Shown here piece by piece: positions 1 through 64,000 of a stretch of 64,000 nucleotides of DNA (position 1 is its first letter; the number at the start of each line of letters is the position of its first letter). The position numbers were made by a program, and so were the translations under genes. The DNA is from an uncultured Candidatus Saccharibacteria bacterium (GTDB lineage Bacteria > Patescibacteriota > Saccharimonadia > Saccharimonadales > AWTP1-31). Below the pieces are notes generated by a model, which saw nothing but the letters and a program-made list of their open reading frames with translations, was not told the origin of the DNA and did no database searches. The stretch lies in the NCBI GenBank assembly GCA_964409615.1, contig CAYPDT010000002.1:65226-129225 (forward strand), in the 5' to 3' direction.

Positions 1-849
1 ACTTTCTTGCTTGTAACATCAAGTTGGTTCCTGCATCTAGCCAGAATTGGTACCCCCGACGTAATGTACCTAGGTATTCTCGCTCCCTTGGCATTTGCAA
101 TTTGGCTACCAAAAAGCAAACGACCACTCTTGGCACTGGCGCTCGGGGCGATTGTACTAATTAACACTCTCTATACACCTGGCCTAATCTGGTTCACGCT
201 CATTGGAATAGTATGGCAAAGAAAGGCAATAGCACAGCTCTACAGCAAAACAAAGGCAGCAGCTATCTTTACATTATTGGGTTGCCTGGTATTACTCGTG
301 CCTTTGGCTGTTTCTTTTGTACATGCGCCAGAACTCATCAAGACTTATCTGGGCTTACCAGAACAAATACTAACTGCGCTCAAACATGCTCCACGAAACC
401 TTATAGACATACCTATTCAGTTGGTTTACCGTGGCCCCGTCAACCCAACACTCAATCTTGCCAATGTGCCACTCTTAGACTTTTTTGTAGTGGTTATTGC
501 TACCTTGGGGGCATATAGTTACACCACCTACTTTGGTCTACTCCGAAGCCGCATGTTATTAGGTAGCCTTATCGTTTCGTGCCTACTCGTAAGCCTCAAG
601 GGTGGGGTATCAATCGGTGTTCTGCTACCTTTTGTCTATCTGTTGGTTGGCGGTGGGCTTAATTTCATGATTGAGCAATGGTTTAAGGTATTCCCGTATA
701 ATCCGTTCGCTCGTGGCACAGCTACCGTATTATTAACCGTAGCAGTTGGAGCCGTAACGTTTTATCACTTTAATGCCTACTTCGTAGCTTGGCCGCAGGC
801 TCCAGAAACTCGAGCTGCCTTCAACTATGCTCCGCAACCGCCTAAGTAA
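1..849 (+). CDS. polytopic integral membrane protein, 5' end probably cut by the window edge
   Basis: Frame 1 is open from nt 1 to the TAA at 847-849 (the ORF track starts at a TTG at nt 7). The translation is a series of hydrophobic helices (LGILAPLAFAIWL, LALALGAIVLINTLY, FFVVVIATLGAYSY, VLLTVAVGAVTFY). No family-specific motif recognised. Confidence 0.55.
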   Translation, partial: TFLLVTSSWFLHLARIGTPDVMYLGILAPLAFAIWLPKSKRPLLALALGAIVLINTLYTPGLIWFTLIGIVWQRKAIAQLYSKTKAAAIFTLLGCLVLLVPLAVSFVHAPELIKTYLGLPEQILTALKHAPRNLIDIPIQLVYRGPVNPTLNLANVPLLDFFVVVIATLGAYSYTTYFGLLRSRMLLGSLIVSCLLVSLKGGVSIGVLLPFVYLLVGGGLNFMIEQWFKVFPYNPFARGTATVLLTVAVGAVTFYHFNAYFVAWPQAPETRAAFNYAPQPPK

Positions 850-915
850 CATCTAGTTAGGCTCTCCTCAAGAAAAGATAAAATGCTATACTGATAGTGA
901 AATAAGGAGACAAGT

Positions 916-1209
916 ATGAGTCGTTTTGACCAAGCTAAAATGCTATTGCAAGTTAAGAAACTTCAGAAAGAATTACAGAAACAAATCATTACCGTCGAAC
1001 AAGGTGACGGTGCCGTAAAAGTCGAGATTACTGGTGAGCAGAAAATCAAGAAAATTCACATCGACCCTGAATACGTAGATCTCGATGATATTCGTGAACT
1101 AGAACGTTGGATTGAAGATGCTGTAAAAGATGCTATATCGCAAAGCCAAAAACTAGCGGCTGAGAAAATGCAACCCTTCATGGGCGCTCTTGGTGACCTC
1201 GGACTCTAA
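916..1209 (+). CDS. ybaB: YbaB/EbfC-family nucleoid-associated protein
   Basis: 97 aa with AAGGAG 7 nt upstream of the ATG. Typical YbaB layout (MLLQVKKLQKELQK..., GDGAVKVEITGEQKIKKIHIDPE). Sits in the conserved ybaB-recR pairing. Confidence 0.88.
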   Translation: MSRFDQAKMLLQVKKLQKELQKQIITVEQGDGAVKVEITGEQKIKKIHIDPEYVDLDDIRELERWIEDAVKDAISQSQKLAAEKMQPFMGALGDLGL

Positions 1210-1235
1210 GTGTCTGCTTACCGTAATTAACACTC

Positions 1236-1841
1236 ATGCAGATTCTTCCGCCCGCACTCGACGAACTCATTGAGGCCTTTGGTAACTTACCCGGGGTTGG
1301 CCCTCGCACAGCCGAAAGATATGCGTATTTTGTGCTTCGTGGCGACCCAACCATTGCCCAAAAATTAACTCGTGCGCTCACTGAATTACCGGGCTCTATT
1401 GATTACTGCAAAAAAACCTTCGCCTTGATTGAAAAAGGCAAAGAGTACTCCGACCTATACACCAACCCCAGTCGCGACAAAACTATTATCGCTGTGGTCG
1501 CCGAACCATTCGATTTAGTGGCCCTTGAAAAAACCAACGAATTCAAAGGCACTTATCATGTTTTGGGCGGGCTCATTTCTCCAATCGATGGCATCGGGCC
1601 AGAGCAGCTTCATATCGCCGAACTCATCAAGCGCGTTAATGAAGATAATGTGAAAGAAATTATCCTCGCTACCAACGCCGGTGTAGAAGGGGAGTCAACA
1701 GCACTATATATACAGCAACAGCTCGAAGGAACCGACGTACGCGTCACTCGGCTCGCCAGAGGCCTTCCAGTTGGCGTAGATCTTGAATATGCTGATCAAA
1801 TCACACTCAGTCGCGCGCTCGAGGGCAGACAAACGTTATAA
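1236..1841 (+). CDS. recR: recombination protein RecR (zinc-finger cysteines mostly absent)
   Basis: HhH motif LPGVGPRTAERYAYF. Toprim/C-terminal blocks GTYHVLGGLISPIDGIGP and ILATNAGVEGESTALY. 201 aa, directly after ybaB. Confidence 0.9.
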   Translation: MQILPPALDELIEAFGNLPGVGPRTAERYAYFVLRGDPTIAQKLTRALTELPGSIDYCKKTFALIEKGKEYSDLYTNPSRDKTIIAVVAEPFDLVALEKTNEFKGTYHVLGGLISPIDGIGPEQLHIAELIKRVNEDNVKEIILATNAGVEGESTALYIQQQLEGTDVRVTRLARGLPVGVDLEYADQITLSRALEGRQTL

Positions 1842-1967
1842 GTCTATCGGGGCTGATTCAAAGTATTACACTTTATTTGGCAAAATAGAATTTACCCAGC
1901 GCTCAATTGTAGACAATGGCAGGCGTTAGATGGGTGACTTTGTCAAAATTACGATATACTTAAAAGA

Positions 1968-2981
1968 ATGAAAATCCAAACAAGACCGTATGGTACCGCT
2001 GAAGCAATTGGCAAAATAGTCAGCGATGCCCAGCATATCGTAGTTATACAGGCAGACAACCCCGATGCTGACAGCATGGCTAGTGCTTTAGCATTGGAGC
2101 AAATTCTTGGTGAGATGGGCAAGCAAGTAACATTGTACTGCGGTATTGATATCACTAATTATCTACGCTATATACCGGGTCACGACCGTGTAGTAAAAGA
2201 CCTACCCCATAACTTTGACGCTGCAATACTGGTTGATTGCTCAAGCATATCGTTGTTAGAGCAGCTAGAGAAAACCAATCAGATTGGAGCTTTGCGTACA
2301 CGTCCGTTTGTAATTATTGATCACCATAATGTCGAGAACGACGTTACTATCAACAGTATTGATATCATCGATAATAAAGCTGTAGCTACTGGCGAGGTTC
2401 TGTACCTACTGAGTCAACAGCTCGGCTGGAAGCTTGATGCATCGAGTGCAAGCTTACTAGCAATTTCAATCATGGCCGACTCACTTGGTCTAACAGTAGA
2501 AGCAGTCAGTTCGCGCAGCATTCACGTGTTAGCCGAGCTCGTAGAGCACGGTGCCAATCTAGCAGAACTAGAGTCTACACGGCGCCTATTCATGACAAAA
2601 CCGCTCGATATTATCAGCTACAAAGGCAAACTGCTCCAACGCATCGAATACTTTTGCGACAATCAACTAGCTTTGGTGAGCATTCCATGGGATGAAATTC
2701 AAAAATACAGCCCAATATATAACCCTGCAGTTTTGGCGCTAGAAGAGTTACGCCTGGCCGAAGGCGTTAAGCTAGCAGTAGTGCTCAAGCTATATCCAGA
2801 TGGTAAAATTACTGGTAAACTACGCTGCAATTACGGTATACAGGTTGCCGGTGATTTGGCAGAGCACTTTGGCGGCGGAGGACACCCCAGTGCAGCTGGC
2901 TTTAAAACCAAGGATTGGCAGTATGAGCCGCTAAAAAAAGAACTCATACAGCAATCAAGTGTTCTCTTAAACAAAAGCTAA
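1968..2981 (+). CDS. DHH-family phosphoesterase (NrnA-like oligoribonuclease/pAp phosphatase)
   Basis: DHH motifs: QADNPDADSMASALAL, FVIIDHHN, and the DHHA1 motif GGGGHPSAAGF near the C-terminus. 337 aa. Confidence 0.85.
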   Translation: MKIQTRPYGTAEAIGKIVSDAQHIVVIQADNPDADSMASALALEQILGEMGKQVTLYCGIDITNYLRYIPGHDRVVKDLPHNFDAAILVDCSSISLLEQLEKTNQIGALRTRPFVIIDHHNVENDVTINSIDIIDNKAVATGEVLYLLSQQLGWKLDASSASLLAISIMADSLGLTVEAVSSRSIHVLAELVEHGANLAELESTRRLFMTKPLDIISYKGKLLQRIEYFCDNQLALVSIPWDEIQKYSPIYNPAVLALEELRLAEGVKLAVVLKLYPDGKITGKLRCNYGIQVAGDLAEHFGGGGHPSAAGFKTKDWQYEPLKKELIQQSSVLLNKS

Positions 2982-2993
2982 ATGGACTGAACC

Positions 2994-4421
2994 GTGAAAC
3001 TTTACAATACCCTCACTCGCAGTATCGAAAACTTTAAACCACTCAACGGCAAGACTGTTAAGCTGTATGCATGTGGGCTGACGGTCTATAGTCAGCCGCA
3101 CATCGGCAACTGGGTCGCCTATATTTATTGGGATATACTAGTGCGAACACTACGGTCTAGTGGCTACACCGTTGAGCACATCCAGAACATAACCGACGTT
3201 GGCCACCTTACTTCCGACGAAGATGCCGGAGAAGATAAGATGCTAAAAGGAGCTTTGCGTGAAGGCATTACGGCGTGGCAAGTTGCCGAAAAGTACATTG
3301 CCGTAGCATCACAAGAAGCCTACGAACAGCTCAAGCTTACCAAGCCCACCCATATGCCTCGGGCCACCGATTATATACCACAGCAAATTGCTTTTGTATC
3401 CGCACTCCAGGCCAAGGGCTTTACCTATACCATTGATGACGGCGTCTATTTTGATACATCAAAACTGGCAAATTATGGCCAGCTTGCTCGGCTCGATATA
3501 GACGGATTACAGTTTGGTGCGCGGGTTGCCGACACCGGCAAAAAAAATCCCACCGACTTCGCCGTCTGGAAGTTTTCTAACCCAGCTGAAAAACGCGACA
3601 TGGAATGGGATAGTCCTTTTGGCGTAAATACTGGGAACACCGATGGTAAGAATAAGGGCACCGGGTTCCCGGGATGGCACCTTGAATGTTCAGTTATGGC
3701 TCAAGAGCTACTCGGTGACCAGATAGATATTCATACTGGTGGCATCGACCATATCCCAGTGCACCACACCAACGAGATTGCCCAAACAGAAGCCATGACA
3801 GGCAAACCGTTTTCACAATTCTGGGTACATGCCAATCATCTCAAAGTAGATGGTACTAAAATCAGTAAATCACTTGGTAACGGATACACACTAGAAGACG
3901 TAGTCAAAAAAGGTTATGACCTACAAGCATTTAAATTGTTAGTTTTAAGCAAACACTACCAGACAGAAGGAAATTTCACTTGGGATATTTTAGAAGCAGC
4001 CCAAAATCGTTTGAACCGCTGGCGCACTGCTGTAGATTTAGCATGGCAAGAGCACTTAGCGACCGATTCCGACCTAGACAGTGATGTATATATACAGCGT
4101 ATTCTGGACGCATTGCAAAATAATCTCGATACACCCAAAGCGGTTAGCATTATTGATGAGGCAATAGATATTATCGAGGGTCTACATTTTTCAAAAGAAG
4201 AAATTATTGATCTCGGTAACGTAATTTCTGAAGGCCTTGGCATTGACCTCATGGTTGGCAAAAAAGATATAACAGCTGCTCAAAAAGAATTACTCGACCA
4301 ACGGCAAGCAGCTCGAGATGCCAAAGATTGGGCTGCATCAGACACTATTCGTAATCAACTGATAGAACAGGGAATTACTGTCCGGGACACCAGCAACGGT
4401 CAAATTTGGAACCGAATATAG
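2994..4421 (+). CDS. cysS: cysteine--tRNA ligase
   Basis: GTG start. Class I signature HIGN (SQPHIGNWVAY) and KMSKS variant KISKSLGN. WHLECS zinc-site block. 475 aa. Confidence 0.95.
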   Translation: MKLYNTLTRSIENFKPLNGKTVKLYACGLTVYSQPHIGNWVAYIYWDILVRTLRSSGYTVEHIQNITDVGHLTSDEDAGEDKMLKGALREGITAWQVAEKYIAVASQEAYEQLKLTKPTHMPRATDYIPQQIAFVSALQAKGFTYTIDDGVYFDTSKLANYGQLARLDIDGLQFGARVADTGKKNPTDFAVWKFSNPAEKRDMEWDSPFGVNTGNTDGKNKGTGFPGWHLECSVMAQELLGDQIDIHTGGIDHIPVHHTNEIAQTEAMTGKPFSQFWVHANHLKVDGTKISKSLGNGYTLEDVVKKGYDLQAFKLLVLSKHYQTEGNFTWDILEAAQNRLNRWRTAVDLAWQEHLATDSDLDSDVYIQRILDALQNNLDTPKAVSIIDEAIDIIEGLHFSKEEIIDLGNVISEGLGIDLMVGKKDITAAQKELLDQRQAARDAKDWAASDTIRNQLIEQGITVRDTSNGQIWNRI

Positions 4422-4454
4422 ACCTCATCGACTGTAAGACAAGGCTTGAAGTAA

Positions 4455-5528
4455 TTAAGCGTTGGCTTTTTCTTGCTTATGATTCAGGTAGTCTTTTAGT
4501 AGGATACGTAAGCATGCAGCTAATGGAATAGCCACAAAACCGCCGAGTAACCCACCAAGCCCGATACCGCACAAGGCTGCAATAAAGACTAGCAGTGGCG
4601 ACAGTTCGTTCTTTCGAGATTGGATATACGGCTGAATAGTGACATTTTCTATCTGCTGGTAGACCAAGAAGAAAATAGCCATGGTAATAGCTAGTGGTAT
4701 TGAGCTAAGAGCACTAACTACTACCACTATGGCGGCACCAATTGTGTTACCTATCATCGGTATCAAGCCAGCCAGCGCTATAATACCGGCCAGGCCAAGA
4801 GCATTGACCGACACTCCAAAGACACTACTGGCAATCATCAGCGCCACAAAGGCGAACGTTGCAGCAATCGCAGCAATTAGTAACTGTCCGTTAACGTAGT
4901 TAGTGATTACACGATACATTTGTAGAGCCAAATCACGCCTATGGGCACGTTTTTTCGCATTCTGAAGTTCTAACATCCGGTCAAACCACATTGGCCCCTC
5001 AACAATCATCATAAACGTCATAAACAAGACGGCAATCAGCGATACTAAACCGCTTCCAATTTTGCTGGCTGTCGATAATACCGGTTGAGGTAAGTCCTTG
5101 ATACGCCCACGCATATCATTAGCGATGTTATCGACGGTATCCTGCAGATTATACTTATTAACAATTTTTCCCAATCCAGAGTTGGTATCTTGAACACTCT
5201 CTATAGTGTTTGGTAAGTCAGAGATAAAATCACTCGTCTGGCGGACCAGGGGCGGTACAACAGCAGCCAAGAAGGCAATTAGGAACACCAACACACTCAG
5301 GTAAGCAATGCCAGTCGCTGCTGCGCGACTCTTAATACGAAGTTTTTTACTTATCCAGCTAACCGCTGGATTAAGCGCCAATGCTAAGAAGAAAGCCGAA
5401 AATATCAGCGTCAGTGCGTGACTAATGTTCATGACAAAACGGATACCAAGGAAAGTAGCCACCACTATAAGAATTACCCGAACAATTGTACGGTTCGAGA
5501 CCGTTACTTCGACTTTGCTTTTATTCAT
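4455..5528 (-). CDS. AI-2E family (PerM-like) transporter
   Basis: About 8 predicted TM helices with the typical AI-2E C-terminal block (IPMIGNTIGAAIVVV...QQIENVTIQPYIQ). The ORF track extends to 5564. I prefer the ATG at 5528, which lies just after the upstream gene's stop (5530-5532). Confidence 0.8.
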   Translation of the reverse strand: MNKSKVEVTVSNRTIVRVILIVVATFLGIRFVMNISHALTLIFSAFFLALALNPAVSWISKKLRIKSRAAATGIAYLSVLVFLIAFLAAVVPPLVRQTSDFISDLPNTIESVQDTNSGLGKIVNKYNLQDTVDNIANDMRGRIKDLPQPVLSTASKIGSGLVSLIAVLFMTFMMIVEGPMWFDRMLELQNAKKRAHRRDLALQMYRVITNYVNGQLLIAAIAATFAFVALMIASSVFGVSVNALGLAGIIALAGLIPMIGNTIGAAIVVVVSALSSIPLAITMAIFFLVYQQIENVTIQPYIQSRKNELSPLLVFIAALCGIGLGGLLGGFVAIPLAACLRILLKDYLNHKQEKANA

Positions 5529-5529
5529 A

Positions 5530-6675
5530 CTAACCATTATTGCCGAGCCGTCGTCGTTTTGCAATTTCTCGCTTGTATATCGTTAACAGTTTTGCCCCAA
5601 CTATAGCCACATCGAAGTCAGTAATACGTGCAACTTGCGTCTGGTGAATTTTTTTGCGCAACGAGGCATCTGTTAATAATTTATGGATTCTTGATGCAAA
5701 CTCTTGGGTATCATGAGGATTAATCAATGCTAGCGGTTGGTCATCGAGTACATACCGGTATCCTGGGTTGTCACCGCCTAATACTACTCCAGCTCCTGAT
5801 GCAATTGCCTCTACTAATACAATGCCAAAACTCTCGCCGGCAATGCTGGGCATCACGGCAATATCAGCACTCCGGAGATAATGAGGCTTATCGACTTCGG
5901 TAATCCAGCCGGCCATCTCGACAACCGATTCAAGGTTATTAGCTGTAATATACCGCTCCAAACGCTCTCTATCTGGCCCATGACCGGCCACGATAACACG
6001 CACATTCTGAAGTTTGTCTTCAGCCTGTAGCAAACGAATGGCCTGCAGAAACTGCATACAGCCCTTGCGCTCTACCAAGCGACCCAAAAAAACGACATTC
6101 TGCTTTCCGTCATCATATTTCTTGAATTTTTTACCTTTAGTAAAGCCTTTTAGGTTAACCGCGTTGGGTACAACAGTTGTAGTTATGTTCATGGCCTGCT
6201 CGGCAAATTGCTGAGCAGCCGTAGAGACCGCCACAATCGCGTCAAAGCGCGCAAGTGTCTTGCGCACTGTCTGCGCTAAAAGCCGAGAACCCAGGGTCTG
6301 TAGACGACCGTACGGCAATATGTGGAATGTACCAACAACTGCAGTCGAAAGTGGAACATTTGCCACAATCTTACCGGCTAACAAAGGGCTGTAGGGCATT
6401 TGCACATGCAATACATCAAAACGCTGTTCTGCCAAAATGTTTCTAATATTTTTTACAGGAGCATGTAAGGGAATGGATAGCTTATTGCCGTTAAACGTAA
6501 CTGGGAGGTTATTGCTGAGACTATGCACATTTTCAATATCATCTCGGGTTGTTTGACCAACCAAATAGTGTACCTTGTGACCTTGTTCAACGTACCATCT
6601 ACCGAGCGTAAGCACGTACTGCTGAACACCATCGGGGGCATCAAGGCCATCATCTAGTACAAAACCGATTTTCAT
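5530..6675 (-). CDS. glycosyltransferase family 4
   Basis: Starts MKIGFVLDD... C-terminal GT-B block PSIAGESFGIVLVEAIASGAGVV. The start at 6675 makes an ATGA overlap with the upstream GT4 stop. The ORF track alternative is 6699. Confidence 0.85.
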   Translation of the reverse strand: MKIGFVLDDGLDAPDGVQQYVLTLGRWYVEQGHKVHYLVGQTTRDDIENVHSLSNNLPVTFNGNKLSIPLHAPVKNIRNILAEQRFDVLHVQMPYSPLLAGKIVANVPLSTAVVGTFHILPYGRLQTLGSRLLAQTVRKTLARFDAIVAVSTAAQQFAEQAMNITTTVVPNAVNLKGFTKGKKFKKYDDGKQNVVFLGRLVERKGCMQFLQAIRLLQAEDKLQNVRVIVAGHGPDRERLERYITANNLESVVEMAGWITEVDKPHYLRSADIAVMPSIAGESFGIVLVEAIASGAGVVLGGDNPGYRYVLDDQPLALINPHDTQEFASRIHKLLTDASLRKKIHQTQVARITDFDVAIVGAKLLTIYKREIAKRRRLGNNG

Positions 6676-7814
6676 TTGATTGTCTGATTTGCTCGCCAAA
6701 TTTTGCGGGCATCCTTGTAAGCTTTTTCATACATATCAACTACATTTCGGTAATCAAATTGCTGCACATACTGTTGTGCCCAGCTCTTCCATAAGCTTCG
6801 TATCTCTTCATCAAACAGCATAAGCTCAAGTCGCTGTGCAAAATCAGTGGTTGCCTCGGGCGAAACTAGACTCAGCCGACCACGACCGGTCATAACACTA
6901 GAATAGCCAGGGTTGTTACCGGCTACTACCACGCAGCCAGCTGCCATAGCTTCAAGCAGTACAATACCAAAACTCTCACCATATAAAGCTGCGCTGCAGT
7001 ACAAATCTGCGGTTTGTAGCAATTTTACTTTTTCGGCCTCAGAAACAAAACCCAAAAATCTAACATCTGGAATCTCATGTTTTTCAACATAATTTTCTAA
7101 TGTCGAGCGTAAATCACCACTGCCGGCGATAACTAGTTCAACATTGTGGTGCAGCTTACGCAGTTCAGCGTAGGCCTTGAGTAGGTATTTAACACCTTTA
7201 CGTTTCTCTAGGCGGCCTACATATACAATTTTCTTACGCTTGTGTTGTACATTAACTTTTTTCTTGGGAGCGTAATCAGAGATATTTATGCCGTTCGGTA
7301 CAATACGCATCGCTGCATTAGGGGCGTAGACGTGAGCTGTTTCTTCAGCCACTGCCGAAACAGCCGTGATTACGTGTGTGCGGGTCTCCATGTACTTCGC
7401 AACGGGCAACATTAGCTTCTGGTACGACTTTGTAACCATTCCATCTGGTAATGTGGCGTGCATGGTAGCTACGTGCGCCACGTGCGAGCGTGCAATAAGT
7501 TGCATCCCTAAAACAGGCATGCCGGGCTCATGAAAATGCAAAACATCAAACTTCTGTTCAGCCAACATAGCATCGATTTTCTCGTTTGAGATACTCATGC
7601 CAACATCTGCTTTTGTTGCAAACGTGTTTAATTCTACCGAACCACCGAGTAAAATTACATCCGTAGCGGCATCGGCAGGCATGCGGCGAGGCCGTGGAGC
7701 AATCACGCGTACATAGTGGCCTCTAGCGGTCAGTTCTTGAGCAATTTCTTTGATGCAAATCTGCACCCCACCTGGGCGATAGTAGTTATACGGGCAAACA
7801 AGTCCGATACGCAT
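6672..7814 (-). CDS. glycosyltransferase family 4
   Basis: MRIGLVCPYNYYRPGGVQ N-terminus. E-x7-E type block YGESFGIVLLEAMAAGCVVVAG. Paralogue of the downstream GT4. Confidence 0.85.
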   Translation of the reverse strand: MRIGLVCPYNYYRPGGVQICIKEIAQELTARGHYVRVIAPRPRRMPADAATDVILLGGSVELNTFATKADVGMSISNEKIDAMLAEQKFDVLHFHEPGMPVLGMQLIARSHVAHVATMHATLPDGMVTKSYQKLMLPVAKYMETRTHVITAVSAVAEETAHVYAPNAAMRIVPNGINISDYAPKKKVNVQHKRKKIVYVGRLEKRKGVKYLLKAYAELRKLHHNVELVIAGSGDLRSTLENYVEKHEIPDVRFLGFVSEAEKVKLLQTADLYCSAALYGESFGIVLLEAMAAGCVVVAGNNPGYSSVMTGRGRLSLVSPEATTDFAQRLELMLFDEEIRSLWKSWAQQYVQQFDYRNVVDMYEKAYKDARKIWRANQTIK

Positions 7815-7885
7815 TAGGCCTATTATAGCATCCCTAATACTCTAGCCCGGGAGCAATAGCATCGCTGAAATGCCGAAACTGAGTG

Positions 7886-8836
7886 TTATCGAGGGTTTTG
7901 AGCTAAAATTCGTTTTAGCTTCGGTGGAATAAACATACTTGCAGCATCGGCATCGGCAATAACTGTCGGCGCATGATTCTTGAAGCTGGTTTGCACGACC
8001 GTAACTTTATCGTAGATAACCGCCAAGTGCTGCTCTACAACATGGTTATCGAAGTAACGGTCTTCGGCAACTCCAATATGGTAAACAGGTAGGTTAACTC
8101 GTTCGTTTACTAAATTCAGGGTAAACATACTGACTGAGGTATCCATGTAGGTACGAAGGTCATTGGCTTGCCATAGATGTATTTCAAAGTCGATACGCTT
8201 TTTACGTTCTTCGGCATCAGCATCTTTTAGCTTGGCATTTTTATCGGCAACAAGGGCGTACGTTGCGCGGATTAAACTTGGTCTTAGAGCTATCTTTTTA
8301 CCTACAAAAGCCGGAATGCGATTAGAGAAAAAGCTTGCACCATATCGCAGCATATAAAAATTGCGCTTCGAGAAAACAAATTCTTCATGGTGCACAAAAC
8401 CAACTACGCTTATTAATAAATTAACTTTCTTAGTAAGCTCCGGGCAGCGTTGTAACATGCGAGTTACAATAGCGAATCCGAGTGACATAGCTACAATGGT
8501 TACTTTTTTACGTTTGTAACGCATCTTTACAAACGCCGCAAGATAGTCGGCTAAATTATCAATACTTGGTTTCAGGCCGATTTTATAAAACGGCTCCATA
8601 CCCCCGAAGCCGGGCAGGTCGGGCATAGTAACACTGCCATACTTATTGAGGACTTCCATCAGGCCAAATAATCGCTCCAGACTTGAGTGGTGCCCATATA
8701 CAAACAGCATCTCTCGAGACTTACCGCGAGGTGCTGGCATATGCAACATGCGCCCCTCTAAACCATTCATCAATAATGGTACGATAAAATCTTCGGGGTT
8801 TCTTTGTGCACTTCCTGCCTGTTTTTTGTTTGCCAT
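7886..8836 (-). CDS. alpha/beta hydrolase-fold protein
   Basis: LFVYGHHSSLERLFG, a nucleophile-elbow-like VAMSLGFA, PDLPGFGG. The start is moved to the internal ATG (MANKKQ...) because the longer ORF (to 9019) overlaps the divergent VanY gene. Confidence 0.65.
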   Translation of the reverse strand: MANKKQAGSAQRNPEDFIVPLLMNGLEGRMLHMPAPRGKSREMLFVYGHHSSLERLFGLMEVLNKYGSVTMPDLPGFGGMEPFYKIGLKPSIDNLADYLAAFVKMRYKRKKVTIVAMSLGFAIVTRMLQRCPELTKKVNLLISVVGFVHHEEFVFSKRNFYMLRYGASFFSNRIPAFVGKKIALRPSLIRATYALVADKNAKLKDADAEERKKRIDFEIHLWQANDLRTYMDTSVSMFTLNLVNERVNLPVYHIGVAEDRYFDNHVVEQHLAVIYDKVTVVQTSFKNHAPTVIADADAASMFIPPKLKRILAQNPR

Positions 8837-8914
8837 TACCTCAAAATGTACGCGAAAAAGCTGGCCTTGCCAAGCATTAGCAACAAGATAATTACAACTT
8901 GCTATACTAATTCT

Positions 8915-9640
8915 ATGCGATCTAAATTTATTGTCGTTCCGCTGGTTATTTTTAGTATTGTTTTTGGTTTTTTTTATGTGCTCCATAACAAGGCAGAAAG
9001 CCCTAAACAAAAACCTCAAAACAACTCAAAAAGCAACGACTCTTCATTCAATAAAACTCGCTACTCCACAGACCAACCAGGCAGTATCTGGTGGATAGTT
9101 AACAAAAAAAGACCTTTGCCTGACAACTACGTACCCGAGAAACTAACCGTGCCTTCAGTCGCTTTACGACTCAGCTCAAACAGTGAGCAGATGCAAATTA
9201 GGTCCGATGTAGCTCCAGAAGTAGAGAAGCTATTTGAGGCTGCTTCACAAGCAAATCACAGTCTTATGTTTGCGAGCGGTTTTAGATCTAAGCAGTATCA
9301 GACACAGCTTTACAATGGCTACGTACAGACTGACGGACAGGAAGCAGCCGACAAATTTAGTGCCAAGCCAGGCACCAGCGAACACCAAACAGGCATGGCT
9401 TTTGATGTCTGCCAAGCAAATAGTAATTGTGACCTCGTTCAATCATTTGGCGATACCCCAACGGGCAAGTGGGTGGCAGAGCATGCGCATGAATACGGCT
9501 TTGTAGTCCGATATCTTAAAGGCAAAGAGGCAATCACTGGATACGAATATGAGCCATGGCATCTGCGATATGTCGGCGTTGACCTTGCAACCCAGCTATA
9601 CAAAAATAAACTAACACTCGAAGAATATTTACTAAAATAG
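8915..9640 (+). CDS. D-alanyl-D-alanine carboxypeptidase, VanY/peptidase M15B family
   Basis: N-terminal TM anchor (FIVVPLVIFSIVFGFFYV). Zn-ligand blocks SEHQTGMAFD and EPWHLRYVG. The start is taken at MRSKF (8915) rather than the ORF-track 8804. Confidence 0.85.
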   Translation: MRSKFIVVPLVIFSIVFGFFYVLHNKAESPKQKPQNNSKSNDSSFNKTRYSTDQPGSIWWIVNKKRPLPDNYVPEKLTVPSVALRLSSNSEQMQIRSDVAPEVEKLFEAASQANHSLMFASGFRSKQYQTQLYNGYVQTDGQEAADKFSAKPGTSEHQTGMAFDVCQANSNCDLVQSFGDTPTGKWVAEHAHEYGFVVRYLKGKEAITGYEYEPWHLRYVGVDLATQLYKNKLTLEEYLLK

Positions 9641-9646
9641 TGCTGC

Positions 9647-10885
9647 TTAGTAATTTTTAGATGTTACTAATTCAACTTTAGTGTAACTATTGAGCAAATC
9701 GCTAACTCGTTTTGTTTGCGCATCGACTGTCGTATTATTCTGCGAACGTGCTAGTAGTGGTGCTGCAACATCGAGCGGTATCATGGTAAAGGCTCGTCGC
9801 TTTAGCAAATCTTCATTGGCTTTTTGTTGTGCCGTCCACTCGTAGTGCATGTATATCGGTAGGTACTTAGGTGCTTCAATTGTTTTAGTTTTGGTATCGA
9901 TGTCCATAATCGCGATACCGCTAACCAGTGCCTCGGTTTCTATTTGTGCGTTCAAAAAATTACCAAGTGAATACCATACGAGCGTCTTTCGGCCATCATT
10001 ACCGGTCAGTTGTTTAACTGGCTCGAGAACATGTGGCCCATGGCCAAGCACTACATCGGCACCCCAATCTGCAAGTTTTTGACTAATTTCTGTTTGGTTC
10101 GCGTTGATGGCCGGAGAGTATTCTGTTCCCCAGCGCATGCTTACTAACACTATATCGGCATTAGCCCGGGCTGTGGTTACTTGTTGCTGTGCTGTTTCAG
10201 AATTATACATATTGAGCCCATAGCTGTTTGCTGGAACAGAGTTTGAATAAGTCGAGTAAGACAAAAAGGCAAAACGCACCCCTTTAACTGTGAAGTATCG
10301 AATCTTAGCTTGCTCGTCAGCGTTCCTATTGGCACCAGCAACAGCTAACATATTAGGCTGTTTGTCCCAATCCTCTAATTCGGCATCAATAACTTTTTGA
10401 CCTTTATCAAAGGTGTGATTAGTACCAGTATTAACTGTGTTGCAGCCAAGCTTGTTTAAGTCGTGAGCAACCTCAAGCGGCGAGTTAAATACTGGGTAGC
10501 CACTTATGCCGAATGCCGGCCCACCACCAGGCACTGCTTGATTACAAAACCGCACATCTGCGGCATCGAAGTATTTCTGAAGCGGTTTCATAAATTGATA
10601 GTAATCATAGCTGCCATCACTTTTCTTGGCCTGTGCGTTTAGGGCATCGTGAGCGATAGTGTCGCCAGTAGCGATAAATCGTATTCGATTGGATGTCTTG
10701 GCCATGTCACCAGTTTCACCACCATTGTTCTTTTTTACTGGTGAATTAACCCGGGATGGCCAAAGCACAATAATACAAGCAACAACAGCAAGACCAATTG
10801 CCAGAAAAATATATTGTCGTGAATAATGCTGCAATGCCTTGACGCCAGGGTAACTACTGAATACTCCACGAGTCTTACGTGCCAT
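9647..10885 (-). CDS. CapA-family (PGA_cap metallophosphatase-like) protein
   Basis: N-terminal TM anchor. IRFIATGDTIAHD, NTGTNHTFDKG, VSMRWGTEYS, VVLGHGPHVLEP blocks typical of CapA. Confidence 0.8.
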   Translation of the reverse strand: MARKTRGVFSSYPGVKALQHYSRQYIFLAIGLAVVACIIVLWPSRVNSPVKKNNGGETGDMAKTSNRIRFIATGDTIAHDALNAQAKKSDGSYDYYQFMKPLQKYFDAADVRFCNQAVPGGGPAFGISGYPVFNSPLEVAHDLNKLGCNTVNTGTNHTFDKGQKVIDAELEDWDKQPNMLAVAGANRNADEQAKIRYFTVKGVRFAFLSYSTYSNSVPANSYGLNMYNSETAQQQVTTARANADIVLVSMRWGTEYSPAINANQTEISQKLADWGADVVLGHGPHVLEPVKQLTGNDGRKTLVWYSLGNFLNAQIETEALVSGIAIMDIDTKTKTIEAPKYLPIYMHYEWTAQQKANEDLLKRRAFTMIPLDVAAPLLARSQNNTTVDAQTKRVSDLLNSYTKVELVTSKNY

Positions 10886-10903
10886 GTATGTATTATAGCA
10901 ATT

Positions 10904-12148
10904 TTAATTTCGGCGTAATCGCCACCAGAAACCCGGTTGGACAAGACTGCTATCTTGCTTTAAGTCAACCACGGCCATATCTTCACCAAACCGTACCGTA
11001 ACCTTACCTGCAGCGGCACCTTTACCTAACGTTTTTATGTCTGATGTAACATCTGTTTGAGGTATATTGTTCTGCCAGCCAAAAACAGTAACATCTTTTT
11101 GGGCTACTACTGCAGTCTGGGCACCCCAAGCTGTTTTGAGCACACCAAACTGCTGGCCTGCCGTCACGATTACTGTATCGCCAAAGCCAGTCTTTACTTG
11201 TGCAATCAGCGGTTTTGTTTGGTTCATAGCGTCGGTCAATGTTGGTGCTGCCATGACAGCAGTTACAATTGTAGCGGTCTTACCATTTTCATACTGCTGA
11301 GTTGTTGAGGCTAAGTAGCAGCCGCCAGCTTCGTCCGTATTGCCAGTTTTAATTCCATTAATGCCTGTCTGACCCAGAAGTCGATTGGTGTTAGTAATAG
11401 TCCCAGCAACCGGCACGTCAGCCTGTTTCTGGTTCACAATTTCTGCTAGTACTGGGTTCTTAATTGCTTCCAATCCTAGCCGAACCAAATCACTGGGCGT
11501 ACTTACCGTTTCAGCTGAAAAGCCGCTAGCATCAGCAATGCGCGTCTTTGTCATGCCAAGTCGCTCTACGTAAGTATTAGCGTACTGAATATAATCTTGT
11601 TGTGATCCAAATGCCCAGTTAGTGAGTGTTTCTGCCATATTGTTCGAAGAGGGAAGTAGCAGCGATTGCAGCGCTTGATATTCAGTCAATGTAGCTCCAG
11701 CCGCAACTGCCGTCACTGAACCATCTTGGGCAATATATTTTTGGTACAAAGCTTCGTCTTCGGCGGTTAGCGTAATAGTTTCGCCTTGCTCAGTTAGTTT
11801 TAGTGGTTTCTTATCTAAAACGGCAAGGGCAGTGACAACCTTAGCCACACTGGCCGTGGGCGTAGCTTTTTCATCTTTATTGCTAGCAGCAATTATGCCA
11901 ACACCCACGGCGCCTACGGCTGCATTGCTGCCAGTTGGCCAGGTAATATTAGTTTCTTTTTTGGAATACTGCTGTTTTGTTTCGGTAAATTGTGGTTGTG
12001 GAAGCGGCATACGATAACGGGCCACGCCAAGCGCGACACCTACCAGCAGAATAACTATAAGCACCACAGGAATAACCGGGAGCTTACGCTTTTGTCGCCC
12101 AGGTTGATAGCTAACAGTTCTAAGGTGGTGTGGCTCTATGATTCTCAT
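10904..12148 (-). CDS. serine-type D-Ala-D-Ala carboxypeptidase (peptidase S11, PBP5-like)
   Basis: SxxK (ASVAKVV), SxN-like (ASGFSAE) and KTG (IKTGNT) motifs in the correct order. N-terminal membrane anchor. Confidence 0.82.
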   Translation of the reverse strand: MRIIEPHHLRTVSYQPGRQKRKLPVIPVVLIVILLVGVALGVARYRMPLPQPQFTETKQQYSKKETNITWPTGSNAAVGAVGVGIIAASNKDEKATPTASVAKVVTALAVLDKKPLKLTEQGETITLTAEDEALYQKYIAQDGSVTAVAAGATLTEYQALQSLLLPSSNNMAETLTNWAFGSQQDYIQYANTYVERLGMTKTRIADASGFSAETVSTPSDLVRLGLEAIKNPVLAEIVNQKQADVPVAGTITNTNRLLGQTGINGIKTGNTDEAGGCYLASTTQQYENGKTATIVTAVMAAPTLTDAMNQTKPLIAQVKTGFGDTVIVTAGQQFGVLKTAWGAQTAVVAQKDVTVFGWQNNIPQTDVTSDIKTLGKGAAAGKVTVRFGEDMAVVDLKQDSSLVQPGFWWRLRRN

Positions 12149-12276
12149 ACGCTAATGCTTTAGCCACAGTATAGCAAAAAATGTGCAGTGTTTTACTGTA
12201 TCTAGCTAATAGATAGTCTAATGGCTAGCGGAATACTGCAATTTACGTTATAATCACCCCTTGTAATTCCACGTAA

Positions 12277-12351
12277 TAGGGCGTCGCCAAGTGGTAAGGC
12301 ACTGGTTTTTGGTACCAGCATTCGGGGGTTCGAATCCCTCCGCCCTAGCCA
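12277..12351 (+). tRNA. tRNA-Gln (anticodon UUG), CCA encoded
   Basis: Manual cloverleaf: acceptor TAGGGCG/CGCCCTA, D arm GCC-AAGTGGTAA-GGC, anticodon stem CTGGT/ACCAG with loop TTTTGGT, T arm GGGGG-TTCGAAT-CCCTC, discriminator G plus CCA. Confidence 0.9.
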
Positions 12352-12516
12352 AGTAAAGAGCTCATCCAAAGGATGGGCTTTTTACTTGGCTCAGTGTGAC
12401 GGATCGAATTTCCGAGTGAGGCATTCGGGGTGAGAAATGCCACTGGCATTTCGCAAGGAAATCTTCTGGGTGCAACTGGTTGCACGCCATGAAGTTTCGG
12501 GCCTGCCGAAGGTAGG

Positions 12517-12538
12517 TCGAATCCCTCCGCCCTAGCCA
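12517..12538 (+). repeat. exact 22-nt duplicate of the tRNA-Gln 3' end (TCGAATCCCTCCGCCCTAGCCA)
   Basis: Identical to nt 12330-12351 inside the tRNA. No matching 5' acceptor strand upstream, so it is a fragment and not a second tRNA. Confidence 0.85.
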
Positions 12539-12544
12539 CGATAG

Positions 12545-12570
12545 AACCGGACAGTATGTCCGGTTTTTTC
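12545..12570 (+). terminator. rho-independent terminator-like hairpin
   Basis: AACCGGACA-gta-TGTCCGGTT followed by a T-run (TTTTTT), immediately after the duplicated tRNA 3' end. Confidence 0.6.
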
Positions 12571-12694
12571 GTGGATCAAGGGGAGCAATCCGAAAATCCG
12601 AATTAGTGAGCAAAGCGAACGAATGAGAGGGTTCGACCACAAGGAACTATCGCAGAAACTCGTTTCGAGAAAGCTGTGCAGGGAGAAGCGAAAC

Positions 12695-12716
12695 GTTCAT
12701 CCATCCGCCCTAACTA
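12695..12716 (+). repeat. degenerate third copy of the tRNA-Gln 3' end
   Basis: GTTCATCCATCCGCCCTAACTA compared with GTTCGAATCCCTCCGCCCTAGCCA. The core TCCGCCCTA is exact (12704-12712). Confidence 0.5.
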
Positions 12717-12722
12717 AAGCAC

Positions 12723-14393
12723 CTACTCGTTTCTGTAGCCATCAATAATGCTTTGTAGCTGGTTTGTCTTATCGACGTTCCAACCTTCCGGTGCCGCCAC
12801 CGAGGCCCACGCAGCGACAATTTTATCGGCGTAGTTATGGCCATGACCGTTAGGTGCACTGACGCCCAAGAATTGGTCAAGCGCAACTTGCGTAAAAGTA
12901 ATGAAGGGGTACCACTGCATCGTAGGTGATACATCTGCTCCACGTGGTTCACTCAGCCAGTCGGGTTTATTTAGGATTAAATCAAAGTCAAACCATACTA
13001 CCGGGTCGGAGGGATGCTGAAGGTATAAGGTACGAGGTTTTCGCCACGCAGTTTGGTCTTCATTAAAGTCTTTGGGGTTATCAACAAAACGGATTGAGTT
13101 ACCGTTCTGATACTCAGGGTCAATTTGCGGTGTGCCTGGTTCTCGATTTGCAGTTATTGTTTTCCAGAGTTCCGTATCACTTGGGGTGCCTACAAATAAA
13201 GCGCCATCGGTAGTGTACTTTAAGTCATTGGCGCCGCTAAAAGCAGCCTGTCCGCCATATGAACCCAAGCTTAGCCCATAGCTAATCAATTTGGGACGAT
13301 TAGCTTCAGGCAAGCTGGCCCACTTGCCGTACACCGCATTGAATAATTCTCGTCCAGTGTCTTTAGCGTCTTGTTTGTTAACTAAAAATGACAACCAGCT
13401 TGGCAGGTAAGAATACTGCACGCTCACAATGGCCGTATCACCACCATACATGTATTCAATACTGTCTACCGATTGAGGTTCAAGCCATCCTGTACCTGTT
13501 GCATTACCAATTACTAAAACTTTCCTAGAAAATGCTTGTGTCCGTTCAAGTTCTTTTACCGCTAAGCTAGCTCGCTCCGCCGGCGTAGCTGCGCTCTGCA
13601 AGCCAGCGTATATACGTATGGGTATCTTTGTATCTGTTTTAGTAAAACTACTCAGTTGTTTCTGTGATGGCCCTCGGCCTACAAATCCTCGCCCCTGATA
13701 TCCTAAAGTATTCCATGGGATAAGCGATGCTGTGCTCCCGGAGCGTTCTTGTGCTTGTGGCTGAACTACTCCAATTGGCGTTTTGTCATTCCGTTTGCTG
13801 TAGCTTTTGTTTGCAAAACGCACAAAACTACTGAACAACAGGCCATTAAAAATGGTAATCAGGAGGTAGGTGGAGATTACAATCCCCGCTACAATGCTAA
13901 CTTTTCTTGGCAAGAGTTTGTCAATCAAGTTTATTAGCCAACGCGTCGCTACACGTACTATTCTCGAAATATAGAGAATGGCCGCTCCTGTTGCCAAAGA
14001 CAGTAATAGAATCCTAAAAATATAACGATGGTCTTGTGGCTGCTCGCCGACCAATCGACTGACCTGAGTTTGCCAACTACCCGCCAGGTATAGATATACT
14101 AAGCCAGCAATAGGGCCACAAACTGCCAGAATCCACCAAGCAATGTGCTTTACTTTTTTGGGCGGTTCCCATTCCAAGAACCACCGCAAGGCCCAGCTCG
14201 TAAAACTTCCACAGCCATATCCAATAGCCAGACTCACTCCAGTAACTATCCCCTGAAACAGCCATGGACGCGGCAATAACGAAGGTAAAAACGAAATACA
14301 AAATGCAATTGCAGCGCCAACGAGTCCAAGATAGTTAAATCGTTTAAATACTTTCGCTGTAATATTGAGTTTTATTTTCTTCACTGTACGCAC
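12723..14393 (-). CDS. membrane-anchored alpha/beta hydrolase (Abhydrolase_9-like)
   Basis: The N-terminal ~190 aa contain several TM helices. The C-terminal domain has the nucleophile elbow SYGLSLGSYG and HGHNY near the end. 556 aa. Confidence 0.7.
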   Translation of the reverse strand: MRTVKKIKLNITAKVFKRFNYLGLVGAAIAFCISFLPSLLPRPWLFQGIVTGVSLAIGYGCGSFTSWALRWFLEWEPPKKVKHIAWWILAVCGPIAGLVYLYLAGSWQTQVSRLVGEQPQDHRYIFRILLLSLATGAAILYISRIVRVATRWLINLIDKLLPRKVSIVAGIVISTYLLITIFNGLLFSSFVRFANKSYSKRNDKTPIGVVQPQAQERSGSTASLIPWNTLGYQGRGFVGRGPSQKQLSSFTKTDTKIPIRIYAGLQSAATPAERASLAVKELERTQAFSRKVLVIGNATGTGWLEPQSVDSIEYMYGGDTAIVSVQYSYLPSWLSFLVNKQDAKDTGRELFNAVYGKWASLPEANRPKLISYGLSLGSYGGQAAFSGANDLKYTTDGALFVGTPSDTELWKTITANREPGTPQIDPEYQNGNSIRFVDNPKDFNEDQTAWRKPRTLYLQHPSDPVVWFDFDLILNKPDWLSEPRGADVSPTMQWYPFITFTQVALDQFLGVSAPNGHGHNYADKIVAAWASVAAPEGWNVDKTNQLQSIIDGYRNE

Positions 14394-14423
14394 GCTTATG
14401 TTATGCGTATCAGTATACGCCTG

Positions 14424-14750
14424 TTAGCGGCTGGTTTCGAGATATCGTTCGAGGTCTACGAGTTGTTTACGTATGGTGGCTCGGTCTTTTTGAGTCTTGA
14501 GCACGCGTGCAGCGTCTGCAATATCAATAATTAAATCTTGCTGTTCTGGGTACTCGCTTGCCAATGAATCCGCATAGTCCTGAACAGAACGGGCAGTATT
14601 TGGGTTAGTCAAAATAGCGGTCCGGAATGCCAAGTTTGGCAACGGCCGCGTTTGAATAGGCTGGTTTGTCATAAATTGCAATGCCATAAATCTCTCCCGC
14701 ATACATCTCAGTAGTCCTCGCAAAAAACCACCGAAATAAATACTAAACAT
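14424..14750 (-). CDS. hypothetical protein (true start probably internal, e.g. MALQF at about 14687)
   Basis: ORF only. No motif recognised. The C-terminal half is a charged helix (RVLKTQKDRATIRKQLVDLERYLE). Confidence 0.4.
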   Translation of the reverse strand: MFSIYFGGFLRGLLRCMRERFMALQFMTNQPIQTRPLPNLAFRTAILTNPNTARSVQDYADSLASEYPEQQDLIIDIADAARVLKTQKDRATIRKQLVDLERYLETSR

Positions 14751-14861
14751 ATTATATCATGCTAATGATTATTTATCAAGTATTAACTCCCTTGGTATTT
14801 TTGTATGTCATTTTTGCAATGTTTAAGAAAAATTTAACATTTTCAAGCGATACTAGTAGTA

Positions 14862-15599
14862 ATGAAGTTACTAATCATCGACGACGAACCAGGCATAGTA
14901 CTAGCGCTCTATAACGCACTTGGCGGCACCTACATAGTAGACAGCGCACTAAGCGGGCAAGCGGGTCTCCGTAAAATACATGCCAATCGTTATGACATAA
15001 TTCTGCTCGACCTCCACCTACGTGACATGCCTGGCTTAGAAGTTTGCCAAAGAATACGCGGCAGTGGCATCACCACGCCAATTTTAGTTTTGAGCGGTGA
15101 AGATGCCACGGAAAGCAAAGTTATGCTACTCGACAGCGGAGCAGATGACTACCTCACCAAGCCCTTTCAAAGGCAAGAACTTGAAGCTCGGCTGCGCGTG
15201 CTGACCAGGCAACATCATTCTACCGACAACAGTCCCAGCACTCTTGCCACCGGCGACTTAGTGCTCGACACCATAACCCATAAAGTCACACGAGCAGGCA
15301 TTCCCATTACTCTACGCCCCAAAGAATTCATACTACTGGAATGTCTCATGAAAAACGCGGGCAAACTTGTAACGCGCGAGACATTAGCCACACATGCCTG
15401 GGAAGGTGATTATCATGCCGTACATAATACTGTGCACGTACACATCACTCATCTCCGCCAGAAGATAGATAAACCGTTCGACCGTCCACTGATTAGGACA
15501 ATACATGGTTTTGGTTACAAAATTGATGCATCAAAATTAGTAACTCAACAACAAAATAAGGAGGATGAAGATGAACAATCTACTCGAAGCAGTTCTTAA
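14862..15599 (+). CDS. OmpR-family response regulator
   Basis: Receiver domain (LLIIDDEP, phospho-acceptor context IILLDLHLRDMPG, DDYLTKPF) plus a winged-helix output domain (LRPKEFILLECL...IRTIHGFGYK). Confidence 0.9.
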   Translation: MKLLIIDDEPGIVLALYNALGGTYIVDSALSGQAGLRKIHANRYDIILLDLHLRDMPGLEVCQRIRGSGITTPILVLSGEDATESKVMLLDSGADDYLTKPFQRQELEARLRVLTRQHHSTDNSPSTLATGDLVLDTITHKVTRAGIPITLRPKEFILLECLMKNAGKLVTRETLATHAWEGDYHAVHNTVHVHITHLRQKIDKPFDRPLIRTIHGFGYKIDASKLVTQQQNKEDEDEQSTRSSS

Positions 15600-15704
15600 T
15601 GACGCAGAATCAAGAAATACACAAGTGTTAGAGACTCTTGCAATAAACGTAAGTGACAACTACCTGCCATGGGGTGGTGACGTATAGGAACATGTGGCGC
15701 CTTC

Positions 15705-17180
15705 ATGGCGCCACAATATAGTAAAATCGGTAATACAGTGTACAAGAAACTGCTACAAAATCTGTACCAGATATTCATACGGCCAAAGTCAGTCGACCCA
15801 GACTCTATGCGCCATGAGTTCATACTCAATGTTATTTTATGTACCTCTACAATTGCTACAGGCATTGCAAGCGTTGCCACCTTAGCGAATGTATATACAA
15901 AACATGGAACCCTGAAATTACTCCTGCTACTGCCAATGATGTGCTTCATGGCGGTTACAGCGATACTAATTTGGATTTCTCGAAAAGGTCACTATCTGTT
16001 CGTTGCAGCTGTACTGATAGCCAGTCTAATTCTTACAGCCAGTTGCTTAATGTTAAGTTGGAGTTTTCTACTACCAATTGTCCCTATTACATTTGTGTTG
16101 GCAATTGTTATGTCGGGAGTACTATTTAAGGCTCGCATAGCGTTAGTAACTAGTGGGCTATCGACGGTAATTGTATTATCAATTGGTCTTGCGCAGGTGA
16201 ATCAATCACTCAATCCCTACGTGGGATGGCTTAATCATTCACTAGACCTTGTTGATGTAATTGGTTATATAGTCGCTTTCAATGTGATTGGTACCGTAAC
16301 GTGGCTGGCGAATCGGGAGATAGATAGCTCGTTGAGTCGAGCGCGGCAATCCGAGCACAACTTACAGCTCGAACGAGATAACCTAGAAGTAAAAGTTGCC
16401 GATAGGACACAAGAACTTAAAACGGCACAAATGGTACGCATAATGGAGCTACAGCGACTTTCCGAATACGGACGTATGGGCATGAGCTTATTACATGATG
16501 TCGCGAATCCGCTTACCGTAGCCACACTGAATATTGAACAATTGTGCTACAAGCATGAACCTGAGCTGATTGACCAACTTTCACGCAGCGTGCAATACAT
16601 TGAACGATACGTACAAGCAGCACGTAAGCAAATGAAGACTGGTGGAGAAGTAACAAAATTCCAAATCAACGACGAAATAGAGCAAGTAATAAGCATTGTG
16701 CAATATCGTGCAAAACTTAATCGAATAACCATTGAGCATCGGGCTTTAGCAAAACTAGAGTTACAGGGTGACCCCGTTAAGTTTAATCAACTTATTGCCA
16801 ACCTCGTAATTAACGCTATCGAATCGTACACCGATACCGCTAAAGTCAGGAAGGTACGGATTAACTATCAGTGCACGAAATCATTATTAGAACTTACTGT
16901 TCAGGATTGGGGAAAAGGCATCGCGGCGACAGACCTTACAAACATATTTGAACCATTTTTTAGTACCAAATCTAAAAATAACCAAAATATGGGCATTGGG
17001 TTATCCATGGTTAAACGCTACGTTGAAGAAGAATTCTCTGGCACCATATCAGTCAGCAGTACCATCAGTAAGGGTACGAAATTTGTAGTAAGACTTCCAC
17101 TGAGTAAGGCACATCATAAATACAAGCATTACACACAAAGCGATACAATTTCTTCGCAATCAACAACTATCAAACGGTAG
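15705..17180 (+). CDS. sensor histidine kinase
   Basis: Multi-TM N-terminus, coiled coil, H-box MSLLHDVANPL, N box LVINAIES, G boxes QDWGKGI and GIGLSMVKRYV. Directly downstream of the response regulator. Confidence 0.85.
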   Translation: MAPQYSKIGNTVYKKLLQNLYQIFIRPKSVDPDSMRHEFILNVILCTSTIATGIASVATLANVYTKHGTLKLLLLLPMMCFMAVTAILIWISRKGHYLFVAAVLIASLILTASCLMLSWSFLLPIVPITFVLAIVMSGVLFKARIALVTSGLSTVIVLSIGLAQVNQSLNPYVGWLNHSLDLVDVIGYIVAFNVIGTVTWLANREIDSSLSRARQSEHNLQLERDNLEVKVADRTQELKTAQMVRIMELQRLSEYGRMGMSLLHDVANPLTVATLNIEQLCYKHEPELIDQLSRSVQYIERYVQAARKQMKTGGEVTKFQINDEIEQVISIVQYRAKLNRITIEHRALAKLELQGDPVKFNQLIANLVINAIESYTDTAKVRKVRINYQCTKSLLELTVQDWGKGIAATDLTNIFEPFFSTKSKNNQNMGIGLSMVKRYVEEEFSGTISVSSTISKGTKFVVRLPLSKAHHKYKHYTQSDTISSQSTTIKR

Positions 17181-17337
17181 TTTTCAGGGATGGTCCGGCG
17201 ACACTATCGACAGTTTTGTACCAATCATCAAGCAGCCGACCATCTTTACTACTGCACTCATAAGTCGCTGCCTGGCGGCAAGCAATAATCCCTCTAAAAA
17301 CAATATTCAAGCAATATGTAACAAGTCCGTTGAATTC

Positions 17338-18999
17338 TTGCTGCAAAATCGCAATAAGAATTGGACCTGGAATTACTGGAAGCGTGATACTTCGTTAGCA
17401 ACCATCAAGTCCAACTATCCAGATGACTTGGACGATACAGCAAATGCACTATTAGCAATTCGTGCATACAGGCCTTCTGTAATTAATGGCACGTCATTAG
17501 CTCATATTGCCAATGTATTAATAAGTGCTGAGGAGTATGTTGGCGGCCCCTATCGAACCTGGTTAACAATGACTCCAGACGAAAAATGGCGTGATGTCGA
17601 TGTAGTAGTGAACGCGAATATTGGAGCACTACTTTCACGCCTTGGCGTCACCACGACCAAGCTTGAAGAATATATAGAGGAGCAATTAGAAAAGTCTAGC
17701 TTGGAATCACCCTATTACATATCGGCAATTCCAGCCATGTACTTTTTAAGTCACTGGTACCCAGATAAACACAATATCGTACGAAATATGATTAGTGATT
17801 TGCTGCAAAACACAACTCACAATGCCTTGATGCTGAGCATGTTAATTACTGCAGGTCGTAACTACAGACTAGAACCAGCAATTCTACGCCTTGCATCCAA
17901 TGACTTACTACGACTACGCACCGATGATCATTGGCCAGCAGAAGCGCTGTATCTTGACCCCATGAAAAGTGGCAAGCAGCTGTACGCCGGTTCCGCAGCT
18001 CTAACCACCTCATTCGCAATCGAAGCACTAACGCTGCTTACAAAAAATCATCTAGCGGTAACTACAGCAAAAGTAACGGCTACGTCGAAAAGTAACTATA
18101 ATAAATATATAGCCCCACAACACCAGTCAGTACTAGAAGATAGACTTGCCCAAACAATTCTGAAGTTACGTATGGATGATAAGAGTGGACTAATTACTAA
18201 ACCGGCACACATTCTAAATAAGGCTTACAACGGTAGTGTTAAAAAACAGACACTGCGTAATTTAAATCTAGCCTGCATCCACGGTTGGATTGCTTACGAT
18301 ATTTACGATGACTTTTTGGATGAAGAGGGGAGCCTAGCTCAACTACCACTGGCCAATAAAGCAGCACGGCAAATGTGCGATTATTTTGCACAATCCCTTC
18401 CTGGCAGCATACCGTTCCGCAAACAAGTACAATCAGTTCTCGATACGCTCGATGCCGCAAATATATGGGAGCTACGTAATGCTCGAGCCACAAAAAAGAA
18501 TGGTCGCCTTGTATATAAGTTAGCAGACTATAAATCATACCGACATCTTGCTGAAAAATCTTTTGGCATACTCCTAGCGCCTATTGGTGTAGCGATAATA
18601 AGCAACAAGCCTATCCAACCGCTCATCAAGTTTTTCACACACTTTCTAATTGCACGTCAGCTAAACGATGATGCGCATGATTGGGAAGAAGATTTAATAC
18701 ATGGTCACATAAGCGCAGTGGTTAGTATGGTGCTAAGAAATACCAAGCCAAATTCATGCGTCATAGAACGCGACTTGCCAGAACTTCGAAGATATTTTTG
18801 GCAGACGACCATTCATGATATTTCAAGTCTTATTCAACATCATTGCAGCCAGGCAAGGCTATTGTTCGAAGATTGTGAGTTCGTGCAAACCAAAGAAATT
18901 CAGAATTTACTGAAACCACTCGAGCTAGCTGCAGAAGAAGCGAAAAATGAATCGAGGAAAGCATCTGAATTTTTGGGTACGCTCCATGATATTAGTTGA
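17338..18999 (+). CDS. terpenoid cyclase/isoprenoid synthase-like fusion protein (N-terminus uncertain)
   Basis: DxDDTA motif (DLDDTA, nt 17425-17442) in the N-terminal half. Two DDxxD motifs in the C-terminal half (DDFLD at 18307-18321, DDAHD at 18667-18681). The reading frame stays open upstream to 17104 with protein-like sequence but no ATG or GTG. Confidence 0.6.
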   Translation: MLQNRNKNWTWNYWKRDTSLATIKSNYPDDLDDTANALLAIRAYRPSVINGTSLAHIANVLISAEEYVGGPYRTWLTMTPDEKWRDVDVVVNANIGALLSRLGVTTTKLEEYIEEQLEKSSLESPYYISAIPAMYFLSHWYPDKHNIVRNMISDLLQNTTHNALMLSMLITAGRNYRLEPAILRLASNDLLRLRTDDHWPAEALYLDPMKSGKQLYAGSAALTTSFAIEALTLLTKNHLAVTTAKVTATSKSNYNKYIAPQHQSVLEDRLAQTILKLRMDDKSGLITKPAHILNKAYNGSVKKQTLRNLNLACIHGWIAYDIYDDFLDEEGSLAQLPLANKAARQMCDYFAQSLPGSIPFRKQVQSVLDTLDAANIWELRNARATKKNGRLVYKLADYKSYRHLAEKSFGILLAPIGVAIISNKPIQPLIKFFTHFLIARQLNDDAHDWEEDLIHGHISAVVSMVLRNTKPNSCVIERDLPELRRYFWQTTIHDISSLIQHHCSQARLLFEDCEFVQTKEIQNLLKPLELAAEEAKNESRKASEFLGTLHDIS

Positions 19000-19004
19000 T
19001 ATAT

Positions 19005-19019
19005 TGAGAAATTTTCTCA
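19005..19019. promoter_or_regulatory. perfect 7-1-7 palindrome, candidate Fur-family operator
   Basis: TGAGAAA-T-TTTCTCA, 20 nt upstream of the fur-family ATG (19039). Same 7-1-7 geometry as Fur/PerR/Zur boxes. Confidence 0.45.
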
Positions 19020-19038
19020 TTTACACTACACTGAGTTG

Positions 19039-19488
19039 ATGGATAAAAAAGATAAAGAAACACTGCGACAGATATTACAGAGTCACGGCCTGAGCACTAC
19101 CGAAGCACGTCTGACAATCTGCGATGCACTGTGGCAAAAAGAGCCACAAACCATACGGCAAATTCTAGACAACACCAAAGGGCGAATTAATCGTGCGAGT
19201 CTGTACAGAACAATTGAATTATTTGAAAAGTTAGGGCTAATCAACCGTGTATACATCGGCTGGAAATACAAAGTCGAACTCAGCGATGTACTAACACACC
19301 ATCACCACCACCTAAGTTGTGTGCTATGCGGAACTATCACGGCTATCCACGACGAGCAATCAATTGAAGCACTTATTTCTGGTTTAGCTGAAAAATACGG
19401 GATGAAAGCCCAGCGCCACACCCTCGAGATTCAGGGTGAGTGCCAAAATTGTACATCCAAGAATACTGCACTTGCATCCGCTAGGTAG
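19039..19488 (+). CDS. Fur-family transcriptional regulator
   Basis: Winged-helix N-terminus (RLTICDALW...ASLYRTIELFEKLGLI). Metal-site blocks HHHHLSCVLCG and ECQNC. Confidence 0.9.
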   Translation: MDKKDKETLRQILQSHGLSTTEARLTICDALWQKEPQTIRQILDNTKGRINRASLYRTIELFEKLGLINRVYIGWKYKVELSDVLTHHHHHLSCVLCGTITAIHDEQSIEALISGLAEKYGMKAQRHTLEIQGECQNCTSKNTALASAR

Positions 19489-19516
19489 TCAGGTTGTAAC
19501 CGTTTACAATAGGGGT

Positions 19517-22500
19517 ATGAGTGAGTTCGAGACAACCTATAAATTACTAAACCCGAGTCAGCGTCTGGCAGTTGATACCGTTGATGGACCAGTTCTGGTT
19601 GTAGCCGGGCCAGGCACGGGCAAAACCCAGCTTCTTAGCATGCGTGTTGCCAATATACTTCGTAAAACAGATGTTGATCCGGGCAATATACTTTGTTTAA
19701 CTTTTACCAACAAAGCAGCTGTAAACATGCGCGAAAGACTCATTACCCTAACTGGTGGCGAAGCCAGCGGAGTCATGGTCAAAACTTTTCACAGTTTTGC
19801 AGCCGAGCTGATGAATATGTACCCTGACCATTTTTGGAACGGAGCAAAATTGAGCACCGCACCAGATGCGACACAAATAGAAATAATCCAAGATATTCTA
19901 GGCAGATTACCACTCAATAACCCGCTTGCCTTACGTTTCGCTGGGAATTTTACCGCTGGGAAAGATGTAAAGAATGCGCTCAAATACGTAAAAGAAGCCG
20001 GCTTAACTCCTGAGAAACTCAAAGCCCTTATCACTGCTAACCTGGCATATATCGATACAATCGAAGCTGACTTAGTTGAGATTCTAGCTAAACCACTCAG
20101 CGTAAAGAATCTAGCCAATATCGCTGAGCAAGTTGAAACATTGCCCGAGCAGGGAATCGGAAATTCACTACAACCCCTGCAAGACTTAGGCCATACAATC
20201 AAAGAAAGCTTGCGATTTGCCCTACAACAAGATGAAGGCACCGGTAAAACCAAGCACACAGGTAAGTGGAAGCAACGTTGGGTACAAAGTGTCGAAAGCA
20301 AAAAGGGGATGCACAAAGAGCGTGAACGAAACGAATGGTGGTTCAATTTAGCCGACGTATACGCCTCGTATCGCAATAGTCTTCATCTTCGCGGGTACTA
20401 TGACTATTCTGACATGATTGTTGAAGTTATTAGCCAGCTTCAAAATAATGCAGATATGCGGGGTGATGCACAAGAGCGATTCTTGTATGTATTAATCGAT
20501 GAGTTCCAAGATACGAACGCAGCCCAACTGCAGCTGGCGCACCTCATTGCTGACCACCCAAGTAGCAATGGCAAGCCTAATCTTATGGTAGTGGGTGATG
20601 ATGACCAGTCTATCTACAAATTTAATGGCGCCGAACTCAATAACATGCTGTCGTTCCAGTCAAGTTATCCAGCGGCTAAGCTGGTGGTGCTAACCGAGAA
20701 CTATCGTTCGAGCCAAAAAATTCTCGACATGTCGACAAAAATTATCGATCAAGTTAGTGATCGACTTGTAACACGCATGCCGAGCCTGAGTAAAGACCTT
20801 ATTGCAAAAAATATTCCATCGAATTCTGGCACCATAGAACATCGTAGCTATGCAACAGAAGACCATGAGCTCAGCGGCATTGCAGATGATATTGCTACTC
20901 TATACAAACAACAAAACTCTGAGAACCATGATTCAATTGCTGTGCTTGCTCGTGACCACGCGAGCTTACGGAGAATAGCTAGTTTACTCGACAGTCGCGA
21001 AGTTGCCGTGCGCTATGAGCAGCAGAGTAATGTGCTTGAACATCCGGTTGTTCAGCAAATTCACTATATTGCATCTGCACTTGTTGCCATACAAGACGGT
21101 GATGCTGCGCAACTCGACGTGCTTTTATCTAAGATTATTAGAGGTCCCATGTGGCAGCTAAAGCCTTCTCAACTATGGGCAATAGCAACATCGGTTAAAA
21201 GAACAACCAACTGGCTAGACACCATGTTGGCTAGTAATGATGACAGGTTAGCCGAAATTGCACACTGGCTCCTGTGGCTATCACAGCAAGCAAGCAACGA
21301 ACCATTATCAGTCATATTGGAGTACATAATCGGCTTACGAGCTAGTTCCGAAATTACCAGCCCCTTGCGTGAATATTATCTTGCTCACACTGCTGCCGAC
21401 ACAGATTACCTACAATCGCTTTCGGCCCTACGATTACTACAATCGATGGCTAATGACTTTGCGCGTAGCACATCGGCTCGTTTACAAGAATTCGTGCAGT
21501 TTATACAATTATCGATAGATAGTGGCGAGATTATTGCAGACGAAACTATTTTTGTTAGTGGTCCAAACGCGGTTGAGTTGCTAACAGTACACAAATCAAA
21601 AGGCCTAGAATTTGGTACAGTATTTGTTATCAACGCAGTTGATGGCTCATGGAAGCCAGGAACCGGAGGTCGTAAATGCCCAGCCAATCTCCCATTGCAG
21701 CCCGCTGGCGATGACATAGATGACTACGCTCGTTTGATGTATGTTGCCGCCACACGAGCTAAGCATACTTTAATCGCAGCAAGCTATCGTGAAGATATAA
21801 CCAGCAAAGAAGTACTTGCTACTCCGCTCATACACGAGGCCATACCACGACGGGATATATCCGCCGAGATTACCACTCCTAGTGTTTCAATCCTTGAAGA
21901 ACACCTACACTGGCCGCATCTAAATCTTACCGATGAAAAACGTAACCTCAGTGCACAGCTCGATAATTTTGCGCTCAGCGCCTCGTCGCTGCTAGACTTC
22001 CTTGATGTTAGTAAAGGTGGCCCCGAGTTATTTTTCGAGCGACATCTACTTCGATTACCGGAGGCACAGTCTACCAGCATGGCTTTCGGTATCGCAATTC
22101 ATGCTGCCCTGGAATATGCACAGATAACTGTAAACGGTACGGGGCTACAAATAGACAAAATTCTTAGCCACTACGAAACCAGCCTTGCGAACCAATTCCT
22201 TCCCAAGCATGAACATCTACGATTCCTAGAACACGGCAAAGAATTGCTACACAAATTACTTACCAGTGAGTCTTTCTGGCTAGGCAAAGGAGGAATCCCC
22301 GAGCAAAGCATGGGCGATATCCGAGTTGGTAATGCTCAGTTAAAAGGAACACTTGATCGAATAAATATTAACGACGAAGGGCTTATTATTATCGATTATA
22401 AAACCGGTAAGCCACTTGGTAGTTTTGTCACTCGCGACCAAACAAAAGCAATCAAAGCTTGGCGCCATCGTATGCAATTAGTTTTTTACGCGTTGCTAGT

Positions 22501-22747
22501 TTCTCGCAGTAGTCGATTCAAAGCAAAATCTATCACGGGTCAGATGTGGTATGTTGAAGCCGCCTCGGCTAAAGAACTTATCCGCGAGTATATCCCTAGT
22601 GCTGCCGAGCTAGAACGCATGAGCCAACTTGTGCAGGTGGTTTGGTCTAAAATCACCGAACTTAACCTACCTAATGTGACTAACTACAGTCAAGACTACA
22701 CCGGTATACAAGCCTTCGAGCAAGACCTGCTGGATGGCAGGGTATAA
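19517..22747 (+). CDS. UvrD/PcrA-type helicase with C-terminal PD-(D/E)xK nuclease domain (AddA/AdnB-like)
   Basis: Start at the ATG with AGGGGT upstream. Helicase motifs AGPGTGKTQ, LIDEFQDTN, VVGDDDQSIYKFNGA, TENYRSS, TVHKSKGLEF, YVAATRAK. C-terminal IIIDYKTGK nuclease motif. Confidence 0.85.
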   Translation: MSEFETTYKLLNPSQRLAVDTVDGPVLVVAGPGTGKTQLLSMRVANILRKTDVDPGNILCLTFTNKAAVNMRERLITLTGGEASGVMVKTFHSFAAELMNMYPDHFWNGAKLSTAPDATQIEIIQDILGRLPLNNPLALRFAGNFTAGKDVKNALKYVKEAGLTPEKLKALITANLAYIDTIEADLVEILAKPLSVKNLANIAEQVETLPEQGIGNSLQPLQDLGHTIKESLRFALQQDEGTGKTKHTGKWKQRWVQSVESKKGMHKERERNEWWFNLADVYASYRNSLHLRGYYDYSDMIVEVISQLQNNADMRGDAQERFLYVLIDEFQDTNAAQLQLAHLIADHPSSNGKPNLMVVGDDDQSIYKFNGAELNNMLSFQSSYPAAKLVVLTENYRSSQKILDMSTKIIDQVSDRLVTRMPSLSKDLIAKNIPSNSGTIEHRSYATEDHELSGIADDIATLYKQQNSENHDSIAVLARDHASLRRIASLLDSREVAVRYEQQSNVLEHPVVQQIHYIASALVAIQDGDAAQLDVLLSKIIRGPMWQLKPSQLWAIATSVKRTTNWLDTMLASNDDRLAEIAHWLLWLSQQASNEPLSVILEYIIGLRASSEITSPLREYYLAHTAADTDYLQSLSALRLLQSMANDFARSTSARLQEFVQFIQLSIDSGEIIADETIFVSGPNAVELLTVHKSKGLEFGTVFVINAVDGSWKPGTGGRKCPANLPLQPAGDDIDDYARLMYVAATRAKHTLIAASYREDITSKEVLATPLIHEAIPRRDISAEITTPSVSILEEHLHWPHLNLTDEKRNLSAQLDNFALSASSLLDFLDVSKGGPELFFERHLLRLPEAQSTSMAFGIAIHAALEYAQITVNGTGLQIDKILSHYETSLANQFLPKHEHLRFLEHGKELLHKLLTSESFWLGKGGIPEQSMGDIRVGNAQLKGTLDRININDEGLIIIDYKTGKPLGSFVTRDQTKAIKAWRHRMQLVFYALLVSRSSRFKAKSITGQMWYVEAASAKELIREYIPSAAELERMSQLVQVVWSKITELNLPNVTNYSQDYTGIQAFEQDLLDGRV

Positions 22748-22880
22748 CGATATAAATATATAATCACCCTCGCGACACTGTCCTCACTTTTGAGAGACAA
22801 AACAATTATAGTCTCTCCTGTTGCGGATGTGCCTTGAGTGGTGATTATATATCTAACGTATTATTAAATGCTACACGTAG

Positions 22881-23660
22881 CTACTTGCGCTTTTTGGCCG
22901 GGGCTTTTTTGGCCGTCGTCTTTGCTTTTGACTTAGCTGCAGACTTAGCCGGTGCCTTCTTTTTTGCACTCGTAGATTTAGCAGATGCTACTTTTGCGGG
23001 TGCACTTCCTGAACGATGGGGTAGTGTAGGTCGCTTGAGAGTAATCTCGTCACTAAATACCAGAGCATAGAGGTTCATGCCAAACACTGCACCAACAAGC
23101 GGGCCTACTGCATACGCCCAGCTCCATGATTGAATACCAAGTGCAACAGCAGGGTTAAGTACACCGTTAGAACCAAGTGAAGCAATCAAGATACCGATTG
23201 TAAGTGATGCACCAACGGTAAAGGCAAGCTTTGTGCCTTCATACTTTTGATATACAGCACTTGCAACACCAAAGGCGAAGACAAATGCACCCACAGCTTC
23301 AGCAATCAAAACTTTCCAAGCAAATTTTTCACCTGCAATAGTCTTGAGATCTGTGCCCATAAAATAGTTGATGAGCTTCCAAGCGGCAAAACCAGCCAAC
23401 ATCTGAGCTGCGATGTACAACACTGCTTTTACAAAACTTATTTTTCTAACACTCAGTAAGCCCAGTGTGATTGCTGGATTAACTTGCGCACCAGAAGATG
23501 CCCCAATTGTATGGACCAAAAGACCGAGCGTAATACCAGCAGCCAACCCGCCAAATAGTGGAAAGTTGGTACGTCCAACCATCGCATACACGGCGGTGGT
23601 CAAAACCATGACGCCCATAAATTCAGCCACCAACATGGCGACTTTTTGCCTATTAACCAT
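22881..23660 (-). CDS. MIP/aquaporin-family channel with Lys/Ala-rich C-terminal tail
   Basis: Two NPA boxes (QVNPAITLG, VLNPAVALG) and six hydrophobic helices. The last ~50 aa read SAPAKVASAKSTSAKKKAPAKSAAKSKAKTTAKKAPAKKRK. Confidence 0.9.
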   Translation of the reverse strand: MVNRQKVAMLVAEFMGVMVLTTAVYAMVGRTNFPLFGGLAAGITLGLLVHTIGASSGAQVNPAITLGLLSVRKISFVKAVLYIAAQMLAGFAAWKLINYFMGTDLKTIAGEKFAWKVLIAEAVGAFVFAFGVASAVYQKYEGTKLAFTVGASLTIGILIASLGSNGVLNPAVALGIQSWSWAYAVGPLVGAVFGMNLYALVFSDEITLKRPTLPHRSGSAPAKVASAKSTSAKKKAPAKSAAKSKAKTTAKKAPAKKRK

Positions 23661-23744
23661 TGTACCCTCCTTAGAATAACTAATGCTTAAACAATAGTAC
23701 GAAGGGGCACAAAATGCAAATATCGTGTGCCGTAGTTTTTACTA

Positions 23745-24764
23745 CTAGTGTGCCAGTGCAAATTCAGTTTGCTCGGCCGCATAGACAGGAAGGGTACCGT
23801 CGGTCAGCGTTGCAGCTGTGGCTAGGGTATAAACCAATTCGCCAAGAAACGCAGCAACCTGGTCTTGCTGATTGTCTGGATACATCTTTTCGGCAATCTC
23901 TTTCAAGCGCCATACGTCAGTTGCAAACACCTGCACATCGCCATCTGTCGCTTGACGAACGGCTTCTTGATTAACTGTTTTTCCAGCAGTCATATTAAGA
24001 ATAATAAACATTTCTTTATGATCATCACGTAACACTTTAGTGATTTTATCGTGTCCTTTGATATCCTGTGAAACTTGCTTACCAGAATATTCTTGGCCAC
24101 TTATCTTTGTAAGGGTTGACTCAAAACGATTGAATACAGCGTCGAGACCATCAGTCGGGATGCCAAGTGCATCAATAGTTTTGGCAATTTCATCTTTATA
24201 CTTGATTGCATTGGTAATAATGGTTGGTGCTTTATCGATTGCTCCACAACCACAATTCTCACCATGAGCGTGCTCATCAGTATGGGCGCCATACCCAATT
24301 AGTTTATCATCGAGGTCTGTCATGGTATCTGCGAATTCCTTATTGAGGTTATCTGCAGTCATGCCCGATACACCAATCCGCGCAGCCATACCCATTGTTG
24401 CGCCGCCGCCAAAAACTTTGGCACGATGCAATGAAGGTTTATCTATTTCTTCATGACCATACAGAATGGTTCCGGCTTCACGACCATCACCACAGCCATC
24501 ATCTTGAATCATATTACCGTCACTATCGGTACTAACGTCTACCAGAATTACGTCAGATTCGATAACCTCAACGGCCTTCTGTATTTTCTCTAAACCAACA
24601 ACTTCACTTGCTTCTTTATAAGAAATTGAACCGTCGCCATATCCAATACCATCAGTAATTTTTGTAACTTCAGTATGTGCTTGTAATTGTTCGGCCATCT
24701 CCGCTCCCATGATTTCATTGCGCCACGCTGCTCCTTGAGCAGCTAGCTCTCCATTTTCTGTCAT
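23745..24764 (-). CDS. hypothetical protein with Cys/His cluster
   Basis: 339-aa acidic soluble protein. Blocks DDGCGDGREAG and GAHTDEHAHGENCGCGAIDK suggest a metal site. Family not recognised. Confidence 0.6.
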   Translation of the reverse strand: MTENGELAAQGAAWRNEIMGAEMAEQLQAHTEVTKITDGIGYGDGSISYKEASEVVGLEKIQKAVEVIESDVILVDVSTDSDGNMIQDDGCGDGREAGTILYGHEEIDKPSLHRAKVFGGGATMGMAARIGVSGMTADNLNKEFADTMTDLDDKLIGYGAHTDEHAHGENCGCGAIDKAPTIITNAIKYKDEIAKTIDALGIPTDGLDAVFNRFESTLTKISGQEYSGKQVSQDIKGHDKITKVLRDDHKEMFIILNMTAGKTVNQEAVRQATDGDVQVFATDVWRLKEIAEKMYPDNQQDQVAAFLGELVYTLATAATLTDGTLPVYAAEQTEFALAH

Positions 24765-24869
24765 TATATTTATCTCTTGCGTTATATTTCTTCTGACCGA
24801 GTAATGTTACGCCTGTTACATGCTTTTTTCAAGAGTGATTGATGGTACACTATATGTAGAGTACTTACT

Positions 24870-25235
24870 ATGGATATAGCACCAGATAGCACCCAGACCC
24901 GCGTTGTTCTCGACATTTTGCCAACTGTGCGTCACAGATGGGAACTGCCTACGCAGCGTCTATGGGCCCAACGAATTTGGTCTATCCTTAGGCAAGGTAA
25001 CCCAAACCTAGTGCACGTAGTCGACACCGCTACACAGCAGGCAAGACGGAGTATAGAGGCAGAGTTAGGTGTAGTGCAGTCAGGTGCCGATATACGCTTA
25101 ACAAGAGATGAATGGGACCAGGCTATCAACAGTATTGCGCATGCTGCAAGTGCTGTGACCGCATATGCGCTTGCTGAAGCTCACAATGAGATTGCAGGGC
25201 TAGAAGCAAACATGACGCAACCAGACCCTGCATAA
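24870..25235 (+). CDS. hypothetical protein
   Basis: 121-aa ORF filling the gap between convergent genes. No motif recognised. Confidence 0.45.
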   Translation: MDIAPDSTQTRVVLDILPTVRHRWELPTQRLWAQRIWSILRQGNPNLVHVVDTATQQARRSIEAELGVVQSGADIRLTRDEWDQAINSIAHAASAVTAYALAEAHNEIAGLEANMTQPDPA

Positions 25236-25249
25236 CCTGTAGTGTGTAT

Positions 25250-25675
25250 CTAACGGCGTTTTTGACGACGTAAGCCAGCGACTTGCAGGCGCACTGCTTG
25301 ACGGTCTACAAGGTTTTGAGCATGTTGCAAAGAGATAGTGTCTTTTGCCTCACGGCGAAGATTCTGGGCATGGTCGAAGGCTTTTTGTGCCTCGGCTTCG
25401 TTGATTTCATCTTCGCGGTCTGCTTCGTCAACCAGTACACGCACTTTATTATCGGTAACTTCAATAACTCCACCGTTAGTGGCAAAGTACTCCAGCTTAG
25501 TGTCGGGGTCGCCTTGTTTACGACGTACACTTATAACGCCGGGGCTAGCGATGCTGACTAGTGGCATGTGGTGAGGGAAGATAGCGATATATCCATCGGC
25601 CGTAGGTAATACAACCTCATATACATCTTCGCCAAACTTAGCCCCGTCAAGTGTTACCAGTTCAAAATTTATCAT
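25250..25675 (-). CDS. atpC: F1 ATP synthase subunit epsilon
   Basis: 141 aa. The N-terminal beta-sandwich sequence (LVTLDGAKFGEDVYEVVLPTADGYIAIFPHHMPL) and C-terminal helices match the expected layout. Last gene of the atp operon. Confidence 0.9.
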   Translation of the reverse strand: MINFELVTLDGAKFGEDVYEVVLPTADGYIAIFPHHMPLVSIASPGVISVRRKQGDPDTKLEYFATNGGVIEVTDNKVRVLVDEADREDEINEAEAQKAFDHAQNLRREAKDTISLQHAQNLVDRQAVRLQVAGLRRQKRR

Positions 25676-25937
25676 CCTAGTACATCCTCGGGCGACACAC
25701 CAAGCAGGGTTGCAAGTTCATGGCCAACACGTATTTCAATCTCTCTGTAGTGCGGGTCATCTGCACGTTCGCCTGTTCTACGACCATTACCCTCAGTAGC
25801 AAAATCGTATCTACTATCGATTAATCGTCGCAGCTCACCGAGCTCTTCGAGATATTGCAGGGAACTGCCATAGCCCCGATTTAGGGCCTCTTGATCATAG
25901 TCTACGTAACACATTTGGTCACCCGCTCCGCCGCCCA

Positions 25938-25938
<1 letters not shown>
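25672..25938 (-). CDS. hypothetical 88-aa protein inserted between atpD and atpC
   Basis: Its start shares one nt with the atpD stop (TAATG). Its stop overlaps the atpC start (ATGA). Acidic, no TM segment, no motif recognised. Confidence 0.55.
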
Positions 25939-27326
<1,388 letters not shown>

Positions 27327-27845
27327 TTATCTTACCTGATTCGCTTCGTCCCATGTAATAGCGGGCTCTAGCTGATTACCATTTCTCTCTAATATTTCGT
27401 CCAGTACCTCGGTGGTAATTTCACGTAATCCTTGTGCCCCTCGTACTTGCCCCAACCATTCAGCTGTTGCATGCCTCCGACTATCGCCGACCTCAAGACC
27501 GGCGTACATACCGGAACCTTCCTCAGCATCAAGCGGTACCGCCTCTGGGACAGGGCTACCTGCTACGATTTCGAGTATGCCGAATGCTACGACCCGCGCA
27601 GTCTCTAAAGTCTCTTTAGTCGTCGAACGTGTTCGTGCAATTGTCTTTTCTATTCTATCGGTGAAGTTATCGAAACGAACGAGCGCTCCTCGCCCTAAAT
27701 TGGCCATGGTCACACCAGCCCTAACACCAGGAGCTCGTCGTGCTGCAGAAATTTGATCATACGGAGATGAATAACCATCTGCCATTTCGATTGCAGCTGC
27801 CGATGCAGAACGAGGTTCTTGCCCCGGGTGCATTATTGCGGTCAT
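27327..27845 (-). CDS. hypothetical 172-aa protein inserted between atpG and atpD
   Basis: Its start overlaps the atpG stop (ATGA at 27842-27845). It ends 9 nt before the atpD ATG. Soluble, Ala/Arg/Glu-rich, no motif recognised. Confidence 0.6.
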   Translation of the reverse strand: MTAIMHPGQEPRSASAAAIEMADGYSSPYDQISAARRAPGVRAGVTMANLGRGALVRFDNFTDRIEKTIARTRSTTKETLETARVVAFGILEIVAGSPVPEAVPLDAEEGSGMYAGLEVGDSRRHATAEWLGQVRGAQGLREITTEVLDEILERNGNQLEPAITWDEANQVR

Positions 27846-28708
27846 TTTATTGCCTCCGCACCACCAGTGATTTCGGCAAGTTCTTGTGTAATTGCCGCTT
27901 GACGGGCTGTATTAAACGCCAGAGTTAAATCTTCAATAAGATCACTAGCGTTATCGGTGGCATTTTTCATAGCCATCATGCGCATTGATTGTTCTGATGC
28001 AGCTGATTCCATAAATGCCTGGTTTAACTGTGATTCAATCAAACGCTCAGTAATTTCTTCAAGTACCACTTTTGGAGATGGCTCAAATACCGCTTGCTCC
28101 AGGTCTGGAGATACTGGGTCGTCTACATACGCAGCAGGCAACAGTCGTTCAACCGTTACTTCTTGAGAGATACTCGATTTGTAATCAGTATAGGTTATGT
28201 CTACCACATCAGCCTCGCCCTGAACGAACTTCTGAACAACCGTATCAAGAATAGGCCGAATATCGTTTGCAGTTGGGTGGTCAGGGAAGTCTTGATAGGC
28301 AGCAACAACAGTCACGTGTTCAAATCGTACGATAAATCGTGCACCTTGCTTACCAATAACAATTGCTTCGCTAGCGATACCAGCTGCTTTATCTTGCTGC
28401 AATTCACGGGTTAGCTGTTTGAGAATATTACTGTTGTAAGCACCAGCCAAACCACGATTACTTGTTACGATAATATGCAACCGTGTTTTAACTGGTCGCT
28501 GCACATACAATGGATGCTTTCGCACATCAGTCAATTCTCGCAGACGGGCCAAAATCTGGCGGGCCAAATTACGGTAATCACGACTTTTTACAGCTAACTC
28601 TTGGGCACGACGCATCTTACTAGCACTCACCAATTCCATAGCCTTGGTAATTTGCTTGGTGCTCTTAACGCTAGTAATACGTTGCTTAAGTTGCTGTCGA
28701 CTAGCCAT
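27842..28708 (-). CDS. atpG: F1 ATP synthase subunit gamma
   Basis: 288 aa. N-terminal ITSVKSTKQITKAMELVSASKMRRA and C-terminal NTARQAAITQELAEITGGAEA are canonical gamma termini. Confidence 0.95.
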   Translation of the reverse strand: MASRQQLKQRITSVKSTKQITKAMELVSASKMRRAQELAVKSRDYRNLARQILARLRELTDVRKHPLYVQRPVKTRLHIIVTSNRGLAGAYNSNILKQLTRELQQDKAAGIASEAIVIGKQGARFIVRFEHVTVVAAYQDFPDHPTANDIRPILDTVVQKFVQGEADVVDITYTDYKSSISQEVTVERLLPAAYVDDPVSPDLEQAVFEPSPKVVLEEITERLIESQLNQAFMESAASEQSMRMMAMKNATDNASDLIEDLTLAFNTARQAAITQELAEITGGAEAIK

Positions 28709-28710
28709 TG

Positions 28711-30243
28711 CTATGCTTCCTTATGTCCTTCAGCGATATCTTGGGCGACCTTCAGGATAGTTTTCTTCATATCGTCTGTTGGTTTATCACCTTTGCCTAG
28801 AGTCTCAACCATTGCTTTATGCTGACTCTTGAGCTCTTGGAGTAGAGAAGCTTGAGCTGCCTTAATCTTGGCCACCGGCACTCCATCAAAAGCACCTTCG
28901 GTTGCCGCCATCAAGCTGGCAGTTTGCTCCCATACGCCGAGCGGTGAGTATTGTGGTTGCTTCAGCAACTCGGTCAATCGCTGACCACGCTCAATCTTTG
29001 CCTTTGTTTCAGCATCAAGGTCACTACCAAACTGTGCAAAGGCAGCAAGTTCACGGAACTGCGCCAGATCAAGTCGGAGTGAACCAGCAACTGACTTAAC
29101 AGCCTTAGTTTGAGCAGCACCACCCACGCGTGACACAGAAAGACCAACTGACACGGCCGGTCGAATACCTTGGTTAAACAAGTTTGTTTCCATGAAAATC
29201 TGACCATCGGTAATTGAAATCACGTTTGTAGGAATGTAGGCAGAGATATCGCCTGCCTGGGTCTCGATGATTGGCAGAGCAGTTAAACTACCGCCACCCT
29301 TGGCATCACTCATCTTTGCGGCACGCTCAAGTAAACGTGAGTGTAGATAGAAGACATCACCAGGATAAGCTTCGCGGCCCGGTGGACGACGGAGCAGGAG
29401 CGACATTTGACGATAGGCTACTGCGTGTTTAGAAAGGTCATCGTAGGTAATCAAGGCGTGTTGACCGTTGTCACGGAAATATTCACCAATGGTTGCACCT
29501 GCATATGGAGCTAGGTATTGCAATGAGGCAGGGTCTGAAGCACTGGTGGCCACCACAATAGTTTGGTCCATTACACCTTCACGCTTCAGGCGTTCAATGA
29601 TACGAGCTACTTTGCTGAGCTTCTGGCCAACAGCAACGTAGATGTTAATAACACCAGTCTTTTGTCGGAACTGGTTAATCATGGTATCGACAGCAATGGC
29701 TGTCTTACCAGTCTGACGGTCGCCAATAATAAGCTCACGCTGACCACGACCAATTGGCACCATAGCGTCGATAGCCATCAATCCAGTCATCAACGGTTCA
29801 CCAACACTCTTTCGATCGAGTACACCAGGGGCAACTTGCTCAACAAGACCCATCTGTTTTGTTTTGATTGGACCTTTATCATCGAGTGGTCGTCCGAGCG
29901 GGTCAACAACACGGCCAACGAGTTCTGGACCAACAGGGATTTCCATAACGCGACCGCTTAATTTAGCACGCATGCCAGCTTTAACATCGACGTCAGAGCC
30001 CATTAGTACAGCACCAATTTCACCTTCTTGCAGGTTAAGCGCAAAAGCCGGTACCGTCTTACCCTCGGCTTCAATTTCAATCATTTCATTGTAGCCACAA
30101 TTTTGTAGGCCATAAATCCAAGCTACACCGTCACCAATTCTGGTAACGATGCCGACACTTTCAATTTCTGGGCTGGTTTTTAAATCAGCAATAGCTGCCC
30201 GAATGTCTGCGCTTAAATCCTTAATATTAATGTCTGTTGCCAT
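28711..30243 (-). CDS. atpA: F1 ATP synthase subunit alpha
   Basis: Walker [10 protein letters not shown] and conserved blocks [22 protein letters not shown]. 510 aa. Confidence 0.97.
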
Positions 30244-30252
30244 GGTCTCTCC

Positions 30253-30648
30253 TTAGGTGGTCTGGTTTTTAAGCCGTTGCAATTGTCGGCGCACGGTCAA
30301 ATCTAACTGCTGATCTGCTGTGGTTAATCGCACACCGCCAATTACATCGGTATTGATGGTTTCTTGAATAATAACTTCTTTCGCGCCAGTCTCGGCTTGG
30401 AAAATCTGAGTAATTTCTGCAATTTGCTGAGCTACTAAAGCGTGAGCTGTTTCGGCGTGAATATACAGTTTTGCTTGGCTAGTCATAAGCTGTCGTTCGA
30501 CATCGCGCAAAATGGCATTAACATCGCCAAGACGCCGCTCTTCGATTAAATATGCTGCTAACGATACAGCGACTTCTTTGGCAGGTTTGCCGGCATTAAT
30601 GTCTGCAAGCAAGGCACGAGCAATGGTTGAATTAGATTCTTTTGCCAT
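30253..30648 (-). CDS. atpH: F1 ATP synthase subunit delta (short, 131 aa)
   Basis: Position between atpF and atpA. C-terminal OSCP-like block VIGGVRLTTADQQLDLTVRRQLQRL. Confidence 0.72.
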   Translation of the reverse strand: MAKESNSTIARALLADINAGKPAKEVAVSLAAYLIEERRLGDVNAILRDVERQLMTSQAKLYIHAETAHALVAQQIAEITQIFQAETGAKEVIIQETINTDVIGGVRLTTADQQLDLTVRRQLQRLKNQTT

Positions 30649-31190
30649 TACGCTCGTACCTTCGCTAATGCACGTTCAATAAGTGATGCATCTTTCTTAG
30701 CATCGACTTTTTCGTCGATAATAACTTCTGTTGCTTCTGAAACGAGTGCCAGCATTTCACCGCGCAATTCTTTACGTGCTGTTTGCATTTCACGCTCGAT
30801 TCGTGCGGTTGCATCCTTAAGCATGCCATCCACTTTTTTAGCAGCCGACTCTTCGCCCTCTTTAATAATCTGCGTAGCATCTTTCTGTGCCTGAGCAAGA
30901 ATTTCATCTGCTTGAGCTTTTGCCTTATGCTGCATGCCTTTTAGTTCTTCATCGAACTTTTCTTTTGCAGATTGCATCTCGATACCTAAAGCTACACCCT
31001 TATCGATAGTCGTGCGTCGCTTCTCGAGCGTATCTACAATACCGCGCAGGGCAAACTTCTTTAGGATAAGGAACAGCAATACAAAAGTGCCCGCTTGCAA
31101 AACAATAGCCTTGGGATCAATACCAAGTACAGCAATACCTTCTTTTTCGGCGGCTTCGGCTGCAAATAATACTGTTACTGGGTTAATCAT
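30648..31190 (-). CDS. atpF: Fo ATP synthase subunit b
   Basis: A single N-terminal TM helix followed by a long charged coiled coil (KRRTTIDKGVALGIEMQSAKEKFDEELK...). Operon position fits. Confidence 0.85.
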   Translation of the reverse strand: MINPVTVLFAAEAAEKEGIAVLGIDPKAIVLQAGTFVLLFLILKKFALRGIVDTLEKRRTTIDKGVALGIEMQSAKEKFDEELKGMQHKAKAQADEILAQAQKDATQIIKEGEESAAKKVDGMLKDATARIEREMQTARKELRGEMLALVSEATEVIIDEKVDAKKDASLIERALAKVRA

Positions 31191-31261
31191 ATGTTCTTTG
31201 TCTCTTATCTCTTACTAGTAATGGGCCGGGTGATTACTCACCCGGTCTCCCATTAGATAGC

Positions 31262-31528
31262 TTATTTTACGATGATAGCGCCTAGAAAAGCTAGAAGCGC
31301 GGTAACCTCAATCATAGCCGCAATAATAACGACCTGACCAGCAGCTTTACCAGCTTCTGGGTTACGTCCGAGTGCTTTCATGTAGTTTGCGCCTACGTAA
31401 GATAGACCCAATGCAGCACCTAGAAAGGCGATGCCGAGCATGAATGCTTTAGCTGCGGTTGGATTCCATCCACCTTTTACAGCTACTTCTGCTGTCTCTG
31501 CAGCAAATCTTGTGATTGTTGGAACCAT
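31262..31528 (-). CDS. atpE: Fo ATP synthase subunit c
   Basis: Two-helix hairpin with a polar loop (LGRNPEAG) and the conserved carboxylate in AAMIEVTALLAFL. Confidence 0.9.
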   Translation of the reverse strand: MVPTITRFAAETAEVAVKGGWNPTAAKAFMLGIAFLGAALGLSYVGANYMKALGRNPEAGKAAGQVVIIAAMIEVTALLAFLGAIIVK

Positions 31529-31600
31529 TATAGTTTCCCCTTGTTGTTTACCGCACGGGCCCCGAAGTAATCAGAACTGACGTGAGGATATTTAAAAATT

Positions 31601-32455
31601 TTAATGGCTTGTGCCGCCCTCGAGTGCGTCGACCACAGGGTCGACCTCATGGGAAGCATGCTCGTCATCATGGCCATGTGCTATCGCGAGACCTAAGTAT
31701 GTGGCGCAAAGCACCGTAAATACATAGGCCTGGATGCAGGCAACCAGGATTTCGAACATCGCGATTGGCAAAATCGTAAATGATTGAAAATCTTTACCAA
31801 TATAGGCAAAGACTGCAATCAAGATTTCACCGACAACGGTGTTCAAAAACAATCGAAGACTTAAACTAATCATACGAGTAAACTCACCAAACACCTCGAG
31901 CAATCCAATAAACATGTTAACCGGGTTAAACGGCTTGTCGGTAAAGTAGTGCTTGAGGTGACCTAGAAAGCCAGACTCTTTAATAGACAGGTACTGGACG
32001 GTTCCGATGCCGACAACTGCCATGGCGATGGTGCCATTCAAGTCGGCGGTAAAAGCGCGCAGCAAAGGGAAAGTACCTTCTTGAGTAGTGGCGTTAATGC
32101 CAGGGCCAACCCATGGCATGATACCCATGATGTTATTAAAGATAATGAACAAGAAGAAAGTACCGAATATAGGTGCGTACTTGGCTGCCTTTTTGCGTGA
32201 GCCAAGTGGGCCTTCAATTAAACCTATAACAAATTCAACTAGAATCTCAATCAACTGAGTAATACCACGGACAGCTGTAACGCGGACTTTTTTGCGACTG
32301 AATAGACCCAGTAATACGAGCAATAGAGCGCAGATTACGCCATAGATTGTTGAGTTAGTGACGGGGAAGCCGGCAATCTTAAAGACTACTTCGGGGGCCA
32401 GTGCAATATGCGGACCATCCTCAGAAGCGAGGCGACTCAGGGTAGCACTTAACAT
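31601..32455 (-). CDS. atpB: Fo ATP synthase subunit a
   Basis: Polytopic protein. The conserved Arg region ISLSLRLFLN and the C-terminal helices match subunit a. First gene of the operon. Confidence 0.9.
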   Translation of the reverse strand: MLSATLSRLASEDGPHIALAPEVVFKIAGFPVTNSTIYGVICALLLVLLGLFSRKKVRVTAVRGITQLIEILVEFVIGLIEGPLGSRKKAAKYAPIFGTFFLFIIFNNIMGIMPWVGPGINATTQEGTFPLLRAFTADLNGTIAMAVVGIGTVQYLSIKESGFLGHLKHYFTDKPFNPVNMFIGLLEVFGEFTRMISLSLRLFLNTVVGEILIAVFAYIGKDFQSFTILPIAMFEILVACIQAYVFTVLCATYLGLAIAHGHDDEHASHEVDPVVDALEGGTSH

Positions 32456-32627
32456 ACCCCTCCATTCAGTTCACACTCATAGGAGTTCGTCGTCAGCATT
32501 GTGGCGGCGATACAGATACTCATCTTTCGGCAGTATAACAGGAGTAAATTATCTATTCAATATCTACTTTAGACAAAATGAAAAACAAATGCTCTAGCCA
32601 GCTTTGTGAAAGGTGTACAATATAATC

Positions 32628-32858
32628 ATGAGCATTACACTATACACTTCGCCAGCCTGTGCCTATTGTCATATGGCACGTGAGTACTTAAAGAGTAAAA
32701 AACTAAAGTTCAAAGAATACGACATTGCTGATAATCCTAAGGCGCTCGAATGGGTAAGAACCAATGTCGGGCAAATTGCTACCCCTGTAATAGATATTGA
32801 TGGCACTATAATTCTGGGCTTCGACCGGCCACAAATCGACCTAGCATTACGAGCCTAA
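32628..32858 (+). CDS. glutaredoxin-like protein (NrdH/YruB type)
   Basis: About 76 aa. CxxC active site (SPACAYCHMAREYL) and TPVIDIDG block. Start taken at the ATG (MSITLY); the ORF track starts at a GTG at 32613. Confidence 0.8.
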   Translation: MSITLYTSPACAYCHMAREYLKSKKLKFKEYDIADNPKALEWVRTNVGQIATPVIDIDGTIILGFDRPQIDLALRA

Positions 32859-32931
32859 ACGCTATATATAGGGTTTGTAGTTTACACAACAGCGCTATTT
32901 TTGTATAATCCTTAGTCAAGGAGGAACAGCT

Positions 32932-33540
32932 ATGGCCGAGCCAGTTCATGAGAACATCGAGGTTTTGATGCACCATACCAGAGTGCCCCAAACCCCGGCA
33001 GAACTTTTATTTGTTGATTTTGGAGATACGCAACCACCCAGCCCAAATCTAGCAACGGTTGAAATTGAAATATTCGAATGTGAAGCACCAGAAATGATGA
33101 TGGCAAGTTTAGGTGCTGCCGGACTAGTGTTACCGCAAGGACGTCTAGGTAGTGTACGCGCAGAGCTTCGAGCCCTAGAGCAGCATGATGAGGTAGAAGA
33201 TCAACGTAAATCTATTCTCGAAGCGGTAATTGCACGCCATAAAATGGCTCAAGTAATGATTAGCGGGGCGCTCCGTGAGTTCACTGCAACATATACTACG
33301 CCTCGAGCCGCTGCATCCGATGAGGGGATGACGGGTTTTAATCTGAATCACGATGCCTACACAGCCCTCAAAGAACGAACCGATAGGTTCAAAGAGCTAG
33401 CGCCATTGGCCGTTATATTGGGCCTTAAGCCTGCGGTAAGTCGTGGAATTATTGCCGAGGCAGATAGAACAACTGCCGAGCGAGGTATGCGAGTTCTGTA
33501 TGACCAAGCAACTCGAAGCAACGATGCGCGTGTAGCGTAG
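32932..33540 (+). CDS. hypothetical protein
   Basis: 202-aa acidic soluble ORF with GGAGGA SD-like sequence upstream. No motif recognised. Confidence 0.5.
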   Translation: MAEPVHENIEVLMHHTRVPQTPAELLFVDFGDTQPPSPNLATVEIEIFECEAPEMMMASLGAAGLVLPQGRLGSVRAELRALEQHDEVEDQRKSILEAVIARHKMAQVMISGALREFTATYTTPRAAASDEGMTGFNLNHDAYTALKERTDRFKELAPLAVILGLKPAVSRGIIAEADRTTAERGMRVLYDQATRSNDARVA

Positions 33541-33552
33541 TACACTAGGTTC

Positions 33553-34122
33553 ATGAGTTTTGAAGATTATAAAACCAAAGAGTCTGTAGTTATTGTCTAT
33601 ACCGGTGACAGCAAAGGCAAAACGAGTGCCAGTCTGGGCCTGTTAGTCCGGGCCCTTGGAAACCGTTGGAACGTAGCGTTTATACAATTTATTAAATACT
33701 GGGGAGTGGGGGAGCATGTCTTCATTCGGGACATCCAATCACTCTACAAAGATCAGTTGTACTTTTTCAAAGGAGGCAAGGGCTTCTATAAGGCTGGCGA
33801 CCTTAGCCCACAACACATCAGTGAAGACCAACACAAGCAGGCAGCTCAAGAAACCTACGACCAAGCCTACCAGCGGGCAACGAGCGGAACGTACGACCTG
33901 GTTATATGCGATGAGATTAATAACGCTGTCAACGACGGACTTATCACCAAAGCACAGCTCAAGAAACTAATTACCGATAAAGCCAAGAACACAAGCTTAT
34001 GTATGACGGGCCGGAACTTTCCCAAAGACCTACTGCCACTGGTTGACATCGCAACCAATATGACCAAAATTAAACACCACTTTGACGAAAAATACCTGGC
34101 TAACCCAGGAATTGATTACTAA
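33553..34122 (+). CDS. CobA/CobO/BtuR-family P-loop protein (cob(I)yrinic acid a,c-diamide adenosyltransferase-like)
   Basis: VIVYTGDSKGKTSASLGLLVRALG P-loop context, FIQFIK, LVICDEINNAV and TGRNFP blocks typical of the family. 189 aa. Confidence 0.72.
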   Translation: MSFEDYKTKESVVIVYTGDSKGKTSASLGLLVRALGNRWNVAFIQFIKYWGVGEHVFIRDIQSLYKDQLYFFKGGKGFYKAGDLSPQHISEDQHKQAAQETYDQAYQRATSGTYDLVICDEINNAVNDGLITKAQLKKLITDKAKNTSLCMTGRNFPKDLLPLVDIATNMTKIKHHFDEKYLANPGIDY

Positions 34123-34177
34123 ATATATTCAAAACACATAATTGTTAATTTATATATTTAGTGTTAAAATAATATAA

Positions 34178-35482
34178 ATGGATGTTTCTAATGGTTTAGC
34201 TCTGGATGGCGTAGCACAAGAGTGTTATGAAGCCTTTTTACGTACCAATTCAGAACAGACTCAAGACGAACTACTCCGAGCTATGCGCCTTAGCGAGGGG
34301 ATTCTAGGTCTTCTCACGATTCAGAGCCCTGAACATGTTTCAGAAGTACCCTTGAGCCTAGGAGGGCTTCTTGTTGCACGAGAAGTCGTAAGTGATATAG
34401 AAGTCCAGGACGCTGAGCCAAGCGCTGAGCGTGAGCTGTTTATACAGTGGTTCGAAAAGGGTATAGAAGCCTTTCAGCCAGAACCAATTTTGCATTCTGA
34501 AAAGGCAGAATTGTTTGCACTGGCATGGCAGGCTCAACAGCGACCAAATGGCGACAAAGCAGAAAAACTGCGTATCATTAATGCACGTGCTGATTTAATT
34601 GAGCGCTTAACAGGCAAGCGTTACGAATCAGAAGAAACGTACCATGGTATTTCTATGCTTGATATCTTTCAAACCGCGCACTGGATACGTGGCGGGCACC
34701 CCGACGGCACAATGGGCGAAGAGCGAGCAGTCGACCCTGTAGATGTTTATGCGTTAAACCCATCGTTATATAAGTACAGTCAGGAACAAATAGCACGTTC
34801 CGCGCAGCGACTTGCGGATAGTTCTGGAGCACCTATTGATAAGATTTTGACTTCTGCACATCGAGGAATTTATCGTGGCATCAATAATGCACAGCAAATT
34901 GATACTGAGTTAGCAAAAATGCGAGAACTGGGCATTCTACATCATGCAAAGCGGCGACCTGATATCTTCAATTACCCGCTAAAAGTTCTATTAGAAAAAG
35001 AAGACCAGTACGTTGCCATGGGAATACCGCTTGAAGTTATTCGGTCAGAAGCAAAATTCTATGTGTATAAACCAGAAACTATTCTCGACCGCATTCAACT
35101 AGTTGACAGTGCGCTCGAAGCAGCGGCAGGCTATCTATCACCTCAGGAGCGGCAATTTATCGGCCAAGAATTTAGGTCAAAACCGCGACTTATAATCGAC
35201 TGCGGACGCCCAAAAATCGCAGCTACAATTGCTCTAATACAACAGTATGCTACTCCTAGGCAGTGGGCAGAAGTTAGAGCCCAGATGAAACCAGACAATC
35301 CGTTTTCGATGTATGCATCAATTCTGCAAGCTTTTGGTAGGCTAAGACTTTCTGTTATCGAAACGGAGTTTTTAGCATCACCCGATGCAAACTTATTCCT
35401 GACTGCCCGACAAATCATAAATGCCGGCAAGGTTGAGCAAGCTCGGCGACGCCGAAGCGCAAAAACGCGTAACCAAGAGTAA
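34178..35482 (+). CDS. hypothetical protein
   Basis: 434-aa soluble ORF. No motif recognised. Basic C-terminal tail (QARRRRSAKTRNQE). Confidence 0.55.
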   Translation: MDVSNGLALDGVAQECYEAFLRTNSEQTQDELLRAMRLSEGILGLLTIQSPEHVSEVPLSLGGLLVAREVVSDIEVQDAEPSAERELFIQWFEKGIEAFQPEPILHSEKAELFALAWQAQQRPNGDKAEKLRIINARADLIERLTGKRYESEETYHGISMLDIFQTAHWIRGGHPDGTMGEERAVDPVDVYALNPSLYKYSQEQIARSAQRLADSSGAPIDKILTSAHRGIYRGINNAQQIDTELAKMRELGILHHAKRRPDIFNYPLKVLLEKEDQYVAMGIPLEVIRSEAKFYVYKPETILDRIQLVDSALEAAAGYLSPQERQFIGQEFRSKPRLIIDCGRPKIAATIALIQQYATPRQWAEVRAQMKPDNPFSMYASILQAFGRLRLSVIETEFLASPDANLFLTARQIINAGKVEQARRRRSAKTRNQE

Positions 35483-35517
35483 TGTACTTTTGTAGCAAGG
35501 CACGCTACGATTAGGAT

Positions 35518-36036
35518 ATGCAACCTGTTTTTTATTTACTGCTCGGATATCCGGGATCCGGCAAAACAACTGCTTCTAAATTAATCCACGAACTAACTGG
35601 TGCCGTGCATTTGTGGGCCGACCACGAGCGGCGGCAACGCTTTGAAACACCGAAGCACACCAAAGAAGAACACCTTGCCCTATATAGCGAACTCAATAAA
35701 CAAGCTCGTGAATTATTAAGCGAGGGTAAGAGTGTGGTGTACGATACCAACTTTAACTTCTACAAAGACCGGCAACATATGCGAGAGATTGCCCAAGCTA
35801 ACAATGCACGAGTAGAACTCATTTGGGTACAAACACCCTTGGAAGTTGCTAAGCAGCGAGCTACGCAAAATGCTCATTTACAAGGCACTCGTGTGCTAGG
35901 TGATATGTCTGAAGAGACCTTTGAGCGAATGGCCAATCACCTGGAGCGACCACAAAGCGATGAAGCATGCATCGAACTTGATGGCACCAAACTAACAGCA
36001 GACTATATAACCAAAAAACTGCACTTGGGCGAATGA
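35518..36036 (+). CDS. small P-loop kinase-like ATPase (AAA_33/zeta-like fold)
   Basis: Walker A LLGYPGSGKTTASK at the N-terminus. 172 aa. Its stop overlaps the next gene's start (ATGA). Confidence 0.7.
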   Translation: MQPVFYLLLGYPGSGKTTASKLIHELTGAVHLWADHERRQRFETPKHTKEEHLALYSELNKQARELLSEGKSVVYDTNFNFYKDRQHMREIAQANNARVELIWVQTPLEVAKQRATQNAHLQGTRVLGDMSEETFERMANHLERPQSDEACIELDGTKLTADYITKKLHLGE

Positions 36037-36602
36037 GTCGACGAAAAAAAGCAACGCAAAGCCTTATTGTTGGCTTATTAGTCTTGGGGCTGAGTTTTGC
36101 GCAACAGCAAGGCTGGCTTAAATCTGCGACAAAACAGGCCGAACAAGCGCAACCCGGTTTGTACCGAGTGGTCACATTTACCGACGGAGATACAATTTCG
36201 GTAGACATGAATGGTACAACCGAAAAAGTCAGACTTATTGGTGTAGATACGCCCGAAACTCACGACCCGCGTAAAAGTGTCCAGTGTTTTGGCCAGGCTG
36301 CCGCTGATTATACCAAACGACTTATTGGCAACAGTTCGGTTCGGCTAGAGGCCGACCCAACCAACACCAATCGCGACCGATACAATCGGCTGCTCAGATA
36401 TGTTTATCTGCCTGATGGACGACTGGTTAATGCTGAAATTATCAAACAGGGATATGGATTTGCCTACGTCAATTTTCCATTTACCAAACTTGAGGAATTC
36501 AAGGGCTATCAAAAAGAGGCTGAGCTAGCCAAACTTGGTTTGTGGGGAAGCTGTGAAGTAGTTAATCAAAGCAATGGCCAAGAACGCACCAGCGACCAGT
36601 AG
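36033..36602 (+). CDS. secreted/membrane-anchored thermonuclease (staphylococcal nuclease family)
   Basis: N-terminal hydrophobic anchor (LIVGLLVLGLSFA). SNase blocks VRLIGVDTPETHDP, DRYNRLLRYVY, AEIIKQGYGFAY. Confidence 0.87.
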   Translation: MSRRKKATQSLIVGLLVLGLSFAQQQGWLKSATKQAEQAQPGLYRVVTFTDGDTISVDMNGTTEKVRLIGVDTPETHDPRKSVQCFGQAAADYTKRLIGNSSVRLEADPTNTNRDRYNRLLRYVYLPDGRLVNAEIIKQGYGFAYVNFPFTKLEEFKGYQKEAELAKLGLWGSCEVVNQSNGQERTSDQ

Positions 36603-36603
36603 G

Positions 36604-37446
36604 TCAATCGAAGGGTAATCGCCGAGCTTTATTACGGTTAGTAAGTAATTTTTTGAGTGAATACTTACCCGTATCTGTATCGTAAGATAACGCCAGTGGT
36701 CTGAGGATTATATAGCCCACAAAGTACACAATCACGGCAACGGATGAGCCGATGGTACGAATACCGTGCTGTTTATAGGTAACACTTTGCAGACGAATGT
36801 AACGCAAAAAATCGCTTGGTGTATCTGAATACCGGCGGGCCGACATTCCGGCCCGCATAGTTACATCGTATTTCAGTTTCTGGCCTTTTTGAAACAGGTG
36901 AATAGCCATGTCGGCATCTTCAAATATGTACGTCTGCACGCATAATCCGGCTTTAATATCATTCCAGGCTGTTCGGCGAATTGCCATATTGGTTCCGAAT
37001 AAAAAAGGGAAGTTCTTTTCGTGTTGGAATAAGTTATTCTTAAAGAAATGCTCAACTTTATGGTTTTGTGGCGACCACGGCATGTCGTACCAGTGCGATG
37101 AGCCCGTGGCAGCGGCAACCGTCTTGTCTGACATAATATCTTGTACGCGTGCTACCCAATCAGGTTCTAGGCGAGTGTCGGCATCGATACGTCCCAGCAC
37201 ATCACCCTTAGCGGCATTCAAGCCCTTGGTGCGTGCGTATAATACGCCCTGACGTTTTTCATGAATAATCTTCACACCCTTAAACTGTTTAGCGACCGCT
37301 AACGTCTTATCAGTAGAGTTATTATCAACAATAATTATCTCGATTGGCTTCACCGTCTGCTGCATAACCGCATCGAGACAAGCGGATAGCGTTCGCTCTT
37401 CGTTATAAACTGGTATAATGATGGAAACTGTTAGTGCTTTAGCCAT
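36604..37446 (-). CDS. glycosyltransferase family 2
   Basis: VSIIIPVYNEERTL, IIIVDNNSTDKT, and a DxD-like motif in GRIDADTRL. Confidence 0.85.
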   Translation of the reverse strand: MAKALTVSIIIPVYNEERTLSACLDAVMQQTVKPIEIIIVDNNSTDKTLAVAKQFKGVKIIHEKRQGVLYARTKGLNAAKGDVLGRIDADTRLEPDWVARVQDIMSDKTVAAATGSSHWYDMPWSPQNHKVEHFFKNNLFQHEKNFPFLFGTNMAIRRTAWNDIKAGLCVQTYIFEDADMAIHLFQKGQKLKYDVTMRAGMSARRYSDTPSDFLRYIRLQSVTYKQHGIRTIGSSVAVIVYFVGYIILRPLALSYDTDTGKYSLKKLLTNRNKARRLPFD

Positions 37447-37480
37447 AAATTATGCATACGCAATACATAGATAGTACCAA

Positions 37481-38686
37481 ATGAAACAAAAAACACCCGC
37501 CAAACCAACAAAACGAAGTGAGCTGCGCAAAGAACGAGAATTGCTCAACCAACACTATGGTCAAAAAGAGAATCGCCGTTTTCATCGGCTACTTAGTAAG
37601 GTCCGTCTAGAAAAACCGCACATCTGGTGGCGCGAACAGAAAATCTGGCAAAAAATTGGCATCATCATCGCAATTATTGTGATGTTATTTGTCGGTTCTG
37701 CTTATGGAATTGCTCGATGGTATATTGCCACTCAAGCCCACAAAGACTTTAAGTTTGGCGCTACTTTTATACCACGTTACGCACGTTACCTGGGGGTAGA
37801 ACCCGAAGAGACTATGCAGGCCATGATTGACGACCTCAACATTCGCCATTTCCGCTTGGTCAGTTATTGGGACGATATCGAAAAAACACCAGGTCAGTAC
37901 GATTTTACCGAGCTAGACTGGCAGTTCGAAAAGATTCGCAAAGCTGGTGGTACCGTTTCGCTATCCATCGGTCTACGGCAGCCACGGTGGCCAGAATGTC
38001 ACATTCCAGACCGCTTCAAGAATCAACCTAAGGATGTTTGGTATCCTGACTTAAAGAAATTTATTGGCACCGTTGTGGAACGCTACAAAACAAGTCCAGT
38101 ACTGGATACGTGGCAGCTCGAAAATGAGTTTTTCTTGAAAGTCTTTGGCAAATGCCCCGATTTTAGCCGCGACCGTTTAGTTGACGAGTTTAATTATGTC
38201 AAAAAGCTCGACCCTAACCATCCAATTATCGTCACCCGCAGCAATAATGCCTGGGGGTGGCCAATCAACGAACCGCACCCGGATATTTCCGGCGTCTCTG
38301 TCTATAAACGTGTGTGGGATAAGACTATTACCAAGCGTTATTTTGAGTATCCATTCCCAGCCTGGTTCTATGCGTTTTTGGCAGGTGGCAACAAGCTAAT
38401 CACCGGCAAAGACTTAATTATCCACGAGCTGCAAACTGAGCCGTGGGGGCCAGACAAAGGCATTCCCGAGATGACCATTGAAGAACAGAACAAATCGCTT
38501 AATGCTGAGCGATTGACCAACCGAATACAATACGGCAAAGCAACCGGCATGCGCGAAATTGACCTGTGGGGTGTTGAAGTCTGGTACTGGCGTAAAACCG
38601 TCAAGCAAGACCCAAGCCTGTGGGAAGCTGGTAAAGCTGCAATCCGCGACCAACAGTGCCACGATTGCTATTTACCGCGTGATTAG
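37481..38686 (+). CDS. membrane-anchored glycoside hydrolase, clan GH-A (GH42/cellulase-like)
   Basis: TM anchor (IGIIIAIIVMLFVGSAYGIA). Blocks FRLVSYWDDIEKTPGQYDF, RQPRWPECH, and WQLENEF (candidate acid/base NE). Confidence 0.68.
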   Translation: MKQKTPAKPTKRSELRKERELLNQHYGQKENRRFHRLLSKVRLEKPHIWWREQKIWQKIGIIIAIIVMLFVGSAYGIARWYIATQAHKDFKFGATFIPRYARYLGVEPEETMQAMIDDLNIRHFRLVSYWDDIEKTPGQYDFTELDWQFEKIRKAGGTVSLSIGLRQPRWPECHIPDRFKNQPKDVWYPDLKKFIGTVVERYKTSPVLDTWQLENEFFLKVFGKCPDFSRDRLVDEFNYVKKLDPNHPIIVTRSNNAWGWPINEPHPDISGVSVYKRVWDKTITKRYFEYPFPAWFYAFLAGGNKLITGKDLIIHELQTEPWGPDKGIPEMTIEEQNKSLNAERLTNRIQYGKATGMREIDLWGVEVWYWRKTVKQDPSLWEAGKAAIRDQQCHDCYLPRD

Positions 38687-38702
38687 CCGGTATACTAAAG
38701 GA

Positions 38703-39587
38703 ATGCAAGTTGGAGCAAGCCTGTCTATTAAACAATGTCGTAATTTTGGGCTCGACCACCAGAAAGTCTTAACGTCAGCCATTAAAGACTTAGGCATTAC
38801 TCGATTCCGCCTGATGAGCTACTGGAATGAGATTGAGAAATCTCCGGGTACATATGATTACTCGTACTTAGATGCACAATTTAAGATAATCACTAAACAC
38901 CAAGGGACCGTCACATTGTGCCTGGGCGCACGCCAGCCACGCTGGCCGGAGAGTCACTGGCCAGACTGGACAAAAACCATGACCAAACAAGCTCGGAATC
39001 AAGCACTTTATAGCTTTATCGTGCAGACTGTTGAGCGCTACAAACAGGAGTCATGCTTGGTAAGTTGGCAGCTCGAGAACGAGGCACTCCTGAAAAACTT
39101 TGGCGAGGCAGGCGACTTCGACCGTAAACGACTGCGCCATGAATTCGCCCTAGTTAAAGAACTAGATAGTTCACGCCCAGTCATCATGACTACTAGCACT
39201 AGCTGGGGTATACCGCTTAGACGGCCGATACCAGACATCGTAGGGTTCTCATTTTACCGAATAACTTTCGACAAAGGGGCATACCGTAAGTCAATCTATC
39301 AACCATGGATATTCAAACTCCGTGCCTGCTTAATTCGGGTACTTTGGCGCAAGGCGAGCTTCATTCACGAGCTCCAAGCCGAACCATGGGGGCCTAAAAA
39401 TATCTGGGAAATGCCAGAAAGCGAACAAGACAAGTCCATGAGCACTGAAATACTCAGCAGCAATGTTATCAGTGCTCGAAGGACCAATCTGCACCCAATA
39501 GACTTGTGGGGGCTTGAGTGGTGGTATTGGCGCAAGCAACAGGGCGACACAAGCAAGTGGCGAACTATAAAAAAGATTATCAAATAA
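38703..39587 (+). CDS. glycoside hydrolase, clan GH-A, paralogue of the upstream gene (no TM anchor)
   Basis: Shares the blocks FRLMSYWNEIEKSPGTYDY, RQPRWPESH, WQLENEA, HELQAEPWGP and IDLWG.EWWYWR with 37481-38686. Start taken at ATG 38703 rather than the overlapping ORF-track start at 38559. Confidence 0.68.
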   Translation: MQVGASLSIKQCRNFGLDHQKVLTSAIKDLGITRFRLMSYWNEIEKSPGTYDYSYLDAQFKIITKHQGTVTLCLGARQPRWPESHWPDWTKTMTKQARNQALYSFIVQTVERYKQESCLVSWQLENEALLKNFGEAGDFDRKRLRHEFALVKELDSSRPVIMTTSTSWGIPLRRPIPDIVGFSFYRITFDKGAYRKSIYQPWIFKLRACLIRVLWRKASFIHELQAEPWGPKNIWEMPESEQDKSMSTEILSSNVISARRTNLHPIDLWGLEWWYWRKQQGDTSKWRTIKKIIK

Positions 39588-39634
39588 TATAATTAAAGTT
39601 TTGTCGATTCAGTGTTTTCGGCTACAATACAAAG

Positions 39635-40105
39635 ATGGCAAAGAAAAAACAAAGCCAGCCGAAAACTATCAGCAACCGTCGCGCACGACACGATTACGAC
39701 CTTGACGACAGTATACTGGTAGGCATTATCCTGACCGGAGCAGAGACCAAGGCACTACGCCATGGGCACGGTCAACTTCGTGGCGCCTATGTAACCGTCA
39801 AAGACCAAGAACTGTGGCTTATTAACGCTACTATTTCAGCCATGCCGGGCATTGCCATCGAAGAAACAGCCCAGACACGCTCACGCAAACTCCTAGCTAA
39901 ACGTAAAGAAATTGATAAATTGATTGAAATCAAACACCAGGGCCGAACAATAGTCCCGCTAGAAATCCTAACCCAAGGCCGTTATATTAAAGTTCGCATC
40001 GCTGCCGGTCGCGGCAAAAAGCAGTACGACAAGCGGCAAACTCTTAAAGCCCGTGATGAAAATCGACAAGCTCACGCTGCCATCAAACAACACGCTCACA
40101 ATTAA
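39635..40105 (+). CDS. smpB: SsrA-binding protein
   Basis: ISNRRARHDYDL, GAETKALR and RSRKLLAKRKEIDKL blocks. 156 aa. Confidence 0.93.
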   Translation: MAKKKQSQPKTISNRRARHDYDLDDSILVGIILTGAETKALRHGHGQLRGAYVTVKDQELWLINATISAMPGIAIEETAQTRSRKLLAKRKEIDKLIEIKHQGRTIVPLEILTQGRYIKVRIAAGRGKKQYDKRQTLKARDENRQAHAAIKQHAHN

Positions 40106-40171
40106 GGTAAATACAGATTATAAGCGCAGGGTAGTGTGGTATAACATAAGGAGTAACCACAAGGAATATAC

Positions 40172-40894
40172 ATGCCTCCCCAAAATAACAGCCCACTATC
40201 ACCAGTCCAACCCGAGACTCTTCAGCAGCCGACTACACCCCCATCCGGTACACCCAGTACATTACCAGATTCACCGCTATTTTCGGGTGGGGCACCAACG
40301 CCACCAACAAAATCTAACAAAAAATTAATCCTTGCCACAATTGCTTCGCTTTTGGTTTTCGGTGCAGGTGCCGCAGGCTACTTCGTATTCAAGTCAGACA
40401 AAAAGTCCACGCCATCTGCTAATACCGTCACCACTAACAAGGATGATAAAAACAAGACGAATCCAGAAGCTGAAAACATTACTAGAACCTGTCTTGCGAC
40501 GCCAGACTACAACTCACTCCTTGGTTACGACAACGACATAGAGTTCACCGCTGAAAACATGCACACCGACAACGTACATTTTATGGCAGATTCTGCCGAA
40601 TATGAAGATTCCTCAGAGACAGGTACTATAGACAATTACGCAACTTGGATTAAAGAAATTTCTAAGAAAAAGTTCGTCCACCTAATACTTGAAGGGGGTA
40701 CTAACGACGTAAATACCGACGCCAGCAGTTTGAACCTCGCACAAGCACGGGCCAACAAAGTCAAAACCGATTTGGTAGCGGCTGGCGTACCAGAAAATCT
40801 TATCAGCACTCGAGTAATGGAAAAGCAAAGTGATACGCAAGTGAGTGGTATTGACCGCGTGGTAGTTCTGTACGTAGACCCAACTTGCTCGTAA
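40172..40894 (+). CDS. Pro-rich, membrane-anchored protein with OmpA-C-like domain
   Basis: Pro/Thr-rich N-terminus, one TM helix (LILATIASLLVFGAGAAGYFVF), and C-terminal LNLAQARANKVKTDLVAAGVPENLIS resembling the OmpA/MotB peptidoglycan-binding motif. Confidence 0.55.
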   Translation: MPPQNNSPLSPVQPETLQQPTTPPSGTPSTLPDSPLFSGGAPTPPTKSNKKLILATIASLLVFGAGAAGYFVFKSDKKSTPSANTVTTNKDDKNKTNPEAENITRTCLATPDYNSLLGYDNDIEFTAENMHTDNVHFMADSAEYEDSSETGTIDNYATWIKEISKKKFVHLILEGGTNDVNTDASSLNLAQARANKVKTDLVAAGVPENLISTRVMEKQSDTQVSGIDRVVVLYVDPTCS

Positions 40895-41016
40895 ACTGCT
40901 TTTTGTATTGCGTCAACCGCCTCTGTTAGGTATAATTCCTCGGTCGCTACATTTGTAGCATGCACATTTATTCTATAGGCGATGAGAACTTGTTAACTCA
41001 AGATTCTCATTGTTAT

Positions 41017-41091
41017 TCCCGGGTAGCTCAATGGTGGAGCAAGAAGCTGTTAACTTCGAGGTTGCCAGTTCGAGTCTGGCCCCGGGAGCCA
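41017..41091 (+). tRNA. tRNA-Asn (anticodon GUU), CCA encoded
   Basis: Manual cloverleaf: acceptor TCCCGGG/CCCGGGA, D arm GCTC-AATGGTG-GAGC, anticodon loop CTGTTAA, T arm GCCAG-TTCGAGT-CTGGC, discriminator G plus CCA. Confidence 0.9.
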
Positions 41092-41108
41092 AATGCAAAT
41101 CAACACAT

Positions 41109-41140
41109 AAAGACCGAGTTCCTATGACCGGTCTTTTTTG
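41109..41140 (+). terminator. terminator-like hairpin after tRNA-Asn
   Basis: AAAGACCG-agttcctatgac-CGGTCTTT, running into a T-tract (TTTTTT). Confidence 0.55.
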
Positions 41141-41331
41141 TTTGGTTTACCTCTGTTAAATCACCCCTAAAATGACCCAGACCGTGTAGCATTATGGTGG
41201 CTCAGCGGACATTTAAAAGACCGAGTTCCGAGACCGTACCAAACGACCTATACCTCTGTTATTTCGGTTCGTGACCTGTCGCCATCAAAATTAAACAAAA
41301 AAGAGCACAAAACTTGGGTTGTTATAAGGCT

Positions 41332-42606
41332 CTAAGCTAGGCCGATCTTGCCGCCTTTTAGGGCGAATTTGGTATGAATGCCTTGAACCAATTCAGTTAT
41401 CAATTTGGCGTTGGTCGATGACAGTACAAAGTCAGCATATGTCGCTAACGGTTGTAACTTATCTGTAGAAACGCCATGTTTTGTGAGATGAAAGAGCATT
41501 ATCTTTTGATGCTGAGCCATGTGTTTGCGGATATCGTTTGAAACTTCAATTTTATCTGCGTTTTCGATGATGTATTTTTTAATCTGCTCTTGTACATCAT
41601 GCTCATTCATATATTTTTCAGGGCAGTTATAATCTCGCTTTTTTGTGCACCTGTAGAATACATATCTCTTATTGGTCCCGTCTTTAAGAATCTTGTGTTT
41701 ATCTTCGCCAACGACACTACAGCCACAAGTACCGCATACCAGCAGACCTTTGAAGGCGAAGGTCTTTACACCCCAGCCACCTTTGTAATCGGCTCGACCC
41801 GTATGGATTTGATCGTAGAGTTCTTTGGTGATGAGCGGTTCATGCGCGCCTTTATACCAATTACCTGATTTATCTGGCCATTCAAACTCTCCATAGTAAA
41901 AAGGTGTGTTTAGTATCATGAATACTTGCGACAAGGATATGTTTTTGCCTGATCGATTCGTGCATCCGGCTTCTTTCAGCCATGCCTTTATTTCTCGTCC
42001 TGCGGCACCTTGTGCTGTTTTCTCAAATATCTGCTTAACAAATGGTGCTCTCTCGGGATCCTGCACAATATCTTTGACTCCACCAAAAGCTCGGTTCATA
42101 TAGCCAAGCGGTGCAACGCCTGGTCGCCAACCCATCTCAAGTTTGCTTTTCATGCCACGTTTTACATTAATGCTCTTATTGTCATTTTCGAGCTTTGCTT
42201 GTGAGCAAAGAATCATGAGCAGGAACTTTTCGTTTGGGTTATTTGTGAAAGTTTGTGAGTAAGTGCGTATATGCAAGAGCTTACCTTGATCCATAAGATC
42301 AACGACTGCTCCTAAGTCGCCCGCGTTTCGACTTAATCGATCAGGAGCCCACGTTAAGATTGCGTTATATTCATCATTTCTAATGCCAGCGAGCATTTCA
42401 TTATAAGTAGGCCGTTTACCCGAATCTTTAGCCGAGTGGCTTTCTTGTAATTCACAAACTACGTTGAGCCCCTCATTCTCAGCAAGTGCTCGCATCTCAT
42501 TAAGCTGCGAATCAATCGACATTGCCTGACGCTCGTCGCTCTCTGAAGATTTACGAGCATACAGGCAATATTTTAACGTCGGTTGATTGTCCAGCATGGC
42601 AAGCAC
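41332..42606 (-). CDS. large serine recombinase (integrase)
   Basis: Resolvase catalytic domain (CLYARKSSESDERQAMSIDSQ, LTWAPDRLSRN), recombinase domain, and a Cys-rich zinc-ribbon region (CGTCGCSV...YRCTKKRDYNCP). 424 aa. Confidence 0.9.
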   Translation of the reverse strand: MLAMLDNQPTLKYCLYARKSSESDERQAMSIDSQLNEMRALAENEGLNVVCELQESHSAKDSGKRPTYNEMLAGIRNDEYNAILTWAPDRLSRNAGDLGAVVDLMDQGKLLHIRTYSQTFTNNPNEKFLLMILCSQAKLENDNKSINVKRGMKSKLEMGWRPGVAPLGYMNRAFGGVKDIVQDPERAPFVKQIFEKTAQGAAGREIKAWLKEAGCTNRSGKNISLSQVFMILNTPFYYGEFEWPDKSGNWYKGAHEPLITKELYDQIHTGRADYKGGWGVKTFAFKGLLVCGTCGCSVVGEDKHKILKDGTNKRYVFYRCTKKRDYNCPEKYMNEHDVQEQIKKYIIENADKIEVSNDIRKHMAQHQKIMLFHLTKHGVSTDKLQPLATYADFVLSSTNAKLITELVQGIHTKFALKGGKIGLA

Positions 42607-42645
42607 AACAGTACCGCTGGGTCTTGAGAAAGTCTAGGCTATTAT

Positions 42646-43569
42646 CTAAAGATATTTAGGGAAAACACGCGTAAAACTATCGGCTGTTTCAACTAACCAT
42701 TTAATGAGCTCTTTTGAGTCACTTTCATCTAGAAAATCACCGTCATGAGTAACGATAATACGACTTGCTTTACGCTCTGGCAGTTCTTGCCAATCTAAAG
42801 TAAACCCAAGCTTTGCTTCGATATCGTCCTTTTTGACATACAACTTATGAAATAGGTCTTTATTGTCTGGGATATAAAGCTCCATAGCTACTTGTTGCTC
42901 TTTTGAATTTAACGTAGCACTTAGATGAGCTTGGGATGACCCAACTCTAATATTCTGCCAGTGCTGGGGGCGAGGGGCATGCCAACTCTTGACGTACTTT
43001 GCGGATTCTTTGCCGTACTCAATCATTCGCTCAAAAAACGCTTGTTGGTGAAGTTTAAGGTCGCTGATGCTGTTACCAGATGCACTTTGTTTTACTGTTT
43101 TAGCCCAGTCATTTGGCTTTGCAACAATATTAAATCTTGGAGCAGGCTTCGAGTCGCCGATTTTCCATGCCTCTATTTGTAACAGAAAGAAATTAGCGTT
43201 TTCAGTGGTATTTTCATTTAGCCAGTTAACAGCTTGCTCATGTTCTTCGCGAGCACGTTCAACTATCCATACTATGACTTCAGCTTGTAAGCCTGAAGCA
43301 TAGGTAATGATTTTTCCTAAGTGATCATGGTTTGTTGGTTCGAGTTGATTTTCAATAACAATTTTTCGGCCACTTTCATCTTCTGCCAAAATATCTACAT
43401 GAAATTGTCCAACGCCAACCTCGGTCTGCGTGTTGATAATGTCTACAGCGATCACTTCACTAAGATTTTCAATATTTTCTGGTAGTGCTAGCCACTGCGT
43501 AAAGTCGAGTGCCTCGTGTTTCCATACGTCACGTAAAGGAATTTGTACTAATTTGCTAAGTTCAATCAT
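42646..43569 (-). CDS. PD-(D/E)xK nuclease-like protein with DUF4268-like C-terminal domain
   Basis: N-terminal block GQFHVDILAEDESGRKIVIENQLEPTNHDHLGKIITYASG (D...E-x-Q nuclease-type core) as seen in NucS/DUF4268-type proteins. 307 aa. Confidence 0.65.
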   Translation of the reverse strand: MIELSKLVQIPLRDVWKHEALDFTQWLALPENIENLSEVIAVDIINTQTEVGVGQFHVDILAEDESGRKIVIENQLEPTNHDHLGKIITYASGLQAEVIVWIVERAREEHEQAVNWLNENTTENANFFLLQIEAWKIGDSKPAPRFNIVAKPNDWAKTVKQSASGNSISDLKLHQQAFFERMIEYGKESAKYVKSWHAPRPQHWQNIRVGSSQAHLSATLNSKEQQVAMELYIPDNKDLFHKLYVKKDDIEAKLGFTLDWQELPERKASRIIVTHDGDFLDESDSKELIKWLVETADSFTRVFPKYL

Positions 43570-43583
43570 AAATCTATTTTAAC

Positions 43584-44378
43584 TCAGATAGCGATATCAA
43601 GCACAAGAGGCACGTGATCACTATGCATCAGCCAGTCTTCATGTGTTCCAATTTCAAGCTTTGCATTCTGTATTAATGTCTCGGAGCCAAACACATAATC
43701 TATGTGATAACCACGCTCCGGTTGTCGATACCAAAATAGCGTCGATACAGATTCCAGTCCGTGTTCTTCGCCCGTTGTTTTGTGCCACACACTATGTTTA
43801 TCGAGTTTTCTAAGCTCTTCGATATATGTAGCCCATTGCCATTCTTTTTTGGTTTTGTGATCCCAACGAACATTATTATTCATGTCGCCAATAAATATGC
43901 CAGTATCCTTACGTAGCAGGGAGTCATAATGATCCAGTGCATTTAATAAGCCTTCGACATACGTCTGCCCAGCATCTTTATGCGCCCACATAGCAAGAAC
44001 ATCTACTGTATCTGATTCGACTGGAATGGCCCAATGAATAGTATCGTTATAATTATCAGCTACACGGAAATTATTATCAGTGAAACCAAGTACTCCCAAA
44101 CCCTTGTGCGGATTGTTACCAACCCAGTGCTTGAATATCGCATTTGTATTTTCTATGTCAGCTTTGGAACATTCTTGAAGAATCAATAAATCAGGCTTGT
44201 GCTTGAGGATTGCATTTCTTTTGTTTCGGAACGCCATGTTGCAGTTCCATGAAATAATACGCACGTTGGTCTGACAGCCTTTCCCCAGAGACTGCCATAA
44301 AAAAGTGACAGCCACGCTGGACTGTCTAGGACCCAAATAAGCATTATTCATGCCTACTCTTTTGTACGTAGCTGCCAC
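43584..44378 (-). CDS. endonuclease/exonuclease/phosphatase (EEP) family protein
   Basis: RIISWNCN, PDLLILQECS, IGDMNN, and C-terminal SDHVPLVLDI, all in EEP order. The start codon is ambiguous (44378 or 44351). Confidence 0.72.
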   Translation of the reverse strand: MAATYKRVGMNNAYLGPRQSSVAVTFLWQSLGKGCQTNVRIISWNCNMAFRNKRNAILKHKPDLLILQECSKADIENTNAIFKHWVGNNPHKGLGVLGFTDNNFRVADNYNDTIHWAIPVESDTVDVLAMWAHKDAGQTYVEGLLNALDHYDSLLRKDTGIFIGDMNNNVRWDHKTKKEWQWATYIEELRKLDKHSVWHKTTGEEHGLESVSTLFWYRQPERGYHIDYVFGSETLIQNAKLEIGTHEDWLMHSDHVPLVLDIAI

Positions 44379-44471
44379 TTTCTTGGCATGAACGTACGTA
44401 GAGTCCTCTACGGGTTAATACTTATTTAGATCCTAGACAAGTATTATTATACCGCTGTCAGATGATGAAAC

Positions 44472-44792
44472 CTAGGCCATGAGCCTACTAATATGTTCTG
44501 AAATTTGTTTTTTGACCCATTCGTAGGAATCAATGTTTTTACCGCCCACGTGCCATTCACATATTTGATCAGGCCTTAAGCCAGCCTTGCCCATATAGTT
44601 CTTACCATCTTTATAGTTGTAGATCGTAGCAACTCCGTAGGGTGTATTAATAATCCATTCAACATCAATCTTGTTATCTGAATGCATTGGTAATCGTGGC
44701 TCATTAAATAGCGCAATCAGCTGATCGTAGTGCACGTATAGATAGCCCTTGAAGCTTGTTCCAGTTCGTTTCTTGTCTAATTTGTTCATCAT
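44472..44792 (-). CDS. small hypothetical protein (phage-type)
   Basis: About 106 aa from the ATG with AAAGGA upstream. The ORF track extends to 44819. No family recognised. Confidence 0.5.
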   Translation of the reverse strand: MMNKLDKKRTGTSFKGYLYVHYDQLIALFNEPRLPMHSDNKIDVEWIINTPYGVATIYNYKDGKNYMGKAGLRPDQICEWHVGGKNIDSYEWVKKQISEHISRLMA

Positions 44793-44832
44793 AATCCTTT
44801 CAAAGCAAAGGTACCGCAAAGATTAATAAAAG

Positions 44833-46362
44833 CTAGTTCCGTTTTTTCTCCTCATCGAGGTACTTAATGCCATAAAAATGGTGCATTTCATCATCATCGC
44901 CACCTATGAATCCGAATCCAAAAGTAACTGCCCACTTCACATTAGTTTGTATATAGTTCAGACCCATCGATACAGCATCAGCTAAATCGTCATGTTTTTC
45001 GACGCCGAACCCTACCAGTTGCTGTATGATCGGTGCCACATTACGATCTTTTGGGAAATACACCATGCCTTGTTCGAATAATGAACTTGCCAATTGAAGT
45101 CGTGCACGTTTGTCGTTATATATCTTGATGCCTTTTGATTTAATATCTCGGTCGTTGAGCTGTTCAATTACAGCTGCTTGGTATTGCACCTGTTCAACAA
45201 GTACAATTGGCTCCTGTTTTGAATCTGCATTTAAAGCCTCATACAGTGCCGCGATAGTATCTAGTGTTGCGAGGTGAGTTATCTTTTTGTTAATAAATTT
45301 CTTATCAATGTAGTAGCGACGATCCTCGGGTTTGTAGCCGAATACATGAATTATGATTATCGCTGTATAGTCAGCTGTTGCGCTTTGGGATATGGCAAGA
45401 TCAACAGACAAAAATGAATTAATATATTCGTTTGCTTCTGTTTTTTCAGGAAGTTCATCATAGTACTGCATCCACCGTGCATCGATAACCTGATCTTCAT
45501 CAGGAATGATACGGAGCATATACTCACGTTCCCATGCGATTTTATTTCCAACATTCCGCCTCAGGTTGTTAATTGCTACTTTGTCAGGATATTTGCCCGG
45601 CCATAAACTAACACCTGAACGCACAATAGGCCACTCACGGTATATGCCATCAATCTCATGGTTTTCAATGCGCTCTTTGAGCCTCATCAGTAGCGAATCT
45701 TCGTGCAACAGATTACCGACTGCAATACGCTTTGTATAGGTATCACCAGCTGGAATAATTTCACTCGTATACCAGTCAAAAGTTTTGTTGCGCCCCTCAC
45801 GGGTTTTTACCGAAGCCATATCTTCAACATCATCAGCAATAATTAAGTCGGGTCGATGAGCGCCGTGGCGTATACCTCGCACACTTTGTTCGGTACTTAT
45901 TGCTGTAATTCGTGCGTTGTATTTTGGTATGTATAGTGAAGTCGAACCCCATTCTTCTCGTTGCTCAATAAACGGCCCCATATCATTGGCAAGGAGCTCA
46001 TTGCTCTCAAGCTCACGTTTTATATTCGTCAGGTGAACTCTTGCCTGATACTGTGTCTGACTGGCTATTAATACAAATTTCTTTTGTTGCCGTCCGACTA
46101 CCGCCCATATTGGGTAGCTCATGGTCAGTATGGTAGATTTTGCTGATCCACGAAAAGCCACAATCACTGCCAGTGGTAAAGACTCATCTTCGGTTATTGA
46201 AAATAGGTCACGATGCATGTCGGCAGTAGCGTGTGTTAAGTAATTCGAAAAGTAGGTAGAGAAAAACCATTGATGGCTTTGCGATGTAACTTCTGCGCGA
46301 ATCTTTTGGTCATCGAAGAGTTTTTTCTGTAGATTAGCTTGCTTCATCGGTTTCATCCTCAT
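44833..46362 (-). CDS. terminase large subunit-like protein
   Basis: ATPase motifs AFRGSAKST (Walker A-like) and PDLIIADDVED (Walker B). C-terminal RNase H-like nuclease blocks (FLSVDLAIS...ADYTAIIII, KHDDLADAVSMG). Confidence 0.8.
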   Translation of the reverse strand: MRMKPMKQANLQKKLFDDQKIRAEVTSQSHQWFFSTYFSNYLTHATADMHRDLFSITEDESLPLAVIVAFRGSAKSTILTMSYPIWAVVGRQQKKFVLIASQTQYQARVHLTNIKRELESNELLANDMGPFIEQREEWGSTSLYIPKYNARITAISTEQSVRGIRHGAHRPDLIIADDVEDMASVKTREGRNKTFDWYTSEIIPAGDTYTKRIAVGNLLHEDSLLMRLKERIENHEIDGIYREWPIVRSGVSLWPGKYPDKVAINNLRRNVGNKIAWEREYMLRIIPDEDQVIDARWMQYYDELPEKTEANEYINSFLSVDLAISQSATADYTAIIIIHVFGYKPEDRRYYIDKKFINKKITHLATLDTIAALYEALNADSKQEPIVLVEQVQYQAAVIEQLNDRDIKSKGIKIYNDKRARLQLASSLFEQGMVYFPKDRNVAPIIQQLVGFGVEKHDDLADAVSMGLNYIQTNVKWAVTFGFGFIGGDDDEMHHFYGIKYLDEEKKRN

Positions 46363-46780
46363 TTGTTAAACCGGCAAGCCGAAGCGCACGTGACACAACT
46401 TCGGTTTGCTCTGGTGTTAGTTCCTGTTGTATGGTCTGGAGCTTAGCATCTACTTCAATACGAGTTTTATATGACTTGTGATGATGCTTTAGCCAAAAGA
46501 ATATTGCCGACATGTTTTTATCTTTGATCGCAGAGATAAGCTGGCTTTCAGCCATATCATTAATTAGTCCTGCGCTATGCTCAATTGCATCATCACACTC
46601 GCTCGCAAATATCTCATCGTCTTTTCGCCATCGATAATATGTGCTTCTGGGTACGCCAGATTGTTTACAAGCAACCTCAACAATTGGTGTCTTGCGGAGC
46701 TTTTCAAGTAGCTTCTTTTTATCGGCGGTAAGATTACGGCTCATAGCTTTACTCGCTTTTGTCCGGTGAGGTTTTCCCAA
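46334..46780 (-). CDS. HTH protein, candidate terminase small subunit
   Basis: HTH CKQSGVPRSTYYRWRKDDEIF. Immediately upstream of and overlapping the TerL-like gene. 148 aa. Confidence 0.5.
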   Translation of the reverse strand: MGKPHRTKASKAMSRNLTADKKKLLEKLRKTPIVEVACKQSGVPRSTYYRWRKDDEIFASECDDAIEHSAGLINDMAESQLISAIKDKNMSAIFFWLKHHHKSYKTRIEVDAKLQTIQQELTPEQTEVVSRALRLAGLTNEDETDEAS

Positions 46781-48063
46781 CGCTTTAACGCCACCTCAGC
46801 ATAGGTGGGGCTTTTCTCCATTATGTTGCATCGGCGTTTTAGTTTGGTGCTTGCTATGAGCGTAGAGCCGCTTCCACAGAAGGGTTCGACTACGAGGTCA
46901 CCACGTTTTGTAAGTACTTTTATATAGGGTATGAGTATTTCAATTGGTTTCGTGCCAAATATGACACCCTGACCAGAATGTTTTTCATCACTAGCTTGAT
47001 AGGATATAAAGTCGGTCGGCTGGTACTTTTTACCACCCTCGTAACCCTCCCACTGGGGCTTACCACCAATTGCATACAAAGCCGTTTCATATTCTTCTTG
47101 TAACCCATCTGGCTCTTCATCGTGGTTATATTCCACCTCACCCGATGCACCGACCATCGCAATATCGTGTTTGCTGAAGAACTTATACTTAGCTGCAAAG
47201 CCTTGATGACGATTGGGTAAATGCCACACGATCATGTTTTTGACTTTCCAGTATTTCTCCATTTCTTGCCATATCACACGTAAATTTTTCCAATTTTCGT
47301 ACACAATAATTGAGTAGTCGGGCTTTGCATACTTAGCAACATTTGCCATCCATAGTTCAGTAAAGTCATCTGGTAGGACATCAGTTTCAAGATAACGGCG
47401 GTTGCGCTTTGCACCAAAGCCAGTAACTGGCTTACCGCCACGCTTTGCGTGTAGATAGTCGAGAATGTATGGAGGATCTGTCATACACATATCTGCTTGC
47501 TCTCCGTTCATAAGCTTGTCAAAATCTGCTTCAACGGTTGAGTCACCACACATTAGCCTAGAATCACCAAGCTGATAGACATCGCCTTTTTGCACAGTGA
47601 TTTTACTGATATCCAGTTTCTTCAGCTCTTTTTCGAGATCGAATGTTTCAGGTTCATCAACAACAAGGTCAAAAATTGCATCAATCTCCTCACTATCAAA
47701 GCCGATAGTGCTAAGTAATGATTCATCGAACTCTACTAACAGTTCATAATCCCAGTCACCAAGATTTTTATTAAGCCGTACGTTGAGTTCTTTTTCACGC
47801 TCAATATCGGGTATATCTACATATACGACTGGCACTTCTTTGATCCCAAGGTCTTTAGCAACCTTAAGCCTAAAGTGCCCACCTATAACTACATTCTTAC
47901 GATTCGGTGAGCTGTTGACTAAAATCGGGTCAACTAGCCCGAAGCTTTTTATGCTTTCAGTAAGTTGCGTTATTGCATCCTCGCTCCATTTGCGTGGATT
48001 GTACGGTGCGGGGTTTAGTTCTTTTACGTTTTGGTAGGTAACTACTAAGTTGTTATTCGTCAT
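46741..48063 (-). CDS. ParB-like nuclease domain fused to N6/N4 DNA methyltransferase
   Basis: ParB N-terminal blocks (LNPAPYNPRKW, GGHFRLKVAKDLG). Methyltransferase motifs DPPY (MTDPPYILD) and SAM-binding VEPFCGSGSTLIA. Confidence 0.85.
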   Translation of the reverse strand: MTNNNLVVTYQNVKELNPAPYNPRKWSEDAITQLTESIKSFGLVDPILVNSSPNRKNVVIGGHFRLKVAKDLGIKEVPVVYVDIPDIEREKELNVRLNKNLGDWDYELLVEFDESLLSTIGFDSEEIDAIFDLVVDEPETFDLEKELKKLDISKITVQKGDVYQLGDSRLMCGDSTVEADFDKLMNGEQADMCMTDPPYILDYLHAKRGGKPVTGFGAKRNRRYLETDVLPDDFTELWMANVAKYAKPDYSIIVYENWKNLRVIWQEMEKYWKVKNMIVWHLPNRHQGFAAKYKFFSKHDIAMVGASGEVEYNHDEEPDGLQEEYETALYAIGGKPQWEGYEGGKKYQPTDFISYQASDEKHSGQGVIFGTKPIEILIPYIKVLTKRGDLVVEPFCGSGSTLIASTKLKRRCNIMEKSPTYAEVALKRWENLTGQKRVKL

Positions 48064-48100
48064 GATGTTCTCCTTATTCTGAAAACATCATGACTCCTAG

Positions 48101-48835
48101 TTAGTTATGCCACCATAGGCTCGGTAAGTTACGTAGCGAGGTACGCTTTTTGAATCGAGCCTCCTGTTTATTCTTGAAGTTTCTTACATCTTCTGCTGAA
48201 TTAAATTTGCTTGGGTATTTTTTGGCAATCTGTCCATAAGTTAACCCCTCTGATAAATAACTAATAACACCCTTGTATCTCTGTACTGTTTCTTTATTTA
48301 TAGGGTCACGACGTGAAGGTATCTCAGTATCCATGTAGTCCTGATATTTTTGGACTTCTTTCCATACTGCATGAACATCATGAATAGTCGTTTCTTTTTC
48401 TATCCGAATATTTAGACTTGTAACCCGTAGTTGCTCTTTTGGCAGTCGTACGTCATTGAACTTAGGCGTTACCCAAGCACTCTGATTTGATGGTGGCTCA
48501 AGTGATTTCTCTGCAGAGAAGATATAATTAAACAAAGGTTGTAGCCAACGCGGATCGAGATTAAATTCCAATCGTAAATTATCTAGCTCATCTAATACTT
48601 GTTTGTTGGGTGGCAGTAGCTGATAGCCATAGGCTCCACCATATCTACTTTCGGTGTCCACATCTGGGCTAGCAAAGAAACTCCCAAACCAATCTGCTCG
48701 CTCATCATAAGTAACCCCAGTTTCTGGTATGTTTAATCGCTTCCGAACTTCAGTTATAGCAGTCTGAAAACGAGGCATGGATTCTAGAATTCTTGCACGT
48801 GGCTCCCAATAATTGTCTGCTTTAGCTTTTGCCAT
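48101..48835 (-). CDS. hypothetical protein (possible C-terminal HTH)
   Basis: 244-aa ORF, first gene of the minus-strand block. The segment LSEGLTYGQIAKKYPSKF looks HTH-like. Otherwise unrecognised. Confidence 0.5.
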   Translation of the reverse strand: MAKAKADNYWEPRARILESMPRFQTAITEVRKRLNIPETGVTYDERADWFGSFFASPDVDTESRYGGAYGYQLLPPNKQVLDELDNLRLEFNLDPRWLQPLFNYIFSAEKSLEPPSNQSAWVTPKFNDVRLPKEQLRVTSLNIRIEKETTIHDVHAVWKEVQKYQDYMDTEIPSRRDPINKETVQRYKGVISYLSEGLTYGQIAKKYPSKFNSAEDVRNFKNKQEARFKKRTSLRNLPSLWWHN

Positions 48836-48925
48836 GCATTAATTATACCGCCAACGATGTTATTACATCTGTTTTTAAGGTATAATGTTGTGTAATATGG
48901 CGATAAAATTACAGAGTAAAAATCA

Positions 48926-51745
48926 ATGAGATTAACATTTGCAGAGGCTCAAAGAAACGTAGCCGAAATCGCTAATCGTGAATCTTATACCAAAGATGTA
49001 ATTTTTGAACTACTCGTTGCATACGGTCGATCTACGTCCGCTATAACTAAACTACGCAGTGGCGCGTTAAACCTCGCCGATGATAAAGAGAACGATGTCT
49101 TACAACGAGGCGTTGTCTATTTCAAACATGTGCCAAGTGGTAATTTGCGCTCAGTTATTGACTCACTAGATAAAGACCCACTTGTTGTCCGTTACAACCC
49201 TAGATATTTAATCGCAACCGATTACGACCAACTTGTGGCCAAAGATATCAAGAAGGACACAACACTTGATATAAAACTGCGAGATATTGATGGCAATGTA
49301 GACTTCTTCTACGGATGGACAGGCGATGAAGTAACAAGTGAAAAGACCGAAGCCGTAGCTGATCGCCGTGCTGCCGATAAGATGAAGGATCTGTATGCGG
49401 AGATTGAGCGAGTAAACATAGGTAAACTGGCCGATCCAAAAAGCACCTTTCGCCACGACTTAAATGTGTTTTTCTCACGACTCTTATTTTGTTTCTTTGC
49501 AGAAGACACCAAAGTTTTTAGTAAGACAGAATCATCAATATTCACAAGTTCAATTAAAGATTACACCCAAACTGATGGGAGTGATCTCGATGAATTTCTT
49601 CGAACCCTATTTGATTCACTTGATACAGAAGACAAGTCTGCGTTCACAAGCCCTTATTCGAAATTCCCATACGTCAACGGAACAATTTTTGATACCAAGA
49701 AACACAATATTGCTATTCCAAAATTTAATGCACAGGCTCGCAAGCTAATTCTTGATTGTGGCAACCAAAACTGGGCATTAATTAATCCCGATATTTTCGG
49801 CTCGATGTTCCAAAGCATTGTTGACGAAGACCACCGTGCAAATCACGGCATGCACTACACAAGTGTACCCAACATTATGCGCACCATTGAACCTCTATTT
49901 ATTGATGAATTACGTGAAGAATTTGACGCCAACTATGATAACCCAAAGAAGCTTGAAAGACTTTGGGACAGAATTAGCAAAATTAAAGTTTTTGACCCAG
50001 CCTGTGGTTCAGGTAACTTCTTGATTATTGCCTACAAAGAACTTCGAAAGATAGAACACGGAATTATCGACAGACTGTTTAGCGACGATTACAAACGAGC
50101 AATGCTTAGTGGCAGACTAGAATCTCGCATAAAACTTGATAATTTTTACGGGATTGAGATTGATGACTTTGCGCATGAGATTGCAATTCTTTCGCTGTAT
50201 CTCGCCAAGCACCAAATGAACATTGAGTTTGAAGAGCACTTTGGTAAAGAAATTATTCTCATTCCACTTAAAGACAACGCAAAGATTGTAGAGGCTAATT
50301 CTATGCAAATCGATTGGAATGAAGTTTGTCCAAATGTTCAGCAAATCGTTGATAAGCAAAAACCGGATCAACAATACCTGATTGAACTAGAACGAGAACA
50401 TGAGCAAGAATCCCTCATTAGCGATGAAGACTTAAAGCAAAAGTATTGGGATGAAATATACCTTATCGGTAACCCTCCTTACTTGGGCTCTAGTATGCAA
50501 GACGCAGATCAAAAACGAGATATGGCACACGTGTTCAAAGATTTTCGAAACTATAAAAATCTTGATTTGATCGCTGCATGGTTCAAATTGGGAGCTGATT
50601 ATATTAAAGGTACTAAAGCACAGTTAGCTTTCGTATCGACTAAGTCAATATGCCAAGGCGAGCAAGTTGAATTAATTTGGCCATACCTATTAGATGGTAA
50701 TAAAATCGGCTTTGTTCATAAGCCATTTAAATGGACAAACAATGCGGTTGGGTCTGCGGCTGTGGTTTGCATAATACTTAGTCTGCAAAATGACATAAGT
50801 AAGAAAAAAAGCTATATCTTTGATCACAATATACGTCAAGAAGTTTATAATATAAGTCCATATTTGATTGAGTCAGATAATGTGATAATCAGATCGCGTA
50901 GACAGCAGATATCAAACCTCTCATCGATGGTATATGGAAATAAACCCGTGGATGGTGGGCACTTGTTCTTGTCTGAATCAGAAAGAAGTGAGCTTAATAA
51001 TAGATTTCCCGAAGCTACACAATTCATAAAAAAAGTAATTGGTGGTAAAGAGTTCTTACACGGAATCGATCGATGGTGTCTGTGGTTACCGAGTAAAATT
51101 GATTACGAAAAAGTTTCGCATATACCACTAGTTGCCGATAAAGTTGAAAAAGTCAAAGAGTTCAGGGAGTCCAGTAAAGACATTGGTGCACAGAAGTTAG
51201 CACTATCACCCTACAGATTTAGGGATATGAATAATCCGCAAACATTCATTGTCGTTCCCAGAACTACATCCGAGAATAGAGACTATATTCCGTTTGCATT
51301 TTACACTAGTGACACAATTGCAATTGATAGCTGTCAGACAATTCCAAACGCAGGATTGTCTGATTTTGCGCTAATTACTTCAAAGATGCATGTCGCATGG
51401 GTGAGGAGCGTAGCGGGCTACTTAGGTACGAGCTTCAGGTATTCATCTGCGATCGTATACAACAATTATCCAGTACCATTTATTTCAGATATTCAGAAGA
51501 AAACACTATCTGAATTGGCTCGTAACATTTTACTAGTGCGTGAAAATCACAGTGAAAAGACACTTGCCGAAATGTATGACCCAACTAAGATGCCTGAAGA
51601 TTTACGGCAAGCACATCATGAACTTGATATTGCAGTAGACAGACTTTATCGGCCGAAACCATACAACAATGACGAGGAGCGCCTCGCTGATTTGTTTTCG
51701 CTATACGAACAAATGACCAAAGCTGAAAAGGAGAAAACAAAATGA
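48926..51745 (+). CDS. MmeI-family (type IIL / PglX-like) N6-adenine DNA methyltransferase
   Basis: 939 aa. SAM motif VFDPACGSGNFLI and catalytic NPPY (IGNPPYLGS, nt 50471-50482). MmeI-type helical spacer block DIFGSMFQS...HYTS. Long C-terminal TRD-like region. Confidence 0.85.
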   Translation: MRLTFAEAQRNVAEIANRESYTKDVIFELLVAYGRSTSAITKLRSGALNLADDKENDVLQRGVVYFKHVPSGNLRSVIDSLDKDPLVVRYNPRYLIATDYDQLVAKDIKKDTTLDIKLRDIDGNVDFFYGWTGDEVTSEKTEAVADRRAADKMKDLYAEIERVNIGKLADPKSTFRHDLNVFFSRLLFCFFAEDTKVFSKTESSIFTSSIKDYTQTDGSDLDEFLRTLFDSLDTEDKSAFTSPYSKFPYVNGTIFDTKKHNIAIPKFNAQARKLILDCGNQNWALINPDIFGSMFQSIVDEDHRANHGMHYTSVPNIMRTIEPLFIDELREEFDANYDNPKKLERLWDRISKIKVFDPACGSGNFLIIAYKELRKIEHGIIDRLFSDDYKRAMLSGRLESRIKLDNFYGIEIDDFAHEIAILSLYLAKHQMNIEFEEHFGKEIILIPLKDNAKIVEANSMQIDWNEVCPNVQQIVDKQKPDQQYLIELEREHEQESLISDEDLKQKYWDEIYLIGNPPYLGSSMQDADQKRDMAHVFKDFRNYKNLDLIAAWFKLGADYIKGTKAQLAFVSTKSICQGEQVELIWPYLLDGNKIGFVHKPFKWTNNAVGSAAVVCIILSLQNDISKKKSYIFDHNIRQEVYNISPYLIESDNVIIRSRRQQISNLSSMVYGNKPVDGGHLFLSESERSELNNRFPEATQFIKKVIGGKEFLHGIDRWCLWLPSKIDYEKVSHIPLVADKVEKVKEFRESSKDIGAQKLALSPYRFRDMNNPQTFIVVPRTTSENRDYIPFAFYTSDTIAIDSCQTIPNAGLSDFALITSKMHVAWVRSVAGYLGTSFRYSSAIVYNNYPVPFISDIQKKTLSELARNILLVRENHSEKTLAEMYDPTKMPEDLRQAHHELDIAVDRLYRPKPYNNDEERLADLFSLYEQMTKAEKEKTK

Positions 51746-53712
51746 ACGAAGACACCATAAACATCATTGATGTGACATATGAGCAGACTGGCGAAAGTAC
51801 AAAGACAGACAGTATGGGAATGCGCGAGATGCAACGCCGTGCATTCGAAAAGCGAAACAGTAACCATCTACTAATCAAAGCACCGCCTGCTTCTGGTAAA
51901 TCTCGTGCACTCATGTATGTAGGTCTCGATAAGCTTATTAACCAAGGCAAGAAAAAAGTCATTGTAGCTGTACCTGAAAAGTCTATCGGTTCTTCATTTG
52001 CAAGCATAAATCTTTCGGATGCTGGCTTCTTTGCAGATTGGGAAGTAGAAGATAGAAACAACCTATGTCTTGGCACTGGTGATGACAAATCGAAAGTTAA
52101 GTCATTTACGAGTTTCATGAAATATGACGACAAAATCCTTGTCTGTACACATGCTACACTTCGTTTTGCATTTGAATCCGAGGATCTCCCTACAGAGCTT
52201 TTCAGCGATACCGTTTTGGCCATTGATGAGTTTCATCATGTTTCAGTCAGCGATGATAGTCGTCTAGGTGAATTACTCCACCGAGTAATGAACGATACAA
52301 ATATCCAAATAATTGCTATGACGGGTTCTTATTTCCGTGGCGATGCTATACCAATTCTTACCCCAGAGGACGAGGCGGAATTCGATAAAGTTACCTATAC
52401 CTATTACGAACAGCTTAATGGCTACACATACCTTAAAACGCTTGGTATTGGCTATCACTTCTATACCGGTAGCTATCTCGACGATGGCGCATTAGAAGCC
52501 GTCCTTGATACAACTAAAAAAACTATCATACATATTCCTAATGTGAACTCTAAGGAGTCTACTCAGGTTGGTAAGCACGAAGAAGTAACACAGATATTTG
52601 ACCTTATTGGTACTTGGATCGAACAGGACAGCACAACTGGAATAGAAATTATCGAAACCACAGATGGTCGTAGACTTAAAGTTGCTAACTTAGTGGACGA
52701 TGATCCATTGCACCGTGCAAAAATTACCAAATATCTCAGTGAAGTTGCTAAGAATGATATTGCTGGCGTAGATATAATCATCGCTCTCGGTATGGCGAAA
52801 GAGGGCTTTGACTGGCCATACTGCGAACAAGCTCTAACTATTGGCTACCGTGCAAGTCTTACAGAGATAGTGCAGATTATTGGCCGATGTACGCGCGACA
52901 GCTACAACAAATCTCATGCTCAATTTACGAATCTCATTGTCCAGCCAAATGGTACTAGTGACGATATTCAAATTTCTGTAAACAATATGCTTAAAGCAAT
53001 TACAGCCTCATTGCTTATGGAACAAGTTCTTGCGCCAAACTTCACGTTCACTCCACGCACTTCACCCGATCAGAAAACGAAGGCTGGTGAAGTGTTTGTG
53101 AAAGGCCTAAAGAACCCGCCATCTGACCGTGTAAAACATATCCTAGCAACCGAACTCGAAGACTTAACTGCGGCAGTACTACAAGATACACAGATCCAAC
53201 GTGCAGCTGCTAACGGCCATACAGGCGACTATATGAAGCATCTGCAATCGAAGATTATTCGTGAAAGACTACCAGGCCTAACAGAAGAGGAAGTAGAAGT
53301 TACACGCCAGTATCTTGCAAGTAACCTAGCTTTTAAAACTGCAAAGATATCTGAAGATGGTGACAAGAAATTCATAACCCTAGCAAATAGTTTTGTTAAT
53401 CTCGATGAACTCAGTATTGATCTTATTGACTCTATCAATCCATTCCAGCATGCATTTGAAGTTATATCTAAAAAAGTTGGAACGGATGTATTCCGTGTTA
53501 TTCAAGATACTATTGCAGGGTCTAGAATTGATATGAGTGACGAAGATGCACTTGCACTTGTACCGCAGATTAAAGCTTTTGTAGTTGCACATAACGGTAA
53601 GTACCCAACTCTGAATTCAAGTGACAAAACCGAGAAGCTGTTGGCTCAAGCACAGGCATATCTAACTGCTCGAAAGGCTGCATGGCTGCGAGAAAAGGAA
53701 CAGCAAAAGTAA
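51742..53712 (+). CDS. SF2 (DEAD/DEAH-like, DEFH) helicase
   Basis: Motif I KAPPASGKSRAL, motif II LAIDEFHH, motif III MTGS, motif VI QIIGRCTRD. Its ATG overlaps the MTase stop (ATGA). Confidence 0.85.
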   Translation: MNEDTINIIDVTYEQTGESTKTDSMGMREMQRRAFEKRNSNHLLIKAPPASGKSRALMYVGLDKLINQGKKKVIVAVPEKSIGSSFASINLSDAGFFADWEVEDRNNLCLGTGDDKSKVKSFTSFMKYDDKILVCTHATLRFAFESEDLPTELFSDTVLAIDEFHHVSVSDDSRLGELLHRVMNDTNIQIIAMTGSYFRGDAIPILTPEDEAEFDKVTYTYYEQLNGYTYLKTLGIGYHFYTGSYLDDGALEAVLDTTKKTIIHIPNVNSKESTQVGKHEEVTQIFDLIGTWIEQDSTTGIEIIETTDGRRLKVANLVDDDPLHRAKITKYLSEVAKNDIAGVDIIIALGMAKEGFDWPYCEQALTIGYRASLTEIVQIIGRCTRDSYNKSHAQFTNLIVQPNGTSDDIQISVNNMLKAITASLLMEQVLAPNFTFTPRTSPDQKTKAGEVFVKGLKNPPSDRVKHILATELEDLTAAVLQDTQIQRAAANGHTGDYMKHLQSKIIRERLPGLTEEEVEVTRQYLASNLAFKTAKISEDGDKKFITLANSFVNLDELSIDLIDSINPFQHAFEVISKKVGTDVFRVIQDTIAGSRIDMSDEDALALVPQIKAFVVAHNGKYPTLNSSDKTEKLLAQAQAYLTARKAAWLREKEQQK

Positions 53713-54884
53713 TGGACTTTTCTGATGAACTCGTAAATTTATTTGAATCTGACGCCGATGGTCTATTTACGGCTCCTCAGAAAGCGAAGCCAGTTACTGC
53801 AGATGATAGACTTACAGCATCATTTAGGCAGATTACGGAGTTTGTCGAAACAAATGACCGCCTACCCGATATAAATGCCACGGACATAAGTGAGGCATCA
53901 CTTGCTGCAAGATTAAATTCAATTAGATCTAATAAAGAAAAGGTTGAAGCACTTAAACCTGTCGATAGTCTTGGCTTACTAGAGGTTCCAGAAGCACCTG
54001 AATCTATAGATGAATTATTCACAGAAGATACTTTTGGACTATTTGAAGGTGTTGGTGACGACATTCTAAAAATGAAACACGTACCAAGTACGGGCACGAA
54101 GGCTTCTCCAGAATATGTCGCTAAGCGCAAACCAGCAGTTGATTTCGAAAGCTTTAAGGATGGGTTTGCAGAGCAACAATCTAAACTCAAAGATGGTGTC
54201 AGCAAACTTGTACGATTCACGAATGTAACCTCACTTCAGCCAAAACGCTACTTTGTGAGTGGAGGTCTTATGTGCTATATCGATGCTATAGGCGAGGCAA
54301 AGATCGTACACGGAAGAGCAAAAGAACGCATCAGAGTAATTTTTGAAAATGGCACTGAGTCAAATATGTTCCTACGCTCACTTGCAAGTCAGCTCTATGA
54401 TGATGGGTATGTCGTGGTCGATAAAGAATACACAGGTGAAATCCAACTTGAAGACACTGACTCAATAGCGGGATATATTTATGTACTTTCATCAAAAAGC
54501 ACTGACGAGAAAATTACTTCAATCAAAGACCTGCATAAAATTGGATTCTCAACTACGACAATTGCCGAAAGAATAAAGGATGCTGAAAAAGATCCTACAT
54601 ACTTAATGTCAGGCGTAGAAGTTGTTGATAGCTACGTACTTACTGGCGACTACAATCCTCAAAAAGTTGAGCACTTCATCCATCGCATTTTTGCCGATGT
54701 AAAAGTTGATTTAAAAATCATAGACAAAGATGGCCGTGAATATACTCCGAGTGAGTGGTATTCCGTTCCACTACTTGCTGTTGAACAAGCAGTAAATATG
54801 CTCCAAAACGGAGACGCAGTTGAATACCATTACGACAAAAATTTGGGAAGTTTTGTTCAAAACGGAGATATTGAAGATGCTTGA
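53712..54884 (+). CDS. T5orf172 (GIY-YIG-like) domain protein
   Basis: C-terminal block GYIYVLSSKS...LHKIGFSTTTIAERIKDAEKDPTYL...EHFIHRIF...EWYSVP matches the T5orf172/MUG113 pattern. The ATG at 53712 shares one nt with the helicase stop. The ORF track alternative is 53682. Confidence 0.72.
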   Translation: MDFSDELVNLFESDADGLFTAPQKAKPVTADDRLTASFRQITEFVETNDRLPDINATDISEASLAARLNSIRSNKEKVEALKPVDSLGLLEVPEAPESIDELFTEDTFGLFEGVGDDILKMKHVPSTGTKASPEYVAKRKPAVDFESFKDGFAEQQSKLKDGVSKLVRFTNVTSLQPKRYFVSGGLMCYIDAIGEAKIVHGRAKERIRVIFENGTESNMFLRSLASQLYDDGYVVVDKEYTGEIQLEDTDSIAGYIYVLSSKSTDEKITSIKDLHKIGFSTTTIAERIKDAEKDPTYLMSGVEVVDSYVLTGDYNPQKVEHFIHRIFADVKVDLKIIDKDGREYTPSEWYSVPLLAVEQAVNMLQNGDAVEYHYDKNLGSFVQNGDIEDA

Positions 54885-54946
54885 GATTAGAGATTTCGTA
54901 AATCCGAAAGGAGTTACGGGGCCTAGAGAGGCTTATCTCTAAAATA

Positions 54947-57900
54947 ATGCAAGAAATAAACTGGGGAAACTTCAATGCCAAGTTCAATGGAAAAGAACAG
55001 TCTACTTTCCAGTGGCTGTGCTATCTTTTATTTTGTCAGGAGTTTGAACAGCCACTTGGGATTGCACGATACGCAAATCATGCTGGCATAGAAACGGATC
55101 CAATAAAAGTTGATGACGATTATATAGGTTGGCAATGTAAGTACTACACCACTCCGCTTAACAAACATAAACAAGATTTTATAGATTCTATTGATACTGC
55201 AAAAAAGAACCATACTGATCTAACAAAGATTATTTTCTACACCAATCAAGACTTCGGGCAAGGTCAAGGATCTTCACCTCAATACAAAACAGATATTGAA
55301 AACCATGCCAAATCTAAAGGTGTCGTCATTGACTGGAGAACAGCTAGCTACTTTGAATCACCGTTTGTAACAAAAGAAAATGCATCAATTACCAAACACT
55401 TTTTTGATCTAGGTAAGAGTGTGTTCGATCTTATAAATGAACTTCGTCAACATTCTGAAAATATTTTAGGCTTAATACAAGCAGATATAAAATTTGGCAA
55501 GAACGATATTAAACTTGATCGTTCTGCAGTAACCGTAGAACTCATAAAGAAAATGGGAGATAAAACTCCCGTAATACTAAGTGGTGACGGTGGTACGGGC
55601 AAGACAGCAATCATTAAAGATCTATATGAACTTTCAATATCTACAACCCCAATCTTCATATTTAAGGCTACGGAATTTAATAACATCAGTAATGTAAATG
55701 AACTGGTAAAGCAATATGGCGACTTTTCTCTCGCTGATTTTATTACTGCATACGAAGACACCGAAGAAAAGTGTATTGTTATTGATTCCGCAGAGAAGTT
55801 ATCAGATTTAAATGACCCTGCAGTGTTTCAAGAATTCGTTAAATTACTCTTAGACAATAAGTGGAAAATTATCTTTACGACAAGACGAAGTTATCTTGAT
55901 GACCTAAAATATCTCTTAGTCAGTCTATATCGTATTACGTTTTCATCGATTGATATTTCGGATGTTGACCTAAATATCATTGAAGAGCTATCGAAAAAAT
56001 ATTCATTCGATCTTCCTGCAGACTCTCGCATGCAATCATTGATATGTAACCCATTTTATTTGAATGAATACTTGCAAAACTACACTGGGGTCGCGGCAGA
56101 CACAACTTTCGCAGACTTTAAGAAAGTACTATGGGACAAGCAGATTGCTAAGACGACATCCCGCAAAGATAACATCCATATTAGAAGGTCAGAATGCTTT
56201 ATTGAATTAGCAAAGAAACGAGCGAATCAAGGAAGTTTCTTTATAAAATCTGACGGGTTAGATCCTTCGGCACTGCAAAAACTTGTAGAGGATGAAATAG
56301 TCGGGTATGACGATGGAGCATTAGGATATTTTATCGCCCATGATATTTATGAAGAGTGGGCGTTAGAAAAAGTTATAGAGGCTTCATTCCTAAAATCTAG
56401 TGAGCCTGACGATTTCTATAAGGACATCGGGGACTCTCTACCAATTCGCCGTGCATTCCGTACATGGTTATCAAGTAAAATCGTTTCAGATAAGCAAGCT
56501 GTTAAAACGTTAATAAGTAAAACAATTGGGAATAATAATGTCGCAAGTCACTGGCAAGACGAAGCAATAATTTCTATTTTGCTGTCTGACAATCCTGAGA
56601 GTTTTTCTGAGCTACTCGAAGCAAACCTCCTACAAGACGATGCTGCCTTATTAGTAAAAACGACATTCTTACTAAGGATCGCATGCAAACAAGTGGATGA
56701 ACACACCCTTAAAATGTTGGGTGTCAAAGCTACATCTCTAAAATCATTATCCACAAAACCAAAAGGTAGTGGCTGGAATTCAATAATTGTTTACATAAAT
56801 AATCACAAGGAAGATCTTGGGCTGAGCCATCTAAATTCAATTCTTCCGCTTATAAAAGATTGGAATAGTAAGAATAAACGTGGTTCTACCACACAGAATG
56901 CGAGCCAAATCGCACTATTCTACTACGAAAAGATAGCCGATGATGGTGGTTTTGGATACGGCTCCAGAGATCTGGAGAAAAACATCATTGAAACTATCTT
57001 AAATGGTGCCACTGAAATTAAAGATGAACTAAGCACTATTGCAGATGATGTTATATCAAAAAAACTTACTCACCATCGTGACAAATATCATGAGCTCATT
57101 GATGCGATGCTATCTTCGTCTTACAGTACTGTTGAGGTAGCCCAAGCAATACCCATTAAAATGCTGCAACTCGCCAATATATTTTGGAGTAAGGACGAAG
57201 AGGAGGAAGATGACGGCTATTCTCCTAGAATTGGCGTTGAAGGATCGTTCGGCATTACAGAGAATCGACAGGCATATTTTCCCGCTAGTTCATATCGGAC
57301 GCCCATTTATATGTTGCTTCGTTTTGCGCCCAAGGAAACTATCGATTTTATCTTAACCTTTACGAATAAGTCAGTTATTACGTACTCAAAATCAGAACTA
57401 AGTGAAAATGAAATTCATGAAGTTGAAGTGTTTATTCAGGACGGGCTTCCAATCAAGCAATATATGAGTAATCGATTATGGGAAATGTACAGAGGGACGC
57501 ACGTTTCAACTGGAGTGCTCGAATCTATGCATATGGCACTCGAAAAGTGGCTATTAGAATATGCAAAAACTGCATCGAAAGAAGAGCTGGAAGCAATGTG
57601 CATATACTTGCTCAAGAACTCAAAATCGGCATCGATCAGTGCGGTCGTGACAAGTGTAGTACTTGCTAATCCTGAAAAACTTTTTAATGTGGCAGTTATA
57701 CTGTTCAAAACAAAAGAGTTTTTCCTATACGACACAGGGAGGCTGCTAAAGGATCGATCACGTAAAAGTGATCTACTAATGTTGAGAAATAGTTACCCAT
57801 CTAACGACTACGAAAATGAGTTTCATGAAAACGAACGGATTGAGGCTTGCGACGATTCTCACAGAACTCATAGTTTAGAAAATCAGGCACTATTTTATCA

Positions 57901-59692
57901 ATGGTTTCAGGTAGATAACATAGACAAAGACGAAGTTAAAAGGCGTCAAGACACCATTTGGGCAATTTGGGATAACTACTACTCCCAATTACCAGCAAAG
58001 TCTAAAGAGTCTAACTCAGATAAGACTTGGCGACTATATTTATCACGGATGGACAGCCGAAAAATGAAGCTAACTACCGAGAAGAAAGACGGTCAAACGC
58101 TTATTGGATTTAGCCCAAAAATTGATCCCAAGCTAAAAGCCTTTAGTAACGCCGCGCTAAAAGAAAGCCAAGATGCAATGAAGCATTCAAGCTTAATGAT
58201 ATGGGCTACGATGAAATGGCGTGGTGACGAAAAAGTAACAGACTACCCACAATATGAGGATAACCCATCTGCGATTCTTGATGAGGTTAAAGAAATATTC
58301 AATGATCTTAAAGGTTCCAAGGAAGGTGTAGTAGATTTTATAGACAGAGCAACCCCAGCTTATTCTTGCGCCTCATTAATTCGAGATTATCAAGATACTA
58401 TGGACGAGGAACAACAAAAGTACTGTAAGGATATATTGCTCCAATATGCATTGCTACCAATGCAGGAAAATTATGACTACCAATACGGAGATGGGCTAGA
58501 AGCTGTCATAAATGTCTTGCCACTCCTGCTTGGCATTGATAGTGATGACGATCCTACTATTAAGACAATCCTATTTTTGACACTTTTTAATCTGACTACA
58601 ACTGGTTCGGGTCAGCACATGTACGATCATGCGGCATTGGCAATACTTCATAGATTATGGAAAATAGACCCTAATCCAGCAGACTCTATGTTTGTTGGTT
58701 ATCTTAAGCTTGCTCCGCTCCACGATGACTTACGCGAAGAAGTAAGAACACAGAACATTGCCAAGAAAATATATACGACTACAAATAAACAAATTACTGA
58801 TGCTTTGGTTGAAAAGTATGAAGATACAATCGAAAATGCCATTGAAGGCACACTTAAGCATAGCGATCTAAAGGACATAAAAAACTATGATATCCGTATT
58901 CTTGAAGTAGCATTTGAGATGCTTCCGTACCACACCGATAACCTTGACCACAAACTATTCCTAGATACAGTGCTTCCAGTTTTCGCTACAAAAATAATGA
59001 GCGATGACGACGATATGGACTTCTCGACTCGTTATCGATTCTTTGATAAGTACGCAAACTTTGTTCTTACATCAACCACTACGGACATCAAACGATACCT
59101 AAAACCGTTCATTGATGGTTTTGATAATCCTCGTAATATGGGTGATTTTTTCAAACAGTTTATATCAGTACAAGATAGGCTAAACCGATATGATGAATTC
59201 TGGGCTATATGGGAAACTTTTTATGATGCGATGGTCAAATTATCTAAAGACCCAAGGAATAGGCGTGATGCAAAGTCGATTATAAATGCATACCTATTTG
59301 CAGCGAATAGTTGGAAGGATGAAGCAAAAGAATGGCACTGCTTCAAAGACAGAGAGAAGAAATTCTTTGAAAAGGTATCGAATGATATGGGCCACCACAC
59401 CGCTACTCTTCATGCTGTTGCAAAACTTATTGATGGAATTGGTTCAAATTTTATCGATGATGGTATCACGTGGATTAGCGATATGATAAAAGTCAATTCA
59501 AATCTGCAGACTGAAGATCTTGAGGTTAATACTGTTTACTATCTCGAAAATATAGTTCGTCGTTTTGTGCTGAGTAATCGTCAAAAGATTCGTTCATCTG
59601 TAACTCTCAAGAATCGTCTACTCATTATTCTGGGTTTCTTGATTCAAAAAGGTTCAGTTACGGCCTACCTCACAAGAGAGGACATTTTATGA
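54947..59692 (+). CDS. 1581-aa protein: N-terminal PD-(D/E)xK-like module, P-loop NTPase, long alpha-helical C-terminal region
   Basis: Uninterrupted 4.7-kb ORF. Nuclease-like core GIETD...GWQCKYY (nt 55091-55141). Walker A GDGGTGKT (nt 55583-55606). Walker B-like CIVIDSAEK, then IIFTTRR. The remaining ~1,250 aa have no motif I recognise. Confidence 0.8.
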   Translation: MQEINWGNFNAKFNGKEQSTFQWLCYLLFCQEFEQPLGIARYANHAGIETDPIKVDDDYIGWQCKYYTTPLNKHKQDFIDSIDTAKKNHTDLTKIIFYTNQDFGQGQGSSPQYKTDIENHAKSKGVVIDWRTASYFESPFVTKENASITKHFFDLGKSVFDLINELRQHSENILGLIQADIKFGKNDIKLDRSAVTVELIKKMGDKTPVILSGDGGTGKTAIIKDLYELSISTTPIFIFKATEFNNISNVNELVKQYGDFSLADFITAYEDTEEKCIVIDSAEKLSDLNDPAVFQEFVKLLLDNKWKIIFTTRRSYLDDLKYLLVSLYRITFSSIDISDVDLNIIEELSKKYSFDLPADSRMQSLICNPFYLNEYLQNYTGVAADTTFADFKKVLWDKQIAKTTSRKDNIHIRRSECFIELAKKRANQGSFFIKSDGLDPSALQKLVEDEIVGYDDGALGYFIAHDIYEEWALEKVIEASFLKSSEPDDFYKDIGDSLPIRRAFRTWLSSKIVSDKQAVKTLISKTIGNNNVASHWQDEAIISILLSDNPESFSELLEANLLQDDAALLVKTTFLLRIACKQVDEHTLKMLGVKATSLKSLSTKPKGSGWNSIIVYINNHKEDLGLSHLNSILPLIKDWNSKNKRGSTTQNASQIALFYYEKIADDGGFGYGSRDLEKNIIETILNGATEIKDELSTIADDVISKKLTHHRDKYHELIDAMLSSSYSTVEVAQAIPIKMLQLANIFWSKDEEEEDDGYSPRIGVEGSFGITENRQAYFPASSYRTPIYMLLRFAPKETIDFILTFTNKSVITYSKSELSENEIHEVEVFIQDGLPIKQYMSNRLWEMYRGTHVSTGVLESMHMALEKWLLEYAKTASKEELEAMCIYLLKNSKSASISAVVTSVVLANPEKLFNVAVILFKTKEFFLYDTGRLLKDRSRKSDLLMLRNSYPSNDYENEFHENERIEACDDSHRTHSLENQALFYQWFQVDNIDKDEVKRRQDTIWAIWDNYYSQLPAKSKESNSDKTWRLYLSRMDSRKMKLTTEKKDGQTLIGFSPKIDPKLKAFSNAALKESQDAMKHSSLMIWATMKWRGDEKVTDYPQYEDNPSAILDEVKEIFNDLKGSKEGVVDFIDRATPAYSCASLIRDYQDTMDEEQQKYCKDILLQYALLPMQENYDYQYGDGLEAVINVLPLLLGIDSDDDPTIKTILFLTLFNLTTTGSGQHMYDHAALAILHRLWKIDPNPADSMFVGYLKLAPLHDDLREEVRTQNIAKKIYTTTNKQITDALVEKYEDTIENAIEGTLKHSDLKDIKNYDIRILEVAFEMLPYHTDNLDHKLFLDTVLPVFATKIMSDDDDMDFSTRYRFFDKYANFVLTSTTTDIKRYLKPFIDGFDNPRNMGDFFKQFISVQDRLNRYDEFWAIWETFYDAMVKLSKDPRNRRDAKSIINAYLFAANSWKDEAKEWHCFKDREKKFFEKVSNDMGHHTATLHAVAKLIDGIGSNFIDDGITWISDMIKVNSNLQTEDLEVNTVYYLENIVRRFVLSNRQKIRSSVTLKNRLLIILGFLIQKGSVTAYLTREDIL

Positions 59693-61164
59693 TGTTATCA
59701 AAGTCAGATTATATGCTTTACCTTAAGCACCCTGCGTGGCTATGGATAAAAAAGCATGCAAAAACTCTACTGCCAGCCATCGACCCATCGACGCAGGCCA
59801 TATTCGATACGGGACACGAATTCGAGCAATATGCCGAAGCCTTATTTCCCAACGGTATAACGCTAGGCTTTAGTGACTACGATGAGTACCTGTCACTGCC
59901 CGAACGCACCACGCAAGCACTTACGGAAGGCGCAAGTACTATATTTCAAGGACGCTTTGAACATGAACAGCTAACTTTTATTTGTGACATCATACAGGTA
60001 GTCGGCCACAAAGAATTAGACTTGTTTGAAATAAAGTCGAGCACAAGCGCAAAGCCTGAGCATATTACTGATCTTGCATTTCAGCTTTTTGTTTTAGAGA
60101 AATGTGGCTATATCGTAAGAAACATAGCCGTAGTTCATGTAAATAATCAGTACACACGAGATGGTTCGATTGACCCAAAGCAAATAACGGCCAAGACTGA
60201 CGTAACAGAAGCTGTGAAAGCACAAAAAGAATTAACAGAGATTAAAATTAATGAAGCACTGCAAACGGTTTCTCTTACTGAGTGTCCTGATATTTCTCCA
60301 CTATATGCAGGGCCAAAGTTCTTTGGCGAATGGTTAGAGATTTACAAACACATGAAAAGTCCGAAGTCTGGTAGTATCTTTGATCTTTGCCAATTAGACG
60401 CTCAGACGCTCCAGAATTTACAGGCAAATAATATCGCATTACTTGAAGATATCCCGTCTGATTTTGTCTTGAAACCTAAGCAAAGACTACAGGTAGAAGC
60501 ATTACGACAAGGTCACCCAACAATAAACATAGATAAAATTAAGCATTTCCTAAACACATTTGAGTATCCAATATATTTCTATGATTACGAAACTTTAAGT
60601 AGCTTAGTGCCTTACTTTGATGGACTAAAACCATACCAGCAACTCCCGTTCCAGTACTCCGTCCACATACTCGATAGTCCAAACTCCGAATTACGTCACC
60701 AAGAATTTCTCCATCGAGAGAATACAAATCCAGCGAAAGCTCTAACAGAGTCACTCATATCTCATATTGGCAGTAATGGCACAGTCATTGCATGGAACAT
60801 GAGCTTCGAGAAAAACTGCAATACTTTACTTGGGACACTACTCCCAGAACATGCAGAGTTCTACGAAAAACTTAACGATAGAATCGTTGATCTTATGGTG
60901 CCATTTTCACAAAATTGGTACGTTGATTCTGACTTTTACGGAAGTGCGTCTATTAAAAAAGTATTGCCTGTACTAGTGCCCTCACTATCACATAAAGATC
61001 TTGATATATCTGATGGTAGCTCCGCACAAAGACTTTGGATGGAAGCTATTCTTGATGGTAAAAGACCTGACGAAAAAGATAAGATACTCGATGATCTAAT
61101 CAAATACTGCAAACTCGATACTCTCGCTATGGTTGAAATATTTAGAAAGTTGCTAGCCCTATGA
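59689..61164 (+). CDS. DUF2779-family protein (Cas4-like PD-(D/E)xK N-terminus, RNase H-like exonuclease C-terminus)
   Basis: DLFEIKSSTS nuclease core. The C-terminal block YFYDYETLS...PYQQLPFQYSVHI is characteristic of DUF2779. ATGA overlap with the upstream stop. Confidence 0.72.
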   Translation: MMLSKSDYMLYLKHPAWLWIKKHAKTLLPAIDPSTQAIFDTGHEFEQYAEALFPNGITLGFSDYDEYLSLPERTTQALTEGASTIFQGRFEHEQLTFICDIIQVVGHKELDLFEIKSSTSAKPEHITDLAFQLFVLEKCGYIVRNIAVVHVNNQYTRDGSIDPKQITAKTDVTEAVKAQKELTEIKINEALQTVSLTECPDISPLYAGPKFFGEWLEIYKHMKSPKSGSIFDLCQLDAQTLQNLQANNIALLEDIPSDFVLKPKQRLQVEALRQGHPTINIDKIKHFLNTFEYPIYFYDYETLSSLVPYFDGLKPYQQLPFQYSVHILDSPNSELRHQEFLHRENTNPAKALTESLISHIGSNGTVIAWNMSFEKNCNTLLGTLLPEHAEFYEKLNDRIVDLMVPFSQNWYVDSDFYGSASIKKVLPVLVPSLSHKDLDISDGSSAQRLWMEAILDGKRPDEKDKILDDLIKYCKLDTLAMVEIFRKLLAL

Positions 61165-61586
61165 CGAATATCTACTTAGACATTGACGGAGTGTTATTGG
61201 CAAACGACCTAAACCCAGCTAACCACGCACCAGAATTTCTGAAATACGTTATAGAAAAGTTTCCTGATTCAACCTATTGGTTGACTACTCATTGTCAGGG
61301 AGATGCTAATGTACCGATACAACACATAGGGCATTTGTTTGATACCGAAACAGTCAAACTTATGAAAAAGATAAAGCCAACCAGCTGGGATCTAGCGAAG
61401 ACACGTGCCATTGATTTCTCTCAAGCATTTCTATGGTTTGATGATGATTTATTCTACGAAGAGAAGCAGTCGCTAATTGAACACGAACTATTAGATAATT
61501 GGATAGAAGTAGATTTATCAAAGAATCCTGATCAGCTGAGAAATTTCATAAACAGTTTTCCTATACCTGCAACGGTAGGAAAATAA
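61161..61586 (+). CDS. small HAD-superfamily hydrolase-like protein
   Basis: Motif I YLDIDGVLL at the N-terminus and an acidic FDDD motif near residue 95. 141 aa. ATGA overlap with the upstream gene. Confidence 0.55.
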   Translation: MTNIYLDIDGVLLANDLNPANHAPEFLKYVIEKFPDSTYWLTTHCQGDANVPIQHIGHLFDTETVKLMKKIKPTSWDLAKTRAIDFSQAFLWFDDDLFYEEKQSLIEHELLDNWIEVDLSKNPDQLRNFINSFPIPATVGK

Positions 61587-61600
61587 AGGAGGTAAATTGC

Positions 61601-63058
61601 ATGGACGAAGAACTATTTCGCAAGTTATTTGAACAAGGTTTAATTACCGATAAACCTCCTGAAATGTGGATGCCGATGAATACGAAAGACCGCAAGTGGC
61701 AGAATTACTACACTGGTCGTGGCGGTGTCACGATGCACTTAGGTGGTGGCTGGATGATTAATGTTGATACTGATGAACTAACGCAAATTGCTAGTAGTTC
61801 GGACGTAGATGAGCAACTCATAAAATCAGTCCAAGCGGTATTTGATGAGCTTGGCTACGATTATGAAACTGTAAGCGATAAGTTTGGACACGCCATAGTT
61901 GTGCGTCATAAATTCAGTATTTTGGGGAACAGAGCGCCCCTAACTCTGAAATTTAGTGAGTATGGTTTTGATCCAAAGAAAACAATGAATGATAAATTTG
62001 AGAATGAGTTACATTCCGTTACGCCAGATCACACAAAGGTTGGCGTTAATCATGTTCCTGAGTACGACGACGAAGGTGAAGAATTAGGTACTTTCGGAGA
62101 AACAGGGTTAGAGTTCACAACAGAAATAGACCTACCAATAACGGCTGATAATTTTCCAAGTTTTGTAGAAGAAAAGCGTAAAGAAATCGACATGGTACTC
62201 ACCAAACTGAAAGACTATAGGTTTAGTGATGAAACCAGCAAAGTAGAGCAAGAATTCCATGCCCTGCAAGACGCTCTTGATTCTGAAGAATATAAAAATG
62301 CCGAAGGTTCATTATTATTCCCAGTCGGAAAGGACGAATCAGGAAAGTGTGTTATTGCCGACATGCACAAGTTGCCACATATCATGGCTGGCGGGCAAAC
62401 TGGTTCAGGTAAATCAAACTTCACAGAAGGGACACTGATCCTGAGTCTTCTGCATCGCTATTCGTCGGATGATCTTAAGATACTATTGATAGATCCTAAG
62501 ATGGTGCAATTCACGCAGTATAATGGCATCCCCCACTTAGCTAGACCAGTCATAACTACAACTGAGGATTCAAAAGATGCGATGGATTGGCTATTAAAAG
62601 AAATGGAAGATCGATTCGATTTTCTTGTGGATAGTAAGACAAAGAACATCGATGAATATAATTCATCGGGTAAAGGCCACATGCCATTTGTAGTACTAAT
62701 CATTGATGAAGTTGCAGATTTAATGATGGTTGACGGCGAATACTATCAGAAATCGTTTATAAAACTCCTACAAAAGTCGGCAGCGGTTGGTATCCATATC
62801 TACATTGGTACCAGCAGGCCAAGTGAAGACGTATTACCAAGCTTACTGAGAGCAAACTTTGTGACTAAAATAGCCTTCAAGACCTCCTCGAAAGTTGATA
62901 GCGAAGCATTAATTGATGTCGGTGGGGCAGAAAATCTACTAGGTAGAGGTGATCTACTCTTTAGCTCGCTTGGTACTGTTCATCCAGTTCATTTACAAGC
63001 TCCGTACGTTTCTGACGAAGAGACTGCTCGGGTTGCAGAACAACTTAAAAATAGTTAA
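61601..63058 (+). CDS. FtsK/SpoIIIE-family DNA-translocase-like ATPase (soluble)
   Basis: AAGGAGG SD upstream. Walker A GGQTGSGKSNF, Walker B VVLIIDEVADLMM, and downstream GIHIYIGTSRPS. No TM helices in the ~250-aa N-terminal region. Confidence 0.85.
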   Translation: MDEELFRKLFEQGLITDKPPEMWMPMNTKDRKWQNYYTGRGGVTMHLGGGWMINVDTDELTQIASSSDVDEQLIKSVQAVFDELGYDYETVSDKFGHAIVVRHKFSILGNRAPLTLKFSEYGFDPKKTMNDKFENELHSVTPDHTKVGVNHVPEYDDEGEELGTFGETGLEFTTEIDLPITADNFPSFVEEKRKEIDMVLTKLKDYRFSDETSKVEQEFHALQDALDSEEYKNAEGSLLFPVGKDESGKCVIADMHKLPHIMAGGQTGSGKSNFTEGTLILSLLHRYSSDDLKILLIDPKMVQFTQYNGIPHLARPVITTTEDSKDAMDWLLKEMEDRFDFLVDSKTKNIDEYNSSGKGHMPFVVLIIDEVADLMMVDGEYYQKSFIKLLQKSAAVGIHIYIGTSRPSEDVLPSLLRANFVTKIAFKTSSKVDSEALIDVGGAENLLGRGDLLFSSLGTVHPVHLQAPYVSDEETARVAEQLKNS

Positions 63059-63111
63059 CAAAATACACTCCACTAGTGATGAGAGCGAAGTTAATATGAT
63101 AACATTACAAT

Positions 63112-63348
63112 ATGTTTGACAAGAATTTGAAAGATAAGCGAGAAAGCCTAAAACTCTCTCAACAAGATGTAGCGATTTTACTAGGTGTCAGCAGAATTAC
63201 TTACATCAAATACGAACAAGATCCTAGCTCTATGCCTTTAGGGAAGTATGAACAGCTGATGGCAGAGTTTATAAGATTGGGCGGAATTGTTACCGACGGT
63301 AAAATTAAATCGAATGTTCCTAACGGCGATGTAGATTTTGATATCTAA
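63112..63348 (+). CDS. XRE-family HTH transcriptional regulator
   Basis: LKLSQQDVAILLGVSRITYIKYEQD is a classic HTH_3 motif. 78 aa. Confidence 0.8.
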   Translation: MFDKNLKDKRESLKLSQQDVAILLGVSRITYIKYEQDPSSMPLGKYEQLMAEFIRLGGIVTDGKIKSNVPNGDVDFDI

Positions 63349-63426
63349 AGCAGATAAAAATTACCTATAATTTTCAATGTACATGACAGCCTAAACATCT
63401 CTTAAATTTGGGCGTAAAATATAAGT

Positions 63427-64000
63427 GTGTATACATACCTGCAAGAACGCCAGCATTACGAAGACCGCTACGATGACGGAACAGTAGCTAAATGCCGTTC
63501 GGGCGAACGCATCGTAAATGATACTTTCAAGATTATGGAGAAGAAGCTCACTAAAAAAGAGCTGACCGAAAGTCTGCCTGGCTGGTACTTGCTCTACAGT
63601 AAACTCTACTTTTGGTTTGTTGAATCGGCTGCTGCTGCACGAGCCGAGAATCGAGATGCCACTATCGCCAAGTGGATGGGAGAAGATCAGAAAAAAGACG
63701 ACCGCTTAGCTTCAGCGCACATAGCTGGTGGCACTTATTGCCGTAGTTGCGGTAAAGATATGCGAGTTATCAGCAAAGACTATATGCGCCGTGATAACCG
63801 CAAAGATGATGACATCCTTATCATGTTTGAATGCGTAGAGTGCAATAAGCGCATGGCTCTTTGGGAAGACGGTACGCAGTGGGAGGGAGCAAAACATGAA
63901 TGTGAGAAATGCGGTGGTAATACTGTCTCAAAAACCACCAAAGAGTTCGGTGTTATCACATGGACTGAGACCTGTGAGAAATGTAAGCACGTTAAGACTG
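63427..64000 (+). CDS. hypothetical Cys-rich (zinc-ribbon) protein, 3' end beyond the window
   Basis: The frame is open from the stop at 63415-63417 to the window edge, so it is missing from the ORF track. Candidate starts are GTG 63427 or ATG 63535. It contains three CxxC pairs (CRSCG, CVECN, CEKCG) and a fourth beginning CEKCK. Confidence 0.4.
   Translation, partial: MYTYLQERQHYEDRYDDGTVAKCRSGERIVNDTFKIMEKKLTKKELTESLPGWYLLYSKLYFWFVESAAAARAENRDATIAKWMGEDQKKDDRLASAHIAGGTYCRSCGKDMRVISKDYMRRDNRKDDDILIMFECVECNKRMALWEDGTQWEGAKHECEKCGGNTVSKTTKEFGVITWTETCEKCKHVKT

What the first reader, a model, noticed from the sequence alone, without database searches (positions are those of the whole stretch)
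41092..64000. Chimeric integrated element: serine integrase, orphan terminase, and an FtsK-type translocase
Seen: downstream of tRNA-Asn everything is accessory. The minus-strand block reads towards the tRNA: hypothetical, ParB-MTase, TerS-like, TerL-like, small ORF, EEP nuclease, DUF4268-like nuclease, serine recombinase. The divergent plus-strand block carries the RM/defence-like genes, an FtsK/SpoIIIE ATPase, an XRE regulator and a zinc-ribbon ORF. The element runs off the window. Established: actinomycete integrative conjugative elements (AICEs) move double-stranded DNA using a single FtsK-like TraB. Inference: Saccharibacteria live attached to Actinobacteria. An element combining phage packaging genes with an AICE-style translocase could therefore be a vehicle for DNA exchange within the epibiont population or even with the host.
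Basis: partly seen in the sequence, partly recalled or inferred. Interest (0 to 1): 0.55.

Follow-up and report, generated by a model that had tools for sequence, protein, structure and literature searches.

The report
Terminase-carrying serine-integrase defence island in Saccharibacteria
This is a roughly 24-kb mobile island inserted at the end of a tRNA-Asn gene in a Saccharibacteria genome; it carries phage-defence genes and its own DNA-packaging enzymes but no virus shell genes, so it probably rides in another phage's capsids rather than moving by conjugation as first proposed.

Summary
The element is real. It starts right after tRNA-Asn (41092) and ends about 1,020 bp beyond the window (equivalent position 65020). 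There, eight related loci share a sharp end, ...GTGACCTGTAYGGGGAGCCA, whose last 8 nt repeat the 3' end of the tRNA.

It is not a prophage, because no structural genes lie inside the boundaries. It is not AICE-like. The FtsK-like protein is a soluble copy of a true FtsK beta motor: 47% identical to the Saccharimonadales chromosomal FtsK, and 32 bits against NCBI's TraB model, whose cut-off is 800. It has no membrane segment and no gamma/wHTH domain. It pairs with a HAD-like gene and is absent from a compact relative of the element.

The backbone is a cassette of ParB-methylase, TerS, TerL and a large serine integrase. This cassette recurs in about 140 loci from CPR and metagenome sequences, always without portal or capsid genes, and under strong purifying selection (TerL dN/dS 0.016). 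It often faces a divergent LexA/CI-type repressor. Between the backbone genes sits swappable defence cargo: MmeI-type RM, Avs4, Thoeris, Type I RM.

My best reading is a phage-satellite-like, inducible defence island. This mechanism is inferred, not shown.

The parts
41017..41091 (+). tRNA-Asn(GTT), the integration target. Its last 8 nt, GGGAGCCA (41084-41091), form the left copy of the core repeat (attL).
   Evidence: ARAGORN. The same 8-mer ends the element at L001:13413-13420. Five independent assemblies break their contigs inside this tRNA, and L001's contig starts inside it.
41092..41331 (.). Left end of the element (P' arm). It holds a copy-like version of the tRNA's native downstream terminator hairpin, plus degenerate AGTTCC..GACC repeats.
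   Evidence: P' against the displaced native flank B': 45 of 70 identical, reached by 2 of 500 shuffles. Repeats listed.
41332..42606 (-). Large serine recombinase (integrase), reading toward the tRNA.
   Evidence: Pfam Resolvase, Recombinase and Zn_ribbon_recom. phrog_95 integrase 2e-62. Nearest NCBIfam model is CcrB, below its cut-off.
42646..44378 (-). Variable accessory slot between integrase and TerL: DUF4268 protein (42646-43569) and EEP-family nuclease/phosphatase (43584-44378).
   Evidence: Pfam. In relatives this slot is replaced by other genes or is absent; the TerL-to-Int distance ranges from 16 bp to 8.6 kb.
44472..44819 (-). 115-aa ORF of unknown function, conserved only in close relatives.
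   Evidence: No family match. Homologues in L011-L013 and L038.
44833..46362 (-). Terminase large subunit, with ATPase and nuclease motifs intact.
   Evidence: phrog_38 3e-78. Walker A, Walker B and nuclease Asp/Glu motifs are invariant across relatives. dN/dS 0.016.
46334..46780 (-). Terminase small subunit-like HTH protein.
   Evidence: phrog_4044 2e-10 and other TerS phrogs. Present in 83 of 88 loci next to TerL.
46741..48063 (-). ParB_N-fused N6/N4 DNA methyltransferase.
   Evidence: Pfam. phrog_498 5e-83. Present in 79 of 88 loci. dN/dS 0.015.
48101..48835 (-). 244-aa ORF heading the minus-strand operon, with an HTH-like C-terminus. Function unknown.
   Evidence: No family match. Homologues sit upstream of the methylase in about 14 loci.
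48926..54884 (+). Defence cargo 1: MmeI-type IIG restriction-modification enzyme (48926-51745), DEAD-box helicase (51742-53712) and T5orf172 protein (53682-54884). The three travel together as a trio.
   Evidence: Pfam. PADLOC REase_MTase_IIG 7e-275. The trio recurs in L008, L013, L017 and L095.
54947..59692 (+). Defence cargo 2: Avs4 (AVAST type 4 STAND NTPase-nuclease).
   Evidence: PADLOC Avs4 full length, 1970 bits. NCBIfam equivalog 1978 bits against a cut-off of 1500. The same slot holds Thoeris ThsB-ThsA-ThsB in L017 and L019.
59689..61164 (+). DUF2779 protein (Cas4-like PD-(D/E)XK nuclease plus predicted 3'-5' exonuclease). Its alleles are mosaic and highly divergent.
   Evidence: Pfam 3.6e-40. 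Literature: PMC13621843 and PMC3985635. 51-58% identical between elements whose FtsK is 78-94% identical, yet 99.6% in L021.
61161..63058 (+). Two-gene module: a HAD-like 141-aa protein (61161-61586; DIDGVL and DDD motifs) and a soluble FtsK-like ATPase (61601-63058). The ATPase is an orphan 220-aa N-domain joined to an FtsK beta motor, with no 4TM, alpha or gamma domain.
   Evidence: The pair occurs alone in L005/L006, and with a motor-only FtsK in L022 and L031.
63112..63348 (+). XRE-family HTH regulator of 78 aa. In some relatives it is replaced by a 505-aa protein with MerR/HTH_17, zinc-ribbon and HNH domains.
   Evidence: Pfam. Contexts.
63427..64000 (+). N-terminal 191 codons of a conserved 482-aa zinc-ribbon protein (h482) that marks the distal end of the element. 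The gene ends at window-equivalent 64875, and the element ends at 65020.
   Evidence: L001:11827-13275. 186 homologues of constant length. dN/dS 0.058. The sharp shared end 145 bp downstream is seen in 8 loci.

Best explanation
The region is a single island of about 23.9 kb (41092 to window-equivalent 65020).

Shown:
- A large serine recombinase integrated it into the 3' end of tRNA-Asn.
- Its backbone is an operon-like cassette: (h244)-ParB-methylase-TerS-TerL-[variable slot]-integrase. A zinc-ribbon gene (h482) sits at the opposite end.
- The space between holds exchangeable anti-phage cargo: MmeI-type RM with helicase and T5orf172, Avs4, DUF2779 nuclease, and the HAD-like/FtsK-like pair.

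Inferred mechanism:
- The element behaves like a phage satellite. On induction, the integrase excises the island. In many relatives a divergent LexA/CI-type S24 repressor faces the cassette, which suggests how induction is controlled.
- The island's own TerS and TerL then recognise its DNA and pump it into procapsids supplied by a co-infecting or co-resident helper phage.
- The ParB-methylase pre-methylates the DNA against restriction in the next cell.
- After injection, the integrase inserts the island at a tRNA 3' end. The island rebuilds that end, including a terminator-like hairpin.

The FtsK-like ATPase is not the transfer motor. It is a soluble FtsK-beta motor paired with a HAD phosphatase-like protein. 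It most likely works as an accessory DNA-processing or defence module, as the FtsK-like domains of DndH/SspH do.
For: Boundaries and integration:
- Eight loci share the end ...GTGACCTGTAYGGGGAGCCA and then have unrelated flanks, each opening with a terminator-like hairpin.
- The terminal 8-mer equals the last 8 nt of tRNA-Asn.
- The element's tRNA-proximal end resembles the displaced native flank: 45 of 70 identical, reached by 2 of 500 shuffles.
- In relatives the integrase is followed within 160-403 bp by tRNA-Ser, -Glu, -Gln or -Asn, always reading toward it.
- Contigs break in the tRNA in five assemblies.
- GC drops after the tRNA.

Backbone:
- In 88 loci with TerL 46-100% identical, TerS is present in 83 and the methylase in 79.
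- A same-strand serine integrase lies downstream in 29 of the 40 loci that have at least 6 kb downstream. No other family occurs in more than 14 loci, and no portal or capsid family appears.
- The same holds for 54 further IMG/VR loci. Phage-type neighbourhoods appear only at 29-34% TerL identity.

The genes are functional, not decaying:
- dN/dS is 0.016 for TerL, 0.015 for the methylase and 0.039 for TerS, with saturated dS.
- All catalytic motifs are conserved.

Inducibility: an S24 LexA/CI-like repressor lies divergent from the cassette in 12 loci, and XRE regulators are also present.

FtsK-like protein is not conjugative. It hits the SspH C-terminus (2.6e-51) and mad8 in PADLOC. It is absent from the compact element L037, which keeps h482, TerS, TerL and Int.
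Against: - No helper phage, excised circle or attP junction was found. There is no attP match in IMG/VR and no circular contig.
- No replication module or recognisable recombination directionality factor was detected.
- Known satellites encode TerS or capsid-remodelling genes, not TerS plus TerL without a capsid.
- Six relatives carry two intact TerL paralogues in tandem. No phage or known satellite does this, which hints that the cassette may do something other than classical packaging.
- h482 was seen within 10 kb of the cassette in only 5 of 49 loci with enough sequence. Its status as a backbone gene is therefore secure only for this sub-lineage.
- Within that sub-lineage the FtsK module is fixed and under purifying selection (dN/dS 0.043), so a role in the element's own life cycle cannot be excluded.
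Confidence: 0.5

Rival explanations
1. The island is a non-packaged defence island in the style of SCCmec. It arrives by natural transformation, since Saccharibacteria are competent, or by generalised transduction, and the serine recombinase merely integrates it. Under this reading the methylase-TerS-TerL cassette is itself an anti-phage or interference module, for example a terminase that cuts or mis-packages invading phage DNA. It would not be a device for the island's own transfer.
For: - The integrase is nearest to the Ccr recombinases of SCC elements.
- There is no replication gene, no identifiable excision factor and no helper phage.
- The cassette always sits amid defence genes.
- Tandem intact TerL paralogues look more like diversifying defence genes than like a packaging motor.
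- Competence of Saccharibacteria rests on my own knowledge and was not tested here.
Against: - The linkage and shared strand of TerS-TerL with the integrase, often only 16-100 bp apart, fit co-regulated excision and packaging.
- A divergent CI/LexA-type repressor fits the same picture.
- The ParB-methylase-TerS-TerL order is the normal front end of a phage packaging module (PHROG matches).
- TerL is extremely conserved (dN/dS 0.016), not diversifying.
Confidence: 0.25
2. The island is a decayed prophage. The integrase and packaging genes would be the last remnants of a Caudoviricetes prophage whose structural genes were deleted and replaced by defence islands.
For: - The genes have phage-type annotations.
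- IMG/VR classifies relatives as viral.
- Degenerate att-like repeats on both sides suggest repeated integration and decay at this tRNA.
Against: - The same capsid-less architecture is found in about 140 loci across 40-100% TerL identity.
- Purifying selection is strong on every backbone gene.
- Catalytic motifs are intact.
- The gene order, with the integrase directly downstream of TerL, is not that of a prophage.
- The element ends are sharp and conserved.
Confidence: 0.07
3. This is the first reader's model: an AICE-like or otherwise conjugative element. The FtsK-like ATPase would translocate double-stranded element DNA between attached cells, either between Saccharibacteria or to the actinobacterial host.
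For: - A tRNA-integrated element carries an FtsK-family ATPase with intact Walker A and B motifs.
- A Micromonospora plasmid-borne FtsK is 38.5% identical to the motor, so FtsK-like motors this similar do sit on actinomycete plasmids.
- The module is fixed in this sub-lineage.
Against: - The NCBIfam TraB equivalog scores 31.9 bits against a cut-off of 800.
- pIJ101 Tra matches only at 26% over 125 aa.
- The closest relatives are chromosomal FtsK beta domains.
- The protein has no TM segment, and neither does any other protein of the element. All the conjugative and chromosomal controls have one or more.
- There is no gamma/wHTH domain, and no Rep, Spd, relaxase or T4SS gene.
- The pair occurs in plain chromosomal context and is absent from the compact relative L037.
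- Every relative found is from Saccharibacteria or CPR; none is from Actinomycetota.
Confidence: 0.05

Closest known systems
Phage satellites: PICIs/SaPIs, PICMIs and PICI-like tycheposons
   Same: - Integrated at a fixed site and inducible.
- No virion genes.
- Encodes packaging specificity (TerS) and carries accessory or defence genes.
- tRNA-end integration with tandem accretion, as in tycheposons.
   Different: - Uses a large serine rather than a tyrosine integrase.
- Carries a full TerL in addition to TerS. Some relatives have two TerLs.
- No primase/replicase module and no capsid-size redirection genes were detected.
- At 24 kb it is larger than typical PICIs.
- No helper phage is known.
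- The host is a CPR bacterium.
P2/P4 defence hotspots (Rousset et al. 2022, PMC9122126)
   Same: Conserved backbone genes flank a slot in which unrelated defence systems (RM, Avs, Thoeris, CBASS) replace each other between otherwise similar elements.
   Different: The backbone genes, the integrase class and the host phylum all differ. There are at least two variable slots here: between Int and TerL, and between the methylase/h244 and the distal arm.
SCCmec-type islands (Ccr large serine recombinases)
   Same: A large serine recombinase related to CcrB inserts a cargo island at the 3' end of a conserved gene. The island has no transfer machinery of its own, and tandem or composite arrays occur at the same att site.
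   Different: SCC elements have no terminase genes. This island targets tRNA genes and carries defence cargo rather than resistance cargo.
Actinomycete integrative conjugative elements (AICEs; pSAM2, pIJ101-type Tra/TraB)
   Same: tRNA-integrated, with one FtsK/SpoIIIE-family ATPase and HTH regulators.
   Different: - The ATPase fails the TraB model.
- It lacks a membrane anchor and a C-terminal wHTH.
- No Rep, Spd or Pif module was detected.
- The host is not an actinomycete.
FtsK-like domains of defence translocases (DndH/SspH, MADS mad8)
   Same: The motor matches the PADLOC SspH C-terminal region at 2.6e-51 and mad8 at 1e-23. It sits among nucleases in a defence island.
   Different: - There are no Dnd, Ssp or MADS partner genes.
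- The protein is short (485 aa) with an orphan N-domain that has only 22 relatives among 1.84 billion representatives.
- It is paired with a HAD-like protein.

Membership tests
AICE (actinomycete integrative and conjugative element) | Site-specific recombinase integrating into a tRNA gene. | tested here: met
   Serine recombinase next to tRNA-Asn, with an 8-nt core repeat at both junctions.
AICE (actinomycete integrative and conjugative element) | TraB/Tra-type FtsK-like translocase: membrane-associated, with a C-terminal wHTH that recognises clt repeats. | tested here: not met
   NCBIfam plasmid_TraB 31.9 bits against a cut-off of 800. 26% over 125 aa to pIJ101 Tra. No TM-like segment, while the controls have them. 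The protein ends at the beta domain, with no gamma/wHTH.
AICE (actinomycete integrative and conjugative element) | Replication module (RepSA/RepAM/prim-pol) plus Spd, Kor and Pif accessory genes. | tested here: inconclusive
   No such domain was found in any ORF by Pfam, PHROGs, NCBIfam or PADLOC. Three ORFs (h244, s115, h482) have no assignable function. The h482 model has no PDB fold match.
Caudoviricetes prophage | Portal, major capsid, tail and lysis genes within the att boundaries. | tested here: not met
   None lies between 41092 and 65020. None is conserved in about 140 related loci.
PICI / SaPI-type phage satellite | Integrase, repressor, pri-rep replication module with ori, packaging gene(s), no virion genes, induction by a helper phage. 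| tested here: inconclusive
   Integrase (serine type), XRE regulators, TerS and TerL are present, and virion genes are absent. An S24 repressor is present in relatives. A pri-rep module was not detected. Helper induction cannot be tested with these tools.
Capsid-forming PICI (cf-PICI) | Own capsid, portal, protease and head-tail connector genes plus TerS/TerL. | tested here: not met
   Only TerS and TerL are present.
Large serine recombinase family | Resolvase catalytic domain, Recombinase domain and zinc beta-ribbon domain. | tested here: met
   All three Pfam domains score above their cut-offs.
FtsK/SpoIIIE DNA translocase (bona fide FtsK) | 4TM anchor, linker, alpha, beta (RecA-like motor) and gamma (KOPS-binding wHTH) domains. 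| tested here: not met
   Only the beta domain is present: PF01580 at aa 222-408, aligned to residues 356-612 of a 741-aa FtsK. 4TM, alpha and gamma domains appear in homologous chromosomal proteins but not here.
Avs4 (AVAST type 4) | Full-length match to the curated equivalog model. | tested here: met
   NCBIfam NF041815 1978 bits against a cut-off of 1500. PADLOC Avs4 covers 1-1581 of 1570 profile positions.
MmeI-type (IIG/IIL) restriction-modification enzyme | MmeI N-terminal nuclease, helicase-spacer, methyltransferase, TRD and C-terminal domains in one polypeptide. | tested here: met
   All five Pfam MmeI domains score above their cut-offs. PADLOC REase_MTase_IIG 7e-275.

The most novel reading that the evidence does not exclude
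The methylase-TerS-TerL-serine-integrase cassette defines a previously undescribed, widespread class of capsid-less mobile islands in Saccharibacteria and other CPR bacteria. If so, these would be the first phage satellites, or terminase-driven transduction platforms, reported for this radiation. They would shuttle defence systems between ultra-small genomes by hijacking helper-phage capsids. The relatives with two intact TerL paralogues might be adapted to two different helper portals.
Probability: 0.4. Interest if true: 0.75.

Novelty: new variant of a known kind. Interest (0 to 1): 0.6.

Why it matters
CPR bacteria have tiny genomes and mostly lack CRISPR, and how they acquire and exchange defence genes is poorly understood.

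A conserved, inducible packaging-plus-integration cassette flanking swappable RM, Avs4, Thoeris and CBASS cargo offers a concrete, testable vehicle for that exchange. It would also extend the phage-satellite concept to a new integrase class, a new gene set (TerS plus TerL with no capsid genes) and a new phylum.

The cassette is also a practical marker for finding defence islands and new defence candidates in CPR genomes, such as DUF2779 and the HAD/FtsK-beta pair. Finally, its serine integrases come with defined tRNA-end att sites, which may be useful as tools for the newly tractable Saccharibacteria.

Tried and rejected
- AlphaFold2 model of the FtsK-like protein. It was too poor to use (pLDDT 56.7, N-domain below 50).
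- Exhaustive search with the FtsK N-domain. Only 22 relatives were found and none was informative.
- Search for the predicted attP junction in IMG/VR: no match. Check of all 171 loci for circular-contig signatures: none.
- Search for an empty attB site among fetched loci: none.
- Search for long direct repeats of tRNA 3' ends at the far side of related elements. This was uninformative because the core is only about 8 nt.
- Literature searches on Saccharibacteria or Patescibacteria combined with terminase, serine recombinase, satellite or DUF2779 found no description of this cassette.
- I considered that the copper-resistance cluster next to some elements marks a shared att site. The orientation differs between L031 and L034, and I could not reconcile it.

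Full report
**Observation**

ARAGORN places tRNA-Asn(GTT) at 41017-41091. GC falls from about 0.46 upstream to about 0.40 downstream and stays low to the window's end.

- On the minus strand, reading toward the tRNA: a 244-aa unknown, a ParB_N-N6/N4 methylase, a TerS-like HTH protein, TerL, a 115-aa unknown, an EEP-family protein, a DUF4268 protein and a large serine recombinase.
- On the plus strand: a complete MmeI-type IIG RM enzyme, a DEAD helicase, a T5orf172 protein, a 1581-aa protein, DUF2779, a 141-aa protein, the FtsK_SpoIIIE protein, an XRE regulator and the start of a zinc-ribbon ORF.
- The 1581-aa protein is a full-length Avs4 (NCBIfam equivalog, 1978 bits against a cut-off of 1500).
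- The 141-aa protein has HAD motifs (DIDGVL...DDD).

Genes upstream of the tRNA are ordinary core genes such as SmpB, an OmpA-like protein and glycosyl hydrolases.

**Extent of the element**

A Logan contig identical to the window over 12,400 bp extends it by 2.8 kb. The zinc-ribbon ORF there is 482 aa (h482) and is followed by an APH-family kinase gene.

I compared this extension with loci from other Saccharibacteria MAGs that carry the same FtsK-like gene. Homology stops at exactly the same nucleotide in eight loci...AGTTCCGTGACCTGTAYGGGGAGCCA|. The flanks after that point are unrelated to one another, and each begins with a terminator-like hairpin.

The terminal GGGAGCCA is identical to the last 8 nt of tRNA-Asn. 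The first 70 nt of the element next to the tRNA resemble the displaced native tRNA-downstream sequence at the far end (45 of 70 identical, reached by 2 of 500 shuffles). This is what one expects if integration at the tRNA 3' end rebuilds the gene's end and its terminator.

The element therefore spans 41092 to window-equivalent 65020, about 23.9 kb, with the integrase at one end and h482 at the other.

Independent support for a strain-variable junction:
- Five separate assemblies end their contigs inside this tRNA.
- The Logan contig that carries the island begins inside it.

In related elements the integrase is followed within 160-403 bp by tRNA-Ser, -Glu, -Gln or -Asn, always reading toward it. 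Nothing resembling phage structural genes lies between the boundaries, so the "ordinary prophage" refutation does not apply.

**What is conserved**

I collected TerL relatives from IMG/VR, from metagenomes and through exact-protein contexts. I then clustered all ORFs of 88 loci and annotated 54 more.

Across 40-100% TerL identity the same cassette recurs: one or two methylases (the first fused to ParB_N), TerS, TerL, then 0-8.6 kb of variable genes, then a same-strand large serine recombinase.
- TerS was present in 83 of 88 loci and the methylase in 79.
- The integrase was present in 29 of the 40 loci with enough downstream sequence.
- No other family occurred in more than 14 loci.
- Representatives of the recurrent families turned out to be an S24 LexA/CI-type repressor, XRE regulators, Sie-like proteins, Type I RM subunits and DGR components. 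None was a portal, capsid or tail protein. The S24 repressor lies divergent from the methylase in 12 loci.

Phage-like neighbourhoods, with many small upstream genes and large ORFs after TerL, appear only at 29-34% TerL identity. Isolated phages are at most 28% identical.

The cassette genes are not decaying:
- Between the window and an element with saturated synonymous divergence, dN/dS is 0.016 for TerL, 0.015 for the methylase and 0.039 for TerS.
- Walker A, Walker B and the nuclease acidic residues are invariant.

**Cargo**

Between the cassette and the distal arm, different elements carry different defence sets:
- MmeI-RM with helicase, T5orf172 and Avs4 (window, L008).
- The same trio plus Thoeris ThsB-ThsA-ThsB (L017).
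- Type I RM plus Thoeris (L019).
- Type I RM plus YgjP (L002).
- CBASS (L037).

A second variable slot lies between TerL and the integrase. This is a defence hotspot flanked by backbone genes, as in P2/P4 (PMC9122126).

**The FtsK-like protein**

Its motor (aa 222-478) is 47% identical to the beta domain of a Saccharimonadales chromosomal FtsK (E 7e-76). It matches Pseudomonas and E. coli FtsK structures at 2e-56, against 3e-14 for the TcpA coupling protein and weaker still for EssC/EccC.

Evidence against a TraB-type role:
- Against pIJ101 Tra it aligns over only 125 aa at 26%.
- NCBI's TraB equivalog model gives 31.9 bits against a cut-off of 800.
- It lacks the 4TM, alpha and gamma domains that its chromosomal homologues carry.
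- Neither it nor any other protein of the element has a TM-like segment. pIJ101 Tra, a Micromonospora plasmid FtsK and two CPR FtsKs all do.

Its 220-aa N-domain is an orphan, with 22 relatives among 1.84 billion representatives.

It always follows the HAD-like 141-aa gene. The pair occurs in other settings too:
- Alone among housekeeping genes in L005/L006.
- With a motor-only FtsK in L022 and L031.
- Next to a helicase-nuclease and DUF2779 in L032.

The pair is absent from the compact element L037, which keeps h482, methylases, TerS, TerL and the integrase. PADLOC matches the motor to the FtsK-like C-terminus of SspH and to mad8.

I conclude that it is an accessory DNA-processing or defence module. 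It is fixed in this sub-lineage and under purifying selection (dN/dS 0.043), but it is not an AICE-type transfer protein.

**Mechanism**

Shown: site-specific integration at a tRNA 3' end by a large serine recombinase family, a conserved and selected packaging cassette without virion genes, and exchangeable defence cargo.

Inferred: the island is induced, and many relatives have a divergent LexA/CI-like repressor that could control this. It then excises, and its own TerS/TerL package it into a helper phage's procapsids. The ParB-methylase protects the DNA, and the integrase re-inserts it at a tRNA.

I give this satellite-like model about 0.5. The main rival, at about 0.25, is an SCC-like passive island whose terminase cassette is itself an interference or defence device. 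The tandem intact TerL paralogues in six relatives, the absence of a replication module and the lack of any helper or attP evidence keep that rival alive. A decayed prophage (0.07) and AICE-like conjugation (0.05) are poorly supported.

**Comparison with known systems and novelty**

The element works most like a PICI, PICMI or PICI-like tycheposon. It fails PICI membership on the replication module, and it differs in integrase class and in carrying TerL. It resembles SCC elements in its recombinase and its cargo-island logic.

I found no description of this cassette in the searchable literature. I rate it a new variant of a known kind.

**Caveats**

- The right 1 kb comes from an identical public contig, not from the window.
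- No empty site or circular form was recovered.
- h482 is secure as the distal backbone gene only for this sub-lineage.
- The taxonomic breadth of the more distant cassette loci was not established.

Noticed in passing
L132, L138, L142, L143, L144, L160 (IMG/VR loci): Six cassette elements carry two full-length TerL paralogues in tandem, 50-60% identical to each other. Both keep Walker A, Walker B and the nuclease motifs. I know of no phage or satellite with this arrangement.
   Followed up: partly
window 41017-41092; loci L024-L028; L001 contig start: Five independent assemblies end contigs inside tRNA-Asn, and the island-bearing Logan contig starts inside it. This fits population heterogeneity, with the island present, absent or different at this site.
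   Followed up: yes
window 41100-41290; L001:13430-13670 (window-equivalent 65030-65270): Degenerate copies of the element-end motif (AGTTCC..GACCTGT) and of TACCTCTGTT occur on both sides of the junctions, some of them outside the element. They may be relics of earlier integrations at this tRNA.
   Followed up: partly
L016:3825-5345; L008:16907-18184; UViGs 3300033402_000781, 3300014205_009253, 3300032737_000190: Elements occur in tandem. In L016 a second, distant serine recombinase (28% identical) abuts the GGGGAGCCA end directly. L008 has a second integrase 2.9 kb past the end. Three viral contigs carry two cassettes each.
   Followed up: partly
L031:11857-11893; L034:14139-14189; L011, L038, L040: A copper-resistance cluster (P-type ATPase, DUF305, CsoR-like) lies between tRNA-Asn and the integrase in several genomes, and the integrase overlaps the ATPase 3' end. 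In L031 the same ATPase 3' end abuts the h482 end instead. Homology between the two flanks starts about 30 bp inside the ATPase gene. I could not explain the orientation difference.
   Followed up: partly
window 54947-59692 versus L017:6351-8193 and L019:6055-7900: The Avs4 slot is occupied by a Thoeris system (ThsB, ThsA-Macro, ThsB) in otherwise collinear elements. DUF2779 alleles are mosaic: 51-58% identical in most elements, yet 99.6% in L021, whose FtsK is 94% identical.
   Followed up: yes
window 61161-61586: The 141-aa ORF before the FtsK-like gene has HAD phosphatase motifs (DIDGVL near the N-terminus and a WFDDD motif) and a weak hit to the HAD_SAK_2 domain of RNA-repair proteins. It is always paired with the FtsK-like motor.
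   Followed up: partly
window 48926-54884: The MmeI-type RM enzyme, a DEAD helicase and a T5orf172 protein travel together as a conserved trio with overlapping stop and start codons in four elements. They may form one composite system rather than three separate genes.
   Followed up: no
L001:13726-15196 (window-equivalent 65326-66796); L008:14443-16916: Just outside the right end lies an APH-family kinase gene. In L008 the same position holds an ABC-F protein plus an unrelated APH-family gene, a pairing that resembles macrolide-resistance msr/mph modules.
   Followed up: no
L053, L079, L108, L043, L109 and others: Diversity-generating retroelement genes (bAvd plus reverse transcriptase) recur as cargo between TerL and the integrase in several cassette elements.
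   Followed up: no
L002:11458-12978; L019:11458-12975; L031:8897-10408: In some elements the 78-aa XRE gene is replaced by a protein of about 505 aa with MerR/HTH_17 (excisionase-like HTH), sigma-70 region 4, several zinc ribbons and a C-terminal HNH nuclease. It is a candidate regulator or directionality factor.
   Followed up: no
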